From: a virus
Lineage: Duplodnaviria > Caudoviricetes
Reading direction: 5' to 3' (one strand)
Virus record (IMG/VR): IMGVR_UViG_3300025801_000025
Span: 1 to 58,930 of that record
DNA length: 58,930 bases
Within the stretch, counting starts at the first letter, position 1; the number at the start of each line of letters is the position of its first letter. This document shows, in pieces, positions 1 to 58,930 of the stretch. The translations under genes and the position numbers were made by a program. The notes beneath the pieces were generated by a model. The model saw nothing but the letters and a program-made list of their open reading frames with translations. It was not told the DNA's origin and searched no databases.

Positions 1-39
1 CAGCCACTCAGGGCAGTTCGGAAGGTCTTTTATTTTCAT
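1..39 (-). CDS. 5' end (partial) of W-x-x-G-x repeat protein, probably copy E
   Basis: ATG at 39-37 preceded by GAGGAAA; reads MKIKDLPNCPEWL, identical to the leader of 54938..55753; runs off the window start. Confidence 0.85.
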   Translation of the reverse strand, partial: MKIKDLPNCPEWL

Positions 40-121
40 GGGGGGTTTCCTCGTTGGTTTGTGGGAAGCATGTCCCGAACAAAGCACTGTGAATCAATGC
101 TCTGTTGGAGGATGCTATCTT

Positions 122-679
122 CTACCTGTTGTGCCAGATACCTTTATGCCAGACTCCCTCATGCCATGTACCATCTCGCCAAATTCCCCTATGCCAGGTT
201 CCTCCATACCATGTACCATTTTGCCAAACTCCTCCATTCCAAACGCCTTCGTGCCATGTGCCGGAGTTCCATGTGCCGTAGTTCCAAAGGCCTTCGTGCC
301 ATGTGCCAGAGTTCCATGTGCCGTAGTTCCAGACTCCGTAGTGCCAGATGCCGTAGTGCCAGATGCCGTAGTTCCAGACGCCTCCCTGCCATGTGCCGGA
401 GATCCATGTGCCGTTGTTCCAGACGCCTCCTTGCCATGTGCCGGAGATCCATGTGCCGGAGTTCCAAACTCCTCCTTGCCATGTGCCGTTGTGCCACGTT
501 CCGTTTTCCCAGACTCCTCCTTGCCATGTGCCATTTTCCCAAACTCCTCCTTGCCATGTGCCATCTTTCCAAGTTCCGGAGTTCCAGACAACGGTGTTGT
601 TTATCATTTCTACATCTTCGTTGATTGTGTCGGCATCGGACAGCCACTCAGGGCAGTTCGGAAGGTCTTTTATTCTCAT
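122..679 (-). CDS. W-x-x-G-x pentapeptide repeat protein, copy A (185 aa, 30 repeats)
   Basis: Start moved to ATG 679 (AGAGG RBS; leader matches paralogs); the track's TTG 757 is the -35 box of a promoter. Confidence 0.85.
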   Translation of the reverse strand: MRIKDLPNCPEWLSDADTINEDVEMINNTVVWNSGTWKDGTWQGGVWENGTWQGGVWENGTWHNGTWQGGVWNSGTWISGTWQGGVWNNGTWISGTWQGGVWNYGIWHYGIWHYGVWNYGTWNSGTWHEGLWNYGTWNSGTWHEGVWNGGVWQNGTWYGGTWHRGIWRDGTWHEGVWHKGIWHNR

Positions 680-729
680 TGGGATTTCCTCTAGTGCTCT
701 GTTGCGCTTGGTTGTTGGGGGAGACTCAT

Positions 730-757
730 ATCCTACGCTCTTTTTTTTCCGTGTCAA
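730..757 (-). promoter_or_regulatory. Leftward sigma70-like promoter
   Basis: TTGACA-16 bp-TAGGAT upstream of copy A; spacer contains an A8 run. Confidence 0.55.
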
Positions 758-990
758 CTATATTTTTTGATACCTCTTAAAAAATCCTATGGGTACTCCT
801 CCTCGCGCCTATCTAAGGATCGCGCGCGAATAGCACTTCTCATGCCAACCACCAGAAGGGGGGGGGGGTCAGAAAATTCCTACATTTGGCCCTGGGCTAG
901 TTTCGCTTTTGGGTACGCTGTTATACTATTCGTCCGACCCCGCCAACCAAAAACCAAAATCCAAAAACACGCCAACCCTACATAGGTACA

Positions 991-1019
991 TTGACTCTAT
1001 CCCACTATTACCCTATAAT
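991..1019 (+). promoter_or_regulatory. Rightward sigma70 promoter
   Basis: TTGACT-17 bp-TATAAT at the head of the + arm. Confidence 0.8.
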
Positions 1020-1133
1020 AGAACTAACAACACACCACTCCCATACTCCTCATGACCCTTAACCACCTCAAACACCTATGGGCCGCCGCTGGGCACGGTC
1101 ACTCCCTACGCGGATCGCCGGTATACAAACTTC

Positions 1134-1526
1134 ATGGTACATACTCCGACCCGGATACAAACAATACCGCCTCCAACATTCGCCCCGACGCTCCTAACAC
1201 CGGCACAAAAGAAAGGACTTCAATACCAAACACGAGTGGGCAAGTGGCTACAAAAAGAGGCTGATTCCATTGGTTGGACTTTGCACTCTTCTCCATGGCT
1301 TCTTGGACCATGCCAACCTGATTTCATACTTGAATCCCCTTCCTTATGCCTGTTATTAATAGAAGTAAAGCTAACGCAAACGGATTGCGGCCTACAGTTC
1401 GCAAAGTACCGAGAGGTACTAGGCCCGATTCCGTGCGTCCAAATAACCCGCCGATTAAAGTCGGTCCCGACGATGCGGAGCCTGCTCGACTTCCACCATG
1501 GCGGTCTAATGGGTTTGTACTTATAA
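1134..1526 (+). CDS. Small PD-(D/E)XK endonuclease
   Basis: QPDFIL...LLIEVK motif. Confidence 0.65.
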   Translation: MVHTPTRIQTIPPPTFAPTLLTPAQKKGLQYQTRVGKWLQKEADSIGWTLHSSPWLLGPCQPDFILESPSLCLLLIEVKLTQTDCGLQFAKYREVLGPIPCVQITRRLKSVPTMRSLLDFHHGGLMGLYL

Positions 1527-2116
1527 AGGATGGAAATTGGGATAGGCCGAAACCTATATGGCGCCGCCGCCCATTGGATTATACACCTGCCGCGGCAATT
1601 GAAGACGAGGAGCTCTTTGAGCGGTTTAATGGGTATTTTGAAGATTGCTTTGATAATGACCATGCGCCCACTCTTTCGGATATGACTGCTCACGCAGGAT
1701 ACGAGTCAGTTGTCCAAATGGTCAATGATGCTCGCCGCCACGGTCCTGTTCGGATGCGTGGTATGTCTCGTGCAATCCTTGCAATTCAAGCTCACTATGA
1801 AGAGTTAGCTCAACTAGGACATAGACATGCTCTTGCTATCTTAGAGCGTATTCCACAATTCGACTCACGAGAAGCGCCCGAGCAAATTGCTACTCGTGCA
1901 TTCGAACCGCGTCCAGAGCAACACGTAGTTCAAGTAACAGGACTACAACGTGCCGAAGATCAGGGTCGGGAACTATCTCCTATCGACGCCTACAACCAAA
2001 TAATCCAAAAACCATCTTTTCAAGAAATTGCTAACGCAATAGACGTTAGTGCTGGGGAAGATGGAGTTTTTTCACTACCTGACCTTGAAGTCAGTGACGA
2101 TAACAACAGCATCTAA
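1346..2116 (+). CDS. terS: Probable terminase small subunit (start uncertain, possibly ~1523)
   Basis: YFEDC...PTLSDMTAHAG resembles P22 gp3-type TerS; upstream of terL. Confidence 0.55.
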   Translation: MPVINRSKANANGLRPTVRKVPRGTRPDSVRPNNPPIKVGPDDAEPARLPPWRSNGFVLIKDGNWDRPKPIWRRRPLDYTPAAAIEDEELFERFNGYFEDCFDNDHAPTLSDMTAHAGYESVVQMVNDARRHGPVRMRGMSRAILAIQAHYEELAQLGHRHALAILERIPQFDSREAPEQIATRAFEPRPEQHVVQVTGLQRAEDQGRELSPIDAYNQIIQKPSFQEIANAIDVSAGEDGVFSLPDLEVSDDNNSI

Positions 2117-2165
2117 CGCGAGGACTCTAAAGGAATAATATAATGCAATAACATACTATACGGAC

Positions 2166-2215
2166 ATAGTTAAGCCCCTCAACTATACATGGACATAGTT
2201 GAGTTTCTTAACTAT
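2166..2215. repeat. Nested inverted repeat (two 21-bp quasi-palindromes in inverted orientation)
   Basis: ATAGTTAAGcccCTCAACTAT-8 bp-ATAGTTGAGtttCTTAACTAT. Confidence 0.85.
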
Positions 2216-2275
2216 ACGCAGGTAAAAGATATGAGTAGAAATACATAGTTATACTGGCTTGGTTGGCGGAATAAT

Positions 2276-2647
2276 ATGCCCATAAAATATCTTGAGGATG
2301 ATTATATGCCTGAAGGAGTGGAACAAACTCGGCACTACAGGGACGTTTCGGATATGTTAGTCCGAGTATACGACTTGGATAAACGAGTTGCGGTGCTAGA
2401 GAATACGGCCCGTGCTCAAGACGTTCGGTTAAACGTTATCTCGAAGACCGTCGAGTTGATAAGGGAAGAGCAAAAAGAGTTAGGAACTAAGTTATCAGTA
2501 GAGCTAGCTAAGCTCTTTAAAACACTCTTTGAAACACTGAATGAGCACGTAGTAGATGACCAGCGCCGCCAACTTAACATCGCTGGTGTTACAATACTAA
2601 CCCTAATAGGTGTGATGACGACCCTAATAGAATTATTTTTTAGATGA
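2276..2647 (+). CDS. Coiled-coil protein with C-terminal TM helix (holin/antiholin-like)
   Basis: Heptad helix, hydrophobic C-terminus, directly upstream of endolysin. Confidence 0.5.
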   Translation: MPIKYLEDDYMPEGVEQTRHYRDVSDMLVRVYDLDKRVAVLENTARAQDVRLNVISKTVELIREEQKELGTKLSVELAKLFKTLFETLNEHVVDDQRRQLNIAGVTILTLIGVMTTLIELFFR

Positions 2648-3276
2648 CGTCCATGAATAACTTAGAAGTATTTATCAATGGTATACGGTATGTTCCCGCC
2701 CAGGATACTACTCCAAGGGTTGACTATGCCTTTTTCTTTAACTCTATTCGAGCATCCTTATTCAAGGGGTCCTTGAATCAAGCCCAAGTTGAAGGATGTG
2801 AACTGTTAATTGAAACATGCACTCGGTTTGGTCTGTCTCCCCTTATCGAACAAACCGCCTACGTTCTTGCCACCGCCTACCATGAAACTGCTTTTACTAT
2901 GAAGCCTATTGAAGAGTATGGAGGTAAAAATAAACCCTATGCTCCGTGGTATGGTCGTGGATTTGTTCAGCTTACATGGGAAAGCAACTACCAAAAGATG
3001 CAGAATCTTCTTGAGAACCTCCCTTATGTTAAGGAGAATAACATCCCATACGAAATCCATGCCGACCCTAAACTAGCTCTTCAACCGAAAACAAGTACAC
3101 TAATTTGTGTACTAGGTATGAAAGATGGAGTATTTACTGGAAAGAAACTCACAGACTACATCAACTCATCGGTAATAGACTACTTTGATGCTCGGAGAAT
3201 TGTGAACGGTACCGACAAAGCAGGCACTATTGCTAAATATGCTACCCTATTTACGAATGCTCTAAAAAGCAGCTAG
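2644..3276 (+). CDS. GH19 (chitinase-like) endolysin
   Basis: AYVLATAYHET, YGRGFVQLTWESNY, ARRIVNG motifs. Confidence 0.9.
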   Translation: MTSMNNLEVFINGIRYVPAQDTTPRVDYAFFFNSIRASLFKGSLNQAQVEGCELLIETCTRFGLSPLIEQTAYVLATAYHETAFTMKPIEEYGGKNKPYAPWYGRGFVQLTWESNYQKMQNLLENLPYVKENNIPYEIHADPKLALQPKTSTLICVLGMKDGVFTGKKLTDYINSSVIDYFDARRIVNGTDKAGTIAKYATLFTNALKSS

Positions 3277-3285
3277 GAATTTACT

Positions 3286-3609
3286 ATGAATAAGATCCTG
3301 TTAGGCTTAACTATACTTCCTGTAACGGCCTTGGCCGCAACTGTTGATCTTCGGTGGGATCCTGTTGAGCAGGCTGAAAGCTATCAATTGGAGATGGCTA
3401 GAGCTGAATGCACACTAACGCCCTGGGAGGCGGCTGGAAACACTACGGATACAACTTATACTATCTCTGATGTCCCACAAGATTCCCTTTTACTCTTCCG
3501 AGTAGGCTCTGTCAAAGGAGAGCTAAAAGGTATCCGCACATGGTCAGGGGCTTGGTATGATTATCGGTTATTACCGCTAGATACTCCTTCCGGGGCAGGA
3601 ATAGAATAA
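3286..3609 (+). CDS. Secreted fibronectin type III-like protein
   Basis: Signal peptide ending ALA; VDLRWDPV..AESYQL..TTYTI..FRV pattern. Confidence 0.6.
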   Translation: MNKILLGLTILPVTALAATVDLRWDPVEQAESYQLEMARAECTLTPWEAAGNTTDTTYTISDVPQDSLLLFRVGSVKGELKGIRTWSGAWYDYRLLPLDTPSGAGIE

Positions 3610-3613
3610 CCCT

Positions 3614-3850
3614 ATGAATCGTGAAAACGTACTGCTCTTTGTAGCATTTGGCTTAATCTTAGGAATCGTAGCCCTTCTGATATTAGTCCCAACTACTCCG
3701 AAGGAGGTTCAAGGATTTGTCATTAGCCTCGGTGGTATGTTTGCACGTAGCATCAGCACCGCATTCGACTTCGAATTCGGGTCGTCTAAAGGAAGTCGAC
3801 AAAAAGATACATACCTTTCTGAACGTCGTTCGCAAGACACAGCTCCCTGA
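3614..3850 (+). CDS. Holin-like membrane protein
   Basis: Two hydrophobic helices and FEFGSSKGS tail typical of phage holins. Confidence 0.65.
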   Translation: MNRENVLLFVAFGLILGIVALLILVPTTPKEVQGFVISLGGMFARSISTAFDFEFGSSKGSRQKDTYLSERRSQDTAP

Positions 3851-3852
3851 CC

Positions 3853-5496
3853 ATGTCCTCCCGCGCTATTAAGTTCTCCGAAACAATAGACTGGAAGAAT
3901 CCTCTCCCAGCCTACGAGCGTATTATTGAAGCTCGAAAGGAGAACTTAAAGCGCCTTGCTCTTCAACCAGGTTCATTAGAACCCCTCCTACAATACTACC
4001 TAAACGGCCACTGGGCTGAGTTTATATGTGATTGGGGGGTAACATATGATCCTCGTGAGGAAGATATCCGACTCCAGTACCGACCATTTATATTAACCTC
4101 TCGCCAGATAGAGTATGTTGATTGGTTATATGACCATTATAAACATCGCTCACATGGTTTATGTAGAAAGCACCGCGACGCAGGTATGTCGTGGATTCAC
4201 GCCGCGGTCGGCACTCTTCTCTGGCTAGCTCGCCGAAATACAGTAGTAATATATGGTTCTCAAACTGAGGATAAAGTCGATAAAGGGCCTGGAGATCCAG
4301 ATACTCTCTTCTGGAAGATTCGTACATTCATAAAAAATCTTCCTCTTCCATTCCAACCGGCAGACTGGGTTAAGCAATCCAAGCACATGCTAGTAGTAAA
4401 TCCAGTCAACGGGTCTGTATTAAAGGGAGGTGTAGGAGACAATATTGGCCGCGGCGGGCGATCTACTCTTGCCCTTCCGGATGAGTTTGCGGAAGTCCAA
4501 CACCCACAACTAGTAGAATCCTCCCTAATTGCTAACTCTGATTGCATTATCTATGGTAGCACTATCCCTACTGAAGGGTGGAAGGCATCTCATTTTTACC
4601 GCCTTGAGAATCAATTTCCTGAAGAGGACGTATTTGTTTTCGAGTGGTGGCAAGATCCACGCAAACGTCAATCTCCTGATTTACCTGCCGAGAAAGAGCA
4701 TTGGTATGTAAAAACGAAGCAAAAGACTTCCGACGAAGTATTCAAGACTCAGTATCTAATGGTAGATAACACCGCGTCGGCAGTTCAGTTTATCGGTGAG
4801 GATTTGATATTGGCGGCATTTGATAGGAATTCTTTAGATATTCAAATTCCTTCTGATCGTCCGTGGTGTATAGGGGTCGATGCGGCTGGTATGGGAAATG
4901 ATAAGATAAAGATCTGGCGCCGCCGTGGTCGTTTAAACTTATCAGCACTAACTTTTGATTCTATGGACGGCCTACAATTAGCAGCAGTTATACAGGATGT
5001 TGCTAGAGGATTACTAAAAACTGGACCAATAAACCTCGTCTCTATCGAACGAGACGGTCCAGGGGCATCATGTGCTGACCAACTAAAATATACATGGTTA
5101 GCTCCAGTACTACAAGCAATTCATACTGGAGCACGCTTAGGAAACGGATTTGAATATAACCTACGAGCATATCTTCATAAGCAAGCCAAGGATTATTTAG
5201 AAGAAGAAGACCCATACATCCCATACTCAAAAACATTCCTAACCCAGGCTACCGCTATTCACTACGCCTACAAGACTGGGCTTTTACTAATTGAGTCCAA
5301 AGAAGAGTATCGGTCACGATTTGCAATGGGCAGGTCCAAAGCAGAAAAGCTTGCCTCTCGCAGTCCTGATGAGTGGGACTCATTTATGCTTACTTTTATG
5401 CTTCCTACTGGCAAATTGGTTAAATTTCCAGGAGCACTTACCTCTTCTATGTCTAGGGACTCTTGGCAACCAATTGACAAAGTTATGGGGTATTAG
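3853..5496 (+). CDS. terL: Terminase large subunit
   Basis: KHRDAGMSW Walker A variant, LPDEFAE Walker B, GVDAAGMGND and SPDEWDS nuclease motifs. Confidence 0.92.
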   Translation: MSSRAIKFSETIDWKNPLPAYERIIEARKENLKRLALQPGSLEPLLQYYLNGHWAEFICDWGVTYDPREEDIRLQYRPFILTSRQIEYVDWLYDHYKHRSHGLCRKHRDAGMSWIHAAVGTLLWLARRNTVVIYGSQTEDKVDKGPGDPDTLFWKIRTFIKNLPLPFQPADWVKQSKHMLVVNPVNGSVLKGGVGDNIGRGGRSTLALPDEFAEVQHPQLVESSLIANSDCIIYGSTIPTEGWKASHFYRLENQFPEEDVFVFEWWQDPRKRQSPDLPAEKEHWYVKTKQKTSDEVFKTQYLMVDNTASAVQFIGEDLILAAFDRNSLDIQIPSDRPWCIGVDAAGMGNDKIKIWRRRGRLNLSALTFDSMDGLQLAAVIQDVARGLLKTGPINLVSIERDGPGASCADQLKYTWLAPVLQAIHTGARLGNGFEYNLRAYLHKQAKDYLEEEDPYIPYSKTFLTQATAIHYAYKTGLLLIESKEEYRSRFAMGRSKAEKLASRSPDEWDSFMLTFMLPTGKLVKFPGALTSSMSRDSWQPIDKVMGY

Positions 5497-5596
5497 CTAT
5501 ATGGGTACTCGTTTCTTATTGACACTATTAATAGTATCTGGTATTCTAGTAGTAGTATCTAAATCCACTTTTACCCATTATCCACTGGAGTTTAGC

Positions 5597-5791
5597 ATGC
5601 CAAGTTTATGGGATGTATTAACTAAGAGTAGAGAAGAGCGTATGCAAGAGCGTATGGCACAGCCTCAACAACCGGCAAAGCAAATGCCTAAGCAAATGCC
5701 TAAGGTTGCATCTCCTACCGCTCCGCCGGTATCAATGGGCAATACGCTTGATGCTATTAAGCGTAGAAACAAGATGCTAAAAGACATCTAA
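5597..5791 (+). CDS. Small hypothetical protein
   Basis: GGAG RBS plus ATG 5597; stop overlaps the portal start. Confidence 0.55.
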   Translation: MPSLWDVLTKSREERMQERMAQPQQPAKQMPKQMPKVASPTAPPVSMGNTLDAIKRRNKMLKDI

Positions 5792-7947
5792 TGTTTGCTC
5801 TCTCTGATGATCAGCTTATTTCTCTCTCCACTACTTTGGTAAAAGAGAGAGATAAGGCCATTACGGCCCGCCGAAAGAGTGGGATAGAAGAGGTATGGGA
5901 AACGGCAAGAGAACAATATCAGGGAATCGATGAGGTTAATAGAAAGGGGTCGGAGTGGACTAAGGGGCGTACCTTAGATGGCCCTATTAGTACAACTATG
6001 GGCAAAACAGGGCATGAAACTCGCAGTACGGTCTTCGTAAACATTACTCGCCCATACACTAACGCTGGAACTAGCAGGGTATCTGATATCCTTCTTCCTA
6101 CTGGCAACAAACGGAATTGGGATCTCAAACCGACTCCAGTTAGTGATACTGCTATTATTACTAGGGAACTGGAGCGGTATCCAGATCTTATTGATGTGAT
6201 GCCTGCTAGACTTCGACTTAAGGTCACTCAGCCTGATGAAGTTAGGATTGCTGCTATTGAAGTAGCCAAGTCTCTTATTGATGATTGGCTTGTTGAATCC
6301 AATTGGTACAGTGAGACTCGAAATCAAATTCTGGAGGCCGGAAAGGTAGGCACTGGCGTAATCAAGGGACCATTCTCCAAGAGAAAGAAACTTACTCCTG
6401 ATGTCCAAGAATTCATAACCGCTATCCCGTTCGCTTTTGAAGACCCTCTAGAGGGGGCGGTGGTTCAAAAAGAGATTGAGAATAAGCTTCTATATCAACC
6501 AGCAATAGAATGTATTCCGGTAGAGAACTGCTATCCAGACATGCCTGGGTGTGGTACGAATATCCAGAATGGCCGCTTCTTTTGGGAGGAGGATCCATAT
6601 ACTACTAAGTCAGCTCTTGAGGAGTTGATGGAGGACCCTGATTATATCCAGTCTCAAATCCAGCTCTGTCTAGATGAGAAGCCAAAGACGCCTAGCGTAA
6701 TAAAAGGTGGGGAAGACCAAAAGTCATATACTATATGGCGGCGCACTGGAGTCTTTGATTTTAGCAAGATGGTTGAGGAAGAAGGATATTTTTGTACCCC
6801 GGTCCTATTTGAACTAATCAACGATCGGGTAGTTCGAATAAGTCCAATGCCATTGGATGCTACTCATTTTCCATACCGCGTTCTCGTGTGGGAACCGAGA
6901 TTTGATTCGTGGGTTGGCATTGGTATTCCAGAACAAATTGAAACTCCCCAGCGAGGACTTAATACAGCAATTCGGGCCTGTAATGATAACATGGGATGGA
7001 GTGTAGGCTTCCAACTTCTAATCAAAGAGGGGTTAATTGAGCCTTTTGAAGGAGAAGGGTGGAATCCCCATGCTTATAAGCGGTGGCGAGTTTTAAATGA
7101 CTCTTTAAATTCCCTAACCGGCCAACAGTATGATCCAAAGCAGGCTATGGGAACTTTAGAATTCCCCAACTACTTAGATAAGATTCTTCCATTGACTGAC
7201 TTATGGCTTCGTATGGCTGAATTGACTACTGGTTTACCTCTTCTTCTCCAAGGCCAGCCTAGTAGTGACAGCGTTGGTGTGACTCAAGCACTTCTAAATA
7301 ATTCTATTACGAATCTTCGAATGTTTGTAAAGCAGTGGGATGATAATGTTTGTGCTCCGATCATACAGGATTTTTATGAGTGGGTTCAAAAATATGGTCC
7401 TGAAAACGCTAAATCAGATGCTACTGCTGAAGCCCTAGGATCTGCTGCGTTAATCACTAGGGACCTTCAACAACAATCTCTAATCCAGGTATTAGACCGT
7501 ACTGTCCAACCCATTTATGGAAAGAGTCCTAAAAAAGCAATGGATATGTTTTTGTCTGGCCTCCAATTTGATCCTAAGCAATTGGATCTTGATGACGAGG
7601 AGCGTCAGCAATTAGAGGCAGCGCAATCAGCTCCAGACGCAAAGGTCCAAGTTGAACAGCTTCGAAGCGAGACTGACCGATTAGTGGCACAAATGAAGGA
7701 TGCTACTGATCGTATGAAGATTGCATTGGACGCACAGCTTCGGGGGCAAAGTATCGAACAAGCTGCTGATGCAATAACAACTCAAGCTGCCGGAAATATT
7801 GCTCTTGAGGCAGTAAAGCAGGACAAAAAGAAGGAAGATGAGCAGGACAGGCAGGACAGGCAGGACAGGCAGGACAGGCAGCCTATGGAATCATCGGGTG
7901 AGCCTAGCTTAGAAGATTCTCTTAATATCCTAGGACTCAACCAGTGA
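5791..7947 (+). CDS. Portal protein
   Basis: 718 aa after terL; GTGVIKGP, WGxGIPE-like and GLP...QG motifs; Q-rich tail with QDR x4. Confidence 0.88.
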   Translation: MFALSDDQLISLSTTLVKERDKAITARRKSGIEEVWETAREQYQGIDEVNRKGSEWTKGRTLDGPISTTMGKTGHETRSTVFVNITRPYTNAGTSRVSDILLPTGNKRNWDLKPTPVSDTAIITRELERYPDLIDVMPARLRLKVTQPDEVRIAAIEVAKSLIDDWLVESNWYSETRNQILEAGKVGTGVIKGPFSKRKKLTPDVQEFITAIPFAFEDPLEGAVVQKEIENKLLYQPAIECIPVENCYPDMPGCGTNIQNGRFFWEEDPYTTKSALEELMEDPDYIQSQIQLCLDEKPKTPSVIKGGEDQKSYTIWRRTGVFDFSKMVEEEGYFCTPVLFELINDRVVRISPMPLDATHFPYRVLVWEPRFDSWVGIGIPEQIETPQRGLNTAIRACNDNMGWSVGFQLLIKEGLIEPFEGEGWNPHAYKRWRVLNDSLNSLTGQQYDPKQAMGTLEFPNYLDKILPLTDLWLRMAELTTGLPLLLQGQPSSDSVGVTQALLNNSITNLRMFVKQWDDNVCAPIIQDFYEWVQKYGPENAKSDATAEALGSAALITRDLQQQSLIQVLDRTVQPIYGKSPKKAMDMFLSGLQFDPKQLDLDDEERQQLEAAQSAPDAKVQVEQLRSETDRLVAQMKDATDRMKIALDAQLRGQSIEQAADAITTQAAGNIALEAVKQDKKKEDEQDRQDRQDRQDRQPMESSGEPSLEDSLNILGLNQ

Positions 7948-8165
7948 CTAATCTTCAGCGCCCCTATGAAAATCTTCCAATCGAATTAGTAGTTGGCAGA
8001 AAAAGGGTAGATATGGAAGGCTTTTTAGACAGTCTAGAATCAAAGAAAGCTCTCCTCCTTGAAGAGTGTGCTACTCCCCTTCTAGACCCTGATATAACCA
8101 ATACCCTTCGTGGCCAAATAAAAGAACTACGAGAACTAATCCGCTCACTTTCAAAGCATAGGTAA
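7944..8165 (+). CDS. Small head-associated hypothetical protein
   Basis: TxxLRGQIKELR motif common between portal and scaffold. Confidence 0.6.
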   Translation: MTNLQRPYENLPIELVVGRKRVDMEGFLDSLESKKALLLEECATPLLDPDITNTLRGQIKELRELIRSLSKHR

Positions 8166-8168
8166 AAC

Positions 8169-9041
8169 ATGTTTAAGTTAACACATCGATTGATGGATGA
8201 AGAACCAATGGATGGGGAAGGCTCGCTGGATGGGGAAGGCTCGCTGGAAGGTGAAGACTCTTTTGGAGATGAGCCTCTTGATCCTGAATATTTTGTAGGT
8301 GATTTCACGGCAGAAGATACCGCCAACCAGTTAGGATATGTGCGTGAGCTGCCGAATGTCCTACGGGGATTTGAATCCCGTATTGGAGAACTTATTAATC
8401 CAATCATGGATCGCATGAGCGGAATACAAGAGCGGCTTGGGAGCCAACCTGTATTTGAACCTAAACTAGATAAGGTTGTAGATGCACTGCGAACAGGGTT
8501 AAAGGATTATGATAATGGGGAGTTGGGAGATCGTCTAATTAACTCTTTAGTGCCGGCTTTATCTGAGGCTCTAAAGGAATCAATGGCGGTCACTCCTCTA
8601 GGGCCGGAAGCTCTTCAACCCCACATCAATCCTATGTTGGAAAGTTATAACCAACAAATGATGCAATCAGTAGTTCCAGCGCTAATCGATTCCCTACCAT
8701 TTGATGCGGAAGCGATTGTAAGCCGGGATGCTAATGGTAATGTGACTGAACCAAAGACAGAACTACAAAAAGACTTCTTCAGATGGTGGGAACAAGCGGA
8801 TGCTCCTACTCGTCGTGCTCTAGAGAATTTAGACGTTAATTATGCTAGAGCACTACAACGGTTTAGCAAATGGAGAGCTGACCAAATGAAAGGAAGGAAA
8901 CAAGCAGCGGGCGCTACAGCCAGTCGCTTATCAGGAGGTAGACAAACTCCTAGTGTTGGACGCTCCAACTCTTCACCAACCCGTCTTAAAACAGAAGAAG
9001 ACGGTTGGAATTGGTATCAAGCTCAAAAGGCAAAAGGTTGA
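8169..9041 (+). CDS. Capsid scaffolding protein (putative)
   Basis: Acidic N-terminus, helical, directly before the capsid gene. Confidence 0.65.
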   Translation: MFKLTHRLMDEEPMDGEGSLDGEGSLEGEDSFGDEPLDPEYFVGDFTAEDTANQLGYVRELPNVLRGFESRIGELINPIMDRMSGIQERLGSQPVFEPKLDKVVDALRTGLKDYDNGELGDRLINSLVPALSEALKESMAVTPLGPEALQPHINPMLESYNQQMMQSVVPALIDSLPFDAEAIVSRDANGNVTEPKTELQKDFFRWWEQADAPTRRALENLDVNYARALQRFSKWRADQMKGRKQAAGATASRLSGGRQTPSVGRSNSSPTRLKTEEDGWNWYQAQKAKG

Positions 9042-9121
9042 GGCAAAAGGTTGAGGCAAAAGGTTGAGGCAAAAGGTTGAGGCAAAAGGTTGAGGCAAAA
9101 GGTTGAGGCAAAAGGTTGAGG
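9028..9121 (+). repeat. 13-bp tandem repeat x7 (AGGCAAAAGGTTG)
   Basis: Seven perfect copies spanning the scaffold stop and the capsid RBS. Confidence 0.95.
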
Positions 9122-9131
9122 TATTCAAATA

Positions 9132-10181
9132 ATGGCTATTCATAAGCTAGCAACAGATACTGCCCGAGTCGGTGTCATTAAGGGCATTATGCTCGATACG
9201 GCTATGGCGGAAGAGGCATTGAGTTCTGCAGGAGACACCATCCCAATGCAGACTAACGCAGGTAATGTTTATAAGTTCAAGCGGTTTATTTTACCGTCTG
9301 GGACTGATAACCTATGGGTGGCGGCTGGAGGTGACGACGAGTTCGTACAGTCTCGGCAAGCGGCTGAGGGTGTGACTCCCACAGCCAAGTCAGTTTCCTC
9401 CACCATCATTTCTGCAACTCCTATTCGATATTCCGTCCTCTATGGATACACGAAGGAGACAGCAATTCTATTCGAGGATGATATTCCGCATCAGGAAGTA
9501 GAGTTTGCCGGAGATGAAATTCGACTTGTCCGAGAGTTCCATAACTTCGGTAAGTTGAAGGCTGCTACCAATGCGTTCTTTGGGGGTACTGGTGTTACCA
9601 CTGGTACGGTTAATGGTACGATTACAAAGACTCTCTTAATGAAAGTTAAGCAGGATCTTCGTCGGTACCATTGCAAACCCCAGAATAAGGCACTAAAGGG
9701 CAGTACTGATTACGCTACATATCCAATACCAGGGTGTTATCCAGCGTATTGTCATACTGACTTGGAGTATGATATCCGTAACCTTCCTGGGTTTGTGAGT
9801 GTGGAGGAATATGGATCAATGGCAACTATTTCACCCAATGAAATTGGGGCAGATAGACAATCTGGATTCAGATTTGTTCTTACTCCTGAATTGACTTACC
9901 AACCAAATGCTGGTGCGGCAGTCGGCTCAACTGGTCTAGCCTCTGATAATGCTTCGAATATCAATGTGTATTCGATGATTGTAATGGGCCAGAACTACTT
10001 CAAGCAGGTCGCACTTCGTGGCAAGGACTCAGTTCGGGTAAACCATATCCCCTATGACCGTGCCGATAAGGCTGATCCTGGTGGCGACCGCGGTTATATC
10101 TTTGGTGAAACTTACCACGTAGCTGAGATTACTAACCAGGACTGGGGCGCTACTGTTGAAATTGGGCGTACTGCTATCTGA
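9132..10181 (+). CDS. Major capsid protein (N4-gp56-like)
   Basis: EGVTP, CHTDLEYDIRNLPGF..VEEYG, EIG, DP.GDRG motifs. Confidence 0.88.
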   Translation: MAIHKLATDTARVGVIKGIMLDTAMAEEALSSAGDTIPMQTNAGNVYKFKRFILPSGTDNLWVAAGGDDEFVQSRQAAEGVTPTAKSVSSTIISATPIRYSVLYGYTKETAILFEDDIPHQEVEFAGDEIRLVREFHNFGKLKAATNAFFGGTGVTTGTVNGTITKTLLMKVKQDLRRYHCKPQNKALKGSTDYATYPIPGCYPAYCHTDLEYDIRNLPGFVSVEEYGSMATISPNEIGADRQSGFRFVLTPELTYQPNAGAAVGSTGLASDNASNINVYSMIVMGQNYFKQVALRGKDSVRVNHIPYDRADKADPGGDRGYIFGETYHVAEITNQDWGATVEIGRTAI

Positions 10182-10190
10182 GGCTAGATT

Positions 10191-10745
10191 ATGACTGCTT
10201 CTATTAAAGAGTATATCCAAGAAGTGAGTGATTCTGCTTCGCAGAGGGCATTATACGCCCTCTTTGAGGCGGTTCGTTCTGAGCTTGCTGAGTTGAAGAC
10301 TGACTCAGTAATTAATGCACCAACTCTAAGCACTGGGTCTACCGCCGAGAATGTAGCTACTACAGCATTTCAATATCGTATTGATGGTGTTACGTATACC
10401 AAAGCGGCTGTTACTGCAGGTACAGCTCTAGGTATTACAGATACTATCAATACTGGAGCTGCTACTGGCACGTTTTATGGTGGATTCGCTGCTCAGATCA
10501 ATGCTGGTGGTACAATCACTTTCAAGTCGGCTGCAACTGATCAAGTAAAGACTAGTGAGGCGGCTGCTGAAGCTGTAGCACGAGCAATTACGGCTACTGC
10601 CGGGAATGTTATCATCGGTTATTTTGCCGTTGGTGCTACCGCTGATGCAGATTGGGTAGCTGGAACTGATGATCTTACGGCAGCGTCGGATTGTACTAGT
10701 GTAACTTATTGGTCGGCAGATGCCGACCATTTTCTAACGGAGTAA
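10191..10745 (+). CDS. Putative capsid decoration/virion protein
   Basis: A/T/G-rich beta-type protein right after the capsid gene. Confidence 0.5.
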   Translation: MTASIKEYIQEVSDSASQRALYALFEAVRSELAELKTDSVINAPTLSTGSTAENVATTAFQYRIDGVTYTKAAVTAGTALGITDTINTGAATGTFYGGFAAQINAGGTITFKSAATDQVKTSEAAAEAVARAITATAGNVIIGYFAVGATADADWVAGTDDLTAASDCTSVTYWSADADHFLTE

Positions 10746-10749
10746 ACCT

Positions 10750-11133
10750 ATGGCTTATGTTGCTGTTTCTGCGGTAACTGGACTTACAGTTGCCTTTCAA
10801 TCTCAAGGTGGTACGGCCTCGGATTATTGCGCAATTCGAGGATATGGTACATATACTGCTGCTGACTTCTATCTGGACTACTCTAATGGCCCTGGGTTTA
10901 GCCCGTCCAAGGTAGTAGTGACTAACTTAACAGATGGTACTATGGGCGTATGGTGGCTGAGTGGTACTGGACTAACGAAGGTTGGCTATACACAGGTTGC
11001 AGCTGGAGATAAGACTCTTGTTGCCGCCGCTAGCATTGGTGTAGCTTATTCAGATGGCCACCTCAATGTAGATGTCTCAGATTGTTGCCCTATCACAACT
11101 AATGATGACTTTCTAATCGAGTGTTATCGATAA
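10750..11133 (+). CDS. Putative virion protein
   Basis: Tightly packed ORF in the head module. Confidence 0.5.
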   Translation: MAYVAVSAVTGLTVAFQSQGGTASDYCAIRGYGTYTAADFYLDYSNGPGFSPSKVVVTNLTDGTMGVWWLSGTGLTKVGYTQVAAGDKTLVAAASIGVAYSDGHLNVDVSDCCPITTNDDFLIECYR

Positions 11134-11178
11134 TGGAGACTATATGGGGTGCCCTAGTGGCACTCCAGAGGTATAAAC

Positions 11179-11586
11179 ATGGCTGATACAATTACTACAA
11201 CCACTCTTCGATCAGAAGGCAGATCTTATGCTTTTTCTAGACTATGCGTTTCAGATGGCACCGGAGAAAGTGGAGCAATAGTTGTAGATAAATCAGCTAT
11301 GACTATTGGCGGTCAATATCCTGCGATTGCTGTGAGTCATGCGGCCATTGAACGAGTTAGGGGTATCAACTCAGGATTTACTACTATAACTCTCTCTTGG
11401 GATCACACCACAGATGATGTGGCGTTAGTACTTCCTGCTGGAGCTATCAACATGGACTTTCGAGATGTAGGTGGGTTACACGACCCTCAATCTACTGGAG
11501 GTACAGGAGACCTCTTAATTACCACTGCTGGTGCAGACTCAGGAGATTTGTACCACTTAATCATTGAACTTACTCTCTACGCATAA
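11179..11586 (+). CDS. Putative virion protein
   Basis: GAGG RBS; DGTGES...GTGDLLITT motif seen in phage structural proteins. Confidence 0.5.
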   Translation: MADTITTTTLRSEGRSYAFSRLCVSDGTGESGAIVVDKSAMTIGGQYPAIAVSHAAIERVRGINSGFTTITLSWDHTTDDVALVLPAGAINMDFRDVGGLHDPQSTGGTGDLLITTAGADSGDLYHLIIELTLYA

Positions 11587-12044
11587 TGGCTACTAAAATA
11601 ATTCAAAGGTCTTTGGAGGCAGATGATACTGCTGGTCCTAAGATCGAAATTAATACTTCCCTACCGTTAGTTGATGATATCCCACAAGATGCAGATGATA
11701 AGCTATTTAGGGAACTGGCTTTTTTAAATCAGCTTGTAGAGATTGTGCTACAGCCTTTAGAAGCATCTATGGGTGAACCGTCGGTTCCTATTAGTGTAGA
11801 TGGCGACCGTATATCTTTAACCCCAGGAATTCCTATTACAGTTCGGCGTTATCATCTTGATAGGCTTATTAGGGCTCGGCCTGATTCTGTTACTAGGGAC
11901 GGCGGCGAAATTTCTATGCCTGAAAGTCAACGTAATTTAGTGTATCGTCAAAGTTTTTCTCGCTATAATTTTGACATAATTAAAGATACACCTGCCGGAC
12001 TGGATTGGGCCAGAGAACTTCGTAGAAAGTATACTCGTCGATGA
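11586..12044 (+). CDS. Hypothetical protein (head module)
   Basis: Coupled ORF; conserved-looking VPISVDG...PG.PITV.R. Confidence 0.55.
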   Translation: MATKIIQRSLEADDTAGPKIEINTSLPLVDDIPQDADDKLFRELAFLNQLVEIVLQPLEASMGEPSVPISVDGDRISLTPGIPITVRRYHLDRLIRARPDSVTRDGGEISMPESQRNLVYRQSFSRYNFDIIKDTPAGLDWARELRRKYTRR

Positions 12045-12736
12045 ACTTCAAAGACCTTTGCGAGTTAGTATTTGAAGAGGTTAATGGAAGGCCATTAACC
12101 TTTTCATCTATTAGCCTAAGTACGTTAACTGATCCATTGCAGCGCCGCGTTGTCAAGGAAGTGAAGAGGGCTTATTGGGATATCTTGCTTTATTCACGAC
12201 ATTGGCGGTTCTTATTCCGTCGCGGTCTGATGGCTACGCTATACTCCAACACCTACGACTACCAGCTATGCAATATCCAATCTTTTGATTGGAATAGTTT
12301 ATATCTTACTCAGGATGATACTGATGCTCGTTGGCCTGTATATGAAGAGCTGTTCGACTCTTGGAGTTTAAGAGAGCAAACAAGTCAAGAGACTATTGGG
12401 ATTCCCACAAACATGATTCGGTCTAGAGAGCCAGACCATTGGCTGTTTTGGCCGATTCCTAATGGAACTTACTATCTAAATGGGAACTACCAATATAAAC
12501 CCTCTAATTTCTCTCTAGCCACGGATGTACCTCTCTGGGATGAGGAGTATCATGAATTAATTGCTTGGATTGCGGTTCGTCGCTTAGAAGCTCGTGTAAA
12601 AACTCAGGATGAGATTGTAAGCCAGCTTAATACTCTTGAAGCTATTCGGCTTACTGGGTCTGTTGGAGATAGGTTCTTAGAACGATATTTTCCAAAAATC
12701 GGTAATAACTACAATATTTACTCCTTTGGGGGATAA
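12041..12736 (+). CDS. Head-tail adaptor (tail tubular A-like)
   Basis: MNFKDL, W.FL, FWPIPN, VPLWDEEYHELI motifs. Confidence 0.7.
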   Translation: MNFKDLCELVFEEVNGRPLTFSSISLSTLTDPLQRRVVKEVKRAYWDILLYSRHWRFLFRRGLMATLYSNTYDYQLCNIQSFDWNSLYLTQDDTDARWPVYEELFDSWSLREQTSQETIGIPTNMIRSREPDHWLFWPIPNGTYYLNGNYQYKPSNFSLATDVPLWDEEYHELIAWIAVRRLEARVKTQDEIVSQLNTLEAIRLTGSVGDRFLERYFPKIGNNYNIYSFGG

Positions 12737-12738
12737 TA

Positions 12739-13863
12739 ATGGCTAACCCAGTTGATGTTAAGTGGTTTTCGTCTGATATGGCTGGTGCTCCAACGTTATC
12801 TGGGGAAGTAGGTAAGACGATTGGAGTTCTAGACGCTTGTTTAATCGATGGATTTGGAGACATAACGCTAGATAGTGTTAGTGTTTCTAGTAGTATCGCT
12901 ACTGCTACATATAGTGCGGGTCATGGGTTTCTTGACCACTCGGTTATCCTTATCGCCGGTGCAGGTGATTCCTACGTCAATGGTGATAAGCGAATAACGT
13001 ATGTTAGCTCTACTCAATTCACTTTTGACGCTACTGGAGCTGGCGATGGATCAGTTAGTGGAACTATTACTGCCAAAGTTTCTCCAGTAGGATGGACTAA
13101 AGATTATTCTGGAACTAACAAAGCCGCTTATGCTAGGAGCGATGTGACAGCTACAGGGGCTTTACTTCGTATTGACAACTCTGGTACTGGCTCGGCTACA
13201 TACATACGAGTGCGGGGCTATGAATCGATGACTGATGTTGATACTGGTAGCGGAGAGTTTCCTACAGACGCTCAAGTATCTGGTGGTCACTACTGGGCGC
13301 AAAGTTCTACAGCATCTTCTACTACTAGAGAGTGGAGACTAGCCGCGGATGGACTATCTCTCGTCCTTTGGGTTAACCACAGTGGCACTGCTACTGCTGC
13401 TTCCGTCAATTACTTTGGTGATTTAGAAAGTGAAAAGGCTAGCGATGCTTATTGTGCAATGCTAACTGGTGGGGTAACTACTAGTGTGGCTAGCATGAGT
13501 GGTTTGGTAGGCACTAGCGCCAATAATAAGTTTATGCCCAAATCGTATACTCAGGTGGGAACATCTACTGAGGGTATTTTTAAAGGTCATGTACTAAATA
13601 GTAGTGGTATGGGTTATGCTGGCAGTGCTTATCCATCGGCTCTAGGATCTCAAGTATACATTACTAAGCCTGAGATTTGGGAGTCGGCTACTGTATTCAG
13701 AGGTACAATTCCGGGTGTCTATGCTCCTATCCACGCGGCTTCTGGAATCACAGATGGAGACTCTACTACTTCTATAACTGGATTAGAAAATAGGGTAATT
13801 CAGTTCTGGAGGGCACAGGCTTCCTATTGTGTAGCTGTTGATCTGACGGGGCCTTGGAGATAA
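12739..13863 (+). CDS. Tail/fibre-associated virion protein
   Basis: SSDMAGAPTLSG..G..IGVLDACLIDGFG N-terminus and D.TGPW end typical of a phage tail protein family. Confidence 0.7.
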   Translation: MANPVDVKWFSSDMAGAPTLSGEVGKTIGVLDACLIDGFGDITLDSVSVSSSIATATYSAGHGFLDHSVILIAGAGDSYVNGDKRITYVSSTQFTFDATGAGDGSVSGTITAKVSPVGWTKDYSGTNKAAYARSDVTATGALLRIDNSGTGSATYIRVRGYESMTDVDTGSGEFPTDAQVSGGHYWAQSSTASSTTREWRLAADGLSLVLWVNHSGTATAASVNYFGDLESEKASDAYCAMLTGGVTTSVASMSGLVGTSANNKFMPKSYTQVGTSTEGIFKGHVLNSSGMGYAGSAYPSALGSQVYITKPEIWESATVFRGTIPGVYAPIHAASGITDGDSTTSITGLENRVIQFWRAQASYCVAVDLTGPWR

Positions 13864-14153
13864 TGGCAGGTTCAATTTTACAAGAGCTTCACAGTTACGA
13901 CCTAGACTTTGGCGGTTTAGGCCAAATTTCTGATACGATCGATGAAGAAGGTACTGCTGGGGCATATCGAGTACGTTTATACCATCGCTTGACTGGAAAA
14001 CTTATTAAGCAGGTGTGGAGTCATGCGGATGGAACATATACGTTTGACCACATTGCTGAGGAAAGTGAAGGATATTTCGTAGTTGGCTTTGATCACGGGG
14101 CAACTCCTGTGCAGGCAGCAGTAGGAGATTTGATTACTCCGGAGCCTATGTAA
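13863..14153 (+). CDS. Small Ig/carboxypeptidase-regulatory-like tail protein
   Basis: RVRLYHR.TG.L....WS.ADG.Y.F pattern; TAATG coupling. Confidence 0.6.
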   Translation: MAGSILQELHSYDLDFGGLGQISDTIDEEGTAGAYRVRLYHRLTGKLIKQVWSHADGTYTFDHIAEESEGYFVVGFDHGATPVQAAVGDLITPEPM

Positions 14154-15088
14154 TGCCATACGAATCCCCAGGTTCAGCTACTCTCCATCTAGGAGGTGGA
14201 ATTGAGACTGTTGGATCAGCAACGCTCCACTTGGGAACCACTTCGTCCCTAGTTACTAGTTCACTCAGTCTAGATGGTATCCTAAAAGGAACTGGGATAA
14301 CTGCAACCATTAGTTTGGGTGGATTATTACAACAGGCTCAAAGCAGTGTAGTATCTCTGGATGCTATTTTGACTGCGGGAGGTACTGAAGAATCGGCCTC
14401 ATTAGACGCATTCCTTCAGCAAGCTCAATCACTAACAGCGTCTATAGATGGATTATTACAAGGCAGCCAACTTTCTACCACTCAAATTGATGCGTTATTA
14501 CAGTCAATTGCTTCTAGAGTAGCTAGCCTAGATGGATTGTTATCAGCCGAAGAGATGGCATCTATCAGCCTGGATGCCATGCTTCAAGCAACTAAGTCAA
14601 CTAATGTCAGCCTAGACGCCCTTTTGACTGGTGGAAGCAATATAGAATCTCTTAGCTTAGATGGGTTATTGCAATCAGGCTCCTTAAGTGCAAGCGGTCT
14701 AGATGCGGTACTTCAAACTTCTAACCTAACTACTTCAGGTCTAGATGCGTTGTTAAGGAGAATTGGGTCTACAACTGTAGGTATGGATGCTATAATCCAA
14801 GGCGGAATGACTCAGAATATTGAATTAGACGCTCTGCTTCAGCTAGTAAGATTTAGCACTATAGGGTTTGATGCAATACTTCAGCTTTCTTCGGTAGCAA
14901 GTGTAGGTATTGATGCGGTACTAATAATCCAACTAACTCAAACTAGCTCTCTTGATGCGTATTTACTGGCTTTGCTATCTTCACACACCCAACTCGATGC
15001 CATAGTCGGATTCACAATATACCAAGGATCGCAAGATAGGCTAGTTATCATCTCAGCTTCAAACAAGCTTGTGGTTATTCCATACTAA
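14153..15088 (+). CDS. ~14-aa repeat (SLDALLQ) virion protein 1
   Basis: About 17 repeats of (S/G)LD(A/G)LLQ. Confidence 0.7.
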   Translation: MPYESPGSATLHLGGGIETVGSATLHLGTTSSLVTSSLSLDGILKGTGITATISLGGLLQQAQSSVVSLDAILTAGGTEESASLDAFLQQAQSLTASIDGLLQGSQLSTTQIDALLQSIASRVASLDGLLSAEEMASISLDAMLQATKSTNVSLDALLTGGSNIESLSLDGLLQSGSLSASGLDAVLQTSNLTTSGLDALLRRIGSTTVGMDAIIQGGMTQNIELDALLQLVRFSTIGFDAILQLSSVASVGIDAVLIIQLTQTSSLDAYLLALLSSHTQLDAIVGFTIYQGSQDRLVIISASNKLVVIPY

Positions 15089-15091
15089 GCT

Positions 15092-15841
15092 ATGATATTC
15101 CAATTCGCCAATAACATTGAGCAGGCCAGTACATACCATACAGGCACACCTAACTATGTGGATGTTAGTGCGAGCTTTAGTGCTACTGAAGGGCATGAGA
15201 AGTTTACTGACGCAGAGACGGATAATAGTTGGAGTGACGGGGATCAGTTAGCAATCCGAGTAGAACAGGATGCTACTCATGTTTGGGTAGGAGTAGGAAC
15301 GTGGGATGCTACGAATAAATATATCGAGATGGATACTCAGGAGTCTGGGTCTATAGGAACACTAACTGATAGTGCGTCTGTAACCGTTACTGCTACGGTT
15401 ACACGAGGATCATTAAGGCTACATGCTGGTCGAATGCGGCGGTCTTCGACCCAATCGATAAACAGTGGCTCTCACACGTTAATCCAATTGGCTACTGCCG
15501 ACTTTGACTATGGTGGGATTACTACAGTAGGGTCATATCGGTTTGATATTATCAGAGATGCGGTGTATCAAATCTCTTTTGGAGCAGGTTTTAATGGGTT
15601 ATCTGCTGGAACTCAGATGGCAGGAACAGCGTATGTGAATGGCACTGCTATTTACCGTCATGCAAGTGGGGCGTGTGCATCTACAGGAGATGTTAGTGTG
15701 TCAGGGAGTTTTCCCTATGAACTAGCTGCTGGAGATTATGTAGAATTGCGACTCTACCATAATCAAGGGTCAGCTGTTAATACATCCTCTTTCACCCACT
15801 ACCAGCCGTGGCTGGGTGTTACTCAGCTAACCTATTGGTAA
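15092..15841 (+). CDS. Tail fibre protein with C1q/TNF-like C-terminal domain
   Basis: VYQISF...LAAGDYVELRLY pattern. Confidence 0.6.
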   Translation: MIFQFANNIEQASTYHTGTPNYVDVSASFSATEGHEKFTDAETDNSWSDGDQLAIRVEQDATHVWVGVGTWDATNKYIEMDTQESGSIGTLTDSASVTVTATVTRGSLRLHAGRMRRSSTQSINSGSHTLIQLATADFDYGGITTVGSYRFDIIRDAVYQISFGAGFNGLSAGTQMAGTAYVNGTAIYRHASGACASTGDVSVSGSFPYELAAGDYVELRLYHNQGSAVNTSSFTHYQPWLGVTQLTYW

Positions 15842-15845
15842 GTAG

Positions 15846-16625
15846 ATGCTAGGCTCTAGGGTTCTTGGAGAGGGGATTTTAGGTGGAGAACTATCTACTA
15901 CAGACGCGGTAAAGATAGTTGTTTCGCTGGACGTCCTACTAAAAGGAACAGGAATTACTAGTATTGTGTCTGTGGACGGGTTGCTTCAACAGATTGCAGT
16001 AACTTCTACAGCAAGCTTAGATGCAGTTATTGCCAGTGCAATATCAATTCCAATTGACGGGCTATTGCAAACTTCAGAGGTAATACCTACCAGTCTAGAT
16101 GGGCTATTGCAAACTGGAGGTAGTATAACTTTAGGTACAGATGCCCTTTTAAGGGGGATAAAGACCTCTACTACTGAGATTGATGGACTTGTTCAAGATA
16201 CACTATTCCAATCTGCTTCTATGGATGGAGTTCTCCAAGATAGTTTTAGTAGGTCTTTGGCATTTGATAGCTTACTTCAAGACACCTACAATTCAAATGT
16301 AGGATTAGATAGTCTGGTTAGGGACACTATTAGGAACATACTTTCTACTGATGGTCTTTTACAAGCATCTTATGACAATAATATCACACTAAATGCTTAT
16401 CTTGCAGTTGCTCTGGGAACTACCCTTTCTCTATCTGCTATTTTAGCTTCACCAATAAATGAGAGTAGACTGGTATCCATTAATGCTTGCGAGAGACTTA
16501 TTTCTATCCCTACTCCAAGTGCTAGGGTTATAGCTATAGACCCTTCAGATCGATATGTCACTATTGCATCTAGCGAGCATATTACAACTATTACAGCTAG
16601 TGACTATATTTCAACTGTTACTTAG
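15846..16625 (+). CDS. ~14-aa repeat (SLDGLLQ) virion protein 2
   Basis: Same repeat as 14153..15088; both contain LD.(I/L)LKGTGIT. Confidence 0.7.
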   Translation: MLGSRVLGEGILGGELSTTDAVKIVVSLDVLLKGTGITSIVSVDGLLQQIAVTSTASLDAVIASAISIPIDGLLQTSEVIPTSLDGLLQTGGSITLGTDALLRGIKTSTTEIDGLVQDTLFQSASMDGVLQDSFSRSLAFDSLLQDTYNSNVGLDSLVRDTIRNILSTDGLLQASYDNNITLNAYLAVALGTTLSLSAILASPINESRLVSINACERLISIPTPSARVIAIDPSDRYVTIASSEHITTITASDYISTVT

Positions 16626-16640
16626 ATATGAGGCAAACTA

Positions 16641-17150
16641 ATGGCCGCAACGATTCAAATCCATGAAATGACAACTGACGCTGATACCGGAACTGATAAG
16701 ACTTCTGGCACTGTACGGTTTAAAGCCGCCAATGACACTACTGTAGATACTAATGATCCACTAGTAATTCCTGGGGCCGGTACTGATTATAGTTACACCA
16801 AGAAGCTCCGTCCTTACATGGAAGCACCTCCGGATACTAATATCTCCAACATCCGATGGTATACAGATGGGTCTAGTGGATTTGGGACTGGAGTGAGTGT
16901 GTATGCCAAGAATATTGGTACTACTTTCGGCTCTCACTATGATACTGAAATGAGCGGCGGAACGGATCTCTTTACCTACACTAGTGGCTCTCCTCTTGAT
17001 GGAGATGGTACAGATGCGGGGCCATTTGTTCCTGCAGATGATAATACATATATTGGAGACATTATTGAGTTGCAAATGTGGATTGCAAGCACTGCTAGTA
17101 ATGGAGCTTTGTCAGCAGAGACATTAACGCTAGCATGGGATGAGATTTAA
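16641..17150 (+). CDS. Putative virion protein
   Basis: GAGG RBS; T/G/D-rich; ends ETLTLAWDEI. Confidence 0.55.
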   Translation: MAATIQIHEMTTDADTGTDKTSGTVRFKAANDTTVDTNDPLVIPGAGTDYSYTKKLRPYMEAPPDTNISNIRWYTDGSSGFGTGVSVYAKNIGTTFGSHYDTEMSGGTDLFTYTSGSPLDGDGTDAGPFVPADDNTYIGDIIELQMWIASTASNGALSAETLTLAWDEI

Positions 17151-17593
17151 TGATCCCTATAGCTGACCGCTATTCTTTTGAAGCAGAATGGCCGGACGGG
17201 AGGATTAGTCGTCTGGGTGGGAATATAAAGGGAGCCATAAAAGTCTCTCTTATTCCTGCTAAAGGGACTAATCTTCCACGACATGACCTTATAGGTCAAC
17301 CATTTGTGCATAGATTCATGAGGTATTTTAAAAGGAATATTGTAGGTGGGTTTGATAAAGAGCGCTATTGGGCAGAGCTAGAGAAGAATGTTTCTTCGTT
17401 TAGGTTAGAGGCTAGGAGTGCAAGAGACTCCAAAGGTACGTATTCTTCGCCTAGTCCTGTATCTCCCCCTGCCAAACCAATTCAATTAGACGAAGCTATT
17501 CAAGTAGTAGTAACAGAAATCCATCGATTTTATGTCCGCCATTTTGATGGAGCTGTCTTGATAACTCCTCCTGACTATGAGTTGTATTTATGA
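17150..17593 (+). CDS. Hypothetical protein
   Basis: Coupled ORF. Confidence 0.55.
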   Translation: MIPIADRYSFEAEWPDGRISRLGGNIKGAIKVSLIPAKGTNLPRHDLIGQPFVHRFMRYFKRNIVGGFDKERYWAELEKNVSSFRLEARSARDSKGTYSSPSPVSPPAKPIQLDEAIQVVVTEIHRFYVRHFDGAVLITPPDYELYL

Positions 17594-17949
17594 GCTACAT
17601 TCATAATAATACATGTCCAGTACAGTTAAGCAATGATCCTATTGATCCTAACTCAACTGACTGGATCTTTTTTTCTTATGAGAGCTGGCTGAGAAGTGAC
17701 GAGACTATTACACTTCATACGAGTGTAATAGTGGGAGGAACAGCGATAACCGCGTCAGCATATTTGGGCACTGTAGTAGACGAGGAGGGTACTTCGTATA
17801 CTAATACTTATGGTGTACAAGTAACTCCCACTGCTGGGGCCACTCAATTAAGTGTTACTCATCGGGTTACGACTTCTACATCCGGAATTGTAGATATCGG
17901 CCGCACAAATATTGATCACACAGCAGTTCTACAAGTGAAATCTCTCTGA
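17590..17949 (+). CDS. Putative tail-fibre adaptor
   Basis: DP...DW.F.Y..WL..DETI pattern. Confidence 0.5.
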   Translation: MSYIHNNTCPVQLSNDPIDPNSTDWIFFSYESWLRSDETITLHTSVIVGGTAITASAYLGTVVDEEGTSYTNTYGVQVTPTAGATQLSVTHRVTTSTSGIVDIGRTNIDHTAVLQVKSL

Positions 17950-19820
17950 TGTATACTGGTCGGCATATTGGTCCTATGCTTTCTAATGGAGGGTCGTTGG
18001 CTCTTCCTAGGAAGTTACTTGCTCAACTAGAAGCTAGGATGCAGGCTACGAGTCAGAAGTTTGGATCGTGGACAGTAACATTAACTGATGGAACTGTACT
18101 AAGGGTATCAATCATAAAAAACGGACTAGTGCCTATATATAAAGCAGTAGTTATTTCTGGTAGTTCAACTTCTACTCCAGTTATTCCTAGTGACTTTATT
18201 TATCAATTAGCTGATACTCAAACCACTTATGATGTGTGGACAGTTACTAATAAGAATGTTCTTTCCACTCAAACTAATATAGTAGGAAGTTCTCTAGCAG
18301 GAAGTAGTGAAGATATGCTTCCTGCTAGTGTTAACACTGGTCATCTGAAATCTTCATATGTAAATGGAGCTTTTACCAAGGGAACTATTAATTGGGATGG
18401 TTCTAACATTTTCTGGAAAGGGATTAAAAGTAGTATTTCAACCCCAGGTTCATATTCTGCGAGCTACTTATACGAATTAGGTATAGAAGGGGGCGTACAA
18501 AAATATAGGTTGATGTTTGCTCAACCTAATATTCCTAAGTCTTTAAAGTGTATTATAGAAGATGGTGTGCTCAAACGAGATCCTACTGGTCCTTCTACAT
18601 TTTCTAGTTATGCTTTTGCTCTTTCAGGTTTTAATTTTCTATCTAACTCCATTGCTTTACACCCTCAAGGAAGTGAGCTTGTTGGGGTTAGTATAAATGA
18701 AGACAATGAGTATGTTGCTACGATACTGTCTTATAATAAGGATACAGATACTTTTAGCACTAAAGAAGAACATACTCTAACTGGTATAAACCTACTTTGC
18801 CATGAAAATCTACATTATAATGGTGAAGGTGCTAGGGGAGATGGATGGTATATACAAGGAACGTCTTCTAGGGATTTACTTTATATTAGAGGGTGCTCGT
18901 CTCTATATAGCACCTATGACTTTGCTAACCCTACTTTAATAAAAGTATTTTTCGCATATGAAAAAGCTAGCCTTACAGATAATGGAGCTGTGTTTTTTAA
19001 TGTGGACTCCGAAGAAGGTTCTGCTTATTCTAATTTTAACCAGGCTTTAGTATTTGGTTATTTTAATGTTAGACAAGGAGGATTTGTGGAACTTTATGCA
19101 AAGGAGTATGCTCTTTCACTTTCTTTTGATGAAGTTGGAACAATAAACTCAGACCTTGGAGGTATGCCGTTTTATACCATATTATCCTTAGCTATGCCTG
19201 TAGGTTCGTTAGCTTTCAATAATAAGAATTATTTATTCTGCCTTAAGGTAAATAGGTATCAATTAAAAACAACAATACCTATTGCATTTAGTTATACATG
19301 GTGTTCAAATTGTTGGGATACTCCAGATGGTGACTCTGTAGAGTGGCAAATAGTTGAAACATTAGGATCTGATGACTTAGATAGGTATGAGGATTGGTAT
19401 CTAATTGACTCTGATGGACAAGTAAATACTTGGTCGTCTTTAATCGGAAGCTATAGTTCTAGTGTTCTTTGGAGTGGAGTTTTGGGTAGTCATTTTAGTG
19501 CGTTTTACTTATACTCTTCGGCGGCAATATCCTGTGTCATATATGACCCAGATGCCGACCCTCACTATGTATCAGTTGGTGAGTATGGGAGTGAAAGTGA
19601 GTTTGGTTATTATAGTTTACCTAATGCTACTTTTCCTACTACAGCTACTCTAAATGTGGATGAGTTAAATTGGAATATCAGCTCTACAGGAGTTGAAGCC
19701 GTTCAAATGAAATTTACTGTTCTAGGAGAGCCTCAGTTTTACTCGTGGCTAACACCTATCCATCGAACACTAACTAGCCAATCCAATTATAAACTTATTA
19801 CTCATATCAAAAATGACTGA
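17949..19820 (+). CDS. Hypothetical tail protein (623 aa), possible receptor-binding protein
   Basis: S/Y/G-rich; visibly more AT-rich than neighbours. Confidence 0.5.
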   Translation: MYTGRHIGPMLSNGGSLALPRKLLAQLEARMQATSQKFGSWTVTLTDGTVLRVSIIKNGLVPIYKAVVISGSSTSTPVIPSDFIYQLADTQTTYDVWTVTNKNVLSTQTNIVGSSLAGSSEDMLPASVNTGHLKSSYVNGAFTKGTINWDGSNIFWKGIKSSISTPGSYSASYLYELGIEGGVQKYRLMFAQPNIPKSLKCIIEDGVLKRDPTGPSTFSSYAFALSGFNFLSNSIALHPQGSELVGVSINEDNEYVATILSYNKDTDTFSTKEEHTLTGINLLCHENLHYNGEGARGDGWYIQGTSSRDLLYIRGCSSLYSTYDFANPTLIKVFFAYEKASLTDNGAVFFNVDSEEGSAYSNFNQALVFGYFNVRQGGFVELYAKEYALSLSFDEVGTINSDLGGMPFYTILSLAMPVGSLAFNNKNYLFCLKVNRYQLKTTIPIAFSYTWCSNCWDTPDGDSVEWQIVETLGSDDLDRYEDWYLIDSDGQVNTWSSLIGSYSSSVLWSGVLGSHFSAFYLYSSAAISCVIYDPDADPHYVSVGEYGSESEFGYYSLPNATFPTTATLNVDELNWNISSTGVEAVQMKFTVLGEPQFYSWLTPIHRTLTSQSNYKLITHIKND

Positions 19821-21042
19821 AAATCCTATTCAGCTTGGTCCTTGGACTAAAGGCCAAGATACATTCCATAGTCCACGCCATTCAATATTTCTTCCTAATG
19901 ATAATGGGTCTAGGGTAGTCTCTGCTATTAATGTAGATTGGCGCAGTTCAGGGTGGCCTACTGTTAGGTCAGGATTAACGGAGCGATTAGTAGCCGCCGA
20001 TGGGTTAACTGTCTTCTCAGGATTAGGATTGCTATTAGTTCAAGATGGTGGTACAATATATAGCATAAATACTACTACTTGGGCTACTACTAGTTTGGTT
20101 ACTGGATTAGATGATACTACACGAGTAGAATTTTTAGTACATGGCAATCGCTGCCTATGGAGTAATGGTATTGTTAAAGGTCAAATCTATAGCAATGATA
20201 CTGTTGGCCCATGGGGTTTAAACACGCCTCCAGTTGCATCTTTAACTGCTATAGGGTCCAGCGGATTTTCTGTAGGTAAGTATTTAGTAGCAGTTACCCT
20301 TATTGATGCCAAAGGGGTTGAACACTCTGCTAATAAATCAGCCTCAATTACCCTAAGCTCAGAACAAAGCATCCAAGTCGGACTATCTTCTTACGACTCT
20401 AACGCGGTATACGGGAAGATTTATATCTCAGACACAAATGGGGAAGAGTTATATTATAAGAGTACACATGCAGTAGGAGCTTTTCCAGTGACATTAACTG
20501 GCATTAGCGACTCCTATGAGCCATTGCGCACTCAGAGTTTAAGTCCTCCTCTTCCATCTACATGCCTATTCTCCTACCGCGGATCAGTCATGGTTGGGGT
20601 TGAAAATGTAGTATTTCCAAGCCTTGGCGAATTTCATCATCTATTTGAACTAGACGAAGCCCATGTTTATTTTCCTGACACTGTCCTGTCAGGTATTGGT
20701 CTTGATAATGGTTTTTGGGTAATTAGTGCTAATGCAGCTTATTGGACTACTGGACAAGTCCCGCAAGAGTATAACACTACTCTAGTGGATACCAATAGGA
20801 AATACGCCAAGGGCAGTATTACACTGCCAGGAACTCTTTTTCCTACTCTAGGCACTTCTTCAAGTCTAGCGATCTTTATGAGTGAAAATGGTCCTATGGT
20901 AGGGTTAGAAGATGGCTCTATCTTTCCTCTCCTCCCCGATCAACTTCGTCTAGATGTAGAAGACAAATATACCTCCTTTGCATATATACGAACGACGGTA
21001 GATGAGGAAGAGGTAAATCAACTTGTTTGGTGTTTATCATGA
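19813..21042 (+). CDS. Tail/nozzle-like virion protein
   Basis: AINVD....G....RSG N-terminus; GKYLVAVT...GVE motif; beta-rich. Confidence 0.55.
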   Translation: MTENPIQLGPWTKGQDTFHSPRHSIFLPNDNGSRVVSAINVDWRSSGWPTVRSGLTERLVAADGLTVFSGLGLLLVQDGGTIYSINTTTWATTSLVTGLDDTTRVEFLVHGNRCLWSNGIVKGQIYSNDTVGPWGLNTPPVASLTAIGSSGFSVGKYLVAVTLIDAKGVEHSANKSASITLSSEQSIQVGLSSYDSNAVYGKIYISDTNGEELYYKSTHAVGAFPVTLTGISDSYEPLRTQSLSPPLPSTCLFSYRGSVMVGVENVVFPSLGEFHHLFELDEAHVYFPDTVLSGIGLDNGFWVISANAAYWTTGQVPQEYNTTLVDTNRKYAKGSITLPGTLFPTLGTSSSLAIFMSENGPMVGLEDGSIFPLLPDQLRLDVEDKYTSFAYIRTTVDEEEVNQLVWCLS

Positions 21043-21677
21043 GAATCGATAAGAGTGAGTCATTTGTTTGTAGAGGTGAGATGGAGCTTAGTGGAGCTAC
21101 ACTTACTTTGAAGGATAGTCAGCTTTCTAGAAACTGGCTAGAACAGCAGGATTTGGTAGAGGTTGGGATTCCCCTAAGTAGCTGCAAAGTGTGGGATGAC
21201 TTATCTAGTAATCTTCCTGGAACTGCCGCCGCTGATGACCTTGCTATTGTTGAAGGAATCTTCGGAACTGATGCACCTACTATCCAAAGTGATAACCAAG
21301 GTTCCAATGGTACTCCAACTGCAGCGTATGCTCGGTTTATGGTGCCTATTTACAATGACTATGTGCTAGGAGAGTCAATACAATTAAGTTTTCGGGCAGG
21401 AATGGTAACTGCTGTGTCCGATACTACGGCTACTCTTGACTTAGTTGTTTATGTCAATGATGGAGATGGGGCAGTTGGAACTGATATATGTGCTACGAGT
21501 GCTCAGTCGATCAACTCCTTAACCAAAGCTGAGTATGACTTTACTATTACTCCTACTTCTCTGGCCTATGGAGATATCCTAGATTGTCGAGTTGCAATTA
21601 CCATAGAGGACGCGACTACCGGAACAGTAATAGGAGAGATTAGTAAAATCTCTCTCCTTCGAGATATTAGAGGGTAA
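21039..21677 (+). CDS. Putative virion protein
   Basis: ATGA overlap with upstream gene; beta-rich. Confidence 0.55.
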   Translation: MRIDKSESFVCRGEMELSGATLTLKDSQLSRNWLEQQDLVEVGIPLSSCKVWDDLSSNLPGTAAADDLAIVEGIFGTDAPTIQSDNQGSNGTPTAAYARFMVPIYNDYVLGESIQLSFRAGMVTAVSDTTATLDLVVYVNDGDGAVGTDICATSAQSINSLTKAEYDFTITPTSLAYGDILDCRVAITIEDATTGTVIGEISKISLLRDIRG

Positions 21678-21682
21678 TTTCA

Positions 21683-22567
21683 ATGGGCCTTTGTGGCACA
21701 GGCATTTACGCTAATGATGTTCTCTGTGAGGTTATTGATAACCTTGATAACCTTATTGCAACTGCTGAAGCGGCAAAAGCGGATGCAGAGGACGCTATTA
21801 CTGATCTAAAAAGCTATACTGAAACAGTTATTCCTGGATTAGCTGATATAAACTATGCTGCTAATACATCGGGAGTTAACAAGACATATGTAGCTCCCTC
21901 CACACCCAGCGAGCCTGATTATAGTAGTGATAAGCCTACTAGTCCAACTATTCCTAGCTCTTCTACTCCTCTAATTTCATCATCTACTATTGATGATCGG
22001 TGGAATGATGCTGCGTCGAAGTTATCCAGAGTTGCAACTAAGCGTGAACGGGATGCAGTTTATCGTGCATCTTCTATGGGGCTTGGTATGGCTAGCTCTG
22101 CTTTGACTATTGCTCTTCGTCGAGCAGAGGAAGAAGCAAACAAAGAAGCAGCAAATAAAGCCCTCACAGCTAATATACAATATGCAGACTGGCTTCGTGA
22201 AGATGCTAAGTTTGTCCATGATCTTGCACAGAAGGGCTATGCTAATGATATTCAGTCTGAACAAGCAAGACGCGGTGCAGAGACGCAACGACTAAATGCT
22301 TTAGTTGCTGAGATGCAGGCACAAATTGCATCTGAGGGTGAGCGGCGTGGGTGGAGTCAAATGCAAATTAATGATCTTCTAGAGCAAGCTGATAAAGCAA
22401 CTGGGTATGCTTTAGAAAAAGCTAAGATTCTGGCTGATTTGACTAAGGATACTAATGAAGCGGTAGCACAACTTACTACCGGGTTGGCACAGGCTATTTA
22501 TGCCGCGGCTAATTTTAATCTGACTGGTTCTGGTAATCAGTCTGTTAATGAAAGTATTTCTAGCTAA
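21683..22567 (+). CDS. Putative virion protein
   Basis: P/S/T linker followed by helical A/Q/E-rich region. Confidence 0.55.
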   Translation: MGLCGTGIYANDVLCEVIDNLDNLIATAEAAKADAEDAITDLKSYTETVIPGLADINYAANTSGVNKTYVAPSTPSEPDYSSDKPTSPTIPSSSTPLISSSTIDDRWNDAASKLSRVATKRERDAVYRASSMGLGMASSALTIALRRAEEEANKEAANKALTANIQYADWLREDAKFVHDLAQKGYANDIQSEQARRGAETQRLNALVAEMQAQIASEGERRGWSQMQINDLLEQADKATGYALEKAKILADLTKDTNEAVAQLTTGLAQAIYAAANFNLTGSGNQSVNESISS

Positions 22568-23043
22568 TGGCTGTTTATAAAATCAGTACTTCGACTCTTG
22601 GGCTTAGTCAAGCCCAAGATAACAGGTGGAATAGTGTGGTTGGAGTAACGGAACACGATGGAGATTTATTTGTAGTCTCCAACGGTTATGGCCTATTCGA
22701 AGTATCTGGCAATACAGATCATGGATCAGCTATAGTTGGGTATATTACTACTGGAGAGTTATCTCTAGCTGGCCCGCAATCCTTTAATTGCCCTAAAGCA
22801 ACTCTCATTGCAAGCGGCACAGGATCATTACAAGTAGCTAGATATACTAAAGAACAGGGGTCTGCTAAGACTCCTAATGCTTATTCTGTTACTCTGACAT
22901 CTGAACAAGATGAGCATGAAGTTCTTTTGGAGACTCGCCAACATGCTCGCACATATCAATTTAAAATCACGATGACTGGTAGTGGGAATTCATTGGATTC
23001 TTTTGGAGTCTATGTAAACCCTGTTCGTCCTCGTAGAGGGTGA
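22567..23043 (+). CDS. Putative tail protein
   Basis: GLFEVSG.TD.G..I...ITTG...RTYQFKI; basic end. Confidence 0.55.
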   Translation: MAVYKISTSTLGLSQAQDNRWNSVVGVTEHDGDLFVVSNGYGLFEVSGNTDHGSAIVGYITTGELSLAGPQSFNCPKATLIASGTGSLQVARYTKEQGSAKTPNAYSVTLTSEQDEHEVLLETRQHARTYQFKITMTGSGNSLDSFGVYVNPVRPRRG

Positions 23044-23047
23044 GATT

Positions 23048-24373
23048 ATGGCAGGTATATTTATTCCTTTAGCAAAGACACTTAGACAACTTTCAAAAAT
23101 AGGTACGGCTAGGCAGGCCGGACAAGCTCTTAGAAAAGATATTGGTACCTTAGCCGATGTTGCAGTAAGAGGTTATAAGTCTGTAGCTAGTCCGATAGGA
23201 GAATTTGTAGGAGGCTTGAGAGGCTTGAGTGGTACTGCTGGTATTCCTCAGCAACCATCTGTAATACCCGCTCAACCCGCTCACCCACGTCCAAGTATAG
23301 CACCTACATCTAACAGTCTTACTGACCAAGCTAATTATGAACAGCAATTAATGCGAGTAGGTGGTGGAAGTATAGCTCAGCCTACTGGCCAATTAGGGTA
23401 TGAAATGCCAACTGGAACCCTTACTGCTGCTAACTTAGGGAAACAGGTTCCTCAGGGTGTTAAGCCGATTGCAGATATATTTAGTCCTAGCAATGTCCAG
23501 AAGGCTAAGGAAAATGCTCCTAATAGTACAGGAATAAACTTTGGTGTTAGTCAAGATACAATGGGAGCATTACGTAAAAGTAATGATATTAGTAAAGCTA
23601 GGGCCTATTTAGCTTTACCAGAAAATCAACGCGGAAGGATGCCGGCAGACGTAGCTGCTACACTAGGACAAGAAGCTCCTAGCAGCACTACTAATTCAGG
23701 ATCGCCTCTAGGATCTCAATGGCGTAACGAGACTGATGCTTGGAATGAGCAAGTTAGTAGAGGGTCTGATGCTTTTTTGGCTACTGCTAGGGCTAAGAAT
23801 ATCGCGGCAGGGTTTCCTAAACGTGAACGGGCTAGTGTTATGGAGGCTGTGCTTAGTGATATGCTGAATCAATCTCAGTCGAAACAAGCTCAGACGGCAG
23901 GTCCTAGTTTAAGAGATATAGCTGACCTTAAGAGGCTAGGGCTACAACAGGCAGAAGCGTCTCGTAAGTCTCAATTAGAACAGCTAGGTGAGCAACGGGC
24001 ACAGAGGGGAGAAAATCGGGCACAGCAAGCATTAGATTTTAATTCCCAGCTTAAACTAATGCAGGAAAATCGGGCACAGCAAGAGAATCAACGTGCTCAG
24101 CAAGAGGCATTACAAGGCCAAGTAAGATCAGCGGTTCAAAGAATGCCTCAGTTGTCAGGAATGGAAGGTCTTCTTAGAGAGGAGTTATCTAAAGGTGTAT
24201 CTCCTGATACTGTTAATGAAAGATTGTCTCAACTCAGGACCCAACCTAAAACACCTGAAGAGCAAGCATTAATTGACGCTATTGATAAGGGGCTTACTGA
24301 TTCTGACCCACAAGTTCAACAACGTGCCTTAATGGCTCTGATGAAGCTCTATCGAAGTCAGTTTGGAGCTTGA
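23048..24373 (+). CDS. Putative ejection/internal virion protein
   Basis: Low-complexity Q/A-rich helical protein before the giant protein. Confidence 0.55.
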   Translation: MAGIFIPLAKTLRQLSKIGTARQAGQALRKDIGTLADVAVRGYKSVASPIGEFVGGLRGLSGTAGIPQQPSVIPAQPAHPRPSIAPTSNSLTDQANYEQQLMRVGGGSIAQPTGQLGYEMPTGTLTAANLGKQVPQGVKPIADIFSPSNVQKAKENAPNSTGINFGVSQDTMGALRKSNDISKARAYLALPENQRGRMPADVAATLGQEAPSSTTNSGSPLGSQWRNETDAWNEQVSRGSDAFLATARAKNIAAGFPKRERASVMEAVLSDMLNQSQSKQAQTAGPSLRDIADLKRLGLQQAEASRKSQLEQLGEQRAQRGENRAQQALDFNSQLKLMQENRAQQENQRAQQEALQGQVRSAVQRMPQLSGMEGLLREELSKGVSPDTVNERLSQLRTQPKTPEEQALIDAIDKGLTDSDPQVQQRALMALMKLYRSQFGA

Positions 24374-24575
24374 TGTGAATAAGCTAGCCCAATTCTTGGA
24401 CGCAATGAACAAAAGAGATGCTAAAAGCAAGCTCCCCAGCGGAGGAAGTCAATTTTCTATGGAAGTTGCTCTTGGTCCAAGTGCTAGCGCTAAGAATCAG
24501 GCTATGATGCGACTTCAAAAAGTTCGTCCTATTAAAACTCTCCCCTTGTCAGAGTTGGTAAAAATCCATGGCTGA
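24363..24575 (+). CDS. Small hypothetical protein
   Basis: Fills the gap and overlaps both neighbours. Confidence 0.4.
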   Translation: MELDVNKLAQFLDAMNKRDAKSKLPSGGSQFSMEVALGPSASAKNQAMMRLQKVRPIKTLPLSELVKIHG

Positions 24576-27500
24576 TCAAAATTATCCAGTTGTTGCACGC
24601 CCATCTTATTTAGATAGCTTTGGTGGGACTGTTCCTGTAATCAAGGAAGAACCTGAATGGAAGAAAGGAATAGCATCATCTGTAGATGAGCTTCAAGCTT
24701 TGGGAGGCGGGATAGTTGGATTAGCTGGGCAAGCTGTTGGTTCGGAGGGGTTAAGAGATTGGGGACTGGATGTTTATAGACGTAACATGCAGGAAAGTAC
24801 GCAGGGTTGGCAAGCTCCTAAAGTAGCTAATTTGGAGGATATTAAGATAGCTGATCCTGGTGGACTAAGTAGAGCTGTAGATTGGGCAGTTTATCAAGGC
24901 ACTAAAGGGTTAGGCACTATTGCCACTGCTGCACTTGGTGGCGGCGTTGGTGGAATTGCCGGGAAAGTTCTTGTCAAGGGTGCTATTAAAAAAGTTGCTG
25001 CTAATGTCCTTAGTAAGGCTGCTGTTGGGCCAGTAGTTTCAGCGGCAATGAGAAAGTCTGCTAAAAAAGCAGCTACCGGAATAGCTAATAAAGCTATAGC
25101 TAGAGGGGCAACTGCTGGAGCTGTAGGTACTACTTTTGGTTTGGAAAGTGGTGGAGAATTCGGGAGTTTAACCTCAGAAGGTGTGTCTCCTGAAAAAGCT
25201 CTTGGACCTTCTATAGGTGTGGGGGCCCTAAATTCTGCCTTAGAAGTTGTTCCGCTATTTAAACTTGCTAAGGATGTCGGACTTTTGCCATGGGCTAAGA
25301 AGGCAGTTGTTAAGGTTGTTAAGGCTGATCCTAAAGGATTGGGGAAGAGAGTTAGGCAGCTTGCAACCAATGTAGTTTTAGGAGCAGGGAAGTATGGATC
25401 AATCGAGGGGGTTACTGAAGGGTTGCAAGAATTAGTAAGTATTGCTGGGGATAGAGTAGCCAAGAATAAAAAACTCTTTGATGATCTGTCTGCCGAAGAT
25501 AGGAGTAGGATATTAAATGCTGCTGCGCCCGGAGTATTATCTGGGGGTATATTAGGTAGCATTGCTGGGCCTGTTAGTAAACATGGAGCTGCGCCTACGG
25601 CACAAGGAGGTATCACTCAACAGCCTACGGCATCTCCAATTAAACCTACAGCTCCAAGTACATCTACCCCTCCTACGGCATCTCCAATTAAACCTAACGC
25701 TCCAAGTACATCTACCCCTCCTACGGCATCTCCTATTGAAAGCCCCTCTGAGTCCAGTGTAGTAGGGCTAACTTCCCCACAGGCACGTCAGCAGCAAATC
25801 GACAAAACAATGCAGGATGCGGCGATTTCTAATATCATACCAAATCCTGATGCTGGTTTACAAGAAACAACCCCAACTGGAGAACAAATTAATGTCTTGC
25901 AAATGCAAAGAGCGCCGGGAGAAGTTAAAGAAGGAATACCAGAAATACAAGGAGCAATTACTCCAGAAGCTACGAGAGAGAAAGCAGCTCAGACGCCAGT
26001 AGTACCGTCTACCAGTGAGGTTATAAATGCCAGCCAAAACAGAGAAGCAACGCAAATTTATGGGAATGTGCTCAACCAAGAAAGGCCGCAAGAAAGCCAA
26101 TTCCAAGTGCCCACCGATGAGAGTGGCCAAGGAGTTCTTACACGCGAAGATAGCACGCCTCCCAATATATTAGCTTTAGACCCTAAACTAGTAGCTGATC
26201 TTTGGCGTCGCCAAAATATGACACCTGCTACTTCATCCGCTAAATCAATAGGATCGGCCAGAGACTTTATCAAACACGAAGTGCTACCTATTGTTAATAA
26301 ATTAGCTGAAGGGTGGACGTCTAAGGCTAAACTTACTGGCAATAAAGGGGTTTCAAGAGGGGATAGGTATCTTCGAGACTTAATTGATATGGGATATGCA
26401 AGGGAATTGCGAGACTCTAGGGGAAATTTATTTTATGGAAAGGCTGATATTATTCCTCCTGCTAATTTAGTTAGCGATGCAAAATTTGGTTCTAAGGGGG
26501 GATATGATATAGAATATGCTGATATAGCACCTTTGTCTCCTAGAGATAGGCCTAAGAATAGAGGACGTGGGCATCTATTGGATAGTCCAGCTGTTGGCGA
26601 ATCTGCAAAGCCAGTTAGTCTAATCGATTTTATTTCAGCTTCAGATAAATTAATAGGACAAGGTATTACTCAACGGGCTATTGATGCAGGGGCTTTAAGA
26701 GTTAATCAAGTATCTGCTGAAGGATCCCCAGCAGGATTTTTTAATAAGGCTACTGGAGTAATGGAGATTAACCTGGATAGGATTCCAAAAGGACAATCTC
26801 CTGAAAGTGTGCTCCTTCATGAGGGCCGACATGCTGGACTTCACTTAGTCTTAGGGGATACTCTACCATCTTTTCATCAAGATTTAATAAACCTAGCTAA
26901 TAATGGGAGCCAAACTGCACTTCAGGGATTAAGGAATTCTACTCAAGCCTTAGCTAACTCTTTAGGGATTGAGAGTAAAATTATGGATACAGAATTATCC
27001 CCTGCAGAGTGGCAACAGGAGTATACTAGGGTACGTGAAGAGGTTTCTAAAATAGATCCTACACTTCTGGCTGAAGAAGACCTTGCACATTTTATTCAAG
27101 CAGCTGCGAATAAGAGAATTCCAGAAGCAGGGTTTTTTAGACAATTAATTAATGCCATTAAGACTTGGTGGGCACAGACTCAAGTCGGGCAAGCCTTTGC
27201 CCGAGCTGGAATTAGACCTACTTTGTCTGATTCAATGGCATTGGAGTTTGCAAAGGCTTCTATTAAGAGAGCTACGGAGCAAGCAGAGAGAGTTGGGCAG
27301 GCTGTTCAGAGAGAAACAAGAATTATCGAGGATGTTCCGTCGGCGGCACGAGTTGCAGTATTAGATTCACGATATGCGATGGCTACTCGGACTGGTCAAT
27401 CTGCTGATATTACTATTGGAGCAACACCGCGTCAGATTGAGGGCCTTCTTAATAGAGAGAGAGCTAAAGCTACAAGAGAAGGGCAACCTTTCTTTGAAGG

Positions 27501-30500
27501 AGTACGGATTTTAAAAGACCCTAGAGATGGGACTATTTATGCTTGGCCTGCTGATGCGAATTTACTCCATAAGGATGTCGCATTGGAAATGGGGATTGAT
27601 ACAGGATTGTATAATATTGTCCCAGTTAGTGGGCAGGTAGTTGAGCCTGGTCAGATTAGGGAAGTCATTGACGAGATGCCTGTAAGTCTAGAAGGACTAA
27701 AAAAGGAATTTTCATTTGACACTATCGCCCCTAGAGTAGAGGCAGAGCCACTGACATTGGAAGATCTAGGGATTGGAGATAAGCCTCTTACGATAGAGCA
27801 ACAAAGAGGTTTAGCTAATGAACTTCTCTACTCAGACCAATTTGCCGATCAAGTGCAGCAGATTAAAAGTAAATTTTATACATCTCCCGTGTCGGAATAT
27901 GTAGAAAAGTATTCTCAACCTGGACTGTTTAATAAGTGGTTTGCTGGAGTAGTCGACCAGTTTCACTATGTTAAAGGGAAGAGTCCTAGGCTTTATACTG
28001 CTTTTGATGAATGGGCGGCTAAGCAAGGAGCAGCACAGAGTGTAGTTAAAAGAGAGTATATGGAGCCACTTCGCCATTTGGTGTCAAAGATCAAGATTGA
28101 TCCAGCGGATGCTCAGCTTATAAAGGATCAACAGGCAGCACAGCATATGTTGTTGGGTGACCAACTTGCTACGCGAGTTGCTGAACCTAGGGCAGCAGAT
28201 GTTGTAGGGCACCAGTTAGCAGCAAGGCATGTGGTGTTGGATGATGTGAATGGCCAACTTGCTCTACGAGCTGCTCCTGAGTTCCTGAAGACTTTAAGAG
28301 GTGATTTAGATCCAAACACAATTGCATTATTGGATAAGGCTATTGAAGGTGTAACTGGTGGGTCGAAATTTATTAGCAAATTAACTGATTTAGATGCTGC
28401 AATATTATTAAAGAGGTTTTTGCCATCTGAGTCTGATCCTAGTCATCCAATTGGTTCTAAGTGGGCTATATTTAAGCGTCGGGCTAGCGGGTATTCTACT
28501 GCAGTAATTGGTTCTGAGGAATATCTTCAGGATAAAGCTGATGGATTTATGAATGCCATGGAGTTATATAATCAACGTGTTATTAATAATCCTGAGTTTG
28601 AACAAATAGAAGAATTAGTGGATACGCTAGGGCGGTATACTCTTCAAACATTAAGGGAAGGTGGATTACTTACTGATACCGCGATAGCCAAACTTGAATC
28701 AGCATATTCCCATTATGTGCCTCTTCGTAGGGAGTTATATGATTATGATGAAGAAGTGAGGAAAATCTTTGATACTCCCAATAAGAGCATCGGGAAGTTG
28801 TATGGAAGGGAGGGTAGTGCAGAACTACCTAATGCAGTACACGTAATACAAAATGTTCTCGCCCAAGCATATACAGCTAGTGCTACTGCGGCTCGAAATC
28901 AGATGATGAACCAGTTTGCAGATGAGTTGTATGAAGATAGCGATAAAAAGCTTTGGGGAGATTGGTTCAAAATCAACGACAAATCTTTAAATAACGGCTC
29001 TATGGGGTTTGTTAGAAAAGGAAAGTCATTATATGTAGTGCCCCAGGCCGGTAATCTTCGAGCAGCAGGTATTGCTAGGGCGATTAAAAAATTAGATGCC
29101 CATGAGTTAGTAGGTCCTACTAAGCTCATGCGAGCGGTAAACAGCTGGATCCGGTGGGTTAATGTGGCTGCATCTCCATATTTTATGCTGACTAACATTC
29201 CTAGAGATGCCGGAACAGCGTTGTATAATCTTCAGGCTACTGAGGCTAAGGATCATTGGAAAGAAGTTTTTGGTAATTATAAGAATGCTGCCAAAGCATT
29301 AGGAACTGTGGTTATTAAGGGAGTACGAGATAAGGCCAATGCTACCCCTAAACAGGTTGCTCAGATAGAAATGGTAGAGCGATTTGAGAAAGCCGGAGGG
29401 TCAGCATCATTTGTTGAGTCACTTAGGTCTATGGATGGCTCTTGGAAGAGCTTCGAAGCCCAAGTAGGCCGTCGGCGTGGTAAGTTAGGTGCAGTAGTTG
29501 AGTGGGGCACGAAGAATTTAGATGCAATTGAGAACCTAAACATTGCTGTTGAAAATGTAATGCGGTTAGCTACATTTGATACACTAGTTAAAAATGGTAT
29601 CTCAGATCAACGGGCGGCACAGATATCAAGAGATTTGACGACTAACTTCACTCGTAGAGGGTATCACACTAATGCAATTAATACATGGTGGCTGTTTTTT
29701 AATGCTACTGTGCAAGGCAACTGGCAAGTAGTGCAGAATATTATGCAAGGAGTAGGGAAAAAGAAACTACAGGCAGCTATTGGGGGTACGATTGCGTTTT
29801 CGTTCTTGATAGATCAATTAGGACAAGCCTTGAGCGATGATAGTGACGAAGACGGGATTTCAGATTGGAATTCACGATCATCTTATCAGAAAGAGAAAGT
29901 AATCAGTATTCCTTTCAAAATTGGGGATACATATCCTAGTATCCCCGCACCTTGGGGATATAATGCTTTTTGGAGATTAGGTAGCCTTTTAAGTGAAGTT
30001 TTTAGTGGAATCACTAAGCCTCAAGACGCTGCCTTAGATAGTATTGGGTTAATGTTTAATACAATGAATCCTATCCAGAGTGGCTCGGCAGCACAAGCTG
30101 TGTCTCCTACCGCATTTGACCCAATCATGCAAATCATTGAAAACAAGAATTTCGTTGGGAATCCTCTTGGGCCTGAAGGATATCCTGGAGCGTCTAAGCG
30201 GCCAGATGCTTATTTGGCATGGAGGAAAACACCAGAAGGATATAAATCCTTAGCGAAGTTCATGAATGAGGTTACTGGTGGGAATGCGGTAGAGAGCGGA
30301 GCAATAGATCTCCGACCATCTACTTATGAGGTACTAGCAAATACTATGCTAGGTAGCTTAGGGAGATTTGTTGAGGATGCAGTGAACTCTGGGTGGACTG
30401 GGACTTTCGGAAAAGATCCTTTTAAGGTAACTGATATCCCTGTCCTGAAGCCTTTTACTGCTACTCCTACTAGTGCATTGGCGGTATCGTTGTACAATGA

Positions 30501-30783
30501 CAGGGTTTCTAAGATACTTGTCGCCGATAAGTTAGTGAAAACCCTTTCTAGCGGACCGGATAAGAATTTAGTAGAGCTTCGTAAGGTCCAATCTGACCGT
30601 GCATCTCTACTTCGTATGGTTCCTAATGCTAAGGATGTTGAAAGGCAAATCAAGGATCTTCGTAAGAGCCTTAGACTTGCTGAATCACGAGGCGACTCAA
30701 GAACTGAAAAGAGGTTGCAGGATCGTATCTTGCAACTACAACAGAGATTCAACCAAAGTTATGCACGGCGGGTTGGCAACTGA
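24568..30783 (+). CDS. Giant internal virion/polyvalent protein (HExxH region; LPD38-like C-terminus)
   Basis: G/A-rich N-terminal helices, LLHEGRHAG, HYVPLR, NFTRRG..LFFNATVQG, IPAPWGYN motifs. Confidence 0.75.
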   Translation: MADQNYPVVARPSYLDSFGGTVPVIKEEPEWKKGIASSVDELQALGGGIVGLAGQAVGSEGLRDWGLDVYRRNMQESTQGWQAPKVANLEDIKIADPGGLSRAVDWAVYQGTKGLGTIATAALGGGVGGIAGKVLVKGAIKKVAANVLSKAAVGPVVSAAMRKSAKKAATGIANKAIARGATAGAVGTTFGLESGGEFGSLTSEGVSPEKALGPSIGVGALNSALEVVPLFKLAKDVGLLPWAKKAVVKVVKADPKGLGKRVRQLATNVVLGAGKYGSIEGVTEGLQELVSIAGDRVAKNKKLFDDLSAEDRSRILNAAAPGVLSGGILGSIAGPVSKHGAAPTAQGGITQQPTASPIKPTAPSTSTPPTASPIKPNAPSTSTPPTASPIESPSESSVVGLTSPQARQQQIDKTMQDAAISNIIPNPDAGLQETTPTGEQINVLQMQRAPGEVKEGIPEIQGAITPEATREKAAQTPVVPSTSEVINASQNREATQIYGNVLNQERPQESQFQVPTDESGQGVLTREDSTPPNILALDPKLVADLWRRQNMTPATSSAKSIGSARDFIKHEVLPIVNKLAEGWTSKAKLTGNKGVSRGDRYLRDLIDMGYARELRDSRGNLFYGKADIIPPANLVSDAKFGSKGGYDIEYADIAPLSPRDRPKNRGRGHLLDSPAVGESAKPVSLIDFISASDKLIGQGITQRAIDAGALRVNQVSAEGSPAGFFNKATGVMEINLDRIPKGQSPESVLLHEGRHAGLHLVLGDTLPSFHQDLINLANNGSQTALQGLRNSTQALANSLGIESKIMDTELSPAEWQQEYTRVREEVSKIDPTLLAEEDLAHFIQAAANKRIPEAGFFRQLINAIKTWWAQTQVGQAFARAGIRPTLSDSMALEFAKASIKRATEQAERVGQAVQRETRIIEDVPSAARVAVLDSRYAMATRTGQSADITIGATPRQIEGLLNRERAKATREGQPFFEGVRILKDPRDGTIYAWPADANLLHKDVALEMGIDTGLYNIVPVSGQVVEPGQIREVIDEMPVSLEGLKKEFSFDTIAPRVEAEPLTLEDLGIGDKPLTIEQQRGLANELLYSDQFADQVQQIKSKFYTSPVSEYVEKYSQPGLFNKWFAGVVDQFHYVKGKSPRLYTAFDEWAAKQGAAQSVVKREYMEPLRHLVSKIKIDPADAQLIKDQQAAQHMLLGDQLATRVAEPRAADVVGHQLAARHVVLDDVNGQLALRAAPEFLKTLRGDLDPNTIALLDKAIEGVTGGSKFISKLTDLDAAILLKRFLPSESDPSHPIGSKWAIFKRRASGYSTAVIGSEEYLQDKADGFMNAMELYNQRVINNPEFEQIEELVDTLGRYTLQTLREGGLLTDTAIAKLESAYSHYVPLRRELYDYDEEVRKIFDTPNKSIGKLYGREGSAELPNAVHVIQNVLAQAYTASATAARNQMMNQFADELYEDSDKKLWGDWFKINDKSLNNGSMGFVRKGKSLYVVPQAGNLRAAGIARAIKKLDAHELVGPTKLMRAVNSWIRWVNVAASPYFMLTNIPRDAGTALYNLQATEAKDHWKEVFGNYKNAAKALGTVVIKGVRDKANATPKQVAQIEMVERFEKAGGSASFVESLRSMDGSWKSFEAQVGRRRGKLGAVVEWGTKNLDAIENLNIAVENVMRLATFDTLVKNGISDQRAAQISRDLTTNFTRRGYHTNAINTWWLFFNATVQGNWQVVQNIMQGVGKKKLQAAIGGTIAFSFLIDQLGQALSDDSDEDGISDWNSRSSYQKEKVISIPFKIGDTYPSIPAPWGYNAFWRLGSLLSEVFSGITKPQDAALDSIGLMFNTMNPIQSGSAAQAVSPTAFDPIMQIIENKNFVGNPLGPEGYPGASKRPDAYLAWRKTPEGYKSLAKFMNEVTGGNAVESGAIDLRPSTYEVLANTMLGSLGRFVEDAVNSGWTGTFGKDPFKVTDIPVLKPFTATPTSALAVSLYNDRVSKILVADKLVKTLSSGPDKNLVELRKVQSDRASLLRMVPNAKDVERQIKDLRKSLRLAESRGDSRTEKRLQDRILQLQQRFNQSYARRVGN

Positions 30784-30795
30784 CCAGTGCTTGAG

Positions 30796-30826
30796 TAGGA
30801 GATTGTAAGTGATTTACAATCTCCTA
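30796..30826. repeat. 13-bp perfect inverted repeat
   Basis: TAGGAGATTGTAA-gtgat-TTACAATCTCCTA. Confidence 0.85.
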
Positions 30827-30886
30827 AAGGGATCTCTTTAGATGAGATAGGCTAGCAAATGAGTTGGAAGTGGGAAGTGGGAAGTT

Positions 30887-30915
30887 TCGGCCCGGATAAT
30901 ACCGGGCCGATTTTT
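30887..30915 (+). terminator. Intrinsic terminator where the two arms converge
   Basis: TCGGCCCGG-ataata-CCGGGCCGA followed by T5. Confidence 0.8.
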
Positions 30916-30917
30916 GT

Positions 30918-31061
30918 CTAGGGTAGTTTAATCTGTTTGTGCCCCGATTTCTGCCGATCAGGTGGTGTTGTCAATGCCCTTTCTTTGTCCCACCCGTGGG
31001 ATAGTCTCCAATAATAGGTTGAACGCGGTAGGTTACGCTCTTTTAATTGTTTTGTAATCAC
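30918..31061 (-). CDS. 47-aa protein resembling the DNA-binding tail of phage HNH endonucleases
   Basis: GTGA overlap with thyX stop; RLSHGWDKERALTTP; not in the ORF track. Confidence 0.5.
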   Translation of the reverse strand: MITKQLKERNLPRSTYYWRLSHGWDKERALTTPPDRQKSGHKQIKLP

Positions 31062-31768
31062 TTTTTCCTCTGGTATTTGTTATACAACCCCATTAACTCT
31101 GGCAGAGTTTTGCTTAGCTCCGCATGAATAGCATTAGCATACTGTTGTGCTTCCCATTGAGCATGAGAATGTTGACGTAGGGAGAGGAAGTGCATTAGAT
31201 TATGCAAATCTTGCTTCCAAAGCCAGTGGGTGTAGTGGTTTACATGTAGAAATAAGCGAGCTAATTCTGGGGCGATACCTCTTTTAATCGCTGATTCATA
31301 TAATGTATACCCTTCCGCGCATTTTCTATTTAGCTCTGCACAGAACCAGTTGGACTCTAGATGCTGAGTTGTAGACCGCCCTTGTTTATTCGAGGAACTC
31401 TTAGTAGTTACATCGGTTAGTTTAGGTATATACCACTCTTCGGTTAGCATAGTATATCGAGCACTAACCTCATTAATGCTTGCTGTACGATGACGAACAA
31501 ACTGTCGTGCCACAAAAATCGGCATCTTCATCTCTATCCATACTTCAATCATTTCGATTGGAGTAGTGTGACCATTCTTTATTAGGTATTCTGCTAGTTT
31601 TATATCTTCTTCTCGGGTGCGGCCAGAATCCATTTGGTGGAAGGACATCCTTGCTGAGTTGGCTGGATCAGTGTCATCTGCATCGAACGTAGCAGATACC
31701 CTTCTAGTTGGGCCACTGATGTTTCGGATTTTTATAAATCCATGGTCTAAAACCTTGATTTTGTTCAT
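31058..31768 (-). CDS. thyX: FAD-dependent thymidylate synthase
   Basis: RQFVRHR...NEVSARY ThyX signature. Confidence 0.95.
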   Translation of the reverse strand: MNKIKVLDHGFIKIRNISGPTRRVSATFDADDTDPANSARMSFHQMDSGRTREEDIKLAEYLIKNGHTTPIEMIEVWIEMKMPIFVARQFVRHRTASINEVSARYTMLTEEWYIPKLTDVTTKSSSNKQGRSTTQHLESNWFCAELNRKCAEGYTLYESAIKRGIAPELARLFLHVNHYTHWLWKQDLHNLMHFLSLRQHSHAQWEAQQYANAIHAELSKTLPELMGLYNKYQRKK

Positions 31769-31908
31769 TCATCAAACTCCTTAAAAAGCATGTCTCGTTT
31801 TTGACCCCTCTTGGGTGATAAGACACTTCTCTTTTTAACCTTACGGGTCTTAAATGTGTACTTCCTCTTAGCGTGTTTATCTTTGTGGTACTCCTTTGAC
31901 TTACTCAC
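31765..31908 (-). CDS. 47-aa highly basic hypothetical protein
   Basis: GTG start within the RNR end; ATGA overlap with thyX; MSKSKEYHKDKHAKRK... Confidence 0.45.
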   Translation of the reverse strand: MSKSKEYHKDKHAKRKYTFKTRKVKKRSVLSPKRGQKRDMLFKEFDE

Positions 31909-34639
31909 AACTTCTTTCTCCGGTTTCTGGGTCATAGGTACAAGCAGCGTTTGGCTCGTCAGAGCTAGTTAATACTGCTCCTCGTTCAGAATTAATTCGA
32001 TATGTAGTACACCCTTTGCAACCCCCTTTCCAGGCACGTAAGTAGATGTTTTTAAAGTCCTCCCAAGATGTTGTCTCAGGAACATTTAAAGTTTTTGACA
32101 CTGCTGAGTCTACGTATTTTTGGGCAGTGATTAGTACATTTAGGTGCTCGTCTAAGGATACATCGGACGTGCGCTTACCTTTTACACCCAGCTCTCGCAT
32201 ACCATAATCAGTGATCTGATCTATACGCGGGCCATCAAAAGTAATGGTAGTTCTATCCATAGAGTATGAAAATACTGGTTCAATGCCAGAGGAAACATTA
32301 TTAGCAGTTAAGCTGATGGTTCCAGTAGGAGCAATACTTGTCAGATGAGAGTTTCGTATTCCGTCTCTAACTATGAGATTGGTGTCACTTTCCATAAGTT
32401 TATGGACAAATCCGTTTTGCCCATACAATTCTTTGTTGAATACAGGAAAAGCACCTTTTTCGTAGGCTAAAAGTACAGATGCTCTATATGCTTCGGATGC
32501 TAATTTATATAGTATTTTTTCCTGCATCTGTGTAAAAGCAGGTGTACCGTAAGGATAGCCGCATGCTTCAACAGCGTTGGCTAGGCCAGTAATTCCCAGT
32601 CCCATCCGCCTCTTTGCTTTAGCTTCTATTTCTTGTTCTCTTAGGGGATATCGAGCTAAGTCGATTACATTGTCCATTGCTCGCACTACTACGGGAATAT
32701 CTTCTGCTAGCTGGTCTAATTCGATATGGTAGCCATCTGTGCTTTTGATGAGGTATTTTACCAAGTTAAAGGAGCCTAGGAGGCATGCACCAAAAGGCGG
32801 TAAGGGTTGTTCACCACACTGACCAGTTAACACTCCAATACCTATTTGTAAAGTGTGAGTAGTTGGCACCGTGCAACAATAGACTTCTTCAGCTACTCCA
32901 ATCTCAGAGAGTGCTACTACCTTTCCCATCTTCGGTTTTACATTGTACGTTACATGCTTATTCTTAAAAGATTGTAACCGCTCAAATTCTACTTGTCGTG
33001 ATAGCTTTATAGAGTTGGCTTGTGAGATCGTTAATCTCCAACAATCTTGGGTTTCACAAGTTTCACCGGTAATATCTTGTTTTCCTCCTGATTTCATCAA
33101 CCCAACTTTGGATAATATTCCAAATGTTTTTAACAGCGTTTGAATGTCGAGAAGCAATTTTTTACTTATTGATGATACTTGGTAGCCATAACAATTAACA
33201 GTATGGACTGTTGTTCCATCAGCATCGAAGTAGCCTGCAAGAAAGTCTAATTTGCTTTTTGCACTCCAAGAAAAGACCTCTGAGGGCAGACCATTCTGAC
33301 GAGCAGCTAACCACGGAAGTAAATGATGTTTTCTAGGAGCAAGACCAGCTAAAGTCTCCCATTCAAGTCCTCCAATAAATTCTTGATTCCAAGATAGTGT
33401 AGTTACCACATTTGTTTTAACAATCCCAATAGAGAGTTCTTCTATTGAAGAAACTATTCTGTTCTTGCAAACTTCTTTGCCCTCATAAATGGCAAGCCAA
33501 GCTCGTCCTGGACGCGGTTCACTTCCGTCACCAAGAAAAAATCCTTTAGCATAGGCTCCCGGTTCTTCGTGAGTGCCGTGAGATTCGACTATAGAAAGTT
33601 TTAGTTTGCTTCCTATGGAGAGAGCCCTAGCTTCTACCTTTGACCCATCCTCAAGAATCATCTTGTGATATGGAGTTACTTTAAGTAGTGAGCCATCTTG
33701 AAGTTCTATGCTTATAAGCTTCTCATTTCTGCCCGTTACTCTGAAGTTATCTACTGTAGTCCAGCGTTCTCCATCCCATAGAGTTACTTCTTTTCCTACT
33801 AGCGATTTTATTAGAAATAAACCTTTATTGGTAGTTATTAGTGTATCAGGTGCAAAGCACGGGTTTGTTGCGGCGATAGACTCCAAATACCAAAGATTAT
33901 TAGCATTGTTTATGGCATCGATGAAGAGTATCCCTGGCTCTGCCCAGTCCCAAGTAGAGCGCATAATCATTTCCCATAGAGCAGTAGCCTTTACTGTCTT
34001 ATAAACTTCGTTGTTCCAGCGAAGATTAAAGTCGGAGCCAGACTCTACTGCCCTCATAAATTCATCTGTAACAGCTACAGAGACGTTAAATCCTGTTAGC
34101 TTGTGAGTGTTTTGTTTGGCAAAAACAAACTCTTCAATGTCTGGATGGTCTATGCGAAGCACTCCCATTTGAGCACCGCGTCTATGGCCCGAACTAGCTA
34201 CACATAAACATATCGCATTAAAGATATCCATAAAGGATACTGGGCCAGATGACTGGGACTGGAGTTTTCTGACTAGTGCCCCTCTAGGGCGTAGTGTGCT
34301 GAAATCGTATCCTATTCCTCCTCCCATCCGCATAGTGGCGGCTGCTTCTGTAGCTCGCTGCATAATACTACCACTTCCTTCCACAAAAGAATCATCAATA
34401 GTTCCACTGACATAACAATTATAAGGAGTGATTGAACGAGTGCTGCCGACTGCCGATTGTATACGGCCGCCAGGAAGGAAACGCATATCTAAAAGGATAT
34501 CTCTTAGGTTTTTCCAATGCGTATCGTCGTCTTTAAGGGCCGTGGCTATTCTATTCATTGCCTCCCGAAAGGATTCGTTGGGGGCACGATACTTTTGGGC
34601 GTGGATATATTGTGCATAGGGTAAAGTTGGTCCTGACAT
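31901..34639 (-). CDS. nrdJ: Class II (B12-dependent) ribonucleotide reductase with intein
   Basis: NCYV, GGGIGYDFS.LRP, RRGAQM, TNP|CGEQPL, APTGTIS; no small subunit gene. Confidence 0.9.
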   Translation of the reverse strand: MSGPTLPYAQYIHAQKYRAPNESFREAMNRIATALKDDDTHWKNLRDILLDMRFLPGGRIQSAVGSTRSITPYNCYVSGTIDDSFVEGSGSIMQRATEAAATMRMGGGIGYDFSTLRPRGALVRKLQSQSSGPVSFMDIFNAICLCVASSGHRRGAQMGVLRIDHPDIEEFVFAKQNTHKLTGFNVSVAVTDEFMRAVESGSDFNLRWNNEVYKTVKATALWEMIMRSTWDWAEPGILFIDAINNANNLWYLESIAATNPCFAPDTLITTNKGLFLIKSLVGKEVTLWDGERWTTVDNFRVTGRNEKLISIELQDGSLLKVTPYHKMILEDGSKVEARALSIGSKLKLSIVESHGTHEEPGAYAKGFFLGDGSEPRPGRAWLAIYEGKEVCKNRIVSSIEELSIGIVKTNVVTTLSWNQEFIGGLEWETLAGLAPRKHHLLPWLAARQNGLPSEVFSWSAKSKLDFLAGYFDADGTTVHTVNCYGYQVSSISKKLLLDIQTLLKTFGILSKVGLMKSGGKQDITGETCETQDCWRLTISQANSIKLSRQVEFERLQSFKNKHVTYNVKPKMGKVVALSEIGVAEEVYCCTVPTTHTLQIGIGVLTGQCGEQPLPPFGACLLGSFNLVKYLIKSTDGYHIELDQLAEDIPVVVRAMDNVIDLARYPLREQEIEAKAKRRMGLGITGLANAVEACGYPYGTPAFTQMQEKILYKLASEAYRASVLLAYEKGAFPVFNKELYGQNGFVHKLMESDTNLIVRDGIRNSHLTSIAPTGTISLTANNVSSGIEPVFSYSMDRTTITFDGPRIDQITDYGMRELGVKGKRTSDVSLDEHLNVLITAQKYVDSAVSKTLNVPETTSWEDFKNIYLRAWKGGCKGCTTYRINSERGAVLTSSDEPNAACTYDPETGERSCE
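32819..33859 (-). mobile_element. Intein (347 aa) with LAGLIDADG endonuclease in RNR
   Basis: NP|CFAPDT...VLTGQ|CGEQ; GFFLGDG and LAGYFDADG motifs. Confidence 0.92.
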
Positions 34640-34641
34640 GT

Positions 34642-35085
34642 TTAGTTCTCCGACAAGTAATGAATAGATATGTGGGTTAAAAGTTCAATGTACGCTGCTG
34701 AATACAGATTCCAACGGTCACTAAATTCTTTTGTTGGTTTTAATGTTACAACCTTTGATACTTTTGATTGGACTAAAGTTGCCAGACACTGTGGACATGG
34801 AGGTACGGGATATGTATAGCATGTGTATCCTGTTAAGTCTCGTGCCGCGGTAAGGATTGCATTAAGTTCAGCGTGGATAGTTAATGGGAGTTTAATCTCG
34901 CGAGAGGATAAGTATTCTTGACGGTCAGGAACAGAAGCTGGGAAACCATTATACCCAGGAATTAGGACTCGTCTGTTGGGGGATACTAGGAGTGCTCCTA
35001 CTTTTGTTGATGGATCTTTAGACCATGTTGAGATTTCTTTGGCTACAGCCAGAAAGCGATGATGCCATTTATCAGCAGAAGTCAT
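34642..35085 (-). CDS. dCMP deaminase
   Basis: SKDPSTKVGA, HAELNA, PCPQC. Confidence 0.92.
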   Translation of the reverse strand: MTSADKWHHRFLAVAKEISTWSKDPSTKVGALLVSPNRRVLIPGYNGFPASVPDRQEYLSSREIKLPLTIHAELNAILTAARDLTGYTCYTYPVPPCPQCLATLVQSKVSKVVTLKPTKEFSDRWNLYSAAYIELLTHISIHYLSEN

Positions 35086-36305
35086 GTCTTTCTCACTAAA
35101 TATGTACGTGGTCGCTTCTCAATGGGTGGGTCAAAACTAGTATCTTTCTCAATTTCCAATAGGCCTCCTTTTAGACAATCTATAATTAGTCTATCTACCT
35201 CTACTATGTTTCGCGTCCGAGCTAATTCTCTTGTAAGATCGCGATGTTTTATCTTTTTCTTATTAGCTAAGAAGGAATCTATTTGTTCGAAGACTTCTAT
35301 ATAGCCTCTAGAAGAGATTACGTTTTCAAATAAGCGTGGAAGCTCTTTTTCGTAACCGGTCAAGAAGTCATAGGCTCTATCCAGATGCCGCATTTCAACA
35401 ATCTTGTTGCTCCGCTCAGAGGCGGCGCAGATCATACAAAGTTTTTGCAGATGCAAAGGGCGACGGCCATTGTAGTTTTTCCATTTTCTACCTTTAACCC
35501 AATCGGGGCGATCCAATGCAAACTCGTTTAGATATCTTTTAACTTCTCTAGTCGGCTCGAACGGGCCGGTTATAAGGCTTACGTCGTGTAGGTCTACTAC
35601 TAGCTTTTGGTAAATAGCAGATACGTCTCGTGGTTCATCTGTAAATAATACTCCTCTAGTTTCATGAAAGCATTGAATAAACATTATCCTAGAGGTGAGT
35701 CCCATCCCGAAGGACTTTTCTGGCAGAACATCGAACAAAGTGTCTGGTTGGTTGCCCAGTAGTAGGCATGCGTGGGGGTTGTTTATTTTTATATCTCTAC
35801 CTCTTATAGTATCACGTAGAATAGGATTACAATTGTATAGCTCATTCCATACCCCTACAAGTAGAGGATTATAGTCTACCATAGTGGTAGAGAGTTCGGG
35901 AATATGGAAGGTTACTGAGTTAAATACGTGAGGTTTTCTGTTGTAGGTAAAGTTTTGGGTTGCATTCCCCTCGGGACCTAACATATCATAGATACCTTTA
36001 GGAGATATTGACTGAGCACCAAGGGTGATTATTCTACGGGGTTCTGCTAGTTTTTGAGCTTCGATTAGGAGGTTTGTTCCAAACCCTATTGAGACATCTT
36101 TTCCTGATGCCGGCTCTCCAACCAGTAGTATGTAAAGATTGGGATATGCTGGAGGAAGCCCTACATCATTTGGCATCCAACACCGGCGGGCTAATAGGGA
36201 AGAGATTACTGATATGATTGTCCAAAGCTTGAAGTTGTCAGGAGCTAGAAGGCCAGACATTAAGTCTAGTGCTGTGTCGATAATGTCATTGGTTTCACGG
36301 GGCAT
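35082..36305 (-). CDS. P-loop NTPase (DUF3987-like), putative replicative helicase
   Basis: NLYILLVGEPASGKD, GLTSRIMF; directly downstream of the polymerase. Confidence 0.7.
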   Translation of the reverse strand: MPRETNDIIDTALDLMSGLLAPDNFKLWTIISVISSLLARRCWMPNDVGLPPAYPNLYILLVGEPASGKDVSIGFGTNLLIEAQKLAEPRRIITLGAQSISPKGIYDMLGPEGNATQNFTYNRKPHVFNSVTFHIPELSTTMVDYNPLLVGVWNELYNCNPILRDTIRGRDIKINNPHACLLLGNQPDTLFDVLPEKSFGMGLTSRIMFIQCFHETRGVLFTDEPRDVSAIYQKLVVDLHDVSLITGPFEPTREVKRYLNEFALDRPDWVKGRKWKNYNGRRPLHLQKLCMICAASERSNKIVEMRHLDRAYDFLTGYEKELPRLFENVISSRGYIEVFEQIDSFLANKKKIKHRDLTRELARTRNIVEVDRLIIDCLKGGLLEIEKDTSFDPPIEKRPRTYLVRKT

Positions 36306-36319
36306 TTTAATTACTTTCT

Positions 36320-39022
36320 TCAGACAAGTGATAGCATTGATAAGACTGAATTTGTATTAGGAATCCTAATCCTAGATTCTTTCTCTGGCCACTTGGTAAG
36401 TCCGTTAGGGTTATTTTCATTTGCGTGCCCTAGATTCCACCCTATTTGTGCTTCTACTGGGACATACCAATCTCGCTGAGAGCCATTAGGAGCGGTGAGA
36501 GTATAATGCTGTTCCATTATAGTTCTTAGTTTTGGGAGAACTGTTTCCTGATCTGTCTCCAAGAATCGTACTCCTATCTCATCGTGTTTTTGGAGGAACA
36601 AGGTTGCAGGGATAGTTTTTTTAAGGATTGATTTGTGGAGTTGGATCAAGGCCGAGTTAGTGTAGTCGGCGGCAGGGGATTGACCGTCGTGAGCGATTGC
36701 TTCTCGGATAGTAGCATCTTCTGATGGTCGTCCTAGAAATCTTCGTACTCGCCCGAAGATAGTAGAGAATTCTTGATGGACTTGGACTTGTTCTATAATC
36801 CAGTTGTGCCATTGACGAATTTCAGGGAATACTGAGAAGTATACATCTTGATAGTGTTGGACGAGACCAAGGTCGATATGGGACTGTTTAGACATGTTAG
36901 GGGGCTTGCCCCAGTAATTACTATTTCCACTTATCCAAATTTTGCCGTTGCGGCGTGTGTAGAAAGCCTGGGTTGGCACTGTTGGGCAATAGATTTGTCG
37001 GGTCTCATAATGAACATCATCTACAGTAAAACTGCTTCTAGAAGCTAGTGATCTATTGTTTACTTGTAAACAATAAACAGCAGAACCAAAGCCGCTTATT
37101 CTAGGTTTCTGAATGTTTCCTCCATGACCTAGTAACCTATTAAAAGTTTGCCACTTATTTAACCAATCTAACTTGACAGAAGAAAGTGTTGTGTATGCTT
37201 TGGCTTGATGTCCATCCCAGTATTTTAACTCATCCATGTAAGCCGACAATGACTTTTTATCCCAAGTGAGCATACTCCAATCTGGTTCATGTATTTTTGG
37301 GACCCACTTGAGGACTACTTTTGTTGGATCGGCCCTTGGAGCTTCTTCAATTCCTACCTCAGCAGCAAGTTCGTAAATTCTTTTTATCTTTCTCTCTTTG
37401 TAAAAATGGAACTCTGTTTGATTGTAACCCGGCCAGTGGCCATCACAATGATAAGCTGCAAGTAATCTAGCCAAAGGCTCATGATGTAGTCCACCTCTAT
37501 AAGGAAAATTTAGAGGTATTTTGGCAGATTTTGGAATCTCTAGTGCTGGCTTGATTTTGATACCACTTGAGTCTATTTCATAATATACCCTATGGTCACC
37601 TGTCATTAGCGCAGATATACTTTGTCCTTCCCAATGGACAAATTTTCCACAATACAATTTGTCTATCCAATTAGATACCCTAACGAAGGTGCCATCTGAT
37701 TGCATGATTACTTGGGGCTTATTACAAATAGGCTCCCATCCAGTAGGTGTTAACACTTCATGATCTTCAGTTAGACAACCGTGCCCGAGAGTTTTACTAC
37801 AATCTCTCCTACTTTTTCCTCGGTATGCCTCCTGGTTTGCAAGCTTTTTAGCAGCTACGATCATGTCCTTCGGAAATGGGCCATGTTTAATTGTCCATTC
37901 TACTGTGAAATCCTCGGGCCATGGAAGACTTTCCCATACCATAGAGCAGGCAAGAGAATGGAGATCGCCGCACGAAGATGCGGCAAGATACCTTACTGCT
38001 CCGAATTGTAGAAAACATCGTGCCGCCACCATCCTAGACTCTATCTGTTCATAGTCGGGAGTCGCCATCTTCCAGCCAGGTGGACAAGTAAAGATCACTC
38101 TTAGTTTGGGTGTGACGTTTTGTGCATTCCATCCTAGTCCCCCAAAATTAGACTTCTTCGAACTTAACCTCCCTGTTTCCGTTACCGCTCCGAATGAGGA
38201 GTAGAACTTACCTTTTTCTAGTTTGCAGTTTAGGAATTGAAGAGTCTTAGTTAGGTCTGCATGGTGCATACAAAGGTTAAGGAATGGGAGTGCCCAGTAA
38301 GCGGCGGTTGATTGATCGTTGCTAGCACGCTTCGCTAGTTTTTCTAAACAGTCCCTATCTGTTCCAGGAGTATATTCTCCGTTAGTTGATCGCGTTTTTA
38401 TCTCAACTAACCCCTTAGTCCTACCCCATGGAGGGGGATTGTTAGGGTATGAAATTCGACTTACCTCATTAGTGTCTACTCCAAAAAAGTGGTAGAAGAG
38501 TCGGGTTTTTTGTTGGGAAGATGTGGGGTTAAATGGTTTGTCGAATTCTTTGATGGCTTTTTGGAATTGCTTTGTAGCTCCTTCGCTTGAAAGGATCTTC
38601 CAATTGCGTCGCGTTGAGATAGGGAGAGCCAGCCATTCAGTCCATGAAGAGGGGATAGCTTCTATGTCTTCATAGACCACTGAAGCATAACTAGCTCTAG
38701 CAATAGTCTTATAATAATCATAATATCCTATCGCCTCCGCAAGTTGGTGGATATAATTTCCTATTTTAGCCTGTTCTTGCTCATGTTCAGAGATTAGTTC
38801 TTGCCGTTTGAAGGTATCTACATGGATGCTGTTAAAGGCCATTTCGATAAGGGGAGATTGAAGGTCCATCTCAAAGTTGTAAGTGCAGAGGTGGGCAGAA
38901 GACATTTCTGCAAGGATTGCTGATCTAATCTCGAATAGTGTAAGAACATCCATACCATTGTATAGGGCGAGTTGTCCCATGCGGTCTTTTGGGAGGGGGG
39001 AAGAAGTTTTTATTATACGCAC
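36320..39022 (-). CDS. polA: Family A DNA polymerase (ExoIII plus polymerase part) with intein
   Basis: YNGMDV, TETGRLSS, DYEQIESR, KTLGHG|SNYWG, QKHDEI. Confidence 0.92.
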   Translation of the reverse strand: MRIIKTSSPLPKDRMGQLALYNGMDVLTLFEIRSAILAEMSSAHLCTYNFEMDLQSPLIEMAFNSIHVDTFKRQELISEHEQEQAKIGNYIHQLAEAIGYYDYYKTIARASYASVVYEDIEAIPSSWTEWLALPISTRRNWKILSSEGATKQFQKAIKEFDKPFNPTSSQQKTRLFYHFFGVDTNEVSRISYPNNPPPWGRTKGLVEIKTRSTNGEYTPGTDRDCLEKLAKRASNDQSTAAYWALPFLNLCMHHADLTKTLQFLNCKLEKGKFYSSFGAVTETGRLSSKKSNFGGLGWNAQNVTPKLRVIFTCPPGWKMATPDYEQIESRMVAARCFLQFGAVRYLAASSCGDLHSLACSMVWESLPWPEDFTVEWTIKHGPFPKDMIVAAKKLANQEAYRGKSRRDCSKTLGHGCLTEDHEVLTPTGWEPICNKPQVIMQSDGTFVRVSNWIDKLYCGKFVHWEGQSISALMTGDHRVYYEIDSSGIKIKPALEIPKSAKIPLNFPYRGGLHHEPLARLLAAYHCDGHWPGYNQTEFHFYKERKIKRIYELAAEVGIEEAPRADPTKVVLKWVPKIHEPDWSMLTWDKKSLSAYMDELKYWDGHQAKAYTTLSSVKLDWLNKWQTFNRLLGHGGNIQKPRISGFGSAVYCLQVNNRSLASRSSFTVDDVHYETRQIYCPTVPTQAFYTRRNGKIWISGNSNYWGKPPNMSKQSHIDLGLVQHYQDVYFSVFPEIRQWHNWIIEQVQVHQEFSTIFGRVRRFLGRPSEDATIREAIAHDGQSPAADYTNSALIQLHKSILKKTIPATLFLQKHDEIGVRFLETDQETVLPKLRTIMEQHYTLTAPNGSQRDWYVPVEAQIGWNLGHANENNPNGLTKWPEKESRIRIPNTNSVLSMLSLV
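36923..37777 (-). mobile_element. Intein (285 aa) in polymerase motif B, degenerate LAGLIDADG
   Basis: HG|CLTEDHEVLTPTGW...IWISGN|SNY; TGDHR block B. Confidence 0.9.
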
Positions 39023-39023
39023 G

Positions 39024-39329
39024 CTATGTATACTCCACCTTCTTAACGCCCCATGCTTTAATTGCTAGCAAGCAGCCTTGGCATGGTTTGGCACATACAG
39101 GTTCGCCGTTGGCGTTGAAGCGTTCTATTACTATTTTATGTACTGGTTCGGGGCTTGCTAGGAGAGCTGCTAGTTCGGCATGTAGGTATTGCCGTGCCGG
39201 TTGGCCTGCTAGTGTTGCAAAATGTTTTTGAAGTGGGTGGGTTTTAGTATAGCTGTTGGCTCTGGATGCTAGAAGCCGCCCTCGTCGGGAGTAAGTGTGG
39301 GCGGTAACTATTGGTTTGTTTTTAGACAA
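39024..39329 (-). CDS. Minimal zinc-dependent cytidine deaminase-fold protein
   Basis: HAELAAL...KPCQGC. Confidence 0.8.
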   Translation of the reverse strand: MSKNKPIVTAHTYSRRGRLLASRANSYTKTHPLQKHFATLAGQPARQYLHAELAALLASPEPVHKIVIERFNANGEPVCAKPCQGCLLAIKAWGVKKVEYT

Positions 39330-39332
39330 CGT

Positions 39333-39530
39333 TTAGTGTCCTCTCATACTCTTAACCTGCCAATCAGGACGCCATACTCCAGCGATTAGAATAAATAGTT
39401 CTCCACAATGCTCACACCAAGATTTATCTCCTTCTTTTGGAGACTCATATTCATGACCAATTGACTTTAGGCAGCAGTGCCATACTCCAGCAGCGATTAC
39501 TGGATATTGAGTGTGTATTGATTTAGCCAA
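39333..39530 (-). CDS. Small Cys-rich hypothetical protein
   Basis: HCC...CEHC; GAG RBS. Confidence 0.55.
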   Translation of the reverse strand: MAKSIHTQYPVIAAGVWHCCLKSIGHEYESPKEGDKSWCEHCGELFILIAGVWRPDWQVKSMRGH

Positions 39531-39541
39531 GACCTTTCTCC

Positions 39542-40627
39542 TCAGTCATTGTCTTTCACCGTATCTTTGCGTATACCTTTCCAGGACCGTTCATCTAAAA
39601 ACGCTGCACCTAAGTCGTACAACTTCTTGCTGAATTCCGGCATCCAAGCATGTGCCATAGTCATAGTGTCGTCTTGGATATTTCGTACTACTATGCCCAG
39701 TTCTCGGGCAAGCCAAAAGGTATCGTATTGAATACAGTTTTGGCCTAGCTTGGGGATATCGGATTCGCAAACATACTTTACAAACTTCCATGCTTCTGTT
39801 TCTGTTTTAGCATCTGGCCACCATTGTTCATAAACTTTTTGCTTACCTTTGTAAGTCTCAATACAAAATGGGATATGAAGGGCGTGTGTAGGGTCAGATG
39901 CAAAACCGACTTCGGAGATTTGCTGCTGGCGTAGAGTTTCTATATCAAAGCTAAGCATCTCTGCATGTTGGCCATAGGTCCTCCACCAGAGCCAGAGATC
40001 ATCTATAGTCGGTTCAGTCCAGATCTCTCGTTCAACTAATTTAACCTCATGGAGTAAAGATTCCTTCTTTGCTTTTACTAAGTCTAGGAGTGTCGTAATT
40101 CGTAAGTTCCATTTACGGAGTACCGCGGCAGGGTGATAGGTTGGGAGGACTTTTCCAAAAGGAGTTTCATGGATAAACCCTCTGACTTTATTAATGGATG
40201 ATCCTAACTTTAATGCCCATACTGCTGTAGCTCCTAACGCAACTATTACATTAGGCTGTAGGTCTTGCAAAGATGTATAGAGAGTATGTATATGGTGTGC
40301 TTTGGAACTTAGAACATACTTAATAGAAGAGCCAAACTTCCTAGAAGGAAGCGAATAATCTACGTCATCGTGACGACCACCGTAGAATACTTCTACATTG
40401 TTTTCTTCCGGACGCTCATTGAATACGTTAAGTAGAGGGTATGGAAAGCTCTCCCAATTAAGCACCATTGTGTTTGCGGAGATGCTGTTATAGGAAAGGC
40501 GTTGGCAGGGGTATCCAGCCTCTGCTAACATTCGCATTAGCTCTTGTCCTGCAGGTCCGACAAATGGGTGTTGGTGCAGGGATTCATGTTCTCCCCACGC
40601 TTCGCCAACGAATACTATGTCAGTCAT
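39542..40627 (-). CDS. Uracil-DNA glycosylase (family 4-like) fused to partial 3'-5' exonuclease
   Basis: VGEAWG, PFVGPAG, ALGATA, TYHPAAVLR; then FDIET (ExoI), GQN..YD (ExoII), DTM. Confidence 0.88.
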   Translation of the reverse strand: MTDIVFVGEAWGEHESLHQHPFVGPAGQELMRMLAEAGYPCQRLSYNSISANTMVLNWESFPYPLLNVFNERPEENNVEVFYGGRHDDVDYSLPSRKFGSSIKYVLSSKAHHIHTLYTSLQDLQPNVIVALGATAVWALKLGSSINKVRGFIHETPFGKVLPTYHPAAVLRKWNLRITTLLDLVKAKKESLLHEVKLVEREIWTEPTIDDLWLWWRTYGQHAEMLSFDIETLRQQQISEVGFASDPTHALHIPFCIETYKGKQKVYEQWWPDAKTETEAWKFVKYVCESDIPKLGQNCIQYDTFWLARELGIVVRNIQDDTMTMAHAWMPEFSKKLYDLGAAFLDERSWKGIRKDTVKDND

Positions 40628-40875
40628 TTGTTAATCTTATACGCATCTATTAGGGCTTTCCATCTATTGTAGGTTTGTTCTCTTTTAGCGGCTAACAGGG
40701 CCGCTGTAGATGCCCTACCGGGACTAACGTCTGCCCAATACGCAGCTATTTCCTTCCCCGTTCTCCGTCGTTCGAATTGTTTATATGCTTCAAATTCCTC
40801 AAATGAAGAAAAGATTGCGTTGTATGGTCCAATTGTTGGTGGAGTTGGGTGGAATTGCAAAGTATAGGTAGTCAT
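40624..40875 (-). CDS. Hypothetical protein
   Basis: ATGA overlaps at both ends. Confidence 0.6.
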   Translation of the reverse strand: MTTYTLQFHPTPPTIGPYNAIFSSFEEFEAYKQFERRRTGKEIAAYWADVSPGRASTAALLAAKREQTYNRWKALIDAYKINK

Positions 40876-41822
40876 GTTATATCTTCTTTAGCCCTTATGC
40901 CAAGAAACACAGGATGACGTGGAGCATCTTTGGAGCCATGTAAAAGATGCTTGTATTTTACAACCTTACCTAGCATAGTGGAACGAGTCATCCAATAGTT
41001 TATTCGCTCTTCATCTGTATAGCCTGTTCCTATTTTAAATTGTACTCCGTCTGAAGTTATGCAAATGAATGCTCCTAACTTTCCACTGGGACTTTTATTA
41101 GCCTGATGGCTACTGCGTTTTGTGTAACCTAGCTCATTAGCTTCAGCCTCATTGAGGTTGTGAAGAAGCTCTTCAGCACCTATTATGGTAGCTTCGGAGT
41201 CTAAGAAGTTTTTAATCTTGAGAAGCCACCCTTGTTTGACAGTAGAGCGGCCGAACTTGTATAAGCCAAGTGGAGCTCGTACTATAGCTCCTTCTGCTCC
41301 AGCGGACAAAAGCCTATCTAGCCTAGCATCTAGTTGCACTTGGTTTTCTATTAGATATTGTGGGAGAGTCGTAATACAGACATTATCTCCTAAGATAGGG
41401 AAGCCTAGTCCAGATATAATTTTTAACCTATCTCTGAAGCAGTATGTAGTATTAAAAGCATCAAAGATTTCATAGTTAAATGCTGGATCTCCATCTCTAC
41501 TCATTATCGCAGATGAGGTTTCGTTAAAACGATTAGAGGCAGTAAGTTCTCCATCACAGCCGATTAGACTTGGTTGGTCTAAGGTGGATTGAATGTAGTA
41601 GTTTGGAATTGGTTTACCACTAGAGCTTAGAGCTATAGCGTGTTTTGCTCTGCCAAGGTATTCTTTGTGTTTAGCAGTTATGTTAAGATTGCCCTTAACC
41701 CAATCCTTTGCAGCTATTAATGCACGAATTCCGTCTATCTTTTCACTACAAAAAAGAGGGTATTGGAGCTTGTTGGTGGGGGGAGCATGCTCCCCCTTCA
41801 TTGGACAGAATTTTCTAGTCAT
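40872..41822 (-). CDS. ATP-dependent DNA ligase
   Basis: SEKIDGIR, DGEL, IFD, EGAIVR, LLKIK motifs. Confidence 0.93.
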   Translation of the reverse strand: MTRKFCPMKGEHAPPTNKLQYPLFCSEKIDGIRALIAAKDWVKGNLNITAKHKEYLGRAKHAIALSSSGKPIPNYYIQSTLDQPSLIGCDGELTASNRFNETSSAIMSRDGDPAFNYEIFDAFNTTYCFRDRLKIISGLGFPILGDNVCITTLPQYLIENQVQLDARLDRLLSAGAEGAIVRAPLGLYKFGRSTVKQGWLLKIKNFLDSEATIIGAEELLHNLNEAEANELGYTKRSSHQANKSPSGKLGAFICITSDGVQFKIGTGYTDEERINYWMTRSTMLGKVVKYKHLLHGSKDAPRHPVFLGIRAKEDIT

Positions 41823-41931
41823 TAGGACAAATGGAATCCACCATTCGTAGAAAAAGATACACTATTGGGAGAGCACAAAGAACTGCAATAGGGATATATA
41901 GGCAAGAGATGATTGCGTATAGAGTTGGCAT
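41815..41931 (-). CDS. 38-aa hydrophobic membrane peptide
   Basis: MPTLYAIISCLYIPIAVLCALPIVYLFLR...; AGG(T) RBS. Confidence 0.45.
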   Translation of the reverse strand: MPTLYAIISCLYIPIAVLCALPIVYLFLRMVDSICPND

Positions 41932-42012
41932 AATGATTACCTGCTTTTAAGTGGCGTTGTTCCGAGAACTCCTGGATCAGTTGGACAATGCTTTGTTGGA
42001 GGATGCTATCTT

Positions 42013-42399
42013 CTACCAGTCTTGTTCTGTCTCTCTGTCAATGCCACGCCAAGTACCTCTATGCCAGACTCCTTTGTGCCAAGTTCCATCTTCCCAGATC
42101 CCGTTCTCCCAAATGCCTCCATGCCAATTTCCATTTTTCCAGGTACCTCGTTTCCAGATTCCTCCATGCCACGTGCCATCTCGCCAAACTCCTCCATGCC
42201 AAACTCCTCCGTTCCAGATGCCGTTGTCCCAAATGCCATCCTCCCAAATTCCTCTGCACCAAGTCCCATTCTCCCAAATACCGTTCTCCCAGATTCCATT
42301 CTTCCAAACAATGGTGCCGTCTATTATCTCCACATCTTCATGTCTTGTGCTGGCGTTGGCTAGCCACTGAGGGCAGTTCGGAAGGTCTTTGATTTTCAT
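42013..42399 (-). CDS. W-x-x-G-x repeat protein, copy B (17 repeats)
   Basis: Leader MKIKDLPNCPQWL; AAGGA RBS. Confidence 0.85.
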   Translation of the reverse strand: MKIKDLPNCPQWLANASTRHEDVEIIDGTIVWKNGIWENGIWENGTWCRGIWEDGIWDNGIWNGGVWHGGVWRDGTWHGGIWKRGTWKNGNWHGGIWENGIWEDGTWHKGVWHRGTWRGIDRETEQDW

Positions 42400-42440
42400 G
42401 TGATTTCCTTACGTGTGATTTTCTTACGTGTTTTGTTGGG

Positions 42441-42839
42441 TTAGAATGACTTGTCTATTTTGGTTCCGTTGTGCCAAGTGCCGGAGTGCCAAGTGCCGTT
42501 GTGCCAGACTCCTCCTTGCCAAGTTCCATCTTCCCAGTTTCCGTTTTCCCAGACTCCTCCTTGCCACGTGCCACCTTGCCAAGTGCCACCTTCCCAGACC
42601 CCTCCATACCAAATTCCCCTGTGCCAAATTCCTCCGTACCAAGTTCCATTTATCCAAGTGCCGGAATTCCAGGTTCCATCAATCCAGGTTCCACTGATCC
42701 AAGTGCCGGAATTCCAGGTGCCGTTGTTCCAAATTCCCCTCTTCCAGACCACGGTGTCACCTAGCATCTCCACATCTTCATGTCTTGTGCTGGCGTTGGC
42801 TAGCCACTGAGGGCAGTTCGGAAGGTCTTTGATTTTCAT
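42441..42839 (-). CDS. W-x-x-G-x repeat protein, copy C (19 repeats)
   Basis: Same leader; 42326-42464 identical to 42766-42904. Confidence 0.85.
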   Translation of the reverse strand: MKIKDLPNCPQWLANASTRHEDVEMLGDTVVWKRGIWNNGTWNSGTWISGTWIDGTWNSGTWINGTWYGGIWHRGIWYGGVWEGGTWQGGTWQGGVWENGNWEDGTWQGGVWHNGTWHSGTWHNGTKIDKSF

Positions 42840-42976
42840 GTGATTTCCTTACGTGTGATTTTCTTACGTGTTTTGTTGGGTTAGAATGACTTGTCTATTT
42901 TGGTGAAGGTACCTCAGCGGCCAAATTTGTGGGTTGACCTGCTTAGTAGCGTTGTTCCGAGAAAACCTAGATCAGC

Positions 42977-43585
42977 TTAGTCATCCGGCATAGCACAAAA
43001 GATTTGATACACAGCTACCGCGTCAGCGTTGGCTGAGTGCGAATTGTCGAAATCACAATCGAAGAAGTAGTTATAAGTTTCCTTTAAGTTGGGGAATTTT
43101 AGGCGAGTCTTGCCTGTCTTGATGTTTGGTTTGGTTTGAGCGTTGACTCTCTCCTTATTCTCCTTCATTGTGCAGACTCCAGGTGCTTCTCGCCAGGCAG
43201 ATAAGAGAGCTACTTCCTTTGGATAATAGCGAGCGATAGCAATACTTATTATGTTTTTGTCAAATTGGAGATTATGAGCAACAAGGGAGGATCTATTATT
43301 CCATAGATGCAGGATTTCGTCAAGGACATGCTTTTCATCGCGGCCATTTAGGGCACAGTATTCAGCAGTTAGGCCATGAACTTTGAAGGCTTCGTTAGTA
43401 TCATCCCATTCCCAACCATAGGGGGTTACTACTTTTGAGGTAGACTGTTGGATATGGTTAATACCCATGTCTACCTGGAGAGCTGATAGGGCGACTAGAT
43501 GCGGTTGAGATGGGTGGGCTAAGTCTAGTTTAGAATTTACTAGGCCAGTTGTTTCTGTATCAAATATGGTGTAGAGGTTGGACAT
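42977..43585 (-). CDS. DEDDh 3'-5' exonuclease (DnaQ-like)
   Basis: FDTETTG, VAHNLQFD, HSANADA. Confidence 0.9.
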   Translation of the reverse strand: MSNLYTIFDTETTGLVNSKLDLAHPSQPHLVALSALQVDMGINHIQQSTSKVVTPYGWEWDDTNEAFKVHGLTAEYCALNGRDEKHVLDEILHLWNNRSSLVAHNLQFDKNIISIAIARYYPKEVALLSAWREAPGVCTMKENKERVNAQTKPNIKTGKTRLKFPNLKETYNYFFDCDFDNSHSANADAVAVYQIFCAMPDD

Positions 43586-44135
43586 TTGAAAGCTCTTTGC
43601 TAATAATCTTTAGCACTCTTTTGGTTAGATCATCGATGGTAGAGTCGTTGGTAATAAAGTACGTAGGTGGTCCTATATATTCTCGTGAGTCTCCTTTGAA
43701 TGAGTGTCCTGGGCGGTTGACTTGAAGGATTATTGATTTCCATTCTCCATGCTGTTGGAGACGGTTAAGGCAAGCATCTACCTCATATTGGAATCCTGCG
43801 TCACTAACGACTGCTATTATTGGATCTGGGTGCATATACTCAGCAAGGATTAATATATCCCCAGCTGTTGCTGCCCCAAAGAAATCTCTTCCAAAATAGG
43901 GTTTTATTAGGTCTTCAGAAAGAGATATGAGAAAATCTCTACCAGTTTTACCGTTGGATAGTGTTGCGGCTTTAAACCTTTCTCGGTTGTTTCCAACGAT
44001 TATGGCAGAAGCCATTTGGTATAGAATATCAGCAAACTTAAACTCTTTTACAAGCGCAATGTTGGATGCTAGTATATTGGCAATAGTATCTTTGCCACTG
44101 CCAGGTGGGCCGTTAAGGAAGATAATGTGGTGCAT
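43560..44135 (-). CDS. Deoxynucleoside monophosphate kinase
   Basis: LNGPPGSGKDT, FADIL, VSDAGF..E, DSRE. Confidence 0.82.
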   Translation of the reverse strand: MHHIIFLNGPPGSGKDTIANILASNIALVKEFKFADILYQMASAIIVGNNRERFKAATLSNGKTGRDFLISLSEDLIKPYFGRDFFGAATAGDILILAEYMHPDPIIAVVSDAGFQYEVDACLNRLQQHGEWKSIILQVNRPGHSFKGDSREYIGPPTYFITNDSTIDDLTKRVLKIISKELSNVQPLHHI

Positions 44136-44175
44136 GCCATTCTCTGAAGAAAGGCCATCCTTGGCCTGAGTTAGG

Positions 44176-44829
44176 TTAGCCTACTGAGCTAACATTCCTA
44201 ATTATATTCCTCTCTCCATATTGAGGATCACTTTCGATCCCCATGTCTAGAATGAGGTATGCCCCTTCGGTGGCGGCAATTACTTTTGGAAGGTTGGAGA
44301 AGGGCTTGGATGGGAGCTTGATAGACTCCTGAGTAGTGGGGTCTGCTGAAAGCAGCGCTACAAATCCCCCAATAGAACCATCTGGCTTTGCTTCCATAAA
44401 AGCCGATAGTCTAGATGAGACACTGAAATATTCTTCTCCTTCCTGTGTTCCAAAATAAGGATCACAAGACCCTAGCTCATAGTTGCCAGGGCCAACACCT
44501 GATAACAGCAGCTTTTGATCTCCCATTGTTGGAACTGTGCCGCGGTAATTGTTATGGAGTTTTAGACCCTTCCAGTCTCCATAGTTTTCTAGGATAGCGT
44601 TGTTCTGAGCATCAAGCTCATCATCGCCGGTCGGGAGATAGGCCATTATCTCGAATGTGGGCGCGTAGCAGATTGCATATGCTGGTTCTGTACGCTTACC
44701 CTCTTTCGGTCCCCAGTATCTCGGCAGGGTGTTGGCTTCTACAATGCGAGCAAGGAATGCCGCCTCGGGAAGAAGCTTTTTTACGAAATCTTCTTGCTTG
44801 GTCTTATTAAGGAGTGAAGTGATAGACAT
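44176..44829 (-). CDS. Putative ssDNA-binding protein
   Basis: Position after the Sak4-like ATPase; LPE.....RI start. Confidence 0.4.
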   Translation of the reverse strand: MSITSLLNKTKQEDFVKKLLPEAAFLARIVEANTLPRYWGPKEGKRTEPAYAICYAPTFEIMAYLPTGDDELDAQNNAILENYGDWKGLKLHNNYRGTVPTMGDQKLLLSGVGPGNYELGSCDPYFGTQEGEEYFSVSSRLSAFMEAKPDGSIGGFVALLSADPTTQESIKLPSKPFSNLPKVIAATEGAYLILDMGIESDPQYGERNIIRNVSSVG

Positions 44830-44976
44830 ATAATTACCTGTGATTTGTTACATGTAGTAGCTGTCGGAAAGAGTCTTGGTATCTGAGGTAGGGATCTAAT
44901 AATCTTAGTTCTAGGGCCTCCTTTGTTTGGTTAGGATTTGGAGCACGATCTCGTCTTCGACTGTGATTCTCACTTG

Positions 44977-45882
44977 TTACGCCTGTTCGCCCAACATAAA
45001 GTATTCTACTAAGCCAGTATCGATGTCGTATGTGTTTTTGGCCCTCCCAAAAAATGGTGTTTTAGGAGCGATGCCTTTGCCTGGAGTGGTGCGAAGCTCC
45101 CTAATATCATGTCTGGATAAAGTGGTATAGAGCATGTGATTGAATCCAGACGGAATAGCAGTACGTCCTTTTTGTCCGATAGATGATGGAAGCATGAGGC
45201 TATCTACGATTTCTTCTTTAAAGACCATCATACCGGTTTGGGAGTCTCTCTCAGCAGTCTCTGATGTTTTCTTTACATCATAAGAGTCTTGGTGAGCGGT
45301 TAGGATTACATCGCACCGAAGGTAGCTAAGAAGACTAAGACTATTAGATACCTCCATTTGGGCAGGGGCGTAGTCTTTATAGCCTTCCATTGAGAAGTTA
45401 AGTCGAGATGATGCGGCCATAGTGTAGGCTGCAATAGCATTTGCCATGTGGGTGAAAGAATCGTCGATTAGGATTGTGCCAGGTTTGAGGTGCTTCTCCC
45501 ATTCGGTAAAGGCTTTACGGGCAGTCATCCACGCGTCAGCCGAAACAATTCCTACTTTGCTCTTACCAGCAACACTTACTGTCGAGCGCGGATCGATGCA
45601 ATCTACAAATTCGATGTTCTCTTTGGCCGCATCATACTGCTGTTGGGTAATTTTGGTAAGTTTCTTTCCTGTAAGGCGAGCTTTAAGTTGTTCGAGGGCA
45701 ATTTCTTTGAACTTGTCGCGGCCATCGTAGTTGCGAACGAAGAGCTTTTTACCGGGCCAGCCGGGAATAAGGTCGGGAATTGCTAGTGGGATTATAAGAG
45801 AAGATTTACCTGTTCCTGAAGCGCCCATTAGAATAAGTTTGATAGCGGATCTGTTTTCTGGTTCGTCAGATAGTTTGGTCAT
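44977..45882 (-). CDS. AAA/RecA-like ATPase (Sak4-like)
   Basis: GASGTGKS, LIDDSFT, VILTAH; start at ATG 45882 (ATGA overlap). Confidence 0.75.
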   Translation of the reverse strand: MTKLSDEPENRSAIKLILMGASGTGKSSLIIPLAIPDLIPGWPGKKLFVRNYDGRDKFKEIALEQLKARLTGKKLTKITQQQYDAAKENIEFVDCIDPRSTVSVAGKSKVGIVSADAWMTARKAFTEWEKHLKPGTILIDDSFTHMANAIAAYTMAASSRLNFSMEGYKDYAPAQMEVSNSLSLLSYLRCDVILTAHQDSYDVKKTSETAERDSQTGMMVFKEEIVDSLMLPSSIGQKGRTAIPSGFNHMLYTTLSRHDIRELRTTPGKGIAPKTPFFGRAKNTYDIDTGLVEYFMLGEQA

Positions 45883-47060
45883 CGTGCTTTGCTCGGGTCC
45901 CATGTGTTTTTTACAAAGTTGGCTTTGAGTAATCTTGCCCATTCAGCTGGTGGTCTAGTGCATACGGGTAAGAATTCGCACCCGCCATAGTTGTGGCAAG
46001 AGGTTTCTTCTGCAGGCCAACGGCCTACATTAGCATACCCTACTGCTTTTATTTTTATTGTGGTCTCTAGGTCCTCTAAGAATTGGTTAAGTTCGCTCTG
46101 GGTCGAACGATAAAAGAACCTTTGGTATCGGTTAAAGTTCACCCCCAGTTGGATGCCATCAATCATCACTCCTGATGGAGGCTGAAAGAATACTGAATTA
46201 GGTTGGGAAGAAAGAATATGCGCTGCTGACAAATACACACTAAATTGCGTAGAGGGTTTGAAATTGTTGGGAAATTGAGTATCTAGCTGGCGCTTCGCTG
46301 TTTTGTAGTCGGCGATGTAGGACTCTCCCATGAATTCAACAACGCGGTCTATGTGGCCTGCAAGGTAAACGGGGATTGTGTAGAACGATTCCTTCAACTC
46401 TTCAAAACTAATATGGGACGGCAGGTCACAGTCACAAATTAATTCTCCGAATATTTTTCTTCCGCCACTGATTGTGTTGGGAAGATCGTTAAGCTCTGGA
46501 AGATTTTCTACTACATCCGCCAAACTTAGGGGAGGCAAATCATTTGTTGGAGTTAGTTTGATATGAAAAATCGGTAGCATAAAGCTGAGCTCTACCGCCG
46601 GAGAGCCATCTGGCATTATCATTGTTTTAGCTTGATCGTCCGTGAATTGATCCAAGTACCAAACAACAGACCGCATCAGAGTTTCTTTAGTGCGTTCGGT
46701 GCGGTTGGAGATAAGCCGTTCCCCAAGCAATGCAGCCAAACGCAGGACTCGGAGGAGGCTTGTTTCTTTATCAATACCGTAGGCTATAAGCCTATGCCAT
46801 GTTTCCATGCAGGTATGAAAGTATATTCCGAATTGGAGGGTAGCTGGTTTTACTTGCCAATCCCAACCCTCAATCATCTTGAAATAGTATTTACGTGGGC
46901 ACTCTTTTAAGAGGTTGATTGAGACTGAATCCCAGATGTGTTGGGTGGTTCCGATGAAGGAATTGTTGGGACGATAGAGCGGTTGCTCATCGAGGTTGAT
47001 GCTCCATTGATCTAGTGGAGTTTCCTCTATCGTATCGGCTAGGGGGAGATAGTAACTCAT
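45879..47060 (-). CDS. Cas4-like PD-(D/E)XK exonuclease
   Basis: CPRKYY, GHID, DYKT, Q...Y, C...GGCEF..VC. Confidence 0.85.
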   Translation of the reverse strand: MSYYLPLADTIEETPLDQWSINLDEQPLYRPNNSFIGTTQHIWDSVSINLLKECPRKYYFKMIEGWDWQVKPATLQFGIYFHTCMETWHRLIAYGIDKETSLLRVLRLAALLGERLISNRTERTKETLMRSVVWYLDQFTDDQAKTMIMPDGSPAVELSFMLPIFHIKLTPTNDLPPLSLADVVENLPELNDLPNTISGGRKIFGELICDCDLPSHISFEELKESFYTIPVYLAGHIDRVVEFMGESYIADYKTAKRQLDTQFPNNFKPSTQFSVYLSAAHILSSQPNSVFFQPPSGVMIDGIQLGVNFNRYQRFFYRSTQSELNQFLEDLETTIKIKAVGYANVGRWPAEETSCHNYGGCEFLPVCTRPPAEWARLLKANFVKNTWDPSKAR

Positions 47061-47195
47061 CGCTGTTTAGGGGCGTACAAAATTGTTGCCATTGTTTGAA
47101 TGCTAGTAATACTGCTGGGGGGAGTTTGTTCTGAGAAGCCAGTTGTTTGAGCCAAAATGTTAGGGCCACTTCGGCATCGGATTTGGAAGGTTGCA

Positions 47196-47462
47196 CTAGA
47201 TGATGGGCTTTTTGATTCGGAGTTTTAGGCCAGGAGGAATTTTGGCAGATACTTGTACTTTTTTGGAGGATACTCTTTTATGGGTATTTGCGATCTGTTC
47301 TTGGTTCCAACGCTCTCGTTGTTCCCTAAACCCTTTTACTAGGATTAGGAGATCTGTGTCAGTGAGATCTTTTGCCGAGCGGCGGCAGGTTTCTTCAAGA
47401 GTTTGAGGGCGGTCTGAATGGTCTAGGGGGGAGTGGTTAAGGAGGTTTGTAAAATCAGCCAT
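47196..47462 (-). CDS. Hypothetical protein
   Basis: Coupled ORF, basic C-terminus. Confidence 0.55.
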   Translation of the reverse strand: MADFTNLLNHSPLDHSDRPQTLEETCRRSAKDLTDTDLLILVKGFREQRERWNQEQIANTHKRVSSKKVQVSAKIPPGLKLRIKKPII

Positions 47463-47718
47463 GTCGTGTCATGCCCTGCCGCTCACGTTGTATAATCTGA
47501 ATTGACTGGGCCACTGTAGTGATTATTGACTCTTCAATTTGTTCTGGTGGAAGGTTGCGGTCTATGTGGGTTTTGATGAATTGGTGAAGAAGTGTTGATA
47601 TGACTTCCTTGGCTGTTATCTTTACTATCCCTGACTCGGCCCAGTATTGGAACTTGGGCCATAGGTCTTCTTCAAGAAGGACATGGATGTCATGGTAACC
47701 AGGAGTTTTACGAGGCAT
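47455..47718 (-). CDS. Hypothetical protein (possible ribbon-helix-helix)
   Basis: IHVLLEEDLW..F...A...I...EVI..LL pattern. Confidence 0.5.
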   Translation of the reverse strand: MPRKTPGYHDIHVLLEEDLWPKFQYWAESGIVKITAKEVISTLLHQFIKTHIDRNLPPEQIEESIITTVAQSIQIIQRERQGMTRHG

Positions 47719-47736
47719 GAGAAGTAGTTAGAAATA

Positions 47737-48132
47737 TTATAGAGTGTATTTAAATATAGACTGTATCCACTTCGGAGTGGGTCCCCTGGAGAATATAACT
47801 ATTCCTTTTGAATTTGGAGCATCTTTACGAGCAAGCTCCATGCTCGCACCAGTAGTTAATACATCATCAACTATTAGAGTCGGATATGATGGTACTACGT
47901 ATTTTTCTAAAGCTTCAGCAAATCTAAGCCCGCCTGTAGGAATTCCGATTACCCTGCTGAATTTGATTTTGGTTGCAACTAGTAGTGCTAAGGTTTCCAA
48001 ATCTTCTTGAGAAAGTGCATCACAATCGATTTTCCAGGATAGGGGAAGTCCAGAGTGAGATGTGAAAATCTTTTGTATTAGGAAAGGGGTTTGCATGATG
48101 AAGCCGGTGATTGCCTGCACCGGGACAGCCAA
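47737..48132 (-). CDS. Orotate phosphoribosyltransferase-like type I PRTase (start probably 48097)
   Basis: FTSHSG..L.WKIDCD, GIPTGG, LIVDDVLTTGAS PRPP motif. Confidence 0.85.
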   Translation of the reverse strand: MAVPVQAITGFIMQTPFLIQKIFTSHSGLPLSWKIDCDALSQEDLETLALLVATKIKFSRVIGIPTGGLRFAEALEKYVVPSYPTLIVDDVLTTGASMELARKDAPNSKGIVIFSRGPTPKWIQSIFKYTL

Positions 48133-48204
48133 AACTTAAATTTTGCTTGCTCGCTTGCTACTTTTTAGATTTGGTTAGACTGTACTCGTCTAAGCGCTGC
48201 TTTA

Positions 48205-48951
48205 TTACTTTAATACCACTCTTGGTCCAGCTACTACACCTTTAGCCTTTGCGAGCTCAGCCTTAGCAATATCCTTGGCAAGAACTGCCACGGCTGAAAA
48301 GTTCTCTGGAATCCTATTCCCTGCCTCATCCTTTTCCTTAGCCCACTTTGGCTTCTCACTAAAAGCCAACACTGCTTCTCCTTCGTCAGTCTCTAAGAGA
48401 CTTACATCCTCGCCTTCATAAGCTGCACTGATAATATCTTCGAAGGCTTCCAAGGGTAACTTACCTTCTGGTAGGACTTCCTTCTCTGCTTCTGGCTTGG
48501 TTTGAATACTGGTATAACCAATATTTTCGAATGCTCCGCCATAAACATAGGATCGGAAGATCTTCCGAAGTTCAGCTCGGATAACTCGTTCTTCTTCGGA
48601 CATAGTATCTTCAGCAGAGGGTGCACGAACACCGAGAAAAGAGTAAGCAGCCTCTAGGGAAAGAAATTGGTCAGGAGTGGGCAGGTCCTTTCCCTTCTCA
48701 AGTGCCTTGGTGACTTTGGCATTCCATAAATTGCCAAGGTTGGTCTTGAGGGTATTATCCAATTGGCGAGCCAAGCCGATGGGACTAATGCCTACTGCTT
48801 CCAGTAGCTCTACATTAAAGAGCTCCTTGACATTGGTGCTAAATGGAAGGTGGATAGTAACCTCAGCAGGTAATCCTGCTGCTACATATTCTTTTTCCTG
48901 ACGAACAAGAGTTGCCTCACGGGGCGTATTTGGGAAGGCTTCGAGTTTCAT
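48205..48951 (-). CDS. Hypothetical protein
   Basis: 248-aa ORF in the - operon. Confidence 0.7.
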   Translation of the reverse strand: MKLEAFPNTPREATLVRQEKEYVAAGLPAEVTIHLPFSTNVKELFNVELLEAVGISPIGLARQLDNTLKTNLGNLWNAKVTKALEKGKDLPTPDQFLSLEAAYSFLGVRAPSAEDTMSEEERVIRAELRKIFRSYVYGGAFENIGYTSIQTKPEAEKEVLPEGKLPLEAFEDIISAAYEGEDVSLLETDEGEAVLAFSEKPKWAKEKDEAGNRIPENFSAVAVLAKDIAKAELAKAKGVVAGPRVVLK

Positions 48952-48986
48952 AAACTTTTTTGATCTATCTTTGAGGGGGGAGGAAA

Positions 48987-49013
48987 GATAAGGAGGCTTC
49001 GAGCCCCCTTATC
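48987..49013 (-). terminator. Stem-loop (terminator or processing site)
   Basis: GATAAGGGGGCT-CGA-AGCCTCCTTATC followed by TTT. Confidence 0.55.
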
Positions 49014-49099
49014 GGTTGTCGCCTGGACGGCGGGTTTGGAAGCGATGCCGGGTTTCCGTTCTCGCTATGTAGATATTCTCTCTGATTTTCACCCTTCCG

Positions 49100-49633
49100 T
49101 CAAGCCTTATCGCTAATTACTTTGAGATGGTTATTGATTAAGACTGGAAGCGCTCCATTCATGGTCAGGCTGATACTACGGATAAATGCTTTCAATGTCT
49201 CCTCCGAGTTTGGGCGAATGCTCACTTTTTTGAGGAGGCGTTGTTTTATGACGCCAAAGTATGCGGGGTTATAAGGGATTCCGTCAGCATTTGTATACGG
49301 AACTGGTGTCGTAGACACTACGGCCTTACAAATGAGCAAGTTTGGAGTGGGTTGTGGGTTTTCGTGCCGACGGATTGAGAATACGTGACCGCCCGGCCGC
49401 TGGTTCATCTCCGGGGCAAGCCACGCCAGTGACCCCCATCCGTATGTTATATCATCTGCGTGATCGTATAGGAGTGATTCGAGTGCAGAATCTCTTCGCA
49501 TCCCTTCGAATTTATTACACATATATTTGACTTGTGCTTTTGTTTTGAGAATTTCTAGCGTTGCTACCGGAGAGTCGGAGTGCTCCAACTGATCAATCAT
49601 CAGTTCGGTTAGCGAGTCGGATTCCGTTTTCAT
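49100..49633 (-). CDS. Hypothetical protein
   Basis: ATGA overlap with the helicase. Confidence 0.6.
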   Translation of the reverse strand: MKTESDSLTELMIDQLEHSDSPVATLEILKTKAQVKYMCNKFEGMRRDSALESLLYDHADDITYGWGSLAWLAPEMNQRPGGHVFSIRRHENPQPTPNLLICKAVVSTTPVPYTNADGIPYNPAYFGVIKQRLLKKVSIRPNSEETLKAFIRSISLTMNGALPVLINNHLKVISDKA

Positions 49634-51105
49634 GTGATTTTTTTGGAGTCTAAATAAGTTAGGGAGATTCTTGCTCTAGTAAGCGCAACATAGGTGAGAT
49701 TGTTTTCCTGTTGCAGTTCCCATGACTGCTTGGCCCACTTAGCTGGTAGGAGGTGGGGATCCAGTAGACCTATGGCATCCCATTCCCTACCCTTAGCTTT
49801 GTGGATAGTTGTTAGGTGATATTCTGCAGGTTTACGCTCTCGGGCGGTAGGGTCTACATATAGGCTATCTATGTGGTCACGGATTTTTTTCACCGTCGGT
49901 AAGTGTTCTGCTAAAGCTACTATCGTCGAGACTTTGTCTTCTATATTGTGACGTTTGGCTGGGCGTCGAGAGATTTCGCGGTCTGCCCATTTTTGTAGGC
50001 GCTCTACGAGTTTTTCTGACGACATAGAGTCAGAGTTTTTCCCGGATGCTAGTCGGTTGATTGTTGATTTTAGTCCTGCCCCTATGTCTTTTCCGGCTAC
50101 CTCACAGGAAAATCCGTTGAGGAATAGCCGTATTGCCAAGGATAGGAGCGGCGCATTGTTGCGGCAGATTATGGTTTTGGGAATATTTTCGATATCTGTT
50201 GACGAGACTGGTATAACTTCGCCTTCCGGGGCGGTAGGAGCGTGCTCAATAGATGGGACATATTGCTGTGCTTCTCCGATTATGGCTTTAGCACACCTCC
50301 AAGAGACTGTTAGGGGATGGATATGTGCCTTAAAGCGGTTGGTTAGGTGAGAGAAAGAGTCGCTCATTGCTCCAGCAAAGGCAAATATCGCTTGGTTAGG
50401 GTCGCCTGCTATGACGATTCGTCCTCCTGGCCGAAGAGCTTTAGCTACTAGGAGGTGCTGTAGTACATTTAGATCCTGGGCCTCGTCTACTATGATTTTA
50501 GGGTATTGTTTTACTGGAAACCCCCAGAAAACTGGTAGGGTTAGCATGTGGGTGAAGGTTATATTGCCTTTTAGGGCAAGAGAGTTTGATTTGATTAGGG
50601 CAGAATGAGCTATTTGAAATCCGAGGGGGGATATGTCTAGATCGTACAAGTCAGCTACTTGCTCCCATGATTCTGGAGTGTCCTCTAACACATATTGGTT
50701 ATGATTAGGGACGATTCCAGAAAGAGAAGCTAGTTCTACAAGGTTACGAATGTCAGATATCTGTCTCCAATCTTCGTCCTCAGCAGTGAGGGCCTCTTTG
50801 ATGTATTCGTTTAAAACGAAGTTGGTAGAATCTACTTTTAGATTTGGTAATCGTTGGCGGATTCCTCTTAGTCCGAGCGCGTGCATTCCGATGCAGTCCC
50901 AATTGGACGGCATTGCTGCTGATAAATCAGATACGGTTGACTTGGAGAAAGAGGTGGCTAACCCACTTCCAGGGAGAAGTTTAGCTATCTCTCGAAGGGT
51001 GAAAGTCTTGCCTGCTCCTGCTTTGGCATCGATGGCTAGTGATCCGGTCTTTGGAGTTTTCACAAACTCATAGCAGGCAAGTTGTTGTAGAGTAGGTGTA
51101 GGCAT
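49630..51105 (-). CDS. UvrD/Rep-like SF1 helicase
   Basis: AKAGAGKT, VDEAQD, GDPNQAI, CRNN, TIHKAKGREW, YVALTRA. Confidence 0.93.
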   Translation of the reverse strand: MPTPTLQQLACYEFVKTPKTGSLAIDAKAGAGKTFTLREIAKLLPGSGLATSFSKSTVSDLSAAMPSNWDCIGMHALGLRGIRQRLPNLKVDSTNFVLNEYIKEALTAEDEDWRQISDIRNLVELASLSGIVPNHNQYVLEDTPESWEQVADLYDLDISPLGFQIAHSALIKSNSLALKGNITFTHMLTLPVFWGFPVKQYPKIIVDEAQDLNVLQHLLVAKALRPGGRIVIAGDPNQAIFAFAGAMSDSFSHLTNRFKAHIHPLTVSWRCAKAIIGEAQQYVPSIEHAPTAPEGEVIPVSSTDIENIPKTIICRNNAPLLSLAIRLFLNGFSCEVAGKDIGAGLKSTINRLASGKNSDSMSSEKLVERLQKWADREISRRPAKRHNIEDKVSTIVALAEHLPTVKKIRDHIDSLYVDPTARERKPAEYHLTTIHKAKGREWDAIGLLDPHLLPAKWAKQSWELQQENNLTYVALTRARISLTYLDSKKIT

Positions 51106-51107
51106 AG

Positions 51108-51578
51108 TTAAGTATTGCAGGAAAGGGTTTCAGTTGAGTAGGTTATGTAGTCTGGTTTTAATAAACCTGCGTCTCTTAGGGCTTGCTTATCGTCTTCAGT
51201 CAGAAATATCCATATTTTTAAATTGTATTGCACGTATTCTTTGTCTATTGAGTGTCGCAATTCCATTGCATAGGCATCTGTTGTCGTTCTGGGGTCATTC
51301 TCCAGCCATTTTCTAGTCACGGCATACGCCTTATGGTCTGGGAAGAATGATCGACATAGATTTATATGGAGTTTATTTGTAATAGAGATTATCTCCTTGC
51401 TGTACTCTCCACTCTTCAAGGCACCTGCATCGTGCAGGGGCCACAACAGTTCTGCAGCCTGTACTAGGTGGTACGTAATAAGACGTTCGTCTAGTGGGTT
51501 AGAGGGTATGTGGAAGTTTAAAACGTTTTTGTGGGGAGCAATGGGAACGATACCCATTCCGAAATCAGAGATGTTCAT
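51108..51578 (-). CDS. Hypothetical protein
   Basis: GAGG RBS, in operon. Confidence 0.6.
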   Translation of the reverse strand: MNISDFGMGIVPIAPHKNVLNFHIPSNPLDERLITYHLVQAAELLWPLHDAGALKSGEYSKEIISITNKLHINLCRSFFPDHKAYAVTRKWLENDPRTTTDAYAMELRHSIDKEYVQYNLKIWIFLTEDDKQALRDAGLLKPDYITYSTETLSCNT

Positions 51579-51589
51579 TATAAGCCTCT

Positions 51590-51856
51590 TTAACTTGTGT
51601 GGTGGTCGTCTAACGCCTGCCGCGTGTAGTTAGTTATAGCCTCAAACTGTATTCGATCCTCCTCCTCAGGGGTTAGAAATGCTTCTAGCCACTCGGCGCG
51701 GTAACCTTTCCGGTCTATTATGTGGAAGCTTATTTCGGTGGACTCGAATGGAACAGCACCGGCGTAGGGATAGGAATCACCTAAGTAGAAGTGATCTATG
51801 ACTACTCCACAAGGAATGTTGTGGATTCGAGTTTTGAATGATGGTGTTTCTTTCAC
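51590..51856 (-). CDS. Hypothetical protein (DRKGY.A.WLE motif)
   Basis: Recurrent small phage protein pattern; start lies in the 20-bp repeat. Confidence 0.65.
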   Translation of the reverse strand: MKETPSFKTRIHNIPCGVVIDHFYLGDSYPYAGAVPFESTEISFHIIDRKGYRAEWLEAFLTPEEEDRIQFEAITNYTRQALDDHHTS

Positions 51857-51935
51857 GAGTAGGGTGTTTCTTTCACGAGTAGGGTGTTTCTTTCACGAGT
51901 AGTGTGTTTCTTTCACGAGTAGGGTGTTTCTTTCA
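51843..51935. repeat. 20-bp tandem repeat x4.6
   Basis: GGTGTTTCTTTCACGAGTAG, one mismatch. Confidence 0.95.
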
Positions 51936-52415
51936 TGGTACGTACAGATCCTTGGCGATGTCCAAGTTGAGCTGATCTGAGATAGGTTGATAAAAGGAAT
52001 TTGGTCTTTCCTTGGGTAAAGCCCTATTGGCATATTCTGGGTTAGTACAGAATAATGGCCCTTGTTCGTCTGCCAGGGAGTACTTGCAAAGTGCGGTACT
52101 TGCATAGGGAATGTTGGGGTTTTTATGTTGCGCCCAGCAATAGGATTTGGATTTATCACACCATTTTGGTTTAAAAAGGTAGTACTTGTCTCGGGTTTCT
52201 ACAAGGTGGATTTTGTGTGTTGTTAGATTAATCATGGAAGTGTGCCTGGGAGGGTCCAAATGTATGGAAGTGTGCCTGGGTCCTCAGACCACCCAAATTG
52301 GCTATACCAAGTTGGGGTTGGATGATAGGACATTATCATACGAGCTAATTCAAAGTCGTCAGGGGTTTTCGATCTAGGTTTGGAAGGGGAGTGTTTTTTC
52401 CATTGTGATTTTAGC

Positions 52416-52781
52416 TTAGGTAGCCGTCTTGTTTCGGGAGGTCCCCTCAGCATACTCCTTTACCAGCTCTTTCTGGTTTTCATATGGCATCACACAAAAG
52501 CCTAGCTCTGAGAGGGAAAAGTAAAGATCAGCACACTCTTCGCATAGAAATTTGTTTGATCGCGGAACAAGGCCGTCTTCTCCGTAGATGGCAACCTCCA
52601 CTTCGTATTCAGGGATTTTCCATCGTTCCACAGAGCATACGATAGTTTCGAGAGCTATTAAGGTGTTGCAACTGCAACACCTTTGGCGGCGAGAGGTTGA
52701 AAGCAGTTCATACTCTCCGGGAGTGTCCCAGCAAATATCTCCTGATTCAGGGTCCCAATCATAGTGACAGGTTAAGGGCAT
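52416..52781 (-). CDS. Cys-rich hypothetical protein
   Basis: CCSC...CEEC; AGAGG RBS. Confidence 0.65.
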   Translation of the reverse strand: MPLTCHYDWDPESGDICWDTPGEYELLSTSRRQRCCSCNTLIALETIVCSVERWKIPEYEVEVAIYGEDGLVPRSNKFLCEECADLYFSLSELGFCVMPYENQKELVKEYAEGTSRNKTAT

Positions 52782-53214
52782 TCGAGGGTCCTCTTGTTAT
52801 GAGTGTGTCGCGTGGGAAGCATCATGGTTTTTTCAGGAATTGTCATGCGGGTACCTCTGACGTACCACGCGCGGCCTATCTCCCACAGCCATTGTATTTA
52901 TCTCTAAACGTATGTTTCATCAAATATCTAAGCATTTTTATTCTCCGCCTGTTGCTGTTCCTCCAGATGCCTGCATCGAAAAATCAGCCGAGTAAAATCT
53001 CCATCCATATTCACGTTCTTTGCTCATGATTACCTTACGTATAACAATGCAAATTAAGTTGGACTCGTTTCACTTGCAGCTTATTTGCGACGTTATGCCG
53101 TCAGAGGACCCTCTTATGCCGTCCGAGGGTCCTCTTGTTATGTCGTCAAAGGACCCTCTTGTTATGCCGTTTGAGGGCCCTCTGCTATCTCCGCGCCGCC
53201 GTCTGCTCCTCTTG

Positions 53215-53703
53215 TTATGCTGTCCGCTCCTTCATATGTTTGAGGCGGTGGTCTACGATATTGGAGCCTCCCACGTGTTGATTGTCGGTTAACACCGCTC
53301 CAGAAAGTAATAGTGCTTCCCCCTCAGCAACAGAATTGCCGTGCATCTCGGCAGTGCCACAAAGGAGTGCAGAGCCTTGAACTGAGGCTGTATTATATAA
53401 TTGGGCTTGCCCAATCACTGAGGCATCCTGCTTAACCTCACTATACCCATGAAGGCGGGCATTTCCACCAACGATGGCGTTGTTGGACGCTATTGTTCTA
53501 TCGTATAGTTGGGCGTTGTCTCTGATTCGAGAATTGCCCAAGGCAAACGCATTGGGATGTATCCAGCAGTCTCCTTCGTGAGAGAGGTTTTCGTGGGAGC
53601 TGACCCAGCCACCCATGGTTCCAGCGGTTATCTCGCCAAAGTCTTTTAGGGCTTTGATTTGGTACAAACTGGAGTTATCATTCCGGATTAGTTCATATTT
53701 CAT
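53215..53703 (-). CDS. Left-handed beta-helix (hexapeptide repeat) protein
   Basis: MKYEL..LYQIKALKDFG..GGWV..NLS..G.CW then GNA-type hexapeptides. Confidence 0.8.
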   Translation of the reverse strand: MKYELIRNDNSSLYQIKALKDFGEITAGTMGGWVSSHENLSHEGDCWIHPNAFALGNSRIRDNAQLYDRTIASNNAIVGGNARLHGYSEVKQDASVIGQAQLYNTASVQGSALLCGTAEMHGNSVAEGEALLLSGAVLTDNQHVGGSNIVDHRLKHMKERTA

Positions 53704-53901
53704 TGTATGGGTGCCTGCTGCGTCGGATTGAGATATAGATTTCTTCGAAGGCATTGCTAGCCTCGGCGCTGTTTGTGGGAAGTGTAGTCCATTTGTTGAG
53801 TACCTCCTCTGAGGTATGTGGGAAGAAATGTTTGAGCAGCCTCGCGCATTGTGTGCACTGATCTTCTTCCATTGGGAGCTTGCTCGTCCCCGTTGGGTGA
53901 G

Positions 53902-54123
53902 TCACCATAGCGTTACTTTGGTTTTTGATTTGGGAAATAGGACTACGCGGGAGATAGGAAAGAGAATCTCTTCGTCCCACCCAACTCTCCTCCCGTCTAT
54001 TTCTACTGCTTTGTTTTGGCACCACCTTTTTAGCTCGCTGTTGGTCGCTTGTTGGGGAGTGCGCTCTCGCGAGGTGAAATGACAGACTGTATTGAGTGTT
54101 GTGAGGAAGGTCCAAGCATTCAT
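53902..54123 (-). CDS. Hypothetical protein
   Basis: SELKRW...AVEIDG..., FPKSK pattern; coupled. Confidence 0.55.
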   Translation of the reverse strand: MNAWTFLTTLNTVCHFTSRERTPQQATNSELKRWCQNKAVEIDGRRVGWDEEILFPISRVVLFPKSKTKVTLW

Positions 54124-54332
54124 TGCGAGAGTATTCCTATATCGCCTGCTTCACGGCGACGATCCAACTCCTCGGCTACGAGTTGACGGAATTCTAGGGG
54201 TACTTGGACACGGTTTAGGTTTATGAGCCACAGAATAAGTTGAGCTGAGGTAGCAGCTCGGATATTTTCAGAGGCTAGGGCAAACGTATTGGGATGTATC
54301 CAGTAGTCTCCTTTGTCGGACAGGTTAATCAT
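54120..54332 (-). CDS. Hypothetical protein starting with a duplicated fragment of the LbH gene
   Basis: NLSDKGDYWIHPNTFAL vs NLSHEGDCWIHPNAFAL. Confidence 0.45.
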   Translation of the reverse strand: MINLSDKGDYWIHPNTFALASENIRAATSAQLILWLINLNRVQVPLEFRQLVAEELDRRREAGDIGILSQ

Positions 54333-54431
54333 GGTAGCGGATCCTCGTCTTGATGGTTGATTGTGTGCTGGGGGACATCCTTGTCCGTCTGCCTTTCCTT
54401 GTCCGTTGGGAGCTTGCTCTTGCGCTTGCTC

Positions 54432-54896
54432 TTATTCGTTGGATGCTCGTATTGCGGTAGTTTCGTATGCCCCGTTGGATGCTCGTATTGCGGTAGTTTC
54501 GTATGCCCCGTTGGATGCTCGTATTGCGGTAGTTTCGTATGCCCCGTTGGAGAGGTGTTTTGCCCACCAAGTCTCTCCTGCTGAGTCGAACACCCGTTGG
54601 ATATTTCCCTTGATTGTAGCACCGACTCCGATAACGTGGCGTGTTATTTTGGGTGCCTTGATTAAGACTATATCGTCTTCTATTTGTTTTGAGCGGTGTT
54701 GGATTACGATTATGGGACGATGGTCGTTAGGCGCCTTAAGGCGAGCCTGTTCTATGTCTGAAGGTTTGGGGCGGTATTTCATCCAGTGAGCTTTGTTGTT
54801 GGTGTCGAGCCAGTGGTAGTAACGCCGGCTGCCGGCAGCCGGCGTTACAACAGTCTTGGTTTGCCCAGTATAAGTGAACGATGAAGGTGCTGGCAT
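54432..54896 (-). CDS. Hypothetical protein with a 12-aa C-terminal triplication
   Basis: AGGA RBS; SNGAYETTAIRA x3. Confidence 0.6.
   Translation of the reverse strand: MPAPSSFTYTGQTKTVVTPAAGSRRYYHWLDTNNKAHWMKYRPKPSDIEQARLKAPNDHRPIIVIQHRSKQIEDDIVLIKAPKITRHVIGVGATIKGNIQRVFDSAGETWWAKHLSNGAYETTAIRASNGAYETTAIRASNGAYETTAIRASNE
54437..54551. repeat. 36-bp tandem repeat x3
   Basis: CGTTGGATGCTCGTATTGCGGTAGTTTCGTATGCCC, no spacers. Confidence 0.95.
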
Positions 54897-54937
54897 TGAA
54901 TGGTTTCCTGTACTATTGGTTTTCGTTTGAGGTTGAG

Positions 54938-55753
54938 TTAGAACGGTTTGGCTATTTTGGTGAATGTGCCTCCACAGATTCTTGCCTTTTCCCCGTCACA
55001 GTCTAATAGGTCTTCGAGGGCGAATTCTACTCGCCAGAGTTGGCATGTTGAGTGGTCATTGAAGGATGTCCAGGCTTTGACGATAGATGTTACGGGGAGA
55101 CCTTTTGGTAGCTCTTTTTCAGTGAAGGTACCTTCTTTTTGGATGAAGTTTTTAGTGAATTTTCCTTTTCCATCGCAGGTGGTTGCCCTATACCCGGTGG
55201 CTACGCCTTGGGAGACGGTTATTCCAGCTAGGGCGAGGCGGTAGAGGATAGGATTTTCAATGCCTTGCCAGATGCCGTTGTGCCAGGTGCCGGAGTTCCA
55301 GGTTCCGTTGAGCCAAGTACCGTTGTGCCAGACTCCCGATTCCCAAAGGCCTCCCTGCCATGTGCCGGAGTTCCATGTGCCGTAGTTCCAGACGCCTCCT
55401 TGCCATGTGCCGGTGATCCATGTGCCGGAGTTCCAAACTCCTCTGTCCCAGGTGCCGTTGTGCCAGGTGCCAGAGTTCCAAGTTCCGTTGTGCCAGATGC
55501 CGTTGTGCCAGGTGCCGGAGTTCCAAGTTCCGTAGGTCCAGTTTCCGTTGACCCAGGTTCCATCGACCCAGATGCCGGAGTGCCAGGTGCCGGAGTTCCA
55601 GGTTCCGTAGACCCAAATTCCATCAATCCAAGTGCCGGAGTTCCAGGTTCCGGAGTTCCAGACAACGGTGTTGTTTATCATTTCTACATCTTCGTTGATT
55701 GTGTCGGCATCGGACAGCCACTCAGGGCAGTTCGGAAGGTCTTTTATTTTCAT
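54938..55753 (-). CDS. W-x-x-G-x repeat protein, copy D (26 repeats plus ~110-aa globular C-terminal domain)
   Basis: Leader nearly identical to copy A at DNA level; AGAGG RBS. Confidence 0.88.
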   Translation of the reverse strand: MKIKDLPNCPEWLSDADTINEDVEMINNTVVWNSGTWNSGTWIDGIWVYGTWNSGTWHSGIWVDGTWVNGNWTYGTWNSGTWHNGIWHNGTWNSGTWHNGTWDRGVWNSGTWITGTWQGGVWNYGTWNSGTWQGGLWESGVWHNGTWLNGTWNSGTWHNGIWQGIENPILYRLALAGITVSQGVATGYRATTCDGKGKFTKNFIQKEGTFTEKELPKGLPVTSIVKAWTSFNDHSTCQLWRVEFALEDLLDCDGEKARICGGTFTKIAKPF

Positions 55754-55819
55754 GGGTTTCCTCTTAGTGCATTATTTTTGTGGATTTGGCCACCCTTCCG
55801 TGGGGGCCTATGTCTTGTA

Positions 55820-56032
55820 TTACGCGGCGGCGGCCGTCAGCGCAATGGCCTTACGGCAAGTCTCTGTGCATACGCGGCTCCATAAAACCATAGCATTCAA
55901 ATTTGTGGGTTGGCATTGCGTGCGAAGCACGTGCTTGTAGTGGCCGAATCCTGCGACAATTGAGGGTTCTGGATCATCTTCGTACATGAAACCTTGGACT
56001 GTCCTGTTGTTGTAATTGATTTCGATTTTCAT
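55820..56032 (-). CDS. Hypothetical protein
   Basis: AAGGAG RBS plus ATG 56032; upstream sequence shared with copies B/C. Confidence 0.5.
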   Translation of the reverse strand: MKIEINYNNRTVQGFMYEDDPEPSIVAGFGHYKHVLRTQCQPTNLNAMVLWSRVCTETCRKAIALTAAAA

Positions 56033-56145
56033 GGGGGATCTCCTTACGTGTTTTGTTGGGTTGAGGTTGAGGTTGAGGAAGCGGCTGCGGTGTTTTTGGG
56101 GGGTCGATGGGAGGTGTTTGGTGTTTTTGGGGGGTCGATGGGAGG

Positions 56146-56174
56146 AGTGTATCATGGGGGATGGCGGATATCAA
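56146..56174 (-). promoter_or_regulatory. Leftward sigma70 promoter
   Basis: TTGATA-17 bp-TACACT with extended -10 TG. Confidence 0.65.
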
Positions 56175-56203
56175 GTAAAAACAAGTCATTTTTTGTGCAG
56201 GGA

Positions 56204-56653
56204 TAAGTGGTTGATTTTAGGGGAGTAGTGCACAATGAATCAATGGGTTAGTGGCCCTACTTCAAGGATGGGGTCTACAATGATATCCCCAAAAATCATG
56301 GTATAAACAAGTCGTTTGTGCGGGGGAGATAAGTGGTTGATTTTAGGGGAGGAGTGCACAATGAATCAATGAGTTGTTGGCCCCACTTCAAAAGCCCTAT
56401 TTCATATGGGGGGGGAGTGCCGCGAAGTGGTTGTTTGTAGGTGCTCGAAAATGGGTGTTTGTGCCACAGGGGAGTGTTGTTTTAAAAAGACCAATAGGAA
56501 GTGTTACATATATATATATATATTGTATACTTTTTTACCACCGTTTTAGGCCCTTGTAAATTTAGTTGATTTTGGGGTTATTTGATGATTGGCAAAATTT
56601 GTTCTAAGTCATTGATTTTTAAGGATTTCTCTGAACAATGAATCAATAACTTG
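56204..56653. promoter_or_regulatory. Three inverted pairs of IHF-consensus sites in a non-coding region
   Basis: WATCAANNNNTTR at 56204-16(-), 56238-50(+), 56330-42(-), 56364-76(+), 56605-17(-), 56641-53(+). Confidence 0.7.
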
Positions 56654-56836
56654 AATATCTAAGGGGTATCCCTAAGTTGTGGTATGGATATTTGGTGTTA
56701 TTTTTGGCGTTTTTTTGGAATGAGGTTCACAATTTGCCCCAAAAATGCCGTTTTTATGCAAGGCTTGTGCCTGCTTTTTTGGAATGAAGTTCACGCCTTT
56801 TTTCGATTAAATATCGTGCCAATATGCATGAATAAT

Positions 56837-56872
56837 AAAAAAAAAAGTGCCCTATTTTCATAGAGCACTTTT
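56837..56872 (-). terminator. Intrinsic terminator
   Basis: AAAAGTGCTCTAT-GAAA-ATAGGGCAC followed by T10. Confidence 0.85.
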
Positions 56873-56887
56873 AAGCAAGGTTTGTGC

Positions 56888-57484
56888 CTATTTCACACGA
56901 TTTAGCTTTATGCGCTTTATGCCACATGTTGCGGATTTGCACAACAAATCCTTACTATTCTCTAGAGCTATAAACGCTCCAGGAGACCCAGGAGTTATAT
57001 CCTTTTCAGCATCCTTGATAATTTGCTGAGAGTACTCCTCTAAATACTCGCGCATATCTCGCATCGCGGATTCTTTTTCAGGGCCAGCTTCACACGATGC
57101 GAGGATTACTTGCCGGCAATAGGTTTCTTTTGCTCGCGCAAGCGTGCGACTTGATACAGGCTTATCCGCTTCTTTATGGTTGATTGCGGCAAAATAGGCA
57201 ATCCAACCACGTTGGGTGGCATCAAGTCTAGGCCCTGATATGCCTACTCCGGGCACTTCTCCACGTACTACTACGCGGTCGAATTTGTCTTGTACCGCTT
57301 TAAGACCTTCATCGGTGCCGGCTTTTCCGGCAATGCTTTCCGTGATAGCGTTTTGGAGACCTTTGGCTATTGCCCATTCGAACCACTCGGGCGATTTGCC
57401 TTGGAGTTTCACAGTCCGGGTGCCGATTTCACGGCGGAATTCAACACGAATTTCTATGGGAAGCTGAATTGCGAACGGTTTCAT
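56888..57484 (-). CDS. Hypothetical early protein
   Basis: AAGG RBS; followed by terminator. Confidence 0.7.
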   Translation of the reverse strand: MKPFAIQLPIEIRVEFRREIGTRTVKLQGKSPEWFEWAIAKGLQNAITESIAGKAGTDEGLKAVQDKFDRVVVRGEVPGVGISGPRLDATQRGWIAYFAAINHKEADKPVSSRTLARAKETYCRQVILASCEAGPEKESAMRDMREYLEEYSQQIIKDAEKDITPGSPGAFIALENSKDLLCKSATCGIKRIKLNRVK

Positions 57485-57493
57485 GGTGTTACC

Positions 57494-57688
57494 TTATTTT
57501 GGGAACATTGGTTGCAATATGCGACGAATCGCCTGGGAGTTTCTCTTATACCCATGTTTTTTCAGATTATTTGGCCTCCATTCGTCTAGAGGGCATGGCT
57601 GGACTAGGGCGTTGGTTTTGATGTGGAATGGGAGAGTTCGATCAAATCGATCTTTTAGGCCATTGATGGCTGTCTCGTTCTGGTACAT
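57494..57688 (-). CDS. Small hypothetical protein
   Basis: GAGGTG RBS. Confidence 0.5.
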   Translation of the reverse strand: MYQNETAINGLKDRFDRTLPFHIKTNALVQPCPLDEWRPNNLKKHGYKRNSQAIRRILQPMFPK

Positions 57689-57697
57689 GCTGTCACC

Positions 57698-58207
57698 TCA
57701 CTGTAAGTAGAGTTGATCGTCGGACCAAACATACATATTGGACTCCCCATATGCATGTGCATTCTCGGTCAGAGTCTCACCGATCTTGCCCAGTCCGCTG
57801 TCCCAAAATCCAGTACCATGTCGGTTCCGGGTGAACCAGAAATCGCGGCCTATGCTTTCTTCGGATAGACCAGCTAAGAGAGCTTCGTTTTCGGTTATGA
57901 AGTCCTGGCAATCCTCCATGGCCAAAGCACGGGCCTCCAGGCTCACATCCTCGATATCATATTGGTCATTTAGTGGATCCCCCTCCTCATCTGTAGACGC
58001 CCAAATAGCCACTTCCAAATATGCCGCAACCACCTTTTCGATGTTCATCGGGTGTCGTGGCTCAGGATCACCCATCCATCCTACCACTATCCGCTCCACG
58101 TGTGCGTTTGGCATCGCTGCCGATGTGCGTAAGTACTGCTCGGCCTGCTCTACCGTCGTAAACCTCGCCCAGGTTGTATCTCGTCTCTTCACCGCGTAAT
58201 AGGTCAT
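57698..58207 (-). CDS. Acidic conserved phage early protein
   Basis: AYLEVAIWAS, DFWFTRNRHGTGFWD motif. Confidence 0.7.
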   Translation of the reverse strand: MTYYAVKRRDTTWARFTTVEQAEQYLRTSAAMPNAHVERIVVGWMGDPEPRHPMNIEKVVAAYLEVAIWASTDEEGDPLNDQYDIEDVSLEARALAMEDCQDFITENEALLAGLSEESIGRDFWFTRNRHGTGFWDSGLGKIGETLTENAHAYGESNMYVWSDDQLYLQ

Positions 58208-58315
58208 TGGTTTTTCCTCGTTGGTTTGTGGGGAGCACTGGTGGGCAATGCTTTGTTGGGGATGCTATTTTCTACCAGCCGTGTTCTGTCCTAGTCGAGA
58301 TGGTCGTGGGAGAAC

Positions 58316-58540
58316 TTACTCGCGTCCTACCTCCCACTCATGGGCGTTGTCTTCCGTGATATAGAAGCATGTTCTTAATCCGTACTTCACGGGAAGGCGA
58401 AACTCTGTAGGCCGAGTCTTCCATGTCTTACACTTCCCATTCACCCTACACCGTAGCGGAGTGCCATCGGCATTTTTGGCGCTCACGTGGTGGAATTCAT
58501 TCCTGTACCTTGCACCGACCGCAATACTCATCATGATCAT
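58316..58540 (-). CDS. Small conserved phage protein
   Basis: RVNGKCKTWKTRP..FRLPVKYGL; GGAGG RBS. Confidence 0.65.
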   Translation of the reverse strand: MIMMSIAVGARYRNEFHHVSAKNADGTPLRCRVNGKCKTWKTRPTEFRLPVKYGLRTCFYITEDNAHEWEVGRE

Positions 58541-58543
58541 CTC

Positions 58544-58720
58544 TCATTCCTCCGTCGCTTTCACAAATCTGTCTTTGTCAAACCGTGGGTTGTCGCCAGC
58601 CAGCTCCATAGCTAGCTGTTCACATACTCTTTTCCAGCACCCATAAGCTTCAACCCTATCAGGCTCTGGACGCGTGTATGCTACTGCTCTCGCGATACGC
58701 ACATGATCTTTTCTAGTCAT
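58544..58720 (-). CDS. 58-aa protein (DNPRFD..RF motif)
   Basis: GGAG RBS plus ATG; MTRKDHVRIA...DNPRFDKDRFVKA; in frame with upstream W repeats. Confidence 0.65.
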   Translation of the reverse strand: MTRKDHVRIARAVAYTRPEPDRVEAYGCWKRVCEQLAMELAGDNPRFDKDRFVKATEE

Positions 58721-58930
58721 TGTCTTATCTCCACTAAGGTTCTCTCTTACCGCGAGCCAAGTTCCACCTTGCCAGATGCCACCCTTCCAAACTCCTTCTA
58801 GCCAAGTTCCATTTTTCCAGATGCCACCCTTCCAAACTCCTCCATGCCAGGCGCCATTTCTCCAGATGCCACCCTTCCAAACTCCCCTGCGCCAAGTTCC
58901 GTTTTTCCAAATTCCTTCTTCCCAAATTCC
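58544..58930 (-). CDS. 3' part of W-x-x-G-x repeat protein copy E, reading through into the 58-aa ORF
   Basis: GIWEEGIWKNGTW...WQGGTWLAVRENLSGDKT-MTRK with no stop; 11 full repeats visible. Confidence 0.75.
   Translation of the reverse strand, partial: GIWEEGIWKNGTWRRGVWKGGIWRNGAWHGGVWKGGIWKNGTWLEGVWKGGIWQGGTWLAVRENLSGDKTMTRKDHVRIARAVAYTRPEPDRVEAYGCWKRVCEQLAMELAGDNPRFDKDRFVKATEE

What the first reader, a model, noticed from the sequence alone, without database searches (positions are those of the whole stretch)
122..58930. Five-member dispersed family of W-x-x-G-x pentapeptide proteins: candidate diversifying phage system
Seen: five - strand genes (122-679, 42013-42399, 42441-42839, 54938-55753, and 58544-58930 probably joined to 1-39) share a 31-aa leader, then strict 5-aa repeats with invariant W1 and G4, restricted position 5 (mostly T/I/V) and highly variable positions 2-3. 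Repeat counts are 30, 17, 19, 26 and at least 11, and the C-termini differ. Inference: a Trp-cored beta-solenoid with variable surface residues, analogous to but distinct from A(D/N)LXX pentapeptide DNA mimics. The copies lie in the early arm without signal peptides, which suggests intracellular host-interaction or anti-defence roles. Five Trp-costly copies in a compact genome suggest selection for a repertoire.
Basis: partly seen in the sequence, partly recalled or inferred. Interest (0 to 1): 0.82.

Follow-up and report, generated by a model that had tools for sequence, protein, structure and literature searches.

The report
Tryptophan five-residue-repeat phage rod proteins
This uncultured wetland phage carries five early genes for thin rod-shaped proteins built from strict Trp-x-x-Gly-x repeats; they belong to a large phage protein family that no catalogue names and whose function is unknown.

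Summary
Five minus-strand genes share a 31-residue N-terminus followed by 103 uninterrupted, in-phase W-x-x-G-x units (W and G 103 of 103). The fifth gene is cut by the record's ends; an intact 182-aa copy exists on a 59,089-bp contig.

The "leader" is the N-terminal cap of the repeat domain, because it also occurs inside longer relatives, mostly just before an array. The family is large (3,111 clusters at E<=1e-3) and phage-borne. No Pfam, PHROG or NCBIfam name covers it.

Two AlphaFold2 models give a confident beta-solenoid with three repeats (15 residues) per coil. Independent sequence statistics agree: charges at position 2 are opposite at a lag of three repeats and not at four. It is therefore not a canonical four-sided pentapeptide-repeat protein, though probably a distant cousin.

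Multi-copy sets are usual in this family (8 tandem genes in one 36-kb phage, about 13 in a 140-kb one). I found no reverse transcriptase and no variation between four metagenome runs, so an active diversifying mechanism is not supported. Ordinary duplication with gene conversion of the cap is supported.

Function is unknown. My best guess is a set of early binding proteins. This scan found the same repeat earlier in other phages.

The parts
122..679 (-). Gene A: 185 aa, 31-aa cap + 30 W-x-x-G-x repeats + WHNR. It is the first gene of the leftward arm. GAGGA lies 8-12 nt before the ATG.
730..757 (-). Sigma-70-like site TTGACA-16-TAGGAT (10 of 12) just upstream of gene A, in the divergent region between the two arms.
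   Evidence: This is a consensus match only: 2 sites were found against 1.4 expected in shuffles.
1..39 (-). First 13 codons (MKIKDLPNCPEWL) of gene E, cut by the end of the record.
   Evidence: the intact form is P0007
58544..58930 (-). 3' part of gene E: the last 11 repeats plus a 71-aa non-repeat C-terminus. The intact gene has 182 aa and about 16 repeats. Its repeat region is basic (net +6).
42013..42399 (-). Gene B: 128 aa, cap + 17 repeats.
42441..42839 (-). Gene C: 132 aa, cap + 19 repeats. It is the tandem partner of B, with a 440-nt start-to-start spacing.
42840..42905 (-). Duplicated block upstream of C: the last 24 nt of a family gene (...TKIDKSF*) plus a 41-nt spacer. It is identical to the block upstream of B and is a footprint of unequal recombination.
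54938..55753 (-). Gene D: 271 aa, cap + 26 repeats + a roughly 109-aa C-terminal domain (residues 163-271, about 54941-55267). Family members P0054 and P0173 share this domain.

Best explanation
The five genes are paralogues of a large, unnamed phage protein family.

Structure. Each product is a cytoplasmic 'cap plus rod'. A conserved 31-residue N-terminal cap (two short helices and a beta-hairpin) nucleates an uninterrupted Trp-x-x-Gly-x array. The array coils three repeats (15 residues) per turn into a thin right-handed beta-solenoid. By inference, Trp points inward, x3-Gly4 form the corner, and positions 2 and 5 lie on the surface. The rods would be about 25-50 Angstrom long (5-10 coils). 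The structural reading I hold at about 0.8.

Evolution. The paralogues differ in rod length, in surface charge (-3 to +6 over the repeat region) and in C-terminal module (none in A-C, a roughly 109-aa domain in D, a small helical tail in E). They arose by duplication. The cap-coding segment has been kept identical by gene conversion while the arrays diverged.

Function (inferred, not shown; about 0.35). The genes lie in the early/replication arm, and two of them are the first genes behind a host-type promoter. They most likely act early in infection as rigid binding proteins: a small repertoire of inhibitors or adaptors for host (or phage) macromolecules.
For: - Anatomy.
- Fold: AF2 on D (pLDDT 89-98 for residues 1-140) and on E (92-98 for residues 1-110). 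Both give the same cap and a DSSP pattern with a 15-residue period.
- Independent of AF2: in 170 arrays (3,219 repeats) from the proteins fetched, position-2 charges are anticorrelated at a lag of 3 repeats (z -6.9). There are 622 opposite against 448 same-sign pairs, and 91 arrays with more opposite pairs against 41 with more same-sign pairs. At lags 2 and 4 the ratio is 1.03-1.04. This is what stacked salt-bridge ladders give if three repeats make a coil, and it puts position 2 on the surface.
- Cap as part of the domain: an HMM of the cap finds 53 caps in 47 of 150 representatives (17 of the 47 by construction). Of these caps, 25 are internal and 38 lie within 6 residues of an array start. 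Six proteins carry two cap+array units.
- Family size: 3,111 / 1,538 / 350 clusters at E<=1e-3 / 1e-10 / 1e-30.
- Selection: scrambled synonymous sites with invariant W and G.
B vs C is 100% identical from -60 to +60 and then 60-76%.
- Early placement.
- The same pattern elsewhere: eight tandem cap+array genes next to a recombination-type gene at 2.9-6.7 kb of a complete 36-kb phage. About 13 open frames in a complete 140-kb phage. Five in a 440-kb phage.
Against: - No experiment, no expression data and no partner. No RNA run holds the region, which says nothing either way.
[quoted passage not shown] Coordinates could not be inspected, so 'Trp inside' rests on the strand register and on the exposure of position 2.
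- Three Trp side chains per 15-residue coil is a very dense core by my own rough estimate (inference, not computed).
- Foldseek found no PDB match at E<=1e-3.
- The lag-3 signal at the other positions is weak (z 2-3).
- The promoter match is no better than chance in number.
- In other phages the repeat sits in long multidomain proteins. Earlier notes of this scan say it also sits behind head-targeting tags, so a cytoplasmic early role need not hold for the whole family.
Confidence: 0.4

Rival explanations
1. They are pentapeptide-repeat-type DNA mimics (like Qnr, MfpA or AlbG) that protect or inhibit a topoisomerase, or block restriction enzymes.
For: - The motif maps onto the pentapeptide register, with G = i-2 and W = i (inference).
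- Three of 40 long relatives give sub-threshold Pentapeptide_4 hits and two give LD_SV2 hits.
- The common C-terminal end domain of the family weakly matches the same place in a canonical phage pentapeptide protein (16.1 bits, E 1.8e-4 among 408 sequences; BLAST E 0.005).
- VIA-align lists EfsQnr at Z 11.2, rmsd 3.4 over 147 residues.
- Gene A is the first gene of the arm, which I recall is where T7 places its DNA-mimic gene ocr (gene 0.3).
- One relative (P0025) has a repeat region of net -23.
Against: - The window's repeat regions are near neutral or basic (-3, -1, -2, -3, +6).
- Three, not four, repeats per coil give a thinner rod than B-DNA-sized pentapeptide proteins.
- No copy hits any Pentapeptide model even at E<=1.
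- Better structural matches are generic right-handed beta-helices (Ag43b, Z 12.8, rmsd 2.2).
Confidence: 0.12
2. They are virion proteins: cargo packed in the head and injected, or fibre or decoration parts.
For: - Earlier notes of this scan describe the same repeat behind T4-style head-targeting tags in T4-like phages (not tested here).
- One 3,182-aa relative matches a 'virion structural protein' PHROG in another part of the chain.
- Rod-like solenoids are common in tail fibres and spikes (one search lists several).
Against: - All five genes lie on the strand and arm that holds the replication and nucleotide-metabolism genes, opposite the structural genes.
- The N-terminus is a structural cap of the solenoid, not a cleavable tag.
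- A-C have no other domain that could anchor them to a particle.
Confidence: 0.12
3. They are inert rigid spacers or scaffolds whose only role is geometric, with no specific partner for the rod surface. The short forms would be degenerate leftovers of longer multidomain genes.
For: - In most relatives the array links other domains (median length 426 aa; N-terminal domain + array + C-terminal domain in L009).
- Array length varies from 11 to 74 units.
Against: - The short cap+array forms are intact and keep ribosome-binding sites.
- They recur as tandem sets in other complete phages.
- They are kept unchanged in four runs.
Confidence: 0.1
4. An active diversification system (retroelement-driven or slippage-driven hypervariation) rewrites the arrays.
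For: - The cap and flanks are identical while the arrays are only 50-76% alike.
- Five copies lie in one 59-kb genome.
Against: - No reverse transcriptase. RVT_1 found nothing here while it rang in 3 of the 14 control genomes.
- No template/variable repeat pair among the repeat families.
- No indels and only a few substitutions across contigs of four runs.
- Synonymous sites are scrambled.
Confidence: 0.03

Closest known systems
Pentapeptide repeat proteins (Rfr fold; Pfam PF00805, PF13576, PF13599; Qnr, MfpA, AlbG, Np275/276)
   Same: - A five-residue period.
- A large hydrophobic residue every fifth position, with a small residue two positions before it.
- A predicted right-handed beta-helix.
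- Capped rods with add-on end domains.
- Phage copies occur in multi-gene sets (earlier scan note e1-5969041).
- Weak sequence links.
   Different: - Trp/Gly instead of Leu-Phe/Ala.
- No model reaches its threshold.
- Three rather than four repeats per coil.
- The surface is not acidic.
Right-handed three-sided beta-helices of autotransporters (antigen 43: 7kob, 7koh) and pectate lyases (1ee6)
   Same: Best low-rmsd structural matches to the model: Z 12.8 with rmsd 2.2 over 138 residues, Z 11.3 with rmsd 2.1 over 136, and Z 11.4 with rmsd 2.4 over 125.
   Different: - Those coils are longer: 138 model residues align within a span of about 187 chain residues (0-186).
- They are secreted and have aliphatic cores.
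- There is no sequence relation, and Z of this size is common for repeats (note).
MORN repeats (source of the database label 'phosphatidylinositol 4-phosphate 5-kinase 5-like' on Pseudomonas phage PspYZU05 gp54)
   Same: Shared G-x-W-x-x-G word. The only PDB sequence hit is the MORN protein RSP1 at E 0.014. gp54 is a true family member with a cap.
   Different: MORN units are about 23 residues long and form hairpin sheets (recalled, not tested). Here the period is strictly 5. The kinase label is a misnomer.
DUF7666 / T4 rIIB-like domain proteins of phages that carry other solenoid repeats
   Same: The ESM Atlas model of D's C-terminal domain is structure-like (TM by query 0.72-0.84) to viral clusters. 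Members of those clusters carry Hexapep, B_solenoid_ydck, Pentapeptide, DUF7666 or Phage_T4_rIIB.
   Different: There is no sequence support: Pfam finds nothing at E<=10, hhalign probability is 0.2 and BLAST E is 0.39. My own AF2 model of this part is below pLDDT 50. This is a lead only.
Trp-pentapeptide solenoid proteins noted earlier by this scan in other phages (e1-6018063, e1-6018070, e1-1021244)
   Same: The same W-x-x-G-x repeat, multi-copy sets, and three repeats per turn in the AF2 models.
   Different: Those carry other N-terminal domains or head-targeting tags. Here the proteins are minimal cap+rod forms in the early arm of a 59-kb phage whose capsid protein is distantly like those of N4-type phages.

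Membership tests
Pentapeptide repeat family (Pfam Pentapeptide clan, Rfr fold) | Repeat consensus A(D/N)(L/F)XX recognised by PF00805, PF13576 or PF13599 at the gathering score | tested here: not met
   0 of 5 window proteins hit any Pfam family of the clan at E<=1. Of 40 top relatives, 3 hit Pentapeptide_4 below its cut-off (24.7-35.6 bits against 38) and none hit above it.
Pentapeptide repeat family (Pfam Pentapeptide clan, Rfr fold) | Four pentapeptides (20 residues) per coil, quadrilateral beta-helix | tested here: not met
   DSSP period is 15 in two AF2 models. Charge anticorrelation appears at lag 3 (z -6.9) and not at lag 4 (z -1.5) in 170 arrays. Caveat: these are models and statistics, not a solved structure.
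Pentapeptide repeat family (Pfam Pentapeptide clan, Rfr fold) | Structural similarity to solved members | tested here: inconclusive
   EfsQnr Z 11.2 (rmsd 3.4), Np275/276 Z 10.6 (rmsd 4.3), AlbG Z 10.0 (rmsd 5.0), MfpA Z 9.4. They rank among many generic beta-helices. No solved chain of any family reached E<=1e-3 in Foldseek, and none of the rows shown was a pentapeptide protein.
DNA-mimic pentapeptide proteins (Qnr/MfpA type) | Strongly acidic rod surface and tail-to-tail dimer | tested here: not met
   Net charge of the repeat regions is -3, -1, -2, -3 and +6.
Diversity-generating retroelement target | Reverse transcriptase plus a template/variable repeat pair | tested here: not met
   RVT_1 found nothing in the record while it rang in 3 of the 14 control genomes. 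There is no such repeat pair among the 10 direct-repeat families.
MORN repeat proteins | Units of about 23 residues, recognised by MORN models | tested here: not met
   The period is strictly 5. There is no Pfam hit. The only link is RSP1 at E 0.014.
Unnamed Trp-pentapeptide (W-x-x-G-x) solenoid family of phages | N-terminal cap motif (..CPxWL..A.T.N.DV.I..G.V.W) directly followed by in-phase W-x-x-G-x units | tested here: met
   All five copies have it. The cap HMM scores the four window frames not used to build it at 57-65 bits, and finds caps in 47 of 150 representatives.
Unnamed Trp-pentapeptide (W-x-x-G-x) solenoid family of phages | Significant profile match to other members | tested here: met
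   13 relatives of 72-231 aa at E 9e-44 to 5e-11. 3,111 clusters at E<=1e-3 with the family profile. The BFVD top hit is PspYZU05 gp54 at E 5e-12, rmsd 1.0, 49% identity.

The most novel reading that the evidence does not exclude
W-x-x-G-x arrays define a beta-solenoid class that has not been described: a 15-residue, three-sided coil with a tryptophan core and its own cap. Many unrelated phage lineages expand this class into early-gene repertoires, from 5 to more than 13 paralogues per genome. The paralogues would be rigid, surface-variable binders that neutralise host defence or takeover targets. That would make them a phage counterpart of the ankyrin or pentapeptide-repeat expansions of large viruses.
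Probability: 0.3. Interest if true: 0.8.

Novelty: new variant of a known kind. Interest (0 to 1): 0.62.

Why it matters
- A family of at least several hundred, perhaps thousands, of clusters has no Pfam, PHROG or NCBIfam name, and its few database labels are wrong (a 'kinase-like' protein, a 'photosystem II assembly factor').
- If the three-per-coil Trp solenoid is real, it adds a new member to the small set of beta-solenoid geometries. It would also be a compact, very regular scaffold of interest for protein design.
- The recurrent multi-copy sets in early regions of unrelated phages point to a host-directed role that nobody has tested.
- Pseudomonas phage PspYZU05 gp54 offers a culturable entry point.

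Tried and rejected
- Megablast of 54000-58930 against isolated phages: no match.
- The search for related loci with the 16-sequence alignment failed for lack of a conserved 7-10-column stretch. Single proteins were used instead.
- 115 of the 125 phage records hit by tblastn are Rheinheimera phages. The one read here (Barba5S gp043) has a different x-N-T-G-x repeat (Pentapeptide_2 + DUF7666) and is not this family.
- Foldseek against the PDB: nothing at E<=1e-3. The top rows were left-handed hexapeptide helices with TM about 0.15. The same helices reach Z about 13 in VIA-align, but at rmsd about 11.
- Homologues of the family's common C-terminal end domain: the word-based search found only 2 close relatives and no canonical pentapeptide proteins.
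- DUF7666/rIIB relationship of D's C-terminus: no sequence support.
- The cap HMM did not hit the canonical pentapeptide protein P0169 at E<=1.
- PHROGs on 24 relatives: only 'unknown function' families, plus one 'virion structural protein' hit elsewhere in a 3,182-aa chain.
- NCBIfam: nothing for 10 proteins.
- RNA evidence: no RNA holder listed among 12 runs.
- Complex prediction (homodimer of C) was not available.
- Relatives of the virus record cannot be drawn by the genome search.
- Literature: four searches found no paper on this repeat. The searches were 'pentapeptide repeat/tryptophan/phage/beta-helix', 'tryptophan-rich/pentapeptide repeat/bacteriophage', 'pentapeptide repeat protein/phage/early/anti-defense' and 'tryptophan/pentapeptide repeats/solenoid/phage' (0 papers). 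Only listings were read. Subscription journals are not covered.

Full report
**What is there**

The window is a whole IMG/VR virus record of 58,930 bases that CheckV rates complete. Structural genes and an endolysin-like gene lie on the plus strand (about 0.8-30.8 kb). Replication and nucleotide-metabolism genes lie on the minus strand (31-58.9 kb). The major capsid protein is 26-30% identical to those of Stenotrophomonas, Xanthomonas, Roseobacter and Pseudomonas phages. I recall several of these as N4-like. The host is unknown. The DNA occurs in 12 wetland-metagenome runs.

| Gene | Coordinates | Length | Repeats |
|---|---|---|---|
| A | 122-679 | 185 aa | 30 |
| B | 42013-42399 | 128 aa | 17 |
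| C | 42441-42839 | 132 aa | 19 |
| D | 54938-55753 | 271 aa | 26 |
| E | 58544-58930 plus 1-39 | cut by the record's ends | at least 11 |

- The 103 repeat units are in phase and uninterrupted. W1 and G4 are invariant, position 5 is T/I/V in 97 of 103, position 3 is N/G/S/D in 79 of 103, and position 2 is polar and variable.
- Joining the record's ends directly would skip part of the N-terminus. An intact 182-aa copy of E (P0007) exists on a 59,089-base contig. The record therefore lacks about 123 bases at a repeat-induced assembly break.
- All five starts have a GAGGA or AAGGA ribosome-binding site.

**Real genes under selection**

- 85 of the 103 15-nt units are distinct.
- The invariant Gly uses GGC 47, GGA 46, GGT 7 and GGG 3.
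- Position-5 Thr uses all four codons.

The arrays are therefore old, and W and G are held by purifying selection. Contigs assembled independently from four runs (2017 and 2019) reproduce 41.0-58.9 kb at about 100% identity, with no indels and a handful of substitutions. They break, as expected, inside the arrays and caps.

**How the copies arose**

- B and C are a 440-nt tandem duplication. The last 24 nt of a family gene, the 41-nt spacer and the first 60 or so nt of the next gene are identical upstream of both.
- A, D and E share a cap-coding block that is 95/96 identical. Identity falls to 20-30% just upstream of it and to 50-73% in the arrays.
- Identical caps next to diverged arrays are best explained by gene conversion, or recombination, at the cap.
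- There is no reverse transcriptase and no template/variable repeat pair.

**The family**

- None of the five hits Pfam at E<=1, nor NCBIfam. PHROGs gives only a weak hit to phrog_14105, of unknown function.
- A word-based search of 5.8 billion proteins found 13 relatives of similar length.
- A profile search of 1.84 billion cluster representatives found 3,111 clusters at E<=1e-3, 1,538 at 1e-10 and 350 at 1e-30, with lengths of 181-3,182 aa among the best 150. Repeat composition may inflate the weakest of these.
- Of 40 top hits, 33 have no Pfam family at E<=1e-4 and none has a repeat family above its threshold. Three give sub-threshold Pentapeptide_4 hits and two give LD_SV2 hits.
- Among isolated phages, the only member I read is Pseudomonas phage PspYZU05 gp54, mislabelled 'phosphatidylinositol 4-phosphate 5-kinase 5-like'. 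tblastn also matched five uncultured huge-phage records and two Ralstonia phage records, which I did not read.
- The 115 Rheinheimera phage hits belong to a different x-N-T-G-x repeat.
- ESM Atlas neighbours are clusters recorded as 100% viral.

**The 'leader' is a cap**

An HMM of the 31-residue N-terminus finds 53 copies in 47 of the 150 representatives, 17 of them by construction.

- 25 copies are internal.
- 38 lie within six residues of the start of an array.
- Six proteins carry two cap+array units.

In both AF2 models the segment forms two short helices and a hairpin stacked on the first coil. Cap plus array is therefore one domain. It occurs alone (A, B, C) or combined with other N- and C-terminal domains.

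**Fold**

- AF2 with family alignments gave pLDDT 89-98 for residues 1-140 of D and 92-98 for residues 1-110 of E. Both show a DSSP pattern that repeats every 15 residues, that is three repeats per coil. The C-terminal parts are poorly modelled.
- Foldseek found no PDB match at E<=1e-3.
- VIA-align's low-rmsd matches are right-handed beta-helices: antigen 43b at Z 12.8 with rmsd 2.2 over 138 residues, and a pectate lyase at Z 11.4 with rmsd 2.4. Pentapeptide proteins follow at rmsd 3.4-5.6, and left-handed hexapeptide helices appear only at rmsd about 11.
- AF2 over-predicts solenoids for repeats (PMC11795689, abstract read), so I looked for evidence in the sequences alone. In 170 arrays (3,219 repeats), the charge at position 2 is strongly anticorrelated at a lag of three repeats (z -6.9; 622 opposite against 448 same-sign pairs) and not at lags 2 or 4 (ratios 1.03 and 1.04). 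Weaker positive signals appear at lag 3 for position 3 and for hydrophobic position 2.
- This is the signature of residues stacked 15 apart. It also places position 2, and hence position 5, on the surface and Trp inside. The Trp orientation is an inference, because the coordinates could not be inspected.
- Three Trp side chains in a 15-residue coil is a dense core. Only an experimental structure will settle this.

**Relation to pentapeptide-repeat proteins**

The register G(i-2)-phi-W(i)-x-x parallels A-(D/N)-(L/F)-x-x. The end domain common in the family (...IGCKTKT..EWD.WF...) weakly matches the same place in a canonical phage pentapeptide protein (16.1 bits, E 1.8e-4 among 408 sequences; BLAST E 0.005). 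Together with the sub-threshold Pfam hits, this suggests distant kinship. The defining features were tested and are not met: the consensus, the model scores, and four repeats per coil. I therefore do not file the proteins as members.

**C-terminal modules**

- D's C-terminal domain of about 109 aa is shared with P0054 and P0173.
- The Atlas model of that domain resembles domains in viral clusters whose members carry Hexapep, YdcK-solenoid, Pentapeptide, DUF7666 or T4 rIIB families. Sequence tests do not confirm this, so it is a lead only.
- E has a 71-aa tail, partly helical at low confidence.

**Copy number elsewhere**

Eleven other virus records were examined. All were chosen because they hold a member.

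- Seven hold two or more distinct frames.
- One complete 36.3-kb phage has eight tandem cap+array genes at 2.9-6.7 kb, beside a recombination-type gene.
- One complete 139.9-kb phage has about 13 frames between 26.6 and 50.3 kb.
- One complete 440.9-kb phage has five.
- One 29-kb fragment has three tandem genes of 441-560 aa.

The five-member set here is thus typical of the family rather than exceptional.

**Function**

Nothing shows it.

- Placement: A and E are the first genes of the leftward arm, behind a TTGACA-16-TAGGAT site. D lies 3 kb further on, and B and C sit between the ligase and an exonuclease gene.
- The proteins have no hydrophobic N-terminus.
- The repeat surfaces differ between copies (net charge -3 to +6 here, and -23 to +6 among the ten members computed).

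I therefore favour a small repertoire of early cytoplasmic binding proteins directed at host or phage macromolecules, at about 0.35. DNA mimicry (0.12), virion cargo (0.12) and passive spacers (0.10) are rivals. An active diversifying mechanism is unlikely (0.03).

**Earlier findings of this scan**

The same repeat was noted in three other phage genomes (e1-6018063, e1-6018070, e1-1021244), and a 16-gene array of canonical pentapeptide proteins in another (e1-5969041). They agree on three repeats per turn and on multi-copy sets. The head-targeting reading proposed for those genomes does not apply to the architecture found here.

Noticed in passing
window 55727-58930: Contig depth is about 1.5-1.8 times that of 41-55 kb in all three well-covered runs (131 vs 85, 34 vs 19, 34 vs 18.6). 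The step lies at the cap of gene D, and the segment ends in the cap of gene E. It could be a long terminal repeat, a duplication between cap copies in part of the population, or a second strain sharing this segment.
   Followed up: no
window 9015-9134: About seven tandem copies of a 13-nt unit (AGGCAAAAGGTTG) fill the gap just upstream of the major capsid gene (9132-10181).
   Followed up: no
window 51823-51942: Five tandem copies of a 20-nt unit (GGTGTTTCTTTCACGAGTAG) lie in the minus-strand arm. They could be protein-binding sites or an origin-like iteron array.
   Followed up: no
window 56175-56265 and 56301-56391: Two 91-nt copies, 85% alike and 126 nt apart, lie in a stretch where the only frames listed are short (60-71 aa) and on both strands. 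They are candidate paired regulatory elements or promoters.
   Followed up: no
window 54437-54551: Three perfect 36-nt tandem repeats lie inside ORF 54432-54896 (minus strand, 154 aa), the gene just downstream of gene D.
   Followed up: no
window 24568-30783: A 2,071-aa protein at the end of the structural arm matches only the C-terminal parts of three PHROGs of 2,800-3,900 aa with unknown function. I suspect a relative of the giant virion proteins of N4-like phages, but that is recalled, not tested.
   Followed up: no
L012 3707-4684 (Rheinheimera phage Barba5S gp043): A different strict five-residue repeat, x-N-T-G-x (Pentapeptide_2), follows a DUF7666 domain. Two genes downstream lies a canonical A(D/N)LxG pentapeptide protein whose C-terminal end resembles the end domain of the Trp family.
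   Followed up: partly
L014 2859-6734 (complete 36.3-kb IMG/VR phage): Eight back-to-back cap+W-array genes of 76-240 aa take up about 10% of the genome. A small membrane-like ORF (5442-5696) is inserted in the array.
   Followed up: partly
L010 8787-9734: In a 440-kb phage, two small W-repeat genes sit next to an ORF with amidoligase-like motifs. One representative (P0048) fuses an Amidoligase_2 domain directly to a W array.
   Followed up: no
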